IMG/VR virus record: IMGVR_UViG_3300042486_001111
From: a virus
Lineage: Duplodnaviria; Heunggongvirae; Uroviricota; Caudoviricetes
Strand: one strand, 5' to 3'
DNA: 41,891 bases
The position numbers and the translations under genes are program-made. Positions 1 through 41,891 of the stretch are shown one piece after another. Within the stretch, counting starts at the first letter, position 1, and every line of letters starts with the position of its first letter. A model generated the notes under the pieces. The model ran no database searches. It had not been told where the DNA came from and was given only the letters and a program-made list of their open reading frames with translations.

Positions 1-1
1 A

Positions 2-127
2 ATTGTATTTGTCGTCTTTGTGTTTTTTATGTATTAATTTTAGTATTCTTTTTTCGTTATCATTAAATTCATTAGTAACGTCAATTAATAGTGACTCTAA
101 TAGAACATATTTTTTCTTTACCCTCAT
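2..127 (-). CDS. Partial hypothetical protein (5' end only; runs off left edge), N-terminus MRVKKKYVLLES...
   Basis: Manual translation: ATG at 127 and 42 open codons to the edge; ATATTTAT motif 19 nt upstream; leader ends in LLE. Confidence 0.6.
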   Translation of the reverse strand, partial: MRVKKKYVLLESLLIDVTNEFNDNEKRILKLIHKKHKDDKYN

Positions 128-146
128 AGTGATTACAAATATAATA

Positions 147-154
147 ATAAATAT
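147..154 (-). promoter_or_regulatory. Putative phage late-promoter motif ATATTTAT
   Basis: Exact ATAAATAT on + strand, 19 nt upstream of the minus-strand ATG at 127. Confidence 0.55.
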
Positions 155-165
155 TCTATAAAACA

Positions 166-193
166 AAAAAGGGTAGAAAACTCTACCCTTTTT
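166..193. terminator. Intrinsic terminator downstream of the major capsid gene, probably bidirectional
   Basis: Stem GGGTAGA/TCTACCC with 4-nt loop, flanked by A-run and T-run; 20 nt after the gp23 stop. Confidence 0.85.
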
Positions 194-213
194 ATTGTTG
201 ATATTTTAATTGA

Positions 214-2010
214 TTATCTCAATTCGTTGATATCGAATGTTACAACACCGTCAACTGTTACTACACCATAGAAACGGTTATTAACCATTTTCTTAGCGTA
301 TCTAGTCATAATCCCCTTCGTTGGTGCGAAGTTGAATGGGTTTTGTAATGTTGGAGTCAATTGTAATGGTACATACGGAGCGTAAATGTATCCAGTATCT
401 AACAATGACTTACCTTTGTGTCCAATGATGATTGAGTTCGCTGGTGCGTAAGGATCACGATATACAGTATATCTTCCACCTAATGAACCGATTTTCTCAA
501 TACCCATATTGTACTGATCTTGCTCTGGAGAAGCGTTAGATACGTGGAAGTATTCTAAGTCATCAAAAATTGCTGATACCTCAGAAGATACTACTACGAA
601 GTTAGCGCCACCTCTCAAAGTTGATTTGTGAATTTGTGCAGAAACTTGATTGATTTTAGTAATCAATGTTTGATTCCACTCTTTTTGTGTGTATGCGTTG
701 AAACCACCGCCAGAGTTAGCTCTCTTCCATCCGTTATAGTCCCATCTCAATTGCCATGCTGCACCTCTTCTTAAGTCTCTTAAGATCTCTCTATCGATCT
801 CAGCAGCAACCTGCTCAGATAATAGTGCCGTAAGTTCAGCTTCAGCATCGATGTTATGGAATGCACTAACGTCTTGTGCTAATTCAGGAGACCAAGTTGC
901 TCTTAGTTTTCTTTCAGTTACAGATACAACTACCTCATCCAATTCAAAAGAAACCTCACCCATTTCTGTAGAGTATTCTAAAGAAGCGTATTGTACCCAA
1001 CTTACGTCAAATGTAATCCCTGAATAAGTAGCATTAGTACTTCTAGTTAAACCAGAATTTGCACCAATGTATCCATCAAGTGTTGCATCTGAACATGACA
1101 CACATGTTGGGTGTGTTAAATCTACTTCTAAAAGTAATGAACCATCTGCAGTACAGATATTACTATAATCTACGATACCTTTACCGTATTTTTGAGTAAT
1201 AAGTCTAAAAGGTACTTCTCCACCACTCGCAATAATAAGATTACCGTTATTATCTTTAATGTCTCCACCTCTAACAACAACTTTAAGTGATGCTAAAAAT
1301 GATTCAGTATCCATCTCATTTCCGTCTGGTCCTGTTAATCTACCAGCGTTTTGGTTGTTAAATCCTTTTACACCTAATTTAAGGTATCTAACTGAATTAT
1401 CACCCGCTAACGCTTTTTGTGCTCCAGCAGCATATTCATCATCAACAGAAAGTCCTGAAAGGATTAATACGTTACCAGTGTTATTAACGTTACCAACCTC
1501 AACGTTAAGAGTAGGCTTACCTTTAGATGCATCATACAAACCATCGTTGTAATATAAATCGTAAAGACTTTTTGCGTAGAATGTTGTTGCAGATACATCT
1601 GTACAATCTCCGATTACACATTCTGGTAATGCACCGTTAGTAGTACCATTATCACCATTCAATGGAAACTGTCCATCAGATGTTTTAGGTACAAAGAAGA
1701 ATAATTTACCGATTGGCATGTTCATCGCTTGTACTGATACGATATCGTTAGCCAATAATTTAGAGAATACTCTTCTCACAATTGGGAAAACTACAGTTTC
1801 GAAAGAACCTGATGAGTCTGCAGAAGTTGATTCATTCAACAAAGCAGATGCTTGGTTTTCATACAATTGAGCGATGTTCTCTTTTACGTGACCTTTTAAA
1901 CCTTCTAAGAAACCTAATTTGTTCCATTTAGAGATAGTTTTAGATCTAATTTGCTTTAGGTGTTCTAGTCCGATATTTCCGACTTCACCTGAGTTTAACA
2001 AATGTCCCAT
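214..2010 (-). CDS. gp23: T4-like major capsid protein
   Basis: P..RR....LA.DIVSVQAMNMP.G, RKLRATWSPELAQD...H.IDAEAEL..LLSEQVAAEIDREI, GYIYAPYVPL and GIMTRYA motifs; N-terminal propeptide ends at LNE/S. Confidence 0.97.
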   Translation of the reverse strand: MGHLLNSGEVGNIGLEHLKQIRSKTISKWNKLGFLEGLKGHVKENIAQLYENQASALLNESTSADSSGSFETVVFPIVRRVFSKLLANDIVSVQAMNMPIGKLFFFVPKTSDGQFPLNGDNGTTNGALPECVIGDCTDVSATTFYAKSLYDLYYNDGLYDASKGKPTLNVEVGNVNNTGNVLILSGLSVDDEYAAGAQKALAGDNSVRYLKLGVKGFNNQNAGRLTGPDGNEMDTESFLASLKVVVRGGDIKDNNGNLIIASGGEVPFRLITQKYGKGIVDYSNICTADGSLLLEVDLTHPTCVSCSDATLDGYIGANSGLTRSTNATYSGITFDVSWVQYASLEYSTEMGEVSFELDEVVVSVTERKLRATWSPELAQDVSAFHNIDAEAELTALLSEQVAAEIDREILRDLRRGAAWQLRWDYNGWKRANSGGGFNAYTQKEWNQTLITKINQVSAQIHKSTLRGGANFVVVSSEVSAIFDDLEYFHVSNASPEQDQYNMGIEKIGSLGGRYTVYRDPYAPANSIIIGHKGKSLLDTGYIYAPYVPLQLTPTLQNPFNFAPTKGIMTRYAKKMVNNRFYGVVTVDGVVTFDINELR

Positions 2011-2047
2011 TTTAATTTTTATTTTTTATTTTGTTATTTTATTATTT

Positions 2048-3544
2048 TTATGAGATTCTTCTCATTAAATCTTTAATTGCCGTAATTTGTGGATCTACAT
2101 AAGCAGTAGACTCATTCAAATTAGTGGACTTAGAAGATTGGATTGTTTTATTAACTTTATTTTCTACAGATTCATTCATAGGGGATTTATTATCTAATTC
2201 CGTTTTGATAGTTTTGTAGATGTTTTTAGATTCTTTAATAGTCTCAGCATTATCAAATCTCTTAAGAATATCCATTTTTTCTTTCTTAGTAGTTGAATGC
2301 TCAGTAAATAATCTATTAACATAAGCCAAGTTAGTGTTAAACAACGCAACTTCGTTTAGTTTTTCTTTGAATACATTAAGTGCTTTTTTATACTCTTCGT
2401 TTTTAGTTTTCAACTCTTTGTATTCTCTCATTATTTTGGATTCGGAAACTGTGTTTTTTGTTGGTTCTCTACGAACTATAGGTTTACTTGTTGTTCTAGA
2501 TTCTCTAGCCGCTAATCTAGCACCATGATATCTTTGTTTACCACTAGTTCTAGAGTGTCTTTGCAACTTATCCTCTTCAATGTATGCACCTTCTTCAAAA
2601 CTTTCAAGATCTTCAAAATCTTCAATCGGTCTACTTCCAGCATGTCTTCCTTCTGGAGTATCTCTTAACCATCTTGAAGCATCATCTGAATTGTTTATTT
2701 TAAAATTCATAGTTGCATCTGAAACTTTTCCTCCTGGTACATAATCTCCAGGTACATAATCTTCCGATGGTTCATTCATTTCAATTTCGTAGACGATTTC
2801 ATCTTTTTCTTCATACATACCTGAACCACATTCAGAACAGTATTTACCTTCTTCGTCTTCGTACATTGCGCCTGAACCACATTCAGAACATTGTTCACCT
2901 TCTTCGTGCATAGAACCCCATCCTTCTTCCATAGATTCCTTAATATAATACTCTGCACCCGTTCCGTTATCTTTTAGATGAATACCTCCTTCGTCTTTAA
3001 CTACCTCTACTTCGTCATTATCAGAAAGTTTTTTAAATACTTTAACTACTTCTTCATCAGAAGCACCTGTTAAATCTAAAATTTCTTCACTTTCATCATC
3101 TGAACCCATCATAGGTAATTCTAAACCTAAACCAATTTCTTCGTCATCATCTTCTACACCTTCACCAGCATCTAAGTCTAGGTCAGTGTCTAAGTCTAAG
3201 TCAATTTTATTTGGTTCCTCATCTTCATCATCTTCATCATCACCAAACTGTAATGAATCATCTTCATCAGATTCTTCTTCATCGTCAAGATCTAACTTAA
3301 CGTCTTCTTCATCATCGGACCCTTTAGTTTCTACATCGTCAACACTAATCTCATCATCTTCTTCTTCTGAGATTGGTTCTTCTTTCTTTTCACCTTTATT
3401 TTTTAAAGATGACTCAACGATGCTTTCAATTTCTTTCGACATATGTGCCGCAAGTATTTCTTTCGTGTTGGCTTTTAAGGCATCCTCTAAAGACTTTGCT
3501 TCTAGTAAAGCCTCTTCGATGATTGATTTCTTTTTTTCAGCCAT
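2048..3544 (-). CDS. gp22: Prohead core scaffolding protein (gp22 positional and structural equivalent)
   Basis: Lies between protease and capsid genes; long acidic low-complexity segment, coiled-coil C-terminus, many [ILV]xE sites. Confidence 0.8.
   Translation of the reverse strand: MAEKKKSIIEEALLEAKSLEDALKANTKEILAAHMSKEIESIVESSLKNKGEKKEEPISEEEDDEISVDDVETKGSDDEEDVKLDLDDEEESDEDDSLQFGDDEDDEDEEPNKIDLDLDTDLDLDAGEGVEDDDEEIGLGLELPMMGSDDESEEILDLTGASDEEVVKVFKKLSDNDEVEVVKDEGGIHLKDNGTGAEYYIKESMEEGWGSMHEEGEQCSECGSGAMYEDEEGKYCSECGSGMYEEKDEIVYEIEMNEPSEDYVPGDYVPGGKVSDATMNFKINNSDDASRWLRDTPEGRHAGSRPIEDFEDLESFEEGAYIEEDKLQRHSRTSGKQRYHGARLAARESRTTSKPIVRREPTKNTVSESKIMREYKELKTKNEEYKKALNVFKEKLNEVALFNTNLAYVNRLFTEHSTTKKEKMDILKRFDNAETIKESKNIYKTIKTELDNKSPMNESVENKVNKTIQSSKSTNLNESTAYVDPQITAIKDLMRRIS
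2820..2890. repeat. Exact 20-bp direct repeat (51-bp period) encoding duplicated CSECGSG
   Basis: cctgaaccacattcagaaca at 2820-2839 and 2871-2890. Confidence 0.9.
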
Positions 3545-3607
3545 TTTTTTCTTTTTTTATTTTTTTTTATTTATTATTAAATAACGCAAAATATTTCGCA
3601 TTTCTTA

Positions 3608-3615
3608 ATAAATAT
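3608..3615 (-). promoter_or_regulatory. Putative late-promoter motif ATATTTAT for the scaffold-capsid transcript
   Basis: Exact motif in the intergenic gap, 63 nt upstream of the gp22 start. Confidence 0.55.
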
Positions 3616-3645
3616 GCAATACTTTTAAAAAGTGTTATTTTTTTA

Positions 3646-4335
3646 TTAATCCAGTAAAAAATTATTTAAAGAGTCTTTTAAAAGATTATCTTCATTTTTA
3701 ATTTTAGATTCTGACATTTGTTGTTCTCTAGAAGGTTCTTCACTATAAATCCAAGAACCTGGTGTTGATGGTGATGTGACAATATCCCAACAAATCAATT
3801 CGAAGTCATCTTGTACAATATTTTTACCACCTTCTTTTTCTAAAGAACCTACACCTCTTGACGATACACCAATCTTTAAACCTTTTCTAATGTAATTAGC
3901 AACTCTATCACCCTCACAAGAAATTATTCCTTGATTAACAAATCCTGGTGACATAATAATTTCTAATTTACCCATCAATACATTACCTTCCCACCACAAG
4001 TCAACTACGTTGTGAGAAATTCTACTTACTGCAACTATTGAAGATTCTGGGTGATCTGCCTCACCTAACGCTCTTTTTTCTTTGATTAATTTTAAATAGT
4101 TTTCTGCCTCTCTCCTTAAGATGGCTTCAGGGTATATCCTACCATTTCTATTTTCTACACCATACTTTTGCATTACGGCATAAACAACCAAAGGTTCTTC
4201 TATAATAGGTTGACCTTTGGTTAAGTTTGACATCTCATTCACAAAATGTCTATTATCTTTTGGGGAAATGTATCCTGCGTCGTATTCAACAAGGATACCT
4301 TTTATATTTATTTCGTTTTTTTTAAGAATTTCCAT
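3646..4335 (-). CDS. gp21: T4-like prohead core protease
   Basis: N.NGRIYP, ALGEADHP and IGVSSRGVGS motifs (catalytic His and Ser). Confidence 0.95.
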   Translation of the reverse strand: MEILKKNEINIKGILVEYDAGYISPKDNRHFVNEMSNLTKGQPIIEEPLVVYAVMQKYGVENRNGRIYPEAILRREAENYLKLIKEKRALGEADHPESSIVAVSRISHNVVDLWWEGNVLMGKLEIIMSPGFVNQGIISCEGDRVANYIRKGLKIGVSSRGVGSLEKEGGKNIVQDDFELICWDIVTSPSTPGSWIYSEEPSREQQMSESKIKNEDNLLKDSLNNFLLD

Positions 4336-4355
4336 AACAGTGATATACTTTTATT

Positions 4356-4363
4356 ATAAATAT
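4356..4363 (-). promoter_or_regulatory. Putative late-promoter motif ATATTTAT
   Basis: Exact motif 20 nt upstream of the gp21 ATG. Confidence 0.55.
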
Positions 4364-4380
4364 ACCACTGTAGTAAAAAA

Positions 4381-4818
4381 TTACTTTTTAGATTTATGGA
4401 AAGTAAAAACTGAATTGTTTTCTAAACACTCGTTTACCACATCATAGATTATTCTCTTACTATTTTCTATGATATTAATTTTATTAATTGGTAAATGTTT
4501 TTTTTGATATAATGTTATTTCACATGACATAAAACTTCTTTTGTTTACATTTAACCCTGAAGTCCTCATATCTAAATCAACAATGTATTTATTATCGTGA
4601 AATAATTCTTTATTGATATTGTTACTTATTTTTTGTTTTATTTTTTTTCTTATATTACTTAAGAAAAATTCGTAGTTAAAATTTTCGTAATTTTCTTTTA
4701 ACTCACCCCATGCACACAAGTTTAAATATAAACTTTTTGATTCTTTATTATTTACGGTACCGATTTTTGTTTTATAGTTTTCTAATAAATCTAACTTGAT
4801 TTCTTTTCCTAATTTCAT
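4381..4818 (-). CDS. Hypothetical protein (145 aa) inside the head module
   Basis: Full ORF filling the gap between flanking genes; no recognised motif. Confidence 0.75.
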   Translation of the reverse strand: MKLGKEIKLDLLENYKTKIGTVNNKESKSLYLNLCAWGELKENYENFNYEFFLSNIRKKIKQKISNNINKELFHDNKYIVDLDMRTSGLNVNKRSFMSCEITLYQKKHLPINKINIIENSKRIIYDVVNECLENNSVFTFHKSKK

Positions 4819-4902
4819 TCATAAAATTTTTCATATATTGTTATTTTAAAGTTTATGTAATTATACTATTAAAATAGTTAGTAGTCAAATTATGGAAATA
4901 AA

Positions 4903-4925
4903 AAACCCCTCTTTCGGAGGGGTTT
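4903..4925 (-). terminator. Intrinsic terminator
   Basis: Minus strand AAACCCCTC-CGAAA-GAGGGGTTT followed by a T-run, immediately after the 4930 stop. Confidence 0.85.
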
Positions 4926-4929
4926 GTAT

Positions 4930-5694
4930 TTAATCTATCGATTCTTTTAAATTGTAAATTTTACTTATCTGTGAGTTGAAATTTTCATAATCAAAATTAG
5001 TGTTTAATAACTTATCTTTTACTTTTAATAATTTATCTTTTATCTCAACATCTGATGATTCATTTACTTTATTATCTATATTTTTTATACACTCTCTTTT
5101 TACTGTTTCGAATAAAGATTTTTTATCTTCTTTATTACCATTTAAAACCGTTTTAATTATTTCTTTTTCAGTTTCATTTATTTCAGAGTATTTTGTATTG
5201 AATTTCGTAACTAAAATATTTGCCAACATACTAGGTGGTAAATCTATGGATTCAGTAACTACAGTTTCTTCCTCCTTCTCCAACATCCTATTAGTTATAT
5301 TATTAATTGATTCTTGAATTTTATTGATATTAGATGCGTTTTTATTCGTATTCACTAAAAAATTAATATCATTGTAAAAAGATTCGTTTTCCTTAACCAA
5401 CGATACACCTTTAAGTAATTTGGTGAAATATTCATTTCCACTATCAATATGTTTTTTATTTAATGATTTTAATAAATCAATATTCTCTTTTATATATTCT
5501 TTTGCCTCAGTGGAATCATCAAACTTAGTATTCTGTAAATTACTATAGATTAAATACTGTTCCTTTAAAGTATCATTATTACCAATAGTTTTTAAGAATT
5601 TATTAAACAATTTTTTACCCTTATCATCTTTATTAATGATAGACTCAATCATTAACTGTTTAAAAGTATCTTTTATATTACCAAAATTTTTCAT
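4930..5694 (-). CDS. Hypothetical alpha-helical protein (254 aa) downstream of portal, possible head assembly factor
   Basis: Long ORF with its own ATATTTAT motif (5711-5718) and terminator; several [ILV]xE sites. Confidence 0.75.
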   Translation of the reverse strand: MKNFGNIKDTFKQLMIESIINKDDKGKKLFNKFLKTIGNNDTLKEQYLIYSNLQNTKFDDSTEAKEYIKENIDLLKSLNKKHIDSGNEYFTKLLKGVSLVKENESFYNDINFLVNTNKNASNINKIQESINNITNRMLEKEEETVVTESIDLPPSMLANILVTKFNTKYSEINETEKEIIKTVLNGNKEDKKSLFETVKRECIKNIDNKVNESSDVEIKDKLLKVKDKLLNTNFDYENFNSQISKIYNLKESID

Positions 5695-5737
5695 GTGTTA
5701 GTTTTTTATAATAAATATTAAACTTTTATAAAAAAAC

Positions 5738-7633
5738 TTATTTAGTTAGTTTATCTATTTCTCTAGTCATTTCACTAATTTTAGAATTTAACACATCAGT
5801 ACCTTTTTCAAAAGAATCTAAATTGTAAATATGATCATTTTTTTCTAAACTTTCAGTTAATCGTCTTAAATATATTCCCTGATATCTTTTAGTTTTTTCT
5901 TCATATATTCTTCTTTTTTCTTCTGTTAAAAGGTTACCGTCTTTTCTAAAAGATTCAGTAGTTGCTGGTTCTGCGGCTGGTTCTGCGGCTGGTTCTGCAC
6001 CTGCACCCATATCTCCACCTGCACCCATATCTGCACCACCTGCGTCACCACCAGCACCTGCTTCGGCTTCACCAGCACCCGATAATAATGCGTCAAAGTC
6101 ACCATAAAGTTTATCCACTCTATCAAATATACCTGTCTTCTTAATAACTTCTGCAGTTTGTTCCATTTCCGCTGCTGCCGCCTTTTCTAATCTTTGTTGT
6201 TCTAAATCATTTCTGATTTCTTCATCAGACATACCTAATATTTCTTTTTTGGCTCTAGTCATAGACATTGCACCAAAACCATTACCTGCGTCTGCAACAG
6301 AATCTTTATAAAGAGTTACCTTAAGTTGAGTTTGCTCAACCTTCAACATCTCAGCCTGAGTAGATGGGTTATTAAGTGAAAGTGTAAAATTTTCTAATTC
6401 ATCCTCTAAACCTAAAATATAGAGATGGATAATTGCAATCTTATTAAGTTCTTGCAACATTGATTGTTGTATTCTATTAATAGTTCTAGCAAATCTAATA
6501 TCTTGTAACGCCAAATTTTTACCATCACCATTTGCTTCTTCGAAACCTAAGAAAGGTTTGGGTACTCTAAGTGCAGTGAATAACTTTTTTTGAAGGTATT
6601 GTATATCTGCAATTTCAGAAAGGTTAGTCGCACCCGCCAATGTATCAATAGGGCTCGGTGCATTTGGATCTCTAACAGGTATAAAATAATCCTGATCCTG
6701 TGCCATTTGATTATATCTAGTATCTATCTGTCCAGTTTGTTGATCAATAACTGGACTTCTTTTAAAGTTATCTGCAATTTTATTCACATATGCAGGTACA
6801 TCTTTTTCGTCTATATTACCTACATATATTTTGAATATTCTTCTTTCAGGTGCTCTCGTTACTCTATATATTAACATCGCATCCTCAGATAATAATAATT
6901 GTTTCCATATCCTTCTAGCCTTCTCCAACATAGATGTACCATAAGGTAATCTTCTATCATCCCCTAATAATCTAAAATGAGCAATTTGCCACGCATTAAA
7001 TTCTATGTTCCTCTGACCCCAAACAAATGTGACAGGGTTAAATTTATCACTATCAGGAATAGTAGAATTCTCACCAAAACCCTCATTCTCTTTTCTACTT
7101 ATTTCAATATTAGGTAATTGTTTAACACCTGTGATACCTTCATCACTATTAATACTTAAGAATAAAAAATTATCTCCGTATTTACATGTGTTTCTTGTCC
7201 ACATAGGTAGTGAAGTGTGTATATCTAATCTATTGAAAAATAAATCTTCTAATATTCTTCTAACTCTTCTACTTTCAGAAAAAATATTTAAAACTTTATT
7301 TTCTGAATTTAAAGTTGTAGATTCCTCCATCATTATATCTAATGCTGCTGCGATTTCGGGAAAAAATTCCATACCCTCAAAATCTGCGTAAGAGGCTAAC
7401 CTAGTTGTTTCATAATATATGGAGTGTTGATATATCTCATTATCTACTTTCTGCCACATATTCGACAAATAGGCGTCTTGTTGTCTTTTAAGTTTTTCGT
7501 ATTCAAAATCCTCCTTAGATTTAGTTTTAAGGAGTTCCTTATCGTTTATAGAATATCTAGATTTATTTTGTGCCCTTTTTACCTCAGGACCAAACAAATC
7601 ATTTAATTGTTGAAATATCGTTCTTTTAGCCAT
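5738..7633 (-). CDS. gp20: T4-like portal protein
   Basis: PEIAAALDI, LLLSEDAMLIYRVTRAPERRIFKIYVGN, QDQDYFIPVR, DIQYLQKKLFTALRVP and DIRFARTINRIQ motifs. Confidence 0.96.
   Translation of the reverse strand: MAKRTIFQQLNDLFGPEVKRAQNKSRYSINDKELLKTKSKEDFEYEKLKRQQDAYLSNMWQKVDNEIYQHSIYYETTRLASYADFEGMEFFPEIAAALDIMMEESTTLNSENKVLNIFSESRRVRRILEDLFFNRLDIHTSLPMWTRNTCKYGDNFLFLSINSDEGITGVKQLPNIEISRKENEGFGENSTIPDSDKFNPVTFVWGQRNIEFNAWQIAHFRLLGDDRRLPYGTSMLEKARRIWKQLLLSEDAMLIYRVTRAPERRIFKIYVGNIDEKDVPAYVNKIADNFKRSPVIDQQTGQIDTRYNQMAQDQDYFIPVRDPNAPSPIDTLAGATNLSEIADIQYLQKKLFTALRVPKPFLGFEEANGDGKNLALQDIRFARTINRIQQSMLQELNKIAIIHLYILGLEDELENFTLSLNNPSTQAEMLKVEQTQLKVTLYKDSVADAGNGFGAMSMTRAKKEILGMSDEEIRNDLEQQRLEKAAAAEMEQTAEVIKKTGIFDRVDKLYGDFDALLSGAGEAEAGAGGDAGGADMGAGGDMGAGAEPAAEPAAEPATTESFRKDGNLLTEEKRRIYEEKTKRYQGIYLRRLTESLEKNDHIYNLDSFEKGTDVLNSKISEMTREIDKLTK
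5964..6035. repeat. In-frame tandem repeats in the portal C-terminal linker (3 x 12 bp; 2 x 18 bp)
   Basis: gctggttctgc(g/a) x3 encodes AEPA repeats; cctgcacccatatct(c/g)ca x2 encodes (A/G)DMGAG. Confidence 0.85.
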
Positions 7634-7662
7634 TTTTATCTTTATACTTTATTACTATTATA

Positions 7663-7670
7663 ATAAATAT
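7663..7670 (-). promoter_or_regulatory. Putative late-promoter motif ATATTTAT
   Basis: Exact motif 29 nt upstream of the portal ATG. Confidence 0.55.
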
Positions 7671-7686
7671 CAAAAAAAAATAAATA

Positions 7687-9483
7687 CTATCTTATCCCAA
7701 ACAACCAATTGTATTCACCATTATCATTATTACCATTATTCCCTTGTTTTGGGTGGTAAGTTGGTGTATTAGTGTAGAATGGGTTAGTATATTTTTGATT
7801 AGACAATAGAGGTTCAACTGACTTTTTTGAAACATTTACCCAACTTTCTAACATAGCCTTAGTTTGTTTCTCTACCATCTCTAATTTTTTGAATGATGTT
7901 TGTACAATAAATATACACATAGCGTATGCCATTATTATATCATCATGATAACCTTCCATATGATCAGGTCTACCGTTTTTATAAACAAAAGTTCTCAATT
8001 CCGAAATTAAACGATGTGATCGTATTATAGTTTTATTCTCTCTAATATGTTCCTCAAATTCGGAAACTAATTGTAATCTAGTGTTACCCACATTAAATCC
8101 AGGTACTTTATCCCCTTCACTATATTTAGTTTTAGCGTATTTTTCAGACAATTTTCTACTTTTAGGGTCATCGTAGTGTAAGAAGTTATATTCCATCTCT
8201 AACAGTTTTAATACTGTTGCAACACCCATTCCACCTGTGATGTCTACTATCGTATAGGCACTATACATATTACCATATTTATAAACCACTTCTGCCAACA
8301 TATCTGGTGGTAGTTTATATTTAAATTCCGCAACTTGTTCTAAATTATCAAAATCTAAAATAACTATTGTGGAACTATCTTTACCGTCACCCCTACTAAC
8401 GTCTACCCCCATAATGTATTTATGCCCAACCTCAGGTTTCTTCCATATCCACATAGCCTTTTCTAATTCTGCGGAGAATTCAGGATCTTTGACAAAATTT
8501 TCTTCGTGATATGAAATAAATTCGTCATCTATAACGTTACCTCCTGAACCAATAAATGATACATCAAGTTCTTGTGCAATCTTTTTTGGGTCACCCATAT
8601 CTGCCGCCATCTCTTCGTACCAAGGGGATAAAGGTTTCCACCCTTCTTTTACCATAACCTCGTAATATTCTATGGTTGATTCATCGGTTTCATAAATTTT
8701 ATCTAAATATTCCCATCTCAATTTAGTCCTACTTAAAGTTTTACACTCTATCTTTTCATCTTCACCCCTAACCCAAAATAATCCTCTGTTGTATCTAACA
8801 TCCTGATACCACTTCATTTCAACTACGTTGAAATTGTTTTCTTTATTTTTGGCACCATCATAAGTTTTATAATATAGTGGATCCATACCATTTGGTGTAG
8901 ATATCAGTGCAATCTTACCACCTGTACCTAAAGACGCCAATGCTGCCCCAAACACATCTGCACCATTATCGATAAAGGCTGCCTCATCCATTACTAAGAA
9001 TGTTGGTGTAAAACCCCTCAAAGCATCTTTCGATGTTGCTAACGCTCTAATTTCACAACCATTAGATTTTAATTTTAAATGTCCTTTAGAATTTATTTCT
9101 AAATAATCGGTACCCTCATCTAACCCCCATACCCAATAAGGTATTTGATCTAGAAATTCCTTTATTTTTTTTAAGAACTCTTGTGCCAATGTTTGTTTGT
9201 TGGCTAATATTAGTACCTTATGTGGGTTTTCTGGATCACCAAATGCAGTTTTAACTGCAATATAGGCTGCGGTAGTAGTTGACACACCTGCCTGTCTGGG
9301 TTTAGTTACTAAATTACGATTATATTTTTCGTAAGATTTTATTATTTCTTTTTGTTTATGGAACAATTTAAAAGGTACCATACCTTCTTGAGTTAAATCG
9401 AATGTCTTTAAAAAAGTTTCGATTGCATAAATTGGTTCACCTAAACAACGTGCAAATATTTTTAGTTGTTCTCCTCTATCCAT
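7687..9483 (-). CDS. terL: Terminase large subunit (T4 gp17-like)
   Basis: KPRQAGVST P-loop, FLVMDEAAF Walker B, ISTPNG coupling motif, YIMGVDVSRG and HDDIIMA RNase H-like nuclease motifs; adjacent to portal. Confidence 0.95.
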   Translation of the reverse strand: MDRGEQLKIFARCLGEPIYAIETFLKTFDLTQEGMVPFKLFHKQKEIIKSYEKYNRNLVTKPRQAGVSTTTAAYIAVKTAFGDPENPHKVLILANKQTLAQEFLKKIKEFLDQIPYWVWGLDEGTDYLEINSKGHLKLKSNGCEIRALATSKDALRGFTPTFLVMDEAAFIDNGADVFGAALASLGTGGKIALISTPNGMDPLYYKTYDGAKNKENNFNVVEMKWYQDVRYNRGLFWVRGEDEKIECKTLSRTKLRWEYLDKIYETDESTIEYYEVMVKEGWKPLSPWYEEMAADMGDPKKIAQELDVSFIGSGGNVIDDEFISYHEENFVKDPEFSAELEKAMWIWKKPEVGHKYIMGVDVSRGDGKDSSTIVILDFDNLEQVAEFKYKLPPDMLAEVVYKYGNMYSAYTIVDITGGMGVATVLKLLEMEYNFLHYDDPKSRKLSEKYAKTKYSEGDKVPGFNVGNTRLQLVSEFEEHIRENKTIIRSHRLISELRTFVYKNGRPDHMEGYHDDIIMAYAMCIFIVQTSFKKLEMVEKQTKAMLESWVNVSKKSVEPLLSNQKYTNPFYTNTPTYHPKQGNNGNNDNGEYNWLFGIR

Positions 9484-9493
9484 ATATTTTAAT

Positions 9494-10336
9494 TTAAAAC
9501 GCTACTACTTTACCTTGTTCCCAGTCTTTGAAGTTTGGACCTAATTCATATGTAATATTATTACCACCCCCTACTTTTTGTATGATACCTGATTGATTGG
9601 CTGCACTCCAAAAAGTAGAAAGTTGTCCACCACTTTCAGTTTGTCCTATATGATTTAAAAAACCTCTTTTAGTTTTTTTAGGTGAAATTGATACATCTTT
9701 AATATAATTTATTAAATCCCTAATCCTTGATTCATCACCTTTTTGGAATGTAATCCCCTTATGTTTTGGTATTAGTGTAATACCGTTTTTATTGGCAAAA
9801 TCTTTAACTATTGGTACAATACTTTCTATTCTACCACCTATTTTATCTTTTATTATTGATAGTTGTGTTATTGCCTCAATGGGAGTTTTATTATTAAAAA
9901 GATATTCTACTACATCATATAATATTACACCTACCGCATCGTTTAAAATAACATTTTCATATTTCCACGGAAAAGTTTTTTCTAACCTAATTAACTGTTT
10001 TATTTTTTCTAATGGGTTATTATTACTATTTAAAATTTTTTTAGATTCTCTTTCACTGATTAAATCAAATATCTCTTCAATCTTACCCCCATATTTCATA
10101 GAACTATTACTATAATAATCAAAATTTTTCCTAAAAAAATCTAAAAATATGTTATAAAATGTTTCATTATTTAATAAAATTTCTTTATCTAAACCAAACG
10201 TACTAAAAAAATTATTTAACCACTCTTCAATATTTTTATTATTGGTATTATCCTTAAAATACTGAATAAATCTATCCCACCTTTGGTTATTTTCAACCAA
10301 AAGTAAATGTTGTCTATTATTAATTATTACTTTCAT
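9494..10336 (-). CDS. Hypothetical protein with leader MKVIINNRQHLLLVE; C-terminal domain possibly winged-helix-like
   Basis: 280-aa ORF abutting the upstream gene; fold guess is inference. Confidence 0.7.
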   Translation of the reverse strand: MKVIINNRQHLLLVENNQRWDRFIQYFKDNTNNKNIEEWLNNFFSTFGLDKEILLNNETFYNIFLDFFRKNFDYYSNSSMKYGGKIEEIFDLISERESKKILNSNNNPLEKIKQLIRLEKTFPWKYENVILNDAVGVILYDVVEYLFNNKTPIEAITQLSIIKDKIGGRIESIVPIVKDFANKNGITLIPKHKGITFQKGDESRIRDLINYIKDVSISPKKTKRGFLNHIGQTESGGQLSTFWSAANQSGIIQKVGGGNNITYELGPNFKDWEQGKVVAF

Positions 10337-11352
10337 TATAAATTAGAAATTACGTGTTCCGTCATGTCCTCTTCTACCCTTCTACTGTCAGGATAAAAAT
10401 TATCAATATTCGGTCCTCTCAATTCATCATCTTGTTCAATTAAAACCTCATCTAAAACTTCTAAAAAATAGTTAGCGTTATCACCAGGAAATTTACCAGT
10501 GGACTCAACATACAGTTTTAAATATTGGTAAAATATATTCGTAACATCAAACTTTAATATGTGATTGATTTTATCACCTTTTTTAATCTCATCCCAATCA
10601 CCCTCTGAACCTAAAAATGTAGTTATTGTTTCTTTTATACCATTAAACAGTTCACCTTCAGAGGCACTATTATAAGACCATCTATACATATTTTTTAATT
10701 CCCATTTTAAGTCATTAAACATTTGTTCTTCGTCTATTAAGTGAAAAAGTGTGTATTTATCTTCTAATAATTCTTCAGTTAAAATATCCCCATACTCATC
10801 ATCTAACGTATAAATCTCTTTACCGATAAAATCATTTTCTTTGATGTATTCTCTAATATGGTTAATTGCCTTATCACTTAACACTTCAGTTACATCATTT
10901 TCGAAACTAATATCAAAATCACCGAATATTTCTGACCAATCAGGATCCAATATATCCTCAACTAAAGTTTTATCGTCTACATCAAATAAATCTGCCAAAT
11001 CCTTCCATTCACTACAAAACATATATATCCTATCACCCGATTTAATTATATCCCCAAAATCTGAATAGAAAGCCTCATTATCTGTAAGGTATTTGTCAAA
11101 CCAACCAATATTTGTTAGTATTGAAAACATATCATCGTTACCCACATAATAATCCAATTCTATATCAACCTCATCAAAAGGGTTTTCACCTTTATTCATT
11201 AGATAAGTAAATACACCCTCAATTACATCACTATAACTTAATTCTAATAACCCTTTTATATAGTCAATTACCTCAATATAATCTTCAAGTTCACCGTATT
11301 TTTTTTCAATAATCTTATTTATTGCGTTTTGTACCCTTTGATTTATCATCAC
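10336..11352 (-). CDS. Acidic hypothetical protein, possible paralog of 37137..38078
   Basis: 338-aa ORF; ATATTTAT at 11365-11372. Confidence 0.7.
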   Translation of the reverse strand: MMINQRVQNAINKIIEKKYGELEDYIEVIDYIKGLLELSYSDVIEGVFTYLMNKGENPFDEVDIELDYYVGNDDMFSILTNIGWFDKYLTDNEAFYSDFGDIIKSGDRIYMFCSEWKDLADLFDVDDKTLVEDILDPDWSEIFGDFDISFENDVTEVLSDKAINHIREYIKENDFIGKEIYTLDDEYGDILTEELLEDKYTLFHLIDEEQMFNDLKWELKNMYRWSYNSASEGELFNGIKETITTFLGSEGDWDEIKKGDKINHILKFDVTNIFYQYLKLYVESTGKFPGDNANYFLEVLDEVLIEQDDELRGPNIDNFYPDSRRVEEDMTEHVISNL

Positions 11353-11387
11353 TTTATTTTATTAATAAATATTGGTAATAAATAAAA

Positions 11388-11408
11388 AATCCCACTTTTG
11401 GTGGGATT
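11388..11408 (-). terminator. Intrinsic terminator
   Basis: Minus strand AATCCCAC-CAAAA-GTGGGATT followed by TTTTATT, after the 11432 stop. Confidence 0.8.
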
Positions 11409-11431
11409 CTATTATTTTATAATCTTTTTAA

Positions 11432-12859
11432 TTAAACGTATTTGTGAAGTTCTTCTACCTTTTTAAAATCACCTTTGTCCAATGCATCATCAATTAATTT
11501 CATTATTTCATTTTTAGACATTCTACTATAATCTACTTCGTCTGTTTCTATGTTTTCCACATCATCTTCCTTAGGTTCTACACCTAAATTATCTATAATA
11601 TCTTCCATATCATCATAACCTGTGTCATTAAACATATCTTCTATAGTATCACCCTTATCTTGATTATGTAAGTCTTTAAGTGTGTCTACAACCTCTTTAC
11701 ATCTTTGACTACCACTAAGTATTTCTTTCATAAATTCGTGAAATTGTGATGCAGGTAACTTAGTTAATTCTCTAAATAACCATTGTTTGATGTCGTAGTT
11801 TTCAGAATCAATACATTCTAAGAATTTCTCCCACATACCAGGACCTAATCTCATTCCCCATATCTCACCTTCAGGTGTATCTGCCTTTTCAATAACCTCT
11901 TTTTGTTCTTCAAAATCTAAATGATCGTCAGCCCAGTTAATTGCGGATAATTCTAATGTACCTTTAATTAATTCGTGTACTAATAGTGGGAAAATCCAAG
12001 CCTTAGCGACTACAACTGGAATATCATCACCCTCTTCAATATCGATTCTTTCCATATCATTTTCTTCATCTTTGTCTTCAGGTTTTTCAGCCTTTCTCCA
12101 TTCGATTTTTTCTACACCACCGACTTGTCCACCCATAACACTGTCAGGGATAATCCAATATTGGAAATCTGCCAATGACATAAGTTTACCGTATAGTCCC
12201 ATTAATCTAGGATCCAAAGCGTCTAATTCATCTGCAACCATATGGAAAATGTAGTGACCTTTTTTGGCTGCACCTTGCATAAGTGCATTGATAACTCTCC
12301 TTTTATCAACCTCCATTTCCAACTCTTCCATACGTTGAGCACTTTTAGGTTTTTTAGGTAATTCATAACCCTCACCTTCATCTTCGTCCTCATCTTCGTC
12401 TGGTTCAATACTTAATTCTGAACCTGGAGGTGTTAACGTTGCCTCTAACATTTGATCAGGAATATCGAATTCTTCAGATACTATATCAATAGCCAATTGT
12501 TCCAATGCTTCTTTGTGTCTAGTTTCGATTTGACTAATCTCACCCATTATTTGAAACATCATTTGCATCATATTAGGTGTAATATTTCTAACACCGTGAT
12601 ATCTTTTAACTTTATTAACAATTTCTTTGAATCTTTGTCCCGCAATTTTTTCAGAATAATTTTGTGACTCAGAACCAACTGGAATTGATTTACTCTTTCC
12701 GAATAAGTGTTCCCCACTTCTAAGTCTACCCTCTAAATCTGGATTCATCCTTTCTGGATGCTCAGGATCATATTCAATAGCCTCAACTAATTTGTTAAGT
12801 CGATATTTTTCTTTAATAACTCTATTAGTTACTTCGTTAATGATATTTTTTCTTCTCAT
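11432..12859 (-). CDS. Hypothetical protein, putative head/core component (likely start MRRKNIINE)
   Basis: Long ORF; ATG at 12859 avoids overlap with the upstream gene; leader has INE, IKE and LVE sites. Confidence 0.75.
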   Translation of the reverse strand: MRRKNIINEVTNRVIKEKYRLNKLVEAIEYDPEHPERMNPDLEGRLRSGEHLFGKSKSIPVGSESQNYSEKIAGQRFKEIVNKVKRYHGVRNITPNMMQMMFQIMGEISQIETRHKEALEQLAIDIVSEEFDIPDQMLEATLTPPGSELSIEPDEDEDEDEGEGYELPKKPKSAQRMEELEMEVDKRRVINALMQGAAKKGHYIFHMVADELDALDPRLMGLYGKLMSLADFQYWIIPDSVMGGQVGGVEKIEWRKAEKPEDKDEENDMERIDIEEGDDIPVVVAKAWIFPLLVHELIKGTLELSAINWADDHLDFEEQKEVIEKADTPEGEIWGMRLGPGMWEKFLECIDSENYDIKQWLFRELTKLPASQFHEFMKEILSGSQRCKEVVDTLKDLHNQDKGDTIEDMFNDTGYDDMEDIIDNLGVEPKEDDVENIETDEVDYSRMSKNEIMKLIDDALDKGDFKKVEELHKYV

Positions 12860-12870
12860 ATTTTTTGTTT

Positions 12871-13608
12871 TTATTGTCCATATACCGTACTTACCCACAT
12901 TTTAAATGAGTCACCAGCCATCTTTTCAAATACCCTTTGTACGTTTCTTAATTCAGTATTACCGTCACCATTTTCTATTCTAGCCAATGCTGCCCTTACT
13001 AAAATGTCTCTAATCTCTTGTTTATTATCTAAAAGATAGTTAATATGATTTAATTGTTCTTCCAATGAGTCTCTATCACCATCTGAATAACCCTCATCTT
13101 CATCCTCATCATAACTGTCTAAGTTTTCAATTTCTTCCTCTAAACTTTCAGGATCCTTACCCATTCCATATAACCATCTATGTAAATCATCTTTAGTCCA
13201 ATTTAATAATGGTGATGCACCATACATATTAATTAAACCACTTTGTCTAAGGTTCTCTAAAAATTTAAATACTTTAACTTTGTCTGCGGAAGGCATTTCT
13301 CTAATTACAAAATATTGTCTACCACCACCATTATCTGGTGTTTCGTTAATCCTAACTTTAGAATTAATATATTCTACTAAATCTTTTTTCTTCATTTTAG
13401 GATTTATCGATTCGTCTTTTTTTCTATGTGATTTTTTTACTGAACCTTTGTAACCTATAGAATCAGTACAAACTGCGTATGGGTTATAATCAGTACCATT
13501 ATCTTTATTTTTTTTCTCTACGTCTTTAACACATCTATCCCACTTTTTAGTGTGAACAGTATCATCTTTTTTTTCTTCTTTAGACTTTTCAAAAATATTA
13601 ATTCTCAT
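12871..13608 (-). CDS. Hypothetical protein with KWDRCVKDV...NPYAVCT motif and acidic segment
   Basis: ORF in an operon-like run; ATG at 13608, alternative GTG at 13617. Confidence 0.7.
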   Translation of the reverse strand: MRINIFEKSKEEKKDDTVHTKKWDRCVKDVEKKNKDNGTDYNPYAVCTDSIGYKGSVKKSHRKKDESINPKMKKKDLVEYINSKVRINETPDNGGGRQYFVIREMPSADKVKVFKFLENLRQSGLINMYGASPLLNWTKDDLHRWLYGMGKDPESLEEEIENLDSYDEDEDEGYSDGDRDSLEEQLNHINYLLDNKQEIRDILVRAALARIENGDGNTELRNVQRVFEKMAGDSFKMWVSTVYGQ

Positions 13609-13629
13609 AGTACTCACTATTATAATTTT

Positions 13630-13938
13630 TTATTTTAAGTTTTTAGAATTTTTTTCACCCTTCCCTACACGTGTAGCCCTTCTTAAATACTTAGACTTAC
13701 CCATAGAGTCTTTTTCCAATTCATCCTCCTCATTTACGGTTACTGAACGTATCTTACCCTCTTTATCTTTTACACCATAAGTACCTTTATCTAATTTATC
13801 AAAAGAACTATCAAATTCATCTTGATTGTAAACTGTCATCTCTTCTGCCTCGTCAACTGAATCAATATATTTTTCCATTAGTTTTCTTCTAGTGGCTCTT
13901 TTTATTTCAGATTCATAAATTCTAATTTTGTTACCCAT
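13630..13938 (-). CDS. Small hypothetical protein with leader KIRIYESEIK...LME
   Basis: 102-aa ORF, tightly packed. Confidence 0.7.
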   Translation of the reverse strand: MGNKIRIYESEIKRATRRKLMEKYIDSVDEAEEMTVYNQDEFDSSFDKLDKGTYGVKDKEGKIRSVTVNEEDELEKDSMGKSKYLRRATRVGKGEKNSKNLK

Positions 13939-13942
13939 AATT

Positions 13943-14341
13943 TTAAGTATTTATCATTTCTTTTTCATATTTTATTACCATATCCTTTTCGTATAACTTA
14001 TCTTCTACCGAAGATAATGTCTCACCGAAAGAAAAGAATAATCTTTTTTCTGGGTAATCATCATACCCCTCCATATTTTCCCAAGCCAACGCAATTATAC
14101 CGTCAACTGCGTCCCACATTGCAAAAGATTCAGAATCTTTAACTAAATCTAATTTTAATGTGGTAGTTAAAGAACCACTTTTTTTGATGTATTTATCTTC
14201 TGGTGGTTCAGGATTTCCCAACGAAGGGTATGAGTCCCAACCATCACCATCTATATCTTCTAAAATATCAGAAAAGAGGAACTCGTAAACGTAGTTCCCC
14301 TTCCAGTTCTGTCCAATTCTATTGATATATACTAAATTCAT
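13943..14341 (-). CDS. Hypothetical protein (132 aa)
   Basis: Start overlaps the upstream stop; Trp/Asp-rich globular sequence. Confidence 0.75.
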   Translation of the reverse strand: MNLVYINRIGQNWKGNYVYEFLFSDILEDIDGDGWDSYPSLGNPEPPEDKYIKKSGSLTTTLKLDLVKDSESFAMWDAVDGIIALAWENMEGYDDYPEKRLFFSFGETLSSVEDKLYEKDMVIKYEKEMINT

Positions 14342-15972
14342 TATCTAAACATTCCTCTTCTTCTGTACGATGGTCTGATTCTTTCTTCATCACCCATAGC
14401 CTTTGGTTTCGGATCAGCCTTAGGTCTCTTTATTTTGTCCCAATCTGTACCAGTTCCTGGTTTAGTTGTAGGTGTCTTAATTCCTGGTTCTTTAACTGGT
14501 GCGTTAGATCTTAAAAAGTTGATGTCTAATTCGATGAAGTCATCGTCAAAAGAATTATCAGAATTCATTGAGAAGTCTAAATTACCATCACTGTTATTAT
14601 CTAAATCCAATCTATTTGGTATACCGTCATAATCTCTATCTAAATCACCTGTTGCGGAAAGATATCCTTGTCCTGTTTGTAATGCATCCATCACATCCAT
14701 TTCATCCTCATCGATATGTCTTTTTCTTTTCATACTTCTTACTTTTCTTAAGTCGTCCGCATTTATTGTACCGTATGGTTTAGCCAAATCAATTCTTTTT
14801 CTACCATCTTTAAATCCATCGTATTCTTCTTCGTTCATTGGACCACATTCACACATCATACCCTCAACAAGGTTTCCACCTTTATATCCACCACACTCAT
14901 TACAAATTTCTTTTCTTTCCTTTAAAACTTTTTTAATAGAATTTTTTGTACTTCTATTTAAAAAAGATTCTAAAAGTTGTTTTTTAGAAAATACTCTACC
15001 TCTACTTTCCGATAATTCTTCAGTACCTTCTTCAGGTGCTTCAGGACTTTCTTCTGGTGTTTCAGTTTCTTCCGTATCCTCTTCACTATCTAAAGTATCT
15101 AAATCTGAGTCGCTACCAAATGAATCTTCTTCATCTTCACCTTCAAATTTAGATATGATATCCTCCTTATCACTTTCATCCATTTCATCTAAGTGTAATG
15201 CTGAAATAATAGAGTTGATGACATATTTTTCTAATTTAGGATCAACCTCTTCAGAGTCTCTCAACATCTGACCGATTTTACCTGTCATTTTTTGTATTTT
15301 TTTAGTGATTTCATCATCACCTAAATCTTCAGTTCCTTCTTCACCAGTTGATTCAGTATCTTCTACATCAGTTTCAGACTCATCCTCAAATGAATCCTCT
15401 TCTGTATCTGTTTCATTAGATGTATCAGAAAAACCAAATTCGTCATCTGACACTTCATCCTCAACAGGTGCTGCGGGAGTTGCCGATGCGGGTGCGTCTA
15501 CTTTAAGTACCTTTTTTTGTTCTTTAATATCGTCATCTAAAATGATTTCTTCTTCTTTTTCTATTACAAAACCATATCCCGTACTACCTGCAACTGCATT
15601 ACCGTCAGATTCAAAAATATTTGTATTATACTCAATACCATAAGATTCGTTTAACATATCAAATTTAATATTTAAATGTTTTAACGCTTCTGCGTAAGAA
15701 TGATATTTTTCAGTACCCTTATTTTGTAAACCACCAACGTATTGGAAATCCTCAGATAAAAATTTACCGTAAGGTTTATTTGATGTTTTTATAAAGTAAT
15801 CGTGATTTTCTCTAACAATACCATAAACAATACCGTTAGGTCCCTTTTTTATTAACTCCAATTCAGAAAATGACTTACTTTCATTAAGTGTTGCCATTTT
15901 ACCCATAAGGTCTAACATTCTATTTACCTTGTCTTGACCTTTTAATGTTTTAGGATTTACTATTTTTCTCAT
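14341..15972 (-). CDS. Acidic scaffold/core-like protein with CxxC motifs and a DxDxDG repeat
   Basis: 543 aa; long D/E tracts, CNECGG and CECG, DLDRDYDGIPNRLDLDNNSDG, Pro/Lys-rich tail. Confidence 0.7.
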   Translation of the reverse strand: MRKIVNPKTLKGQDKVNRMLDLMGKMATLNESKSFSELELIKKGPNGIVYGIVRENHDYFIKTSNKPYGKFLSEDFQYVGGLQNKGTEKYHSYAEALKHLNIKFDMLNESYGIEYNTNIFESDGNAVAGSTGYGFVIEKEEEIILDDDIKEQKKVLKVDAPASATPAAPVEDEVSDDEFGFSDTSNETDTEEDSFEDESETDVEDTESTGEEGTEDLGDDEITKKIQKMTGKIGQMLRDSEEVDPKLEKYVINSIISALHLDEMDESDKEDIISKFEGEDEEDSFGSDSDLDTLDSEEDTEETETPEESPEAPEEGTEELSESRGRVFSKKQLLESFLNRSTKNSIKKVLKERKEICNECGGYKGGNLVEGMMCECGPMNEEEYDGFKDGRKRIDLAKPYGTINADDLRKVRSMKRKRHIDEDEMDVMDALQTGQGYLSATGDLDRDYDGIPNRLDLDNNSDGNLDFSMNSDNSFDDDFIELDINFLRSNAPVKEPGIKTPTTKPGTGTDWDKIKRPKADPKPKAMGDEERIRPSYRRRGMFR

Positions 15973-15991
15973 TTTTTATATTTTTTTATTT

Positions 15992-16315
15992 TTATCCGTT
16001 AGTTGGTAATCCAGTTCTAATGTCAACAAATCTATATTCTTCTGTACCACCAGTTGTTGTTGATATTAATCCTGTTTGAAATAATCCTATAGGTTTAGGA
16101 TTACCTAATAATGCGAACCCGTTATTTAATGTAGTACCGCTCTGTTGAATTAATAAGTCTATTGTTTTACCTGCAACACCTGTTATTGAAGATCCGTTTA
16201 TTGTATATGTACCGTTTGTGTTAAAATAAACTGCACTGTAAACGTAACTATCAAAATTAGTATTACCAGTGTTGTGTATTACTGTAAAAGTACCAGTTAA
16301 ATAAGTTGAAGCCAT
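15992..16315 (-). CDS. Small Thr/Gly-rich beta-type protein, probably structural
   Basis: 107 aa; ATATTTAT at 16331-16338. Confidence 0.7.
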   Translation of the reverse strand: MASTYLTGTFTVIHNTGNTNFDSYVYSAVYFNTNGTYTINGSSITGVAGKTIDLLIQQSGTTLNNGFALLGNPKPIGLFQTGLISTTTGGTEEYRFVDIRTGLPTNG

Positions 16316-16370
16316 AATTATATTTATTAAATAAATATTGCAGTTTTAATAAAAAAACAAAATTAGATTT

Positions 16371-17165
16371 TTATAAATTTTTAATTCTTATTAATGATTC
16401 GTCTAGTGTTAAAGATTTATCATATGCCTTAGTTTCTATTTCACTTAATTTATCTAAATACATAGTTCTCCTTAATACTTTGAACGCTATATTCTCAAAA
16501 GAATACTCCCCTTCTCTATCTAATCCAGTTTGTCTCATCTTTTTGATTTTTTCTTTAAGATTGGTTATCTTCCTAATTGTTTTGTCATATTCACCTGACT
16601 TATACATAAAAAATATTTCATCTATTGAATCTATAATACCGTTAACTTTTTGTTCTACCTTTTTTGCGTCAATATCTTTTTTAGTTGAGTCTGGTTTAAC
16701 TACCCATCCATCCCATAAAATAGAATATACCCCACTAGAAACGTGAGGTTCCTCTGTGTCTTGCATATATAACTCTACGTCATAACCTTTTATTGTTATG
16801 TCGTGTTTATCGTTCCATAAATTTTTCTTTGAGTTGAAGTATTCCTTTACTAATTCTTCGTTTTCATCTACCTCTTCAAAATCCACTAATATATGTAAAT
16901 CTACATCCGAAAATTTAGACCAGTTAAAATTGGCTAAACTACCTGTTAATATAATATCGTCTATGTCTACCCAATCAACACTAAGGGTTTCAAAAAAATC
17001 ATCTGCAATCATAAGAAGTCTTCTTCTTATTTCTTCATACATGTGTTGATCTTTATCGAAAATTTTTGGGTTTAAAGTACTTCTAACTTCAAAAGAGGAT
17101 AAATCTATATTTTCTTTGTTAATGATATCATTAACTTCCTGTTCTGTAATTTTTTTAATATCCAT
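16371..17165 (-). CDS. Nucleotidyltransferase, DNA polymerase beta superfamily
   Basis: ILTGSLANFNWSKFSDVDLHIL fits hG[S]-x-DhDh; DVELY strand supplies a third acidic residue; two ATATTTAT copies upstream (17179-17186, 17198-17205). Confidence 0.85.
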   Translation of the reverse strand: MDIKKITEQEVNDIINKENIDLSSFEVRSTLNPKIFDKDQHMYEEIRRRLLMIADDFFETLSVDWVDIDDIILTGSLANFNWSKFSDVDLHILVDFEEVDENEELVKEYFNSKKNLWNDKHDITIKGYDVELYMQDTEEPHVSSGVYSILWDGWVVKPDSTKKDIDAKKVEQKVNGIIDSIDEIFFMYKSGEYDKTIRKITNLKEKIKKMRQTGLDREGEYSFENIAFKVLRRTMYLDKLSEIETKAYDKSLTLDESLIRIKNL

Positions 17166-17211
17166 AAACTATTTTTAAATAAATATAATCTTTATGGATA
17201 AATATCTCTTA

Positions 17212-17238
17212 AAATAAGAAACGGGCGTAATCTTATTT
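17212..17238. other. 8-bp AU-rich hairpin with a GC-rich 11-nt loop; possible terminator or structured RNA element
   Basis: aaataaga / tcttattt flanking aacgggcgtaa. Confidence 0.4.
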
Positions 17239-17239
17239 A

Positions 17240-17650
17240 TTAGTCAGTTAATAATTCTTTATCTTTATTAAGACAAAATTTTGGGTTATTAACTAATTTA
17301 TCTATTCTAGAATCAGTGTATCTAAGACATTCATCATTGGTTCTACCAATTCTTTCGTTTAAAAATTCTATATCTCTACGAATAGCCTCTGTTTCTTCTT
17401 TTATTCTAATATAAACACCATCAGTTCTAACATTTATAGTGTCATGTATATCTTTTATTTCATCTGAATAGTGATGTTCCAGATTTTCAAATCTACGATC
17501 AATATTTTGATCTAAATTGTTAATTGTAATTAATAAATCACGATTTTCTTTAATTAAATTTTTAACCTTAAGCGTAACCCATACAGTAACTGTACCCAAA
17601 AGCACAACTAATACAGAAGCCACACCTAAAGCGAATGAAATTGTTTCCAT
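17240..17650 (-). CDS. N-terminally membrane-anchored coiled-coil protein
   Basis: Hydrophobic residues about 5-27 followed by heptad-like charged helix. Confidence 0.75.
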   Translation of the reverse strand: METISFALGVASVLVVLLGTVTVWVTLKVKNLIKENRDLLITINNLDQNIDRRFENLEHHYSDEIKDIHDTINVRTDGVYIRIKEETEAIRRDIEFLNERIGRTNDECLRYTDSRIDKLVNNPKFCLNKDKELLTD

Positions 17651-17693
17651 AATTTTTATTTTTTATTTTATTTGTTATTTTGAACGCCCGTTC

Positions 17694-17888
17694 CTATTTA
17701 TTATTTAATATTTGTACTATTTCATATTTCCACCCACTATCAGTGTTTGTATTCAATAGTTCACATATCTTCATCGCCTCACCGAAACAATTAGTTTCGA
17801 AAACCTCACCTTGTGAGTTAAGTAGTATAACGTGTTGTAGTTTACCCTTTAACAACATTATTTTTTTAATCTGATAATTTTTTTCCAT
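17694..17888 (-). CDS. Small hypothetical protein (64 aa)
   Basis: Operon-like spacing; TAG stop. Confidence 0.7.
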   Translation of the reverse strand: MEKNYQIKKIMLLKGKLQHVILLNSQGEVFETNCFGEAMKICELLNTNTDSGWKYEIVQILNNK

Positions 17889-17894
17889 AGTTTT

Positions 17895-18167
17895 TTATTT
17901 CGCATCTTTCCAAACCCAACCTAACAATAATTTAGTGAAAAATCTATGAACAAAATTAGGTTTTTTTTGTAAATAAATATAGTAATTATTCCCTATCTTA
18001 TACGAACCAATCATTTTTATTCCTTTGATAAGTAAAAAGTCATTTTTTACCCTATTATTATTCTCACCATTTTCTACTTTGCTTTTAGGTTTTCTATTTT
18101 TAGAATACTTTTTATAATTTCTAGTGTCACCACTAATAACTGTTTCCTTTAATATAACTTTTTCCAT
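17895..18167 (-). CDS. Hypothetical protein (90 aa)
   Basis: Operon-like spacing. Confidence 0.65.
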   Translation of the reverse strand: MEKVILKETVISGDTRNYKKYSKNRKPKSKVENGENNNRVKNDFLLIKGIKMIGSYKIGNNYYIYLQKKPNFVHRFFTKLLLGWVWKDAK

Positions 18168-18175
18168 TTCTTTTT

Positions 18176-18376
18176 TTATTTTTTTAATTCATTTTTATAA
18201 TCTACCCATCCTATATAAAATCCTACACCTACTACTATATTCATCCCTAAAGACATCAATATTTCATGAATATCTTGATACACTGTAGTCATAAGATGAA
18301 TATGACCCACAGTCCAAAAAGGGATTGATAAATTTTGGGATACCCAGAGTAATGTATATTTTATAAACGACATCAT
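18176..18376 (-). CDS. Small two-helix membrane protein
   Basis: ATG at 18376 forms an ATGA overlap with the GNAT stop; two hydrophobic stretches. Confidence 0.65.
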   Translation of the reverse strand: MMSFIKYTLLWVSQNLSIPFWTVGHIHLMTTVYQDIHEILMSLGMNIVVGVGFYIGWVDYKNELKK

Positions 18377-18705
18377 TCTATTTTCTTTTCTACATATGTA
18401 CACATTTCACCCGCATCGAAACCTTTTTCTAATAATAAAGGTAATGATGCTGGTTTACACCATGCGTACGCTAACCACCCACTATATTTATCTGCCACAT
18501 AATTCCATCTAGCCTCCCATAACATTCTAAAAATACCTTTACGTCTATGATCCTCATGTACCCAAGCGTCTAAGAATTTTATTTTTAACCCATCTTCTCT
18601 TTCCATATAAATGTGACCGACAATCTCACCATTAATCATTGCAATCCATGTCTCTAATTTTTGTGCATTACTCTTTAAGTGTACTATCTTTGCCTCTCCT
18701 ACCAT
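18373..18705 (-). CDS. GNAT-family N-acetyltransferase
   Basis: FLDAWVHEDHRRKGIFRML acetyl-CoA-binding motif A; C-terminal LL.KGF motif. Confidence 0.8.
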   Translation of the reverse strand: MVGEAKIVHLKSNAQKLETWIAMINGEIVGHIYMEREDGLKIKFLDAWVHEDHRRKGIFRMLWEARWNYVADKYSGWLAYAWCKPASLPLLLEKGFDAGEMCTYVEKKIE

Positions 18706-18716
18706 ACAATTTTAAT

Positions 18717-18974
18717 TTATTTATTTTTTATAATCCATTCAACAACTTCTTTTCTAGTTAAACCAACTAACTTATCTTTATATTCTTCGTGAAATTTATC
18801 ATTAAGATATAAAGGCATTTCGTGGTGTCTCCAAGTACACCCATCTATGTCTGGTTCACAAAAATATACTCTACAATAACCTTCTGTTGGCGGTGTAAGT
18901 TTTTCAAAGTCCCTGCCCGTTTTAAAAAAATGTTTAATTCTAACAATCCAGAATTTTATTATTAATCTAATCAC
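18717..18974 (-). CDS. Hypothetical protein (likely GTG start at 18974)
   Basis: In-frame GTG 4 nt past the thyA stop removes the 56-nt overlap of the track call. Confidence 0.5.
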   Translation of the reverse strand: MIRLIIKFWIVRIKHFFKTGRDFEKLTPPTEGYCRVYFCEPDIDGCTWRHHEMPLYLNDKFHEEYKDKLVGLTRKEVVEWIIKNK

Positions 18975-18978
18975 AATC

Positions 18979-20028
18979 TTAATTTGATAAAGGGGCTTTA
19001 ATCGTTGGGTGTGATTGATAATTTTCAACAACAAAATCCGTATTTTTTAAATGAAAAAATAAAGACGTATCTTCAGATAGTGATTTATAAAATTCATCTG
19101 TTTTCATATGAACCAATTTCGGTAGTTGGAGCGGTTCTCTTCTCAGTTGTTCAGTAGATTGTGATAGATGATTCTCATATAAATGAACATCACCTAAATT
19201 ACCCACTAACTCATCAGGTACCATATTTACTATACTACCTAAAATGTGTAATAGTAAACCATAACTGGCGATATTGAAAGGTAACCCTAAAAATAAATCT
19301 GCGGATCTTTGATTCCACATTAAAGAGATTGATCTGGTTGGTGTTGGTACATAATACGGATCATCAAAATTAGGCATTATTTCTTCACAATATTCCATAC
19401 CACCCTCATAATTATTTGTAAACCAAATATGATATCTTTCTTTATATGATAATTCCTTTGTATACACTTGAAATCCATAATGACAAGGTGGGAGAACCAT
19501 TGAATCTAATTCCCCAACATTCCAAGCATTAACCATTAATCGTCTAGAGTCAGGATTTGTTTTAAGGTCGTTGATTAGATTTTTGATTTGGTCTGTGTTG
19601 GAATTTAATCCTTCCCAACTTCTCCATTGCTTACCGTAAATTGGACCTAAATCACCCCAATGTTTTGCAAACTTTTCATCGTTCTTTATTTTATCAATAA
19701 AATCAGTCATTGATAAAATCTTATCAGGCTCGTTACCAATCATTAACAATTGATAGTTCTTATAAGCATCACCATCCCAAATATGACACCCATTATCTAC
19801 AAGAAACTTAATATTAGTATCACCACGTAGGAACCATAATAGTTCTGTTGTAATTGTTTTGAATGGCATTTTCTTCGTTGTTAGTAAAGGGAAACCTTCT
19901 ATCATCTTATGACGAATTTGTTTACCGAATAAAGATCTAGTACCTGTACCAGTTCTATCACTTTTTTTCACACCTTTTTCTAAAACCTCAAAGAGTAAAT
20001 CTTTATATTGTTTATCTAAACTATTCAT
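18979..20028 (-). CDS. thyA: Thymidylate synthase
   Basis: DRTGTGT, FPLLTTKK, ELLWFLRG, SRRLMVNAWN, LPPCH (catalytic Cys), QRSADLFLGLPFNIASY and GDVHLYENH. Confidence 0.97.
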   Translation of the reverse strand: MNSLDKQYKDLLFEVLEKGVKKSDRTGTGTRSLFGKQIRHKMIEGFPLLTTKKMPFKTITTELLWFLRGDTNIKFLVDNGCHIWDGDAYKNYQLLMIGNEPDKILSMTDFIDKIKNDEKFAKHWGDLGPIYGKQWRSWEGLNSNTDQIKNLINDLKTNPDSRRLMVNAWNVGELDSMVLPPCHYGFQVYTKELSYKERYHIWFTNNYEGGMEYCEEIMPNFDDPYYVPTPTRSISLMWNQRSADLFLGLPFNIASYGLLLHILGSIVNMVPDELVGNLGDVHLYENHLSQSTEQLRREPLQLPKLVHMKTDEFYKSLSEDTSLFFHLKNTDFVVENYQSHPTIKAPLSN

Positions 20029-20029
20029 T

Positions 20030-20326
20030 TTAAAGATTTTTCTTTATCTCATTAATTTGTTCTAATAATGGTGTAACATCTAATGTATCTTTAGATTGTG
20101 TATATGGGTATTTTTTAAGGATACTATGTAGAGTCTTACCCTGACTTTCAGATGATTCGAATTTCTTATAATCTTCATATTTGACACCTTCATAAACATA
20201 TTGTCTACCAGAACCAAAAATTATTGCCAACTTTTTATCTGTCATAATATATTTTGAACCCAAAATATTTGATGAATCGTATAGACATTCTATTGATCCA
20301 TTTTCTTCGTACTTATTTAAAACCAT
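20030..20326 (-). CDS. KTSC domain protein
   Basis: SSNI...Y....L.IIF.SG..Y.Y.GV....Y..F..S.SQG pattern. Confidence 0.8.
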   Translation of the reverse strand: MVLNKYEENGSIECLYDSSNILGSKYIMTDKKLAIIFGSGRQYVYEGVKYEDYKKFESSESQGKTLHSILKKYPYTQSKDTLDVTPLLEQINEIKKNL

Positions 20327-20329
20327 ATT

Positions 20330-20554
20330 TTAATCTTTATATATTTTATATGAATGGATGTCTTCCATTTGATAAATCCTTCCGTCTATTGTAGATGGTT
20401 CATCGATAGAAACTTCTTTTTCTTCAGTAATGATTACATAATTTCCTGTTATTATCATTGCCGAATCTAAATATTCTATCCTATCTGATGGTTTACCCTC
20501 TATATCTTTTAAAAGTAAAACTATCTTCCTAAATTTTGGTGCACTAGGTATCAT
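20330..20554 (-). CDS. Hypothetical protein (74 aa), first gene of the thyA operon
   Basis: Operon-like spacing; a weak host-type promoter (TTTG at 20587-20590, TATACTTA) lies upstream. Confidence 0.65.
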   Translation of the reverse strand: MIPSAPKFRKIVLLLKDIEGKPSDRIEYLDSAMIITGNYVIITEEKEVSIDEPSTIDGRIYQMEDIHSYKIYKD

Positions 20555-20655
20555 TTTATAAGTATAATTAAATAATGTTATTTTGTCAAATCTAAATATA
20601 GATAAAACCTAAGATAAGTAAAGATAAAAAGTATTTCTTAAAGTGTGACACTTTG

Positions 20656-21579
20656 TCACGGGTTGTTAATATGTTTACCTTTAATTTTATAGTAATTGGC
20701 ATCAATACCCTTATCCTCTAAAAGATTTTTAGGTATATATTCATCTCCAGTCTCTATAAAGTGATTTAACCGTTTAGTCCCAAACTCAACGTTGAATGGT
20801 ACCAAATCTACGCCAATAAACTTTCTATTGTTTTTAAGTGCCGCAATACCTGTGGTAGATGATCCTGCAAATGGATCCATAATTACGTCACCTTCGTCAC
20901 TACCAATTCTTACAAACCAATCAACTAACTCCACAGAAAATGGTGCAGGGTGTAGAACACTAGGGTTTGTTTCTGAAGCCGCAATTACTACATTATGTGG
21001 TAATGAACCTTTTTCGTTTAATTCCCTCATTTGTGAGTCATACACACCATCCCTCGATCCGATAGTTGTCACTGGTTTAAGAAATCTTTTTTTAGTAACT
21101 TCTGAATGTTCAGTTCTACAATTATCTGCCCTAAATTTAGGTTTATTAGAGTTGGAGAAATGGAAAACATACTCATATCTATCAATCGCCCTATATTTAC
21201 AGTTTGTTGGGATTGCGTTCTTTTTAAACCATATATATGGTTTCGCAACCAAATACCAACCCTGTTTACGCATTTTATATTTTAACTCATCTAAAACTGG
21301 GTGAATCACCCCATCGTCTATTTTATCGTTGATATTTAAGAAAAAACTACCATTAGGTTTTAAAACTTTAAGAAATAAATCAGTAAATTCTAAAAACCAA
21401 TCCGCATAATCGTCAACGTGTATCGAACCAACCTCACCATCATTATTACCGCTATAGTTCTTTCTCATAGAATAATATGGGGGTGATGTAAAAATCATAT
21501 CAACCTTTTCATTCGACTCAATCATTTCTTTTAACACATTTTTAGTGTCACCCAAAATAACTTCATATTGACTTTTCAT
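20656..21579 (-). CDS. DNA methyltransferase, beta class, probably N4-cytosine
   Basis: Motif IV VDMIFTSPPY precedes motif I VIMDPFAGSSTTG; HPAPFS motif; no cognate restriction gene adjacent. Confidence 0.9.
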   Translation of the reverse strand: MKSQYEVILGDTKNVLKEMIESNEKVDMIFTSPPYYSMRKNYSGNNDGEVGSIHVDDYADWFLEFTDLFLKVLKPNGSFFLNINDKIDDGVIHPVLDELKYKMRKQGWYLVAKPYIWFKKNAIPTNCKYRAIDRYEYVFHFSNSNKPKFRADNCRTEHSEVTKKRFLKPVTTIGSRDGVYDSQMRELNEKGSLPHNVVIAASETNPSVLHPAPFSVELVDWFVRIGSDEGDVIMDPFAGSSTTGIAALKNNRKFIGVDLVPFNVEFGTKRLNHFIETGDEYIPKNLLEDKGIDANYYKIKGKHINNP

Positions 21580-21602
21580 ATTTTATTTATTAAATTTGAA
21601 TA

Positions 21603-21634
21603 CAAAGATAAGGATATTTATAATAAAAAACAAA
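21603..21634 (-). promoter_or_regulatory. Bacteroidota-type primary sigma promoter for the methyltransferase
   Basis: Minus strand TTTG (21631-21634), 20-nt spacer, TATCTTTG (21603-21610). Confidence 0.7.
21614..21621 (+). promoter_or_regulatory. Putative late-promoter motif ATATTTAT for clpC
   Basis: Exact motif on + strand 19 nt upstream of ATG 21641; orientation flips with the gene. Confidence 0.55.
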
Positions 21635-21640
21635 TCGTAT

Positions 21641-24106
21641 ATGAAAAAGATTTTGCCTAAGGTGAAGAAAATCATAAATATGTCCATCAAACAGGCTAAA
21701 TTTTATGGGGACAATGAAGTAAAGATTGAACATATAATCATCTCATTGATAAATGATTATAATAATAATGCGGTTAAGGCGTTAATAAGTATGGGTGTTG
21801 ATGTAGATAAACTACATAAGAGTATTGAGAAGAAATTACATAAGGATAGGGACGATTTTAACACTATGTTGGTAAATAAAAAAGAGTTCCCTTTGGAAAT
21901 TGTAACTGAAAATATTTTGAAGGGTGCAGAAAAAGAATGTGATTTGATGAATAATGAATATTTGGATACGGAACATATTTTGTTGGCAACATTAAAAGTA
22001 AAAAATGACATAAGTAGTATATTAAAAGGGATGAAAATAAATTATAACAGTTACAAAACTTCTATCGAAAACTCTATTGAGCCAGTAAGTGGAGATGGTG
22101 AAGACAATTTCAGTAAAATACCCAAACCAAAAGGTAGTACTAAATCCAACGACACCCCTATTTTAAATAATTTTTCTGTGGATGTAACTAAAAGGGCGTC
22201 TGAAGGTAAAATTGATCCTGTAATTGGTAGGGATGAGTCCATACAAAGAGTTGCACAGATTTTGGCTAGGAAGAAAAAAAATAATCCAGTCTTAATTGGT
22301 GACCCTGGTGTTGGTAAAACTACAATTATTGAGGGTTTAGCGTTAAAAATTGCACAGGGTGATGCACCTAGAACTTTATTAGATAAGAGAGTTGTGTCAT
22401 TAGATTTAACGTCTTTAGTTGCAGGTACTAAGTATAGAGGTCAGTTTGAGGAAAGAATAAAAGGTGTGGTGGATGAATTAATGGAAGTCGATAATGTAAT
22501 CTTATTTATTGACGAATTACATACTATGGTAGGTGCGGGTAACTCATCAGGTTCTATGGACGCTGCGAATGTATTAAAACCTGCGTTGGCTAGGGGTGAT
22601 ATACAGTTGATTGGTGCAACTACTTTAGATGAATATAGAGAACATATCGAAAAAGATGGTGCATTAGCGAGAAGATTCCAACAAGTTCTAATTGAACCAC
22701 CTACAATAGAGGAAACAATTCAAATATTAGATAAAATTAAATCTTCATATGAAACTTACCATAAAGTAACTTACCCATTAGTAACTATTGAACATTGTGT
22801 TAAAATGGCTGACAGATATATTACAGATAGGGAATTTCCTGATAAGGCAATTGATATTATGGATGAAATAGGTTCAAAAAGTCAACTATCTATCAAACCA
22901 CCATCATCTATAAGTAAATTGGAGGAGAAGATTGTTGAAATTAAGAACAGAAAAAGTGAGGTTGTTAAGAAACAAAAATACGAAGAGGCTGCAAAGTTAA
23001 GAGATGAGGAAAGGGAGGTTAATGAAAAATTAGTTTTAGAAAAAGAAAAATGGTTAACAAATTTGAATAACGAAAGAACTGTTGTAACCATTGAGGATGT
23101 TAATGAAGTGGTGTCCTCAATGACTGGAATACCATTAAAAAGAATTAGTGGGGATCAAGGTAAAAGGATGTTAGAGATTGAAGGTGAGTTAAAAAAATCA
23201 ATTATAGGTCAAGAAATTGCGTTGGAAAAGATTGCCAAATCTATTAGAAGAAATAGAGTTGGTATTCGAAACCCTAAAAAACCAATTGGTACTTTTATGT
23301 TTTTAGGTCCTACAGGTGTGGGTAAAACTCATATTGCGAAAAGATTGGCAGAATACCTTTTTGGTGATGAGGACTCATTAATTAGATTAGATATGTCTGA
23401 ATTTCAAGAGAAACACTCAATATCTAGACTTATTGGATCTCCTCCAGGATATGTTGGTCATGGTGATGGTGGACAACTAACTGAAAAAGTGAGAAGAAGA
23501 CCATATTCAATAGTACTATTTGATGAAATAGAGAAAGCAAATAAAGAAATCTATAATACACTATTACAATTATTGGATGACGGTCAACTTACTGATAGTT
23601 CTGGTAGAAAAGTTAACTTTAAAAATTGTATGGTTATTATGACATCTAATGTAGGTGTTAAAAAATTACAAGATTTTGGTACAGGTGTCGGATTTGGTAC
23701 TAAGTCAAAATTAGAGAGAGAAGACTCTATTAAAGAAAGTCTATTAACTGATGAATTAAAAAAACAATTCCCACCAGAATTCCTTAATAGGTTAGATGAT
23801 GTAATCATATTTAAATCTTTAACTAAAGAAGAAATTGGGAAAATTGTTGATTTGGAATTAGTAAAACTTAAGAAGAGAGTTGGTGAAATAGGTTATAACT
23901 TAATTATCAACAAAACGGTTAGGGATTATTTAATTGATGATGGGTATAGTGAAGATTATGGGGCTAGACCTCTAAATAGGGCAATACAAAAACATATCGA
24001 AGATCCTATATCTGAAGAAATTTTAAGTGGTAATGTAAAGGATAATGGTACCATAAAAATAAGTTATTCTAAGGCAAAAGATGAAATTATCATAAAAAGT
24101 GAATAA
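21641..24106 (+). CDS. clpC: ClpC-type Hsp100 AAA+ chaperone/unfoldase
   Basis: Two Clp_N repeats; NBD1 GDPGVGKT and LFIDELH; UVR-like middle domain QKYEEAAKLRDEE; NBD2 GPTGVGKT and LFDEIEK; VGF ClpP-docking loop; YGARPL. Confidence 0.93.
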   Translation: MKKILPKVKKIINMSIKQAKFYGDNEVKIEHIIISLINDYNNNAVKALISMGVDVDKLHKSIEKKLHKDRDDFNTMLVNKKEFPLEIVTENILKGAEKECDLMNNEYLDTEHILLATLKVKNDISSILKGMKINYNSYKTSIENSIEPVSGDGEDNFSKIPKPKGSTKSNDTPILNNFSVDVTKRASEGKIDPVIGRDESIQRVAQILARKKKNNPVLIGDPGVGKTTIIEGLALKIAQGDAPRTLLDKRVVSLDLTSLVAGTKYRGQFEERIKGVVDELMEVDNVILFIDELHTMVGAGNSSGSMDAANVLKPALARGDIQLIGATTLDEYREHIEKDGALARRFQQVLIEPPTIEETIQILDKIKSSYETYHKVTYPLVTIEHCVKMADRYITDREFPDKAIDIMDEIGSKSQLSIKPPSSISKLEEKIVEIKNRKSEVVKKQKYEEAAKLRDEEREVNEKLVLEKEKWLTNLNNERTVVTIEDVNEVVSSMTGIPLKRISGDQGKRMLEIEGELKKSIIGQEIALEKIAKSIRRNRVGIRNPKKPIGTFMFLGPTGVGKTHIAKRLAEYLFGDEDSLIRLDMSEFQEKHSISRLIGSPPGYVGHGDGGQLTEKVRRRPYSIVLFDEIEKANKEIYNTLLQLLDDGQLTDSSGRKVNFKNCMVIMTSNVGVKKLQDFGTGVGFGTKSKLEREDSIKESLLTDELKKQFPPEFLNRLDDVIIFKSLTKEEIGKIVDLELVKLKKRVGEIGYNLIINKTVRDYLIDDGYSEDYGARPLNRAIQKHIEDPISEEILSGNVKDNGTIKISYSKAKDEIIIKSE

Positions 24107-24110
24107 AATA

Positions 24111-24142
24111 TTTGGCAGATTAAATAATTCTTATTACATTTG
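24111..24142 (+). promoter_or_regulatory. Bacteroidota-type primary sigma promoter
   Basis: TTTG (24111-24114), 20-nt spacer, TACATTTG (24135-24142). Confidence 0.75.
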
Positions 24143-24163
24143 TTCTTATAAAACTATAACGAT

Positions 24164-24664
24164 ATGAAAAATTTAGTGATTTTATTCAGTCTTCTTTTGG
24201 GTGTAGAGGCTTATTCCCAAAAAGATATGGTTTCTTATTCCATTGAAAATAATAAGAAAGTAGTTTCTCAGATGAATATTGATTCTTTGGAAACTGTTTT
24301 GGTTGGTATGATAAACTCTTTTAGAGTGAGTAACGGATTAAGTATTCTCACTAAAGATGTATCATTATCAACCTACGCAGATGAGTGGTCAGTGAATATG
24401 TTGAATAAAAATAAAATCTACCACTCCGACATTCAAAGTAATAGTATTGTTGCAGAAAACGTATATTTCAGTAAATCATTTGGTGTTTTCCCTATGACTA
24501 AGGAATATGTGTCTGAAGTAACTAATAGAATTTACAATAGTTGGTTGACTTCTGAAAAACATAAGAAAAATATGTTAACTGAAGATATTAATAAAATCGG
24601 AGTATCTATTGTACTATTACCTAACGGTATGGTAGATGAATCCTCAACAATGGTGGTTAATTAA
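24164..24664 (+). CDS. Secreted CAP (SCP-like) domain protein
   Basis: Signal peptide ending EAYSQ; INSFR...GL..L, H, AENV, W..S..H..NML and IGV CAP motifs. Confidence 0.85.
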   Translation: MKNLVILFSLLLGVEAYSQKDMVSYSIENNKKVVSQMNIDSLETVLVGMINSFRVSNGLSILTKDVSLSTYADEWSVNMLNKNKIYHSDIQSNSIVAENVYFSKSFGVFPMTKEYVSEVTNRIYNSWLTSEKHKKNMLTEDINKIGVSIVLLPNGMVDESSTMVVN

Positions 24665-24678
24665 CCACCATTGTTTTA

Positions 24679-25203
24679 TTAGAATTGTGTATTATAAAGA
24701 CATTTAGTAATCTGTACTAAATTCGCAATATCTGTAGTAAAATCATATTTACTTACCCATTCATCTACAGATTCACCTGTTTGTGGTGTAAAATCGTCTT
24801 TAATATGTTTTCTTTTTGATTTACTATCATTAGACTTAAGATCCTTAATCACTTCGTCTATATGTCTTCTACAAAAATTAACTGTTTTTTCTACTGCCTT
24901 TTCTCTTAAAGTGACATCAGTTATTTTTGATAGGATACCAGCGTTAATTTCATCATTCTTTAACCCTTCACATCCAGTAACTGAAAATGTTACACCAGTT
25001 TTCATTTTCTTTAATAAAGTATTATCTGAAGAAGCGTTAGTACCTGCATTACCTGCATCCGTACTGTCGGATCTTAACCATTCAGGATATGTCTTAAAAC
25101 AAAACTTAAATGATATTTTTTCTTCTTTTAAAAGATATTTTTTAATTGATGCGATATCACTTTCTGTAAGTGTAACTACAACATTATTTTTTTTAATTTT
25201 CAT
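24679..25203 (-). CDS. Hypothetical protein with leader ...VTLTESDIASIKKYLLKE
   Basis: ATG at 25203 avoids overlap with the upstream gene. Confidence 0.7.
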   Translation of the reverse strand: MKIKKNNVVVTLTESDIASIKKYLLKEEKISFKFCFKTYPEWLRSDSTDAGNAGTNASSDNTLLKKMKTGVTFSVTGCEGLKNDEINAGILSKITDVTLREKAVEKTVNFCRRHIDEVIKDLKSNDSKSKRKHIKDDFTPQTGESVDEWVSKYDFTTDIANLVQITKCLYNTQF

Positions 25204-25222
25204 AATATATATTTTTAAATTA

Positions 25223-27181
25223 TTAACCCCATTTAGGACAACAAGTCTGACAAACTTTTGAGAAATCGGGTGCTTTACCAAAAAACCTACGTTTAGGTTT
25301 AAGATTTCTTAAAGACTTCTTTATTTTTCTTTTTAATTTTTTAATACCTCTCTTAAAATTTTTCCAAGAATCTTTAAAACTAAATTCTCCATTTGACTGT
25401 AGCTCTATTCCCATTCCTGGTACTGCAATAACAAAATAATCCTCACCGACCTCTGATTTAGTTACTATAGTTGGTTTTTTTAATGTAACGCTAATACCAG
25501 CCAAATTCATTCTAAATGGTCCGTATATATCGTTATATTCTTGAGATAATTCTTGTTGTGCAACTTCTCTACCTAATTTTTCTGACGCTTTCTTTGCCCA
25601 AGCAGTACCTCTATTACCATAAAATAACTGTGGTTTTAGTTCATTGTCTTTTTTGTATGCCTCTTGGAACATTGCACCATATGCGGTTATAGGTACGTCT
25701 GAACCATCAGCATATTTACCATCTATTTTCTCCCAACCTGGACCGATATTAGGTTTTTCTATTCTAGAGGCTAAGATTATATTATAACCATCTAACTTAT
25801 ATTGTTTCAAAATACCTCTAACTGAGTTTTCTATAACATTACTTCTATCTTCCGCTAATTTTATATTATTATCTTCACTAAAACTTTTATCTTTACTTTT
25901 ATATGATGTTCTTACTTTACTGGTTGAGGAATAAATAAATATGTTTATTGATGACACATCTAATTTAAATTCTTCACCTAAATCATTTTCAGTTCTTTGT
26001 GCTTCAACCTCTGAATCTTGAGTGTCTATAAACTTTCTTAATAATCTCACTTGTTCTCTAATACCATCAATTGCCTCTGAAGACATAGACGTACCATCAT
26101 CTGGAAAGAAATTATTACTTAAATTATTTCTTTCACCTTCAGGTGTATTTTCTGGTGGGTACTGGAATATATCAGAATCTCCTTCTTCCATAATAGGTAC
26201 ACCTTTACCCGCCTCATCCTCAACTTTAAACTGTTTAAGTTCTGTAGGTTTATCAGTAATTGTTATATTAGTAATTTTCTTAAGTAATTTTCTATATGTA
26301 TCCTCACCAACAGACTCAATTTCAGCAGATAATTTTTTCATTACACTATTTTTAATCCCAATTCTTTGATCTGTATTAACATCTATTTTGACATTCTCAT
26401 CATCTACATCTAAACCTATTTCTTTTTTATCTTTTAAATTAAATCCTATCAGATAATCTACAACATCTTTCAAAGATTCCATAGAATTAGGATCAGTCTT
26501 AGGATTTTTACTAAAATCTATTAAAACATTAAGATTAGTTTTTAATGGTTCTAATATTTCCTTTTTTAGAAAAACTTTACCATTATTAATTGCAATTAAT
26601 TCCTTATTTAATTTTTCTAATGTTCTGGACGATACTAAAGTATCAACTGATTTTTTTAAGTTTTTATCGGTAACATTAAATGTTTTAAGATCAATTTTTG
26701 ATGCGTTGTCTAATATAGTTGTTACTTCTGACTGAAGATTTTTATCGTACTGATCAGGTGCAACCACATTTTTCTTAGTTTGTTTTACATCCTCAGATTT
26801 TTTAATCCCATAATATATGTCACCAAACATCCACTCCTTTAATGAATTCCTTACACTTTCACTATCATTGCCTTCAAACCAATCCATCATTGTTGTGTAC
26901 GATGGATTATTTAAAAAAGAACCACCAAAATACTCGTCAACTTCTCTAATATATTCAATAATATCTTTTAATTTCGCATTTTCCCAATTAAACTTACCAC
27001 CCTTAGACCAATCAGAAAATACAGGAACTTCCTCTTCCTGTTCCTTTATTAGGTATTTTTTTACCAATTTTTCTTCTAAAAGTCTATCGAATGAAGTGAC
27101 ATTTTCTCTATATTCATTTGAGTCATGTCCCATTAATTTTCTCATTCTATATATTTCTTCTGTTAACGTATTTTTTCTCAT
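25223..27181 (-). CDS. Large protein with leader TLTEEIYRMRKLM and a probable divergent OmpA-like domain
   Basis: S.TSK...DNNIKLAEDRSNVI resembles the OmpA_C N..L[SA]..R motif; Cys-rich end CQTCCPKWG; ATATTTAT at 27199-27206. Confidence 0.65.
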   Translation of the reverse strand: MRKNTLTEEIYRMRKLMGHDSNEYRENVTSFDRLLEEKLVKKYLIKEQEEEVPVFSDWSKGGKFNWENAKLKDIIEYIREVDEYFGGSFLNNPSYTTMMDWFEGNDSESVRNSLKEWMFGDIYYGIKKSEDVKQTKKNVVAPDQYDKNLQSEVTTILDNASKIDLKTFNVTDKNLKKSVDTLVSSRTLEKLNKELIAINNGKVFLKKEILEPLKTNLNVLIDFSKNPKTDPNSMESLKDVVDYLIGFNLKDKKEIGLDVDDENVKIDVNTDQRIGIKNSVMKKLSAEIESVGEDTYRKLLKKITNITITDKPTELKQFKVEDEAGKGVPIMEEGDSDIFQYPPENTPEGERNNLSNNFFPDDGTSMSSEAIDGIREQVRLLRKFIDTQDSEVEAQRTENDLGEEFKLDVSSINIFIYSSTSKVRTSYKSKDKSFSEDNNIKLAEDRSNVIENSVRGILKQYKLDGYNIILASRIEKPNIGPGWEKIDGKYADGSDVPITAYGAMFQEAYKKDNELKPQLFYGNRGTAWAKKASEKLGREVAQQELSQEYNDIYGPFRMNLAGISVTLKKPTIVTKSEVGEDYFVIAVPGMGIELQSNGEFSFKDSWKNFKRGIKKLKRKIKKSLRNLKPKRRFFGKAPDFSKVCQTCCPKWG

Positions 27182-27225
27182 AATAAATTATTTTATTTAT
27201 AAATATAAAAAAAACGGTAAAAAAA

Positions 27226-27256
27226 TTTGTATAATAAAAAAAATGGTGTATATTTG
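27226..27256 (+). promoter_or_regulatory. Bacteroidota-type primary sigma promoter
   Basis: TTTG (27226-27229), 19-nt spacer, TATATTTG (27249-27256). Confidence 0.75.
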
Positions 27257-27276
27257 TTCTTATAAACGTAACAACT

Positions 27277-27882
27277 ATGAAAAACTTAATTTTGATTTTG
27301 ATGTTTATCCTACCATCAGTAGTTTTTTCTCAGAGAGATGGTTCGAAAGTAATGGACGTAAACAATATCGATTACCGACTTTTGGATAGTCTGATTATTG
27401 TTGAGATTAATGTGGTAAGAGATTCATTAGGTAATAACAATATGCATTACTCACGATTGGTGAGTGACAATGTTTCAAAAATAAGATGTCAAAAATTACA
27501 CAGTGAAGAAAAAGTATATCATCCAGATGGTAGGTTGGAACTATATAGTGAAAAATTAAAGTCCTCAATTATGGGAGAATCTTATTCTACATATAAATTT
27601 AAAGGTGGTGTTAATGTAGTAGACGGTTTTGAAATTTGTTTATTTAAGACAAAAAATTACAAACTATTAACGTATGGTGATATAGCAAAATCAATTGTAG
27701 ATTATTGGGAGACATCTCCTGATCACTGTTTTGTGATTAGAGATGTATTTAATCAACAAATTACTGATAATGGAAAAGAAGTATTCTTAATGAGCGGTGT
27801 TTCTACAAAATACGGTACCTACAAAGGTAAAAACGGATTTTACGCAGTACTAAACCTTACAGTTGTTTATAAGCGTCAGTAG
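27277..27882 (+). CDS. Secreted protein, divergent CAP-like domain
   Basis: Signal peptide ending VVFSQ; EINVVR...G, H and IVDYWETSPDH (W..SP.H) motifs. Confidence 0.65.
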   Translation: MKNLILILMFILPSVVFSQRDGSKVMDVNNIDYRLLDSLIIVEINVVRDSLGNNNMHYSRLVSDNVSKIRCQKLHSEEKVYHPDGRLELYSEKLKSSIMGESYSTYKFKGGVNVVDGFEICLFKTKNYKLLTYGDIAKSIVDYWETSPDHCFVIRDVFNQQITDNGKEVFLMSGVSTKYGTYKGKNGFYAVLNLTVVYKRQ

Positions 27883-27886
27883 GTAG

Positions 27887-29302
27887 TTATTCCTCTTTAC
27901 GGTAAGCAGGGAATTTAATCTCAAAACGTCTATCTGGTCTAGTTTCTTCATTACTGTAAGGACTTTTAACATTCTGTGGTACACCGTCTTTTATTTTTGT
28001 CTCAGGTTGATTCCAAACTAACCCACTCCATTGGTTTGTTTCACCTTTACCTACTGCAACAAAATTCACATCTTTAAATGCACCATTCGCAATTGTTTTT
28101 AGGTATTCTACTACTGCTTTTGCTCTAGCCTCACTTAAACATTGATTGTATTTTACTCTCGGACCTTTACCCAAACCGTATTTAGAACAACCCGCGTAAC
28201 GACCACCATCAGGGAAATTGGATAACGCATCTATAGAAGCATATGCATTAACTACAATAGTTTTATCTTCTAAAAATTCTAAATACTCTTCTTTTCTATA
28301 TTGTGGGATAGGATTCCATATTTTAACAATGTTCTCATCAATTATATCTTTCGCTTCTTGAGTTAATACTGCCTCATCAATTGGAAAGTTTTTAATCGCT
28401 TCTACTGCAAAATCAAAAACAATTTCACCATCTTTACATCTTTCTGGTAACGGGCTACCGCACTCATATGTAATCTGTTCACCTGTTTCTACATCATTAC
28501 AAAAACATTTTGTTGGTTCTGGATCAGTTTTATTTGGATCGGGCTCACCCCAACTTTTAGGTATATCTGCACCGTTTATTTGAATTTTAGTAAGTTTAAC
28601 CTTAAAAGATGATTCTATCTCACCATAAAGATTATCATTTAGTTTAATGAAAAACCTTCTATTAAATGATAGTAATGTAATATCCTCCAGTTTAACTAAT
28701 TTGGCACCATTAACACTTTGTTTAATAGTCCTTTTTAAGTCCCTCTTATTACCAATCACCATCATTTTGAATGATATTGGCGTAGAACCTTCAGGTATTA
28801 ATCTCATTTTTATAGTTTCATTATCTATTTGATTTTTAATCGAATCATATCTATCATATAATAATCTAAAACATCTATCCTTTAAAAGTTCTTCCCTAAC
28901 TAAAGATACTGAAATATCGGTTGAGAATGGGATATATCTATCAGTTACTTTAAACATATATACACCCTTACTAGTTTTTGATAATGGTAACTCAACGTCA
29001 CCTATTTTGAAAAATATATTTTCTGGTCCAGTTGCAACTACCTTAACTTTTATCTGAGGTTCTATAACATTTAATTGTTTTTCTAATAAATCATTTAACT
29101 GATTACTCATTTGGAATGACACCTCAGGTGGTCCACCATATACTCTATCACACTCTCCCTCTTCAGGATCAGTATTTTTTCCTTCAGTACTCTTATTAAA
29201 ATTTTCTTCAGATAGTGAATCATGAGAATTTTCATTAATGTTAAATGACATTAATTTTCTCATTTTTTGTATTTCTTCGTTAAGGGTTTGAACTTTTTTC
29301 AT
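27887..29302 (-). CDS. Protein with leader TLNEEIQKMRKLM and C-terminal OmpA_C-like peptidoglycan-binding domain
   Basis: YASID...NQCLSEARAKAVVEYL...VGKGET...DRRFEI is the OmpA_C signature. Confidence 0.85.
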   Translation of the reverse strand: MKKVQTLNEEIQKMRKLMSFNINENSHDSLSEENFNKSTEGKNTDPEEGECDRVYGGPPEVSFQMSNQLNDLLEKQLNVIEPQIKVKVVATGPENIFFKIGDVELPLSKTSKGVYMFKVTDRYIPFSTDISVSLVREELLKDRCFRLLYDRYDSIKNQIDNETIKMRLIPEGSTPISFKMMVIGNKRDLKRTIKQSVNGAKLVKLEDITLLSFNRRFFIKLNDNLYGEIESSFKVKLTKIQINGADIPKSWGEPDPNKTDPEPTKCFCNDVETGEQITYECGSPLPERCKDGEIVFDFAVEAIKNFPIDEAVLTQEAKDIIDENIVKIWNPIPQYRKEEYLEFLEDKTIVVNAYASIDALSNFPDGGRYAGCSKYGLGKGPRVKYNQCLSEARAKAVVEYLKTIANGAFKDVNFVAVGKGETNQWSGLVWNQPETKIKDGVPQNVKSPYSNEETRPDRRFEIKFPAYRKEE

Positions 29303-29310
29303 AAAATAAA

Positions 29311-29475
29311 TTATCTTCTTCTATTTCTATTTTCTGACAATCTTTTAGATTCTCTTTGTCTTAAAGATTCAGTAACTTGCGCTCTTTTTTCTCTTTTTAC
29401 TTCATTAACAATTCTTTCTACTAAGTTAATCATTTCTGATTCAGTCAATCTAATCACTTTTTTTTCTCTTCTCAT
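29311..29475 (-). CDS. 54-aa basic micro-protein absent from the ORF track (MRREKKVIRLTESEMINLVERIVNE...SENRNRRR)
   Basis: Manual translation ATG 29475 to TAA 29311; carries the shared leader; ATATTTAT at 29509-29516. Confidence 0.75.
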   Translation of the reverse strand: MRREKKVIRLTESEMINLVERIVNEVKREKRAQVTESLRQRESKRLSENRNRRR

Positions 29476-29536
29476 TTTTTTAAGTTTTTTATTCTTTTTA
29501 TTCTTATTATAAATATATTAAATTTTATAAAAATTT

Positions 29537-31183
29537 TTATCTAAATGTAATTGTTCCACCTACTTCATCCACTAAACTTTGGAATTCTTTTGCATTATCA
29601 GGTGATAAGTTATTTACCACATCAGAGTTCACACCAAAACGAATAAATGTTTCGTCCTCTATCATTTTTGTTAATACAGGTACATTAATTTCTTTTATAG
29701 GATTGTTTAATAATGTGATCATGAAACATTCTTTTAATGTTTCATAACCATCTAAAGGTGCCTTAGTAATTTGGTTGTCATTGAAACTAAGTACGTTAAT
29801 CATTCTACCACCATCAGGTAAGATATTCACAGATGGTAACTCAGTTAAATTACAATTATTTGCAGTAATTCTATCTACCTTGTGGAATTTAGACATATTT
29901 GGCAATTTACCTAAATTCATATTAGAAAAGTCTAAAGATTCTGTAACCTCAGGATCTAAATAATCCAATATCTCCACATTCTCAGTATTTTCCATCAACC
30001 ACTTCAAATATTTGTTTTGTTGTAAAGGAACTTTTTGTTGTGAAGCCAATTTTTTAATGTTATCAACACCTTTTTGGTAAACTTCACCAGAAATAACTTC
30101 CTCTGCCTTACCACCAAACATATTCATATATTTAATGTATGCACTATCCATAAGTCCTGTACCTTTAACTACATCCATCTCAACTAACTTACCCAATTCC
30201 TTTTTAAAGAAATCCTTTAATCCTGGAAATCTACTTAGAACTTCACTAAGTTTAGAACTTCTTTCTATTGACTGGTTGTTTTTATCGTGTAACTGATTAG
30301 ATTCAAAGTGGAATTGTAATGGATACATACCACCCTCATCATCTCCTGAGAATAAAGCTTTAGGCATAATTACATAATAATCCGATAATGTACCGTCAGG
30401 TTTAGGGTTATTTCTTCTGTAAGAATCAAAATAACTATTACCCTCTCTTCTAGTACACCATGAGGCTAAAGGACCTAAAGGATCACAACTAGACTCAATA
30501 GTCTGTGGTGAATATACTAAAACACCATTATCTCTATAAACTAATTTCGCCTCACCAAGATCAACATATTTTTTTAATTTTTTCCAAAGAGGACTTTCAC
30601 CATCTTCACTATCATCATCTGATGATCCAATAAACGGACTCACTACCGAATAAAGATGTGCCAAATCATTATATTGATTTATGTCTGTAACATTTTGAGG
30701 TGCATTTGGTCTATTAGGTGCACTTCTCTTAAATACTTTTTTATCCTTAACACCATCAAAAATAGTTAAGAACTCATTTGCTTCAGGTAAATCTTCAGTC
30801 AAAAATCTAATCGCTTGTTCAATATCACCATCCGCAATATGTCTTAAGAAAACTTGAATCATCCATTGAACATATTGTTTATTTCTTGATGGATCTGCCT
30901 CAACAATGTCATTAAATATTTCATCTGTTAATTTTACAGATTGTTTACCTTTATTATTTGTTACAATATAAGCAATGTCTACACCATCATGATTTTCTAT
31001 GGGTTCTACTTTAATTTTGTTAGGATCCATACCACCCTCAGGTCTCTTACTTTTTTTCTCTAACTTACCTTTAGTTAAGTCATCTAATAATTTGGGGTCA
31101 ATGACATTTTGAGTCTTCAAAAAGGCAACTCTATCTTCTTTTAATAAAATTCTATATTGATTTTCTGTTATAATGTACTTCAT
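29537..31183 (-). CDS. Leader-bearing protein with a central SWCT-motif domain and C-terminal leucine-rich repeats
   Basis: MKYIITENQYRILLKE leader; LASWCT..EGN.YF..Y; LRR-like LDFSNMNLGKLP, ITANNCNLTELP, LSFNDNQITKAP, ITLLNNPIKEI; ATATTTAT at 31198-31205. Confidence 0.75.
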   Translation of the reverse strand: MKYIITENQYRILLKEDRVAFLKTQNVIDPKLLDDLTKGKLEKKSKRPEGGMDPNKIKVEPIENHDGVDIAYIVTNNKGKQSVKLTDEIFNDIVEADPSRNKQYVQWMIQVFLRHIADGDIEQAIRFLTEDLPEANEFLTIFDGVKDKKVFKRSAPNRPNAPQNVTDINQYNDLAHLYSVVSPFIGSSDDDSEDGESPLWKKLKKYVDLGEAKLVYRDNGVLVYSPQTIESSCDPLGPLASWCTRREGNSYFDSYRRNNPKPDGTLSDYYVIMPKALFSGDDEGGMYPLQFHFESNQLHDKNNQSIERSSKLSEVLSRFPGLKDFFKKELGKLVEMDVVKGTGLMDSAYIKYMNMFGGKAEEVISGEVYQKGVDNIKKLASQQKVPLQQNKYLKWLMENTENVEILDYLDPEVTESLDFSNMNLGKLPNMSKFHKVDRITANNCNLTELPSVNILPDGGRMINVLSFNDNQITKAPLDGYETLKECFMITLLNNPIKEINVPVLTKMIEDETFIRFGVNSDVVNNLSPDNAKEFQSLVDEVGGTITFR

Positions 31184-31222
31184 TTTATTTTTTTATAATA
31201 AATATTAGTTTTTTTTAAAAAA

Positions 31223-32080
31223 TTATTTAATAGCGTCTGATCTAACCCATCCAGTTGTAAACCCATCTACTTTTTTATCTAAGGTTACTTGATACCATTG
31301 GTACCCATCATCATCGGTTTTAATTTTAGTTATCGTACCAATTTTATTCGGTGACATTATTTTAGCAACTCTATCACTTTCTCTATTAGCATCTTTTCTA
31401 ACATTTGCATATCCTTCAGATTCTTTAGGGTATACAGTACTACCTACTGAATGTGAACCCTTTTCTTCTTTTTTGGTGGTGGCACTTGTAGTACTTTTAA
31501 CATTACCATTAGTTTTTTTATAGGTTCCATTAATATAATCATGTATTCTTTTTGCGGATTGCTTTCTTATATTTATTGTCCCACCGCAGTCACCACATCT
31601 TTCGGATTTCGTAGCGAAACTTTCAGCCTTTGCTGGTATAGTGTCACTTTTCATCGCACTATTAAATTGGTTTATTTCAAATTTTGGAGAATCTTTAATA
31701 CCACTAGGTAAATTAGGTATTAATTCACCACCTACTTTATACCCATCTTTCAATTCTATCTTAATAAAATCTAATTGTAGTTTTTCACTATTTACATCTA
31801 CACCTCTATGAGATGCCAAAGAATTTAAAGCCTTTTTTCTATCACCTAACCATTGTAATAATCCAAATGCACCATTAGATCCCTCATTAGTCGAATCAAA
31901 CTGGGATTCTGCCCATATATTTCCTGCCATTGCACACGCAGCATCTAATCCAAAACCTCTATTTTGTAATTTAGTCACAATATCTTTGGCTTTATCTAAA
32001 TATTCGTCAGTAACTACCTCTTGTTTGGTTTCATACAATAAAACCTTTTTTAATTGTGTTTCCGTTATAATTATACGCAT
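31223..32080 (-). CDS. Phage tail lysozyme-like muramidase with C-terminal SH3b-like domain
   Basis: AACAMAGNIWAES (catalytic Glu) and GAFGLLQW; C-terminal ANVR...W..V...GWV.SD; leader MRIIITETQLKKVLLYE; ATATTTAT at 32097-32104. Confidence 0.85.
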   Translation of the reverse strand: MRIIITETQLKKVLLYETKQEVVTDEYLDKAKDIVTKLQNRGFGLDAACAMAGNIWAESQFDSTNEGSNGAFGLLQWLGDRKKALNSLASHRGVDVNSEKLQLDFIKIELKDGYKVGGELIPNLPSGIKDSPKFEINQFNSAMKSDTIPAKAESFATKSERCGDCGGTINIRKQSAKRIHDYINGTYKKTNGNVKSTTSATTKKEEKGSHSVGSTVYPKESEGYANVRKDANRESDRVAKIMSPNKIGTITKIKTDDDGYQWYQVTLDKKVDGFTTGWVRSDAIK

Positions 32081-32122
32081 TTTGTCTATTTATTATATAA
32101 ATATACGAATATATCATCTTTT

Positions 32123-32530
32123 ATGAAAAAACCAATTAAATATAAGAAAAAAATTACTAAAAAAACAGATTTGACTGAAGAAATAAAGAAAGAAATCAGA
32201 AAAATATGTAAAAAATACCCTAAAATCAAACAAAAAATCAAAAATATTAAAGATTTAGAAAAAAAACTGTATTATGCGATGGTTTGGGGGGTTACAGAGT
32301 CACAACCACTCCATATTTTAGAAAATTTTGATAAAAGAGGGTGGAAAAACCATCATTTGGATCATATTTACCCCATATCTATGGGTTTTAAAGAAAAAAT
32401 CCCACCAGAAAAGGTGGGAAATATCAAAAATTTAAGGTTTATACCCTATACGGAGAACTTAGATAAGGGATTTAAGGTTACAACTGAGTCTATGAACGCC
32501 CTAAGACGTATAAAAAGGTTGAGAAAGTGA
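32123..32530 (+). CDS. HNH-like nuclease with basic N-terminus
   Basis: HHLDHIYP...NL..I...EN..K beta-beta-alpha-Me pattern; ATG 32123 avoids overlap with the divergent gene. Confidence 0.65.
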   Translation: MKKPIKYKKKITKKTDLTEEIKKEIRKICKKYPKIKQKIKNIKDLEKKLYYAMVWGVTESQPLHILENFDKRGWKNHHLDHIYPISMGFKEKIPPEKVGNIKNLRFIPYTENLDKGFKVTTESMNALRRIKRLRK

Positions 32531-33313
32531 TTAATAGAACAAATTTTTAGTGAAAATGTAATAAAATGTATCTCCTAAGTAAATTTTATCCTTATTTTCA
32601 GTGACATAAGTTTTAATTACCTTATATAACCTTTCCTCACCAATAACATCTTTATAAAATTCACATAATTCATAGTTATCCCACCCTAAAGACTGTATTG
32701 GGTAATGCCAATATGATCTAAAGTAAGACTTTTCTCTATCTAAATCATCAAAAGTAACACCGTTTTCTTCTTGCCACTCTTCATCATCCATTTTTTCCTC
32801 TACAACCTCTACAATTTCGCCCCATAATTTATCTTTTAGGTCCTCATTCCAACGAGTACGTCCGTCACCTATTAATTTATCCCATACAAACTCAAAAAAT
32901 TTATCATCACAGGTAAATATTTCTTTATTAATGAAATAAAAGACATCATTTTCCGCAACAATGTGTATTCTAAACTTTTTTTCTGGTTCATTATAGTTAA
33001 GAATGTAATTAATTACATTTTCTGCGACATCTTTACTAGGTATACCCTCAATTAATGGGTTATCACTACCCAACATTCGATTGATTTCTATCCCAAATGC
33101 ACCATCCTCGTCCCCAAATGAGTCCTTAAGATGTTTAACATAACCCTCAAAGGACTTTGGGTATTCATTATCTGCGGATTCTTTACCTCTACGTTCTAAA
33201 TTATGATTATAAATTTCTTTATACTTAAATTTAATCACGCCTTCGGCAAACCTATCCATTAAACCTTTGGTAGATTCTTGTAAAATTCTCCTTATTTTAC
33301 TTTTTGTAACCAT
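32531..33313 (-). CDS. Hypothetical protein with leader KSKIRRILQE
   Basis: 260-aa ORF. Confidence 0.7.
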   Translation of the reverse strand: MVTKSKIRRILQESTKGLMDRFAEGVIKFKYKEIYNHNLERRGKESADNEYPKSFEGYVKHLKDSFGDEDGAFGIEINRMLGSDNPLIEGIPSKDVAENVINYILNYNEPEKKFRIHIVAENDVFYFINKEIFTCDDKFFEFVWDKLIGDGRTRWNEDLKDKLWGEIVEVVEEKMDDEEWQEENGVTFDDLDREKSYFRSYWHYPIQSLGWDNYELCEFYKDVIGEERLYKVIKTYVTENKDKIYLGDTFYYIFTKNLFY

Positions 33314-33317
33314 TTAA

Positions 33318-33551
33318 TTATTTCATCAATGATATGGCTTGTTGTACCAACACCTGTTTTTGAGATTCTAACAATTCAAGTTGTTTCTTTTGTTCTTTAT
33401 TTAGTTCAACACCAGCCGCCTCTGATTTAATGTCTGCGATTTGTCCGTCAAGTTTATCGTGTCTCAATAAAAGTGTGTGATACATCGTTGCTTTTTCTTC
33501 GTTATTCATAATTTTAATTTTTAAAACGTTATTATTATTTACCAAACCCAT
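33318..33551 (-). CDS. Small coiled-coil protein (start 33551 or 33509)
   Basis: Heptad pattern; ATATTTAT at 33575-33582. Confidence 0.65.
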   Translation of the reverse strand: MGLVNNNNVLKIKIMNNEEKATMYHTLLLRHDKLDGQIADIKSEAAGVELNKEQKKQLELLESQKQVLVQQAISLMK

Positions 33552-33601
33552 ATTAGGGTTTGTTTCTTTTTATTATAAATATCAAAAAATATAATAAAAA
33601 A

Positions 33602-33633
33602 TTTGGTGGATTCATTATTTCTTTTTACATTTG
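33602..33633 (+). promoter_or_regulatory. Bacteroidota-type primary sigma promoter
   Basis: TTTG (33602-33605), 20-nt spacer, TACATTTG (33626-33633). Confidence 0.75.
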
Positions 33634-33651
33634 TCCTATAAAACAACTGTT

Positions 33652-34146
33652 ATGAAAAATTTAATTTTGTTATTCGTATTAATAGTATTATCTGTTAACT
33701 CATATTCTCAGTGTTATACCTCTAAAAAAGAAGGTTGGGTAATAAGTGATGGTATTAACACAATTAATAATAAAGGGTTTGTAATTGATTCTCATTTCCC
33801 TAAAGAAGAAACTGTTAAAGGTAAAACTACTTTTAGAAAAGTTGATAATTTATCTAAAGACACCATATCGTCTGAAAAAAATGGTTCATACTTCTATTAT
33901 TTTGACTTTACTACTAAAGAATTGGATTTACATGATTGTAATGGTTCATTTAGAATTTATAATATAAGTAAAATCAAACATAAAGGTGATACATATTACA
34001 TCACAATTAAAGAATCAGGAAAAAAGATTAAGTTTAAAATTATTTTTCGTGATTACGTTGAATTTACTCAAATAAACTACTATAAAAAAGAAAAGTATAG
34101 TAATATATTGATTAATAAAAATTCCACCTATTACAGTAAGAAATAA
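33652..34146 (+). CDS. Secreted hypothetical protein
   Basis: Signal peptide MKNLILLFVLIVLSVNSYSQ; ATG lies downstream of the promoter. Confidence 0.75.
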   Translation: MKNLILLFVLIVLSVNSYSQCYTSKKEGWVISDGINTINNKGFVIDSHFPKEETVKGKTTFRKVDNLSKDTISSEKNGSYFYYFDFTTKELDLHDCNGSFRIYNISKIKHKGDTYYITIKESGKKIKFKIIFRDYVEFTQINYYKKEKYSNILINKNSTYYSKK

Positions 34147-34170
34147 ACCGAAGGTATTATCCTTCGGTTT
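34145..34170. terminator. Intrinsic terminator between convergent genes
   Basis: AAACCGAAGG-TATTAT-CCTTCGGTTT followed by TTT. Confidence 0.8.
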
Positions 34171-34333
34171 TTTGTGTTTCTTCAATACTTAACTGTCTAT
34201 CCCTTAAAGTCTGTATTTCTTTCAAGAATTCTTCTTGAAATGCCTTTTGATACTTCTGTTGTTCCGCCTTAATCCTTTGGCTTCTAGCCTTAGATTTTTC
34301 TTTTTGATTTTTTCTATGTTTACTTTTTGGCAT
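34157..34333 (-). CDS. 58-aa basic protein absent from the ORF track (MPKSKHRKNQKKKSKARSQRIK...)
   Basis: Manual translation ATG 34333 to TAA 34157; fills an otherwise empty gap. Confidence 0.65.
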   Translation of the reverse strand: MPKSKHRKNQKEKSKARSQRIKAEQQKYQKAFQEEFLKEIQTLRDRQLSIEETQKTEG

Positions 34334-34396
34334 AAATATATTTTTTTATTATATAATTATAATATTATTTTATTCATTTGTCAACTATTTATTAAT

Positions 34397-34798
34397 ATGA
34401 AATTGTTAGATATTATATCTGAAGACACACAAATACCATTTAAAAATAAATGTCTGATAACTATTACGAATAATAATGGTGAAGAAATTGACGTTGAGTG
34501 TGAAGTACCTAGTACTGAAGAAGAAAAAGTTACTGGTTTAATGTATAGAGACAATCTTTGTCAAAACTGTGGTATGTATTATGACTACGTTAGTAGTGGT
34601 TTTTGGATGAAGAACGTTAACTTCCCTATTGAGATGATTTTTGTGAACGGAGATACTATTGTAGATATTAAAAGTGCGTATCCTAATGACATATCAATTA
34701 TTAAACCTTCAGAATTTTCAGACGGTAATATAGAAGTAAATGAAGGATTTTGTGAGAATAATAATATCTCTATAGGTAATACTTTTTATAAGTCATAA
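34397..34798 (+). CDS. DUF192 domain protein with leader MKLLDIISE
   Basis: EEEKVTGLMYR..L...GM, FWMKNV.FP.EMIFV and IEVNEG motifs; CTATTTAT just upstream. Confidence 0.85.
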   Translation: MKLLDIISEDTQIPFKNKCLITITNNNGEEIDVECEVPSTEEEKVTGLMYRDNLCQNCGMYYDYVSSGFWMKNVNFPIEMIFVNGDTIVDIKSAYPNDISIIKPSEFSDGNIEVNEGFCENNNISIGNTFYKS

Positions 34799-35199
34799 AT
34801 TTCAGGATTCTCATCCCCAAATTGTCTAACTAATCTACCAGCCCTAGCATTCGCCTCATCTTCCCAAGGAGAACCTTTTTCACCTTCACCTTTGTTACCC
34901 CTTAAGTCACCCCTTACGTTTTGATTATGGTGTACCATTTCATGTGCAATTGATCTAATTATATCAGGTATTGCTCTATTCTTTTTAACTACGGTAATCT
35001 CTTTTCCTTCAATATCATAATTACCTAAAGTATCAACACTATCAGTATTGTCTGTTAAATTTATTTTGAAATCGTCACCTAATGATAATTCACTCTTACC
35101 AAATTCAATAAAATCTTCGACAATACCTTCGTTAATGTTATTTCTAACTATATTGGATACTTCTTCTTTTAATATACGTTTAATTAATTTTTTCATCAT
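34786..35199 (-). CDS. Small zincin-type metallopeptidase with leader MKKLIKRILKE
   Basis: IAHEMVHHNQ (HExxH) plus downstream WEDEAN. Confidence 0.75.
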   Translation of the reverse strand: MMKKLIKRILKEEVSNIVRNNINEGIVEDFIEFGKSELSLGDDFKINLTDNTDSVDTLGNYDIEGKEITVVKKNRAIPDIIRSIAHEMVHHNQNVRGDLRGNKGEGEKGSPWEDEANARAGRLVRQFGDENPEIYDL

Positions 35200-35621
35200 T
35201 CACCATCTTTTATTCTCTCAAACTCATCTAATCCAACGATTAAATTTAATTTTCTACCATTTTGCCAATCAACTATTAAGTGATCTTCATTAAAAGTACT
35301 TACAGTTTGTATTTCTCTTACAATACCTATTGTATTTGGCCGTATTGGTTGTGGATCGTCTTCCATTTTAATTAAACGTATAGTATCTCCAGGTATCGCA
35401 TATTTACCATCACCATAATTTTGTCTACACCAACCTTTTAAAATATCATAAAATTCAACACTATTTTGATCAACACCATAACGATTAATTAAATCATCTG
35501 AAATAGAAGTATTAGCGATAAACATAATATCTCTAAAAAAATTAAAATTATAATTAGGTAATGTATTTTTATTATAATCTTTATTTAAAAAATTTAATAC
35601 TTTACTTTGAAATGGTGTCAT
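35196..35621 (-). CDS. Protein with C-terminal DUF4314-like domain
   Basis: GDTIRLIKMEDDPQPI.P...G.V...D...V.W.NG..LNLI.G.DEF pattern. Confidence 0.75.
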   Translation of the reverse strand: MTPFQSKVLNFLNKDYNKNTLPNYNFNFFRDIMFIANTSISDDLINRYGVDQNSVEFYDILKGWCRQNYGDGKYAIPGDTIRLIKMEDDPQPIRPNTIGIVREIQTVSTFNEDHLIVDWQNGRKLNLIVGLDEFERIKDGE

Positions 35622-35622
35622 A

Positions 35623-36459
35623 CTATGGGTTTTCTACTTTAACTTCACCATCTGTAATTCTTTTTTTAGGATTAGAATATGGCATACCCTCTCCGTCTTC
35701 TATTTCGATTTCTGGATACATATTTAAAAGATTCTCGATAGTCTTTTGTATCATAGTTAATTTTTTATGTTCTACGTCCATCCCACCATTTTTAGTAAAT
35801 CTTAAGGCTGGTGCGATAGTACCTTCATTAAGTTCTAATAATCTAGTAATAACGTAAAGCCAAGCTGTTGGTTCATGTACTGCAACTCTTTCAAAAATTT
35901 CTGAAGTATCTATGGACACATTTTTAAGGTTAGTAGTATATTCTTCTTTTGCAGCAAGATAATCACGCTCTACCTTTTTATATGTTTCTTTCATTTTCGA
36001 AATGTCTAAATCATTTTGTATAGAAGTTAAAACTAAGTTATTTTCATACTTCATTTCCCCCAATATACCCTTTCTACTAATATCTTCGGGAGAATCGTCA
36101 ATATTATTTAATGATATTTCAAAAACTTTAGTTGCGAAATTTTGTGTGGATGAATTATAAAGTTTACCTAATATAAAAAAATTTGTTTCAGGTTCTTTTA
36201 TACCTTCTGATAAATAGACATTACTATACCACAATTCATGATACCTTTGATATTCTTTACTGTATACTAAATCGTCTATATTAAATTCCACTAATCCTTT
36301 AGAGTCGGGAACTGATTTTAACTCTGATATAATGTTACTAGTATATGTAATACCTTTCATGTCTCTGAAAGTGACATAAAATTTACCATACATCACTATC
36401 TCCTCTAAACCACCTATTTCATATGTGTCTTGTAAATTAAATGATATGCTATTTGTCAT
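35623..36459 (-). CDS. Hypothetical protein (278 aa)
   Basis: Long ORF in operon-like run. Confidence 0.7.
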   Translation of the reverse strand: MTNSISFNLQDTYEIGGLEEIVMYGKFYVTFRDMKGITYTSNIISELKSVPDSKGLVEFNIDDLVYSKEYQRYHELWYSNVYLSEGIKEPETNFFILGKLYNSSTQNFATKVFEISLNNIDDSPEDISRKGILGEMKYENNLVLTSIQNDLDISKMKETYKKVERDYLAAKEEYTTNLKNVSIDTSEIFERVAVHEPTAWLYVITRLLELNEGTIAPALRFTKNGGMDVEHKKLTMIQKTIENLLNMYPEIEIEDGEGMPYSNPKKRITDGEVKVENP

Positions 36460-36471
36460 AATTTATTTTTT

Positions 36472-37113
36472 TTAAATTGGATTATATTCACCCATTTTAA
36501 AGGGTTCTAATATTGGGTTTATTGCGTGTAACGAATAACTACCATCTGGACGATATTCAGCGTACACAAACTCTGCACCCAACACTTTATTATTGGCATC
36601 GGCAGTATAAAAATAATCAGAAATAAATGGGTTATATTTTATTTCTTCTGCCATATTTTTTAAATTAATTGGATCGTCAGGTAAATCTTGTACTACCCCA
36701 CCAACTCCAACTACTTGAGATCTTTTCGCAATTTCACCTACATCTTGTGTCGTTCTCATTATATTATGATAACCTAGACTAATATCAAAATTAATATCAC
36801 CACCTATAAGTATGTCATTGGTATATCCGATAATTCCAGGTGTAGAATGTTTTCTACCCCTTTTAGTTCTACCATATACACCAAACGCACCATTTTTATT
36901 GTGTTTGATATTATGTCTGTTAGTATGAAACCATACTTCTTTACCTAATAATTCAGGTGAATCACCCTCTAAATAACCGTGTTGTGCCTTTGGCGCAATA
37001 ACAGGTTCGCCCATCTCTGGATGATATGGGGGTGTTTCATTAATCATTCTATCCCTCATTTCCATAAGTAGATTAACTTTCTTAATATTATTTATTTTAT
37101 CTCTTGTTCTCAT
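36472..37113 (-). CDS. Hypothetical protein with leader RDKINNIKKVNLLME...MINE
   Basis: 213-aa ORF; ATATTTAT at 37119-37126. Confidence 0.7.
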   Translation of the reverse strand: MRTRDKINNIKKVNLLMEMRDRMINETPPYHPEMGEPVIAPKAQHGYLEGDSPELLGKEVWFHTNRHNIKHNKNGAFGVYGRTKRGRKHSTPGIIGYTNDILIGGDINFDISLGYHNIMRTTQDVGEIAKRSQVVGVGGVVQDLPDDPINLKNMAEEIKYNPFISDYFYTADANNKVLGAEFVYAEYRPDGSYSLHAINPILEPFKMGEYNPI

Positions 37114-37136
37114 ATATTATAAATATAACTTTAATG

Positions 37137-38078
37137 TTAATAATTTAATCTATCAGATAGTATTTCATTAAAATAACCCCAATCTATATCTCCAGCCCCA
37201 CCATATCTAAAATGTTTATCCGTATTAATTCGTATTAAGTCATCGGGAAAAAAGTAATTATATTCACCACTGTACCCATCCTGTTCTTTTTCTTTAATTC
37301 CTGCAAAAATATCAATTAAATCAGGGTAATAACTATATAATGCATCTTCTACTACATCTTGATACCACTCACTGTTTGTTAACTCACCTATTTCTAAACT
37401 ACCAACAAATTTTAACCCTAAACTCTTTTCATCTGCAACTAGTTTTCCGTTAAGGTTGGAAAGGTAGTCTAATACCCCATTTTCAAAATCTGAATGTAAG
37501 TATTCGACATCCGCACTGTTTTGTGCCTCAGATGCGGAACAACCTATTTCTGTATCATATTCGGATTGAATGTATTCATAAAAACCTTCTTCACTTTCCT
37601 CACCTTCTAAATCTCTTAAATATTTTTCCTTTAGAGTTTCGATATTTTTTTCGTTAATCTTATCAATCAACCAAGAATCTACATCCATACAATCGTAATC
37701 ATAATTATAGTCATAGTCACCATTAAAATAATCCCTAACCATTCTTTGTATATCATAATCTCTATCATCTGCGAAAAATTCTGATAAAGTGTTACCATCA
37801 AATTCAAATGTTATATAAAACGGTGTTCTATTTTCATATTCAGTTAAATATTTGTAGGCAATATTATATTCTTTTTGATATTGATCGTAATCACCTTCAA
37901 AGTCCTCACCAAATTGTAAGTCCTCAATTGTTTTAAACATTCTTTCAGGATTTTTATCTAATAACTTAAAAACCCTCTCATAAAATTTTTCAGGAAAAAT
38001 ATTGTCTTTAGTATAATCTAAATCTCCCCCATTCTCAGTATTCTCCATTAAAATATTTTTAATTAATTTTTTCATCAT
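37137..38078 (-). CDS. Acidic hypothetical protein with leader MKKLIKNILME
   Basis: 313-aa ORF; start overlaps the upstream stop. Confidence 0.7.
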   Translation of the reverse strand: MMKKLIKNILMENTENGGDLDYTKDNIFPEKFYERVFKLLDKNPERMFKTIEDLQFGEDFEGDYDQYQKEYNIAYKYLTEYENRTPFYITFEFDGNTLSEFFADDRDYDIQRMVRDYFNGDYDYNYDYDCMDVDSWLIDKINEKNIETLKEKYLRDLEGEESEEGFYEYIQSEYDTEIGCSASEAQNSADVEYLHSDFENGVLDYLSNLNGKLVADEKSLGLKFVGSLEIGELTNSEWYQDVVEDALYSYYPDLIDIFAGIKEKEQDGYSGEYNYFFPDDLIRINTDKHFRYGGAGDIDWGYFNEILSDRLNY

Positions 38079-39124
38079 AACCCAAATCTAGATTTAGTTG
38101 CATTATAATTTTGACTTATTTCTGTAGTACTTAAACCTTTAGTGTAGAAATAACAGGATCCAATTTTACCGTTAAGAAAAAGTGAACCCACACCACTACC
38201 AATAAAACCTAAATAAAATGGATTGCTTTCGTTATATGAGTCGCTACCATGTGAATTAGTAATATACTCTGTTTCATTGATGTACACCTTAGTTGTATTC
38301 GATGATGAGGTTATTTGTGACATAAATGTTAACAAGTACCAAGTATTAGTCGTAACTGTTAGGGTAGAATTACTTATTTTCTGTTGACTAGTACCATTTG
38401 TAACACATCTTACTATCCCACTGTTTGAGAATAACCCACCCCAATATCCGTCAAACCCAAACGATCCAGATAATTTACCAAAAACAGGTATCTGCTGGTT
38501 AAGTCCACCTAAAGAATCGAATTTAACCCAAACCTGTACAGTTTTTTGGGTGGTAGTTGAAAGAGATAGTGAAGAATTGTGAGGAACACTAATAGTATCG
38601 TTAATACCATCAAAATCAAATATACCACCATCCGTAGATAACCAAGTTGCACCATTTATTGTTGCGTCATTCCCATTACCTGTTTCATCGGACCAAGATC
38701 CACTAATATAATTAGATGCATCTAATTCCATAAATAAACTATCAGTAACTATCCCACTAATCGAACCACCCCAAGAAGTCCAATAACCATTATTATTTAA
38801 ATAATTTTTACATCCATCTCCCGTACTAAAACTTTGATTAAACAGTCCATTAGTTAAACTAATGAAAGAATTTTCTGTTTTTGATTCCGATCGCCAAAAA
38901 CCCAAATATGCGGATACATTATCTGGGTTAGGTTGTGTGCCAGATAATGTTGTATGTGCAATAACGTAACCTAAATCTTCATCTGGACCGTTCCACCATC
39001 TAACACCACCTGCATTTTGAGAATAGTTTAAAGAAGGGGATACCCCTATGGCAATACTACCTACTTGTTCTGTACCAAAAATGGTTGTACCAGAATTATA
39101 GGCGAATGGTCTTGTTGTGGGCAT
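38075..39124 (-). CDS. LamG/concanavalin-A-like lectin domain protein, probably virion surface
   Basis: ELDASNY...W.D..GNGN.ATING, G.F.FDG.ND, TVQVWVK, TWYLLT, KVYIN, F.GKIG...FY...LS..EI.QNYNA.K.RFGL. Confidence 0.85.
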   Translation of the reverse strand: MPTTRPFAYNSGTTIFGTEQVGSIAIGVSPSLNYSQNAGGVRWWNGPDEDLGYVIAHTTLSGTQPNPDNVSAYLGFWRSESKTENSFISLTNGLFNQSFSTGDGCKNYLNNNGYWTSWGGSISGIVTDSLFMELDASNYISGSWSDETGNGNDATINGATWLSTDGGIFDFDGINDTISVPHNSSLSLSTTTQKTVQVWVKFDSLGGLNQQIPVFGKLSGSFGFDGYWGGLFSNSGIVRCVTNGTSQQKISNSTLTVTTNTWYLLTFMSQITSSSNTTKVYINETEYITNSHGSDSYNESNPFYLGFIGSGVGSLFLNGKIGSCYFYTKGLSTTEISQNYNATKSRFGL

Positions 39125-39125
39125 A

Positions 39126-39662
39126 TTATAAATTTTGTTCTATTGTAGTCATTATGTAATTATAAACACCTCTATAATCTTCTTCATCCATCATAGATAA
39201 ATAATCTATTATTTCTTCATTGTGAGCATCGTGTGAACTGTGTGCATGATACTTTACAAATTTTTTAAAAGAGTCATAATTTCTCATATTATATTTCTTA
39301 CCATTATAACCTTCAACACGATAAGGATCCTCTTGATACTCAATAAAATCTTCATAAAGAACTGGACCTAAATTATATACATAATTTTCTTTTTTTAGGT
39401 ATAAAGATATTTCACGCCATAATATCTCACACTCTTCTTTATTTAACCCATAATGATACATTAAATATTCTATTATATAATCATTAACATACCCACCATT
39501 TTTTAACACTACATTTATTCCAGATCCTTTATGGATAGTTAATTTACCTTGTCTATCATCGTAGATGTTAATTACTATTCTACCATCCTCAAACAATATA
39601 TCTTTTTTTAAAATATTGAATATTTTATTTAATAATACTCTATTTACACTTTCACCATTCAT
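39126..39662 (-). CDS. Hypothetical protein (178 aa)
   Basis: ATATTTAT at 39689-39696; N-terminus ends ...ILFE. Confidence 0.7.
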   Translation of the reverse strand: MNGESVNRVLLNKIFNILKKDILFEDGRIVINIYDDRQGKLTIHKGSGINVVLKNGGYVNDYIIEYLMYHYGLNKEECEILWREISLYLKKENYVYNLGPVLYEDFIEYQEDPYRVEGYNGKKYNMRNYDSFKKFVKYHAHSSHDAHNEEIIDYLSMMDEEDYRGVYNYIMTTIEQNL

Positions 39663-39694
39663 AATCAGTTCATTTAAGATATTTTTATATAAAT

Positions 39695-39726
39695 ATTGGT
39701 TTTTAATTTTAAATTTCGTATATTTG
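39695..39726 (+). promoter_or_regulatory. Bacteroidota-type promoter, imperfect -33 box
   Basis: ATTG (39695-39698), 20-nt spacer, TATATTTG (39719-39726). Confidence 0.55.
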
Positions 39727-39733
39727 CCCTATT

Positions 39734-40000
39734 ATGAGAAAAAAAGTAGATAGTAATTTACCGAAAGACTCTTCACCTAAAAAAAGAGAGGAGGTAAAAG
39801 AAACTAAGGGTTCTATTATTAAATCCTCTTCAGATACTAATTCCAGATGGGATAAAGTAAAAGGTGTTAATGGTAAAATTGTTAGATTCAAAATAGATGA
39901 TAAAGAAAGGAAAGAATTTCTTTCACAAAAAAAATACCGTCAACTCTATGTGGGAATTGACGGTAATGATTTATATTTTTATTACGAAATCTTAGATTAA
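39734..40000 (+). CDS. Basic hypothetical protein (88 aa)
   Basis: Follows a host-type promoter; stop overlaps the convergent gene's stop. Confidence 0.65.
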   Translation: MRKKVDSNLPKDSSPKKREEVKETKGSIIKSSSDTNSRWDKVKGVNGKIVRFKIDDKERKEFLSQKKYRQLYVGIDGNDLYFYYEILD

Positions 40001-40437
40001 GGGTTGTTACTATTAAATTGTGAATTTACGTTCTGATTAGGTCGATTTCTATTTCTATCATTAGAAACTGAATCTTCTAAATCTTCTATAATAATATCAT
40101 TAGTATCTATTGATATTCTAAATGCCTCCAACGCATCGCTAATATGTGTCGATAACCTATCAAAAGAGGTGTTAGTCATTTGAGACCGATTAGATCTATC
40201 TAAAATTCTATTTAAATCTCTTATTGCCCCCTCCATATCTTCGTTTAGTTCTTTAAGTTTCCCAACCATTTCGTAGGCATATTTAGTATAACTATATCCA
40301 GTTCCCCTAACTAAACCACCAAGACCTTTAATTGAAGAGATAACGCCCTCCTCAACATTTTTTGGAGTATTATCTACAATCTTTTTAAGTTCATTTTCAG
40401 TTAGTTCAATAACTTTTCCGTTTTTTCTAATTTTCAT
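39997..40437 (-). CDS. Helical hypothetical protein with leader KVIELTENELKKIV
   Basis: 146 aa; ATATTTAT at 40453-40460. Confidence 0.7.
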   Translation of the reverse strand: MKIRKNGKVIELTENELKKIVDNTPKNVEEGVISSIKGLGGLVRGTGYSYTKYAYEMVGKLKELNEDMEGAIRDLNRILDRSNRSQMTNTSFDRLSTHISDALEAFRISIDTNDIIIEDLEDSVSNDRNRNRPNQNVNSQFNSNNP

Positions 40438-40510
40438 AACTATATTTTACATATAAATATGTTGACTAACATAAAAATAGTTTAAAAACAGTAATTGTAA
40501 AAAAAATTTT

Positions 40511-40541
40511 TTTGTAGTTTGAAAAAAATTTCGTATCTTTG
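40511..40541 (+). promoter_or_regulatory. Bacteroidota-type primary sigma promoter
   Basis: TTTG (40511-40514), 19-nt spacer, TATCTTTG (40534-40541). Confidence 0.75.
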
Positions 40542-40560
40542 TATTATAAAACACACAATT

Positions 40561-40959
40561 ATGACTTTCAAATACACACAACCGAAGACTGAAAATGACA
40601 TTAAATGTAATGGTGATTGTATGGTTAGGGCGGTAACCATAGCAACAAATTTTGAATACGGTAAAGTACATAAACTTATGTACGATAATGGATGGAGGGC
40701 GTCTAAAAGAACTGATAAAGATTGGGAGAGTCAAATAACTAAAACTTTAGTTGACTTAGGTTTTAGTTATGAGAGAATTACATTCCCAGGTGTTAAAGGT
40801 GAGAAAAGAATGACTGCCAAAACATTGGCAAAAATTGATCCAGAAGGTAAATATATTATTAGGGTATCTAAACACGTTTCAGTATTGAATGGTGGGGTAC
40901 TTTTAGATACTTGGGATTGTTCTGATAAATGTGTTTACTTTGTATGGAAAATAAAATGA
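40561..40959 (+). CDS. Hypothetical protein with GDCMVRA...H...DTWD motifs (possible Cys-His-Asp enzyme)
   Basis: ATG 40561 follows the promoter; motif spacing is papain-like (inference). Confidence 0.7.
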   Translation: MTFKYTQPKTENDIKCNGDCMVRAVTIATNFEYGKVHKLMYDNGWRASKRTDKDWESQITKTLVDLGFSYERITFPGVKGEKRMTAKTLAKIDPEGKYIIRVSKHVSVLNGGVLLDTWDCSDKCVYFVWKIK

Positions 40960-41159
40960 AGAGACACTGTAAGGAGTGTCCACACATTATCCGTAATCAA
41001 CATAATGATATGATTGTTAGTTTTGTGGAAAGAACTGGTAAGAAACATAATTGTCATATGATAATTAAGGGTAAAAATAAAAAACTCTGGACTGTTGATC
41101 CAGAGTTTGAATGTTGTGGTAGTATTAATTTAATATCTACCTGTAATATAAACAAATAA
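40956..41159 (+). CDS. Small Cys/His-rich protein, possible zinc finger
   Basis: ATGA overlap with upstream stop; CKECPH...HNCHM...CCG. Confidence 0.65.
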   Translation: MKRHCKECPHIIRNQHNDMIVSFVERTGKKHNCHMIIKGKNKKLWTVDPEFECCGSINLISTCNINK

Positions 41160-41369
41160 TACTTCAGGTATTCTTACACACTGTGTACTGTTACCATCTC
41201 TATCTGTACAACCAATAACCTCTAACCCTCTTACAATATTTTTGATATTAGATGGTGCAGTTCTGGTTACATTTTCAATATGTTGTTTACTATATAATTT
41301 TTGAGAATCGTAATATGACTCTTCTATTATACCTCTTAATTGTTTTTCAGTTATAATTACTTTTTTCAT
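41130..41369 (-). CDS. Small protein with leader MKKVIITEKQLRGIIEE
   Basis: ATG 41369 lies 1 nt past the upstream stop. Confidence 0.7.
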   Translation of the reverse strand: MKKVIITEKQLRGIIEESYYDSQKLYSKQHIENVTRTAPSNIKNIVRGLEVIGCTDRDGNSTQCVRIPEVLFVYITGRY

Positions 41370-41370
41370 A

Positions 41371-41891
41371 TTAATATACCTCTTTAAATCCATCACAATT
41401 ACTAAGACACCATTTCCCTAAACTAGCATTAGGATTAGGTTTACCACCTATCATTGGCATTTTGTTTATGTGATGGTATGGGAATTTTTCATTACATAGT
41501 TTACAACTTAAATCTTTTTTATCATTATTAATACCACTTATACAATCTAAGAAACCAGGAAAATCTGGCAGTGGACTACCATATATGTATTTTTTAACAC
41601 ATCCTTTTAGTTTTTCACAATCGATATCATCTATATCCTTACCAGGATTGTAAGTATCTATGTCTTGAAAATCATCTTGAAGGTTGTCACCACAAGGACA
41701 ATCGAGACAGAATTTATCTTTTACTACAGAATCAGTAAATTGTAACTTACTACACATTGCCCCCCAAGTTTCATACCCAACAACACCGTCAACTTTTATA
41801 CCAGCGTATTTTTGGAATTCTTTCACCGCAGTTTCGGTTTGATTTTTAAAAATACCGTCACATTCTTTATAATCTTTGTAACAATAATCAC
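41371..41891 (-). CDS. Partial (5' end beyond right edge) PG_binding_1 domain protein with Cys-rich C-terminus
   Basis: Frame stays open to the edge: DGIFKNQTETAVKEFQKYAGIKVDGVVGYETW. Confidence 0.85.
   Translation of the reverse strand, partial: DYCYKDYKECDGIFKNQTETAVKEFQKYAGIKVDGVVGYETWGAMCSKLQFTDSVVKDKFCLDCPCGDNLQDDFQDIDTYNPGKDIDDIDCEKLKGCVKKYIYGSPLPDFPGFLDCISGINNDKKDLSCKLCNEKFPYHHINKMPMIGGKPNPNASLGKWCLSNCDGFKEVY

Follow-up and report, generated by a model that had tools for sequence, protein, structure and literature searches.

Short N-terminal tags on many unrelated proteins of a giant T4-like lake phage as candidate capsid-targeting propeptides

Variants of one short peptide head about one third of the genes neighbouring the head-assembly genes of an uncultured, giant, T4-like phage from a lake, and the peptide ends where the head protease encoded by the phage itself is predicted to cut. 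The most likely reading of these sequences is a clip-off address label that would bring into the virus head many proteins unrelated to one another; there are about 17 tagged genes in the window (the whole 41,891-nt stretch analysed) and about 40 in a 291-kb relative, G009. By analogy with T4, the tag would be a capsid-targeting propeptide removed by the prohead protease, at a much larger scale, and a probability of roughly 0.6 is given to this reading. The predictions of T4-type capsid targeting that can be computed all held, namely the protease, the tag boundary, the capsid site, selection on the peptide, the promoter box and a detachable tag. The proposal of the first-pass annotation is therefore partly supported: these predictions favour it, whereas some of its leaders and part of its cargo list did not stand.

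A single family of N-terminal tags

The leader N-termini quoted in the first-pass annotation were all found at the starts of their genes, on the minus strand. Its wider motif, [ILV]-x-E within 30 residues, is non-discriminating, as [IL]-x-E is present in about 30% of 25-residue windows taken from protein interiors. Enrichment over shuffled N-termini was nonetheless borne out for h-h-x-Glu (h, hydrophobic), which lies within the first 25 residues of 18 of 49 window genes, against 7.2 +/- 2.4 in composition-preserving shuffles of the same genes' N-termini (maximum 16 in 1000) and 6.1 predicted from internal windows; h-[IL]-[TN]-E occurs in 10/49 versus an expected 1.6 +/- 1.2. Likewise, when all six reading frames were scanned with an HMM of eight class A leaders, only N-termini scored, the non-seed matches being four leaders just past the window end, and nothing internal exceeded 4.2 bits. 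All 20 genes on the other side of the capsid gene (L003) are untagged.

Membership was judged by matching window N-termini to N-termini of unrelated proteins in G009. About 19 leaders had been claimed; 13 are firm and 4 plausible, and 3 did not rise above noise: ILFE at 39126-39662, the leader of the plus-strand DUF192 gene at 34397 and that of the gene starting at 127. The tagged genes are given below, with predicted cuts as slashes and positions of the promoter box ATATTTAT where noted.

29537..31183, minus strand: class A, firm, 548 aa, MKYIITENQYRILLKE/D; matches the start of a G009 protein unrelated to it at 32.5 bits, HMM match at the N-terminus only; box at -22
31223..32080, minus strand: class A, firm, 285 aa, MRIIITETQLKKVLLYE/T; Phage_lysozyme2 (PF18013, E 5e-18, beginning at residue 30) plus SH3-like domain
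41130..41369, minus strand: class A, firm, 79 aa, MKKVIITEKQLRGIIEE/S; best HMM match 24.4 bits, 35.4 bits to G009 N-termini
29311..29475, minus strand: class A, firm, MRREKKVIRLTESEMINLVERIVNE/V, then only 29 Arg/Lys-rich residues; N-terminus aligns with the canonical tag, 34.1 bits to that of G009
24679..25203, minus strand: class A, firm, 174 aa, MKIKKNNVVVTLTESDIASIKKYLLKE/E, starting at the ATG at 25203 and not the upstream TTG; HMM match, 24.0 bits to one G009 canonical tag
39997..40437, minus strand: class A, firm, 146 aa, MKIRKNGKVIELTENELKKIVDN..., without a clean terminal [IL]-x-E; HMM match, 24.8 bits; box at -23
16371..17165, minus strand: class A, firm, core gene, 264-aa nucleotidyltransferase (Pfam NTP_transf_2, phrog_36119), MDIKKITE/QEVNDIINKE...; box at -21
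9494..10336, minus strand: class A variant lacking the first Glu, plausible, 280 aa, MKVIINNRQHLLLVE/N; 23.5 bits, MKVIINNRQ to MKIIITERQ
13630..13938, minus strand: class A, plausible, 102 aa, MGNKIRIYE/SEIKRATRRKLME/K; HMM seed, cross-genome match only 17.6 bits
25223..27181, minus strand: class B, firm, 652 aa, MRKNTLTEEIYRMRKLMG..., without a clean terminal [IL]-x-E and with no Pfam family match; 28.6 bits to ...LISEINRMRDLMG in a G009 protein unrelated to it; box at -25
27887..29302, minus strand: class B, firm, 471 aa, MKKVQTLNEEIQKMRKLMSFNINE/N; 29.5 bits
14341..15972, minus strand: class B-like, firm, core gene, 543 aa, ...DKVNRMLDLMGKMATLNE/S; matches INRMRDLMG in a G009 protein unrelated to it (25.7 bits), and its own G009 orthologue reads ...DKIRRIMEIA... 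at the equivalent place
34786..35199, minus strand: class C, firm, 137 aa, MMKKLIKRILKE/E, zincin-like body (HEMVH); 31.6 bits, 22 G009 N-termini at 18 bits or more
37137..38078, minus strand: class C, firm, 313 aa, MMKKLIKNILME/N; 27.8 bits
32531..33313, minus strand: class C, firm to moderate, 260 aa, MVTKSKIRRILQE/S; 22.3 bits (IRRILQE to IRRILRE), 9 G009 N-termini at 18 bits or more versus 0 internal
11432..12859, minus strand: plausible, core gene, 475 aa, MRRKNIINE/VTNRVIKE/K; 21.8 bits, near noise; the G009 orthologue begins MGHKELEKLIRRIVKE/A
36472..37113, minus strand: plausible, 213 aa, MRTRDKINNIKKVNLLME/MRDRMINE/T; 22.3 bits, gapped match; box at -13

The division into three separate leader classes was not upheld: in G009 all variants form one connected component, of 44 proteins, and 96 N-terminal pairs reach at least 24 bits versus 3 for internal segments. 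Classes A, B and C are thus variants of one family. The tagged bodies gave no blastp match to one another with E <0.01.

Tags are also kept among orthologues. The 38 orthologues of 31223..32080 retain theirs, with Y, N, T, F or A as the x of L-L-x-E, and about 120 orthologues of the nucleotidyltransferase, which is conserved lineage-wide, keep M-x-I-x-[KR]-[IL]-[TKE]-E-Q-E-V; one shorter homologue is without the first ~20 residues. A protein identical to that of 39997..40437 is present in 185 blocks of a public assembly collection, from which 18 carrying contigs were examined. A strain variant (L006) of the 37137..38078 product is 97% identical, with 6 of 8 differences in residues 8-18 and I-L-x-E kept.

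The prohead module and the end of the tag

The tagged genes lie beside a prohead module that is complete and of the T4 type. It runs from the portal through two small genes to protease, scaffold and capsid, as do T4 genes 20-67-68-21-22-23.

214..2010, minus strand: gp23-like major capsid protein, 598 aa (phrog_138, E 2e-66)
2048..3544, minus strand: scaffold-like core protein at the place of gp22 (by synteny with T4 genes 21-22-23)
3646..4335, minus strand: prohead protease of the T4 gp21 family, 229 aa (phrog_207, E 8e-41; aligned with T4 gp21)
4381-4818 and 4930-5694, minus strand: two small genes between portal and protease, at the positions of T4 gp68 and gp67
5738-7633, minus strand: portal (phrog_213, E 3e-61)
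7687-9483, minus strand: large terminase (phrog_2, E 1e-45)

All of 60 homologues keep the catalytic His95 and Ser158 of the protease, and the profile of the family finds the prohead protease of T4 (PDB 5JBL) at E 6.5e-35. T4 gp21 cleaves after L/I-x-E and itself has an LIE site near its N-terminus (PMC9026906), which L15-x-E17 of the window protease, conserved in at least 90% of the homologues, resembles. The capsid protein has a predicted propeptide cut after A-L-L-N-E60/S, and the LNE/S site noted earlier proved to be a conserved L-N-E/S where T4 gp23 has L-T-E/A (F-L-T-E65/A in the alignment; F-L-I-N-E/A in the G009 orthologue). In the scaffold-like protein, IIE, LLE and IVE sites lie in a helix at the N-terminus and LNE sites in helical sequence at the C-terminus, which the G009 orthologue shares; the stretch between the two is long and acidic. 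The two small genes, both with orthologues in G009, encode the N-termini MKLGKEIKLDLLE/N and ...FKQLMIE/S.

In its fullest form the tag is MKKIIRLTESDLxRIVKRVIxE, 22 residues that begin >500 metagenome proteins whose bodies are unrelated. Across a non-redundant set of 89 metagenome proteins bearing this canonical tag, I20 is 98% and E22 99% conserved with position 21 free, and information drops from >4 bits to <1 bit within three residues past E22. Tag conservation thus stops directly past I-x-E, and the terminal Glu residues of the window tags are predicted cut sites.

The 10-residue capsid-targeting sequence (CTS) of T4 suffices to package foreign proteins (PMC9026906, PMC3012670). The window tags have the same layout as the proven T4 signals, which in the T4 record are MKTYQEFIAE/A in IPII and IPIII, MAKINELLRE/S in gp24 and MELITE... 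in Alt. The likeness is one of layout alone, with no significant sequence similarity of the tags to the T4 CTS, and the canonical tag is twice as long and carries in addition an invariant inner L-T-E. The 13 residues conserved past this first L-T-E find no explanation in the T4 model. The product of 29311..29475, a tag plus a 29-residue peptide (pI 11.9), resembles basic internal head peptides. The first-pass annotation put the scale far beyond T4, which holds for T4 itself; processing of ~19 head proteins is, however, already known from phiKZ-like phages (PMC9026906).

Tagged genes and head genes have a common promoter box. Within the window, ATATTTAT lies 13-41 nt before the portal gene, 4930-5694 (at 24 nt), the protease gene and eight tagged genes. 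The box precedes the capsid, scaffold and protease genes of G009, as well as 18/44 tagged genes versus 52/296 others there (Fisher p 0.001). Sec-signal genes have TAnnTTTG in its place.

The protease is present in 15/15 tag-bearing contigs of at least 100 kb that include the head region and in 8 of the 9 with a completeness of at least 90%; the ninth breaks off next to its ClpB gene. As these contigs come from one related lineage, common descent means that the association is not an independent test.

Cargo and alternative readings

The identifiable tagged bodies are mostly peptidoglycan-directed: M23 (two), Phage_lysozyme2 (two), PG_binding_1, LysM, VanY, SH3 and a weak OmpA. The body of 29537..31183 is possibly a leucine-rich repeat (an Atlas lead, score 0.93, points to viral LRR clusters). 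Two entries in the earlier cargo list did not hold, since DUF192 belongs to the untagged plus-strand gene and the C-terminal OmpA-like match of 27887..29302 (E 6.5e-4) is below Pfam's cut-off.

T4 cargo works in the cytoplasm, and thus peptidoglycan-directed bodies suggest another destination, which the T4 model does not explain. Such bodies are as expected of virion-associated lysins acting from outside, and the tag could be an uncleaved docking peptide fixing enzymes, chiefly cell-wall hydrolases or binders, to the outside of the capsid, the tail, the baseplate or a different assembly of the phage, much as otherwise unrelated tail fibres and tailspikes have conserved N-terminal anchors. An exposed appendage would serve this purpose, and late-type promoter boxes equally suit tail genes. 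In the AF2 model of the 31223..32080 product the tag is indeed an appendage outside the folded body, with residues 1-20 unpacked at pLDDT 39-54 and the body >90. This also favours capsid targeting, which predicts a detachable tag, as does the zincin protein (34786..35199), whose residues 16-134 have their homologue in residues 2-123 of a 710-aa G009 protein that bears no tag. Docking is nevertheless considered unlikely: it leaves unexplained why conservation ends at I-x-E with a free x and why the same motif occurs in the capsid propeptide and at the protease N-terminus, ~40 proteins per genome is far above known anchor systems, and 29311..29475 offers practically no body to display.

One gene of another kind lies antisense amid the tagged genes, with a ATATTTAT box at -27.

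21596..24106, plus strand: ClpB/ClpC-like double AAA+ protein (Pfam AAA_2 E 2e-65, Clp_N, ClpB_D2-small)

It occurs in 16/19 tag-bearing relatives, including 9/9 of those at least 90% complete, and its Clp_N is a substrate or adaptor domain. The tag might accordingly be a recognition sequence for a phage machine other than the prohead, such as this unfoldase or a modifying enzyme, although a link between the ClpB/ClpC-like protein and the tags is speculative. This seems quite improbable: the co-occurrence reflects one lineage, the protease co-occurs with the tags at least as well, the window proteins scanned included no modifying enzyme, whether radical-SAM or of another type, and both the I-x-E boundary and the capsid-site match would be left unexplained.

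A third alternative, in which the common leaders reflect nucleic acid or expression and the peptide is functionless, either as A-rich initiation regions in a host without Shine-Dalgarno sequences or as homology boxes for cassette recombination only, is hardly credible: AAA-rich MKK starts do occur on untagged and signal-peptide genes, and strain variants differ in cassettes, with differences clustered at the tag-body junction of 37137-38078, but tags are kept over 22 codons in hundreds of proteins, upstream DNA of tagged genes is unconserved except for the promoter box, and codon analysis largely refutes it. Codon identity at identical tag residues is 0.55, 0.61 and 0.69, where codon usage by itself would give 0.49, 0.57 and 0.56. 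Synonymous codons are thus near-random while the residues are kept, and selection therefore acts on the peptide, not the DNA.

A proposed route into the head

No virion proteome was found in the literature for any phage with these tags. From the sequences we infer a probable route for the tagged proteins, by way of core binding, packaging, cleavage and ejection. Under the capsid-targeting reading, tagged proteins would be made late in infection alongside the prohead proteins, and the basic, partly helical N-terminal tag would bind the acidic scaffolding core, so that each core-bound protein would be enclosed as the shell forms. The gp21-family protease (3646-4335) would then cut after the Glu of the [IL]-x-E ending the tag, possibly with a further cut after the inner L-T-E. 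This would free the mature protein within the head, to leave with the DNA at the next infection. To our knowledge, some 40 tagged genes per genome, some of them encoding proteins of >600 aa, would be beyond anything shown for a T4-type head.

A T4-type head module and its protease

The window comes from a giant T4-like freshwater phage, since a protein identical to one of this phage is found on a 270-kb contig and the relatives measure 240–412 kb; its host is probably a member of the Bacteroidota. The G+C content is 30 %, and nearly all genes lie on the − strand. The overlapping IMG/VR fragment G001 covers window positions 1–19827 and extends 18 kb past the window start, and at the window end the sequence runs on in metagenome contigs. 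Megablast of the window against GenBank phages returned no match; by capsid protein, the nearest cultured relative is Flavobacterium phage vB_FspM_immuto (42 % identity). A complete T4-type head module is located at the low end of the window:

214–2010, − strand, capsid protein (phrog_138)
2048–3544, − strand, acidic scaffold-like gene
3646–4335, − strand, prohead protease (phrog_207)
4381–4818 and 4930–5694, − strand, two small genes between portal and protease
5738–7633, − strand, portal
7687–9483, − strand, large terminase

From the portal through the two small genes, the protease and the scaffold to the capsid, the arrangement matches T4 genes 20-67-68-21-22-23. Over its full length the window protease can be aligned with T4 gp21; His95 and Ser158 do not vary among 60 homologues, and the sole match of the family profile to solved structures is the T4 prohead protease (5JBL, E 6.5e-35). 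Many of the close homologues are 385–620 aa long with the match broken in two near residue 90–100, which suggests an insertion of ~170–390 residues, possibly an intein, near the catalytic His of these long forms.

T4 gp21 cuts after L/I-x-E; it removes the capsid targeting sequences (CTS) of IPI, IPII and IPIII and also strips Alt and gp24 of their propeptides. A foreign protein is packaged into the T4 head when it is given no more than the initial 10 residues of IPIII (PMC9026906, PMC3012670). In the T4 record gp23 has F-L-T-E65|A, and the N-termini are MAKINELLRE|S in gp24, MKTYQEFIAE|A in IPII and IPIII, and MELITE in Alt. At the place of the T4 capsid site, and with the predicted cut before S or A, the window capsid has A-L-L-N-E60/S and its orthologue in the 291-kb relative G009 has F-L-I-N-E/A. 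The protease family itself keeps L-x-E at residues 15–17. The N-terminal tags described below end in the same motif as the capsid and protease sites, with the same free middle position.

One tag family on unrelated proteins

The first-pass annotation had listed shared N-terminal leaders, in three classes, on proteins with unrelated bodies. All the quoted N-termini are found in the window. Of 49 genes, 18 have a hydrophobic-hydrophobic-x-Glu pattern within their first 25 residues, against 7.2 ± 2.4 in shuffles of the same N-termini (1000 runs, none of which reached 18) and 6.1 predicted from internal windows; the narrower h-[IL]-[TN]-E is present in 10, where shuffles give 1.6 ± 1.2. When an HMM seeded with eight class A leaders was run over all six frames, only N-termini scored, the matches starting 0–8 residues after a Met, and four non-seed leaders were recovered outside the window. 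All 20 genes beyond the capsid gene are tag-free. The bodies are indeed unrelated, with no body-to-body blastp match below E 0.01.

Parts of the earlier description did not hold. An [ILV]-x-E within 30 residues is uninformative alone, because ~30 % of internal windows contain one. Membership, judged by matching window N-termini to those of G009, came to 13 firm and 4 plausible genes, with three looser cases left at noise level: the gene starting at 127, 39126–39662, and the DUF192 gene 34397, which lies on the + strand and is dropped as tagged cargo. Nor are the classes separate. All-vs-all comparison of G009 N-termini gave 96 pairs of at least 24 bits, all with unrelated bodies (internal segments gave 3), and all leader variants fall in a single component with 44 members. 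True Sec signal peptides make up another component, of 8 proteins, which serves as a positive control.

Just beyond the window end, genes of the same genome start MKKIIRLTESDLNRIVKRVISE. A search of 5.8 billion proteins with residues 1–40 of one such gene product gave 559 matches (E ≤ 10), most of which begin with a nearly invariant MKKIIRLTESDLxRIVKRVIxE followed by wholly different sequence. The tag is at residue 1 in 103 of 120 metagenome matches and mostly behind an upstream in-frame extension in the rest. Among 89 non-redundant canonical tags, which were selected on positions 1–9 from matches chosen for similarity to the query, I20 is conserved at 98 % and E22 at 99 %, positions 13 and 21 are free, and information content drops within three residues past E22; query residues 23–40 were equally open to matching, yet unmatched.

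Read against this 22-residue form, class A is a shortened or diverged version of the whole tag, class C (MKKLIKRILKE) matches its second half and class B (xLxEEIxRMRKLMG...[IL]-x-E) is a further variant. In 38 orthologues of the tagged lysozyme L-L-x-E is kept, with x being Y, N, T, F or A; 25223 and 39997 are the exceptions to a terminal [IL]-x-E among tagged window genes. Helical amphipathicity is significant in canonical and class C tags but not in MKIIITE-type starts, and 'one amphipathic helix' was therefore dropped as a general description. Genes 41130–41369 and G009 215852–216334 share GII-x-E-x-YYD-x-(Q/K)KLY directly after two different tags, and this may be a second short conserved element opening the mature protein; an apparent body homology of 41130 to a G009 class B protein reduces to an 18-residue motif.

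At identical residues of paralogous tags, codon identity is 0.55, 0.61 and 0.69, compared with 0.49, 0.57 and 0.56 expected from codon usage. Because these values are near expectation and the DNA upstream of paralogous tags is not conserved, the constraint is on the peptide. The tag also behaves as a separable module. In the tagged lysozyme the Pfam domain begins at residue 30, and an AF2 model gives residues 1–20 a pLDDT of 39–54 and the body > 90. The zincin-like body of 34786–35199 is homologous to residues 2–123 of an untagged 710-aa G009 protein. In 37137–38078, 6 of 8 differences between strains fall at the tag–body junction, with I-L-x-E kept and a replaced cassette adjoining. A few metagenome proteins (P0020, P0107, P0063) have a canonical tag between two modules; P0020 carries one tag at its N-terminus and a second, without Met, at residue 226. 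Such internal tags could reflect polyprotein-like processing or gene fusions.

Tagged genes share a promoter box with the head genes. ATATTTAT lies 13–41 nt upstream of the portal gene, 4930–5694, the protease gene, a ClpB-like gene and eight tagged genes. In G009 it precedes the capsid, scaffold and protease genes, and it is found at 18 of 44 tagged genes vs 52 of 296 others (odds ratio 3.2, p 0.001) and at 0 of 8 signal-peptide genes. Both tag and box are absent from thymidylate synthase (18979–20028, − strand) and DNA methyltransferase (20656–21579, − strand), which separate the conserved block near the head genes from the variable arm of tagged genes. Among the tagged genes lie these + strand genes:

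21596–24106, + strand, ClpB/ClpC-like protein (double AAA+, Clp_N domain), antisense to the tagged genes
24164–24664, + strand, Sec-signal gene
27277–27882, + strand, Sec-signal gene
33652–34146, + strand, Sec-signal gene

The three Sec-signal genes have near-identical MKNL[IV]IL...YSQ or FSQ starts, and each has, in place of the ATATTTAT box, a Bacteroidota-type TAnnTTTG 26–29 nt upstream; one belongs to the CAP/SCP family (PF00188). From these starts and motifs they appear to encode exported proteins of a different expression class. The tags themselves are not Sec or lipoprotein signal peptides, being charged throughout and having no uncharged hydrophobic core of ~10 or more residues.

Distribution, strain variation and cargo

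In the public assembly collection, 185 blocks list proteins of this phage, which is abundant in some lakes. Exact DNA patterns of the canonical tag matched at least 120 IMG/VR stretches. The protease is present on 15 of the 19 tag-bearing contigs of at least 100 kb, and on 8 of the 9 that are at least 90 % complete; the ninth breaks off beside its ClpB gene, just short of the expected position of the head module. Because these contigs form one related lineage, the co-occurrence is a matter of consistency and not an independent test. tblastn of the canonical tag against GenBank phages gave no match. A 24-column tag alignment also found nothing in immuto or G001; that search missed known weak tags as well, and is thus too insensitive.

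Inspection of immuto revealed similar starts. Its genes 111631–112095, 113144–113902 and 113962–116487 begin MKKQILSEQFRRMQKLAGIITE/S, MKKSQLRQIIKE/A and MKKLIRIVE/A (the slash marking the predicted cut). In the immuto_3-5A record, locus 4214–11961, upstream of the terminase, holds several genes with short tags ending [IL]-x-E, and two neighbouring genes share ...F(N/D)L(R/K)(S/K)FL(T/V)E|NKLT.

Tagged genes 11432, 14341 and 16371, which adjoin the terminase, are conserved, tag-like starts included. No homologue of any accessory tagged window gene (24.6–41.4 kb) is found in G009. Across window 35623–39124, two strain variants (L006 and L007) have a 573-aa Laminin_G_3 protein in place of a 349-aa gene product and a 415–418-aa product in place of one of 278 aa, with flanking genes ~97 % identical.

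The window, its extension and G009 together supply 63 tagged proteins, of which only ~10 have an identified Pfam domain; most bodies could be assigned no function by Pfam or PHROGs. Most of the identified bodies act on or bind peptidoglycan: Peptidase_M23 (two), Phage_lysozyme2 (two), PG_binding_1, LysM, VanY, SH3 and a weak OmpA match. Further domains are a nucleotidyltransferase and DUF2237. A 548-aa tagged protein may be a leucine-rich repeat protein (an Atlas lead); 25223 is rejected as OmpA, its Atlas score of 0.80 being at noise level. Gene 29311 consists of a tag and a 29-residue peptide of pI 11.9.

Relation to known systems and meaning of the tags

Like the T4 CTS, the window tags are short N-terminal peptides that precede unrelated mature parts and end in L/I-x-E, and as in T4 a gp21-family protease is encoded inside a syntenic prohead module. 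Class C, with a predicted cut at MKKLIKRILKE/E, has the same length and layout as the starts of T4 gp24 and IPIII. However, no tag aligns significantly with the T4 CTS MKTYQEFIAE, for which Mullaney and Black (1996) is reportedly the source; layout alone is shared (M-K, hydrophobic positions, terminal I-x-E). The fullest tag also differs in having 22 residues and two candidate sites (L-T-E9 and I-x-E22). Where T4 has a handful of such genes, ~17 are tagged in the window and ~40 in a relative, and the predicted cargo extends to large proteins and to many domains directed at peptidoglycan.

Repoila, Tetart, Bouet and Krisch (1994) reportedly described hyperplastic ip loci of T-even phages in which diverse internal-protein genes share only a CTS-coding start (summarised in PMC3012670). 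Likewise, the predicted cargo here differs strongly from one relative or strain to the next, the tag being retained, and strain cassette differences have their junction in the tag region; unlike those loci, tens of genes are involved, in a 30–90 kb arm beside the head module, with several tag variants together.

In phiKZ-like giants (201phi2-1, phiKZ, SPN3US), diverged gp21 homologues process head and inner-body proteins (PMC9026906, PMC10052503). As is predicted for the present giant phage, a gp21-type protease there cleaves dozens of head-associated proteins behind a Glu, and the propeptides of those phages have redundant sites. Those propeptides are long and not shared between proteins, whereas here a single short, near-identical tag recurs; the phiKZ motif is S/A/G-x-E (PMC9026906), and with I or L at P3 and a short, shared leader the window tags are not propeptides of this type. 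A review suggests that the CTS may be a general loading route for varied proteins in T4-like phages (PMC9026906). A literature search for the tag string returned nothing, such tags were not found described beyond T4 and phiKZ-type phages in the papers searched, and no virion proteome of a tag-bearing phage, immuto included, was found.

The best-supported explanation is a T4-type system of capsid-targeting, protease-processed tags, more numerous than in T4 and with a longer, two-site tag. The probability assigned to it, about 0.6, reflects that all steps beyond translation are inferred. In the T4 model the cargo acts in the cytoplasm, so that model does not predict the cell-wall bias seen here; the bias would be in keeping with envelope release, or with a wholly different destination. 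In T7-like phages, internal core proteins are released into the envelope. Foremost among the alternatives is an uncleaved docking peptide for another virion site. Next comes a recognition tag for another phage machine, for example the ClpB-like AAA+ protein, whose gene is kept in 16 of 19 tag-bearing relatives, always ~10–25 kb from the head module or nearer, and has both the ATATTTAT box and a TAnnTTTG motif upstream. An expression or recombination element is largely excluded, being contradicted by the codon analysis.

Building on capsid targeting, a wider picture is put forward tentatively, as rather unlikely to hold in full. In a widespread lineage of 240–410 kb T4-like phages of freshwater Bacteroidota, ~1/8 of genes would be swappable, sequence-readable cargo, loaded into the head by a 22-residue tag in two parts, an extended h-h-L-T-E piece and an amphipathic helix with I-x-E at its end, and freed of it by cuts at two protease sites; much of this cargo would form a peptidoglycan-remodelling kit passing from the head to the cell envelope, and the ClpB-like unfoldase may help. 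We know of no such delivery in contractile-tailed phages, and the cell-wall bias raises the question of where head-borne proteins are released in a phage of this kind.

The window contributes the head module itself, matching capsid and protease sites, a common promoter box and a cultured relative with similar tags; since immuto carries them, the idea is open to bench test. Proteins carried by phages are usually invisible to annotation and are often counter-defence or take-over factors. Should the tags function like those of T4, sequence alone would be enough to list what is carried into the host by a large group of giant phages that are abundant but uncultured, and the tag would be a handle for packaging foreign proteins into Bacteroidota phages.
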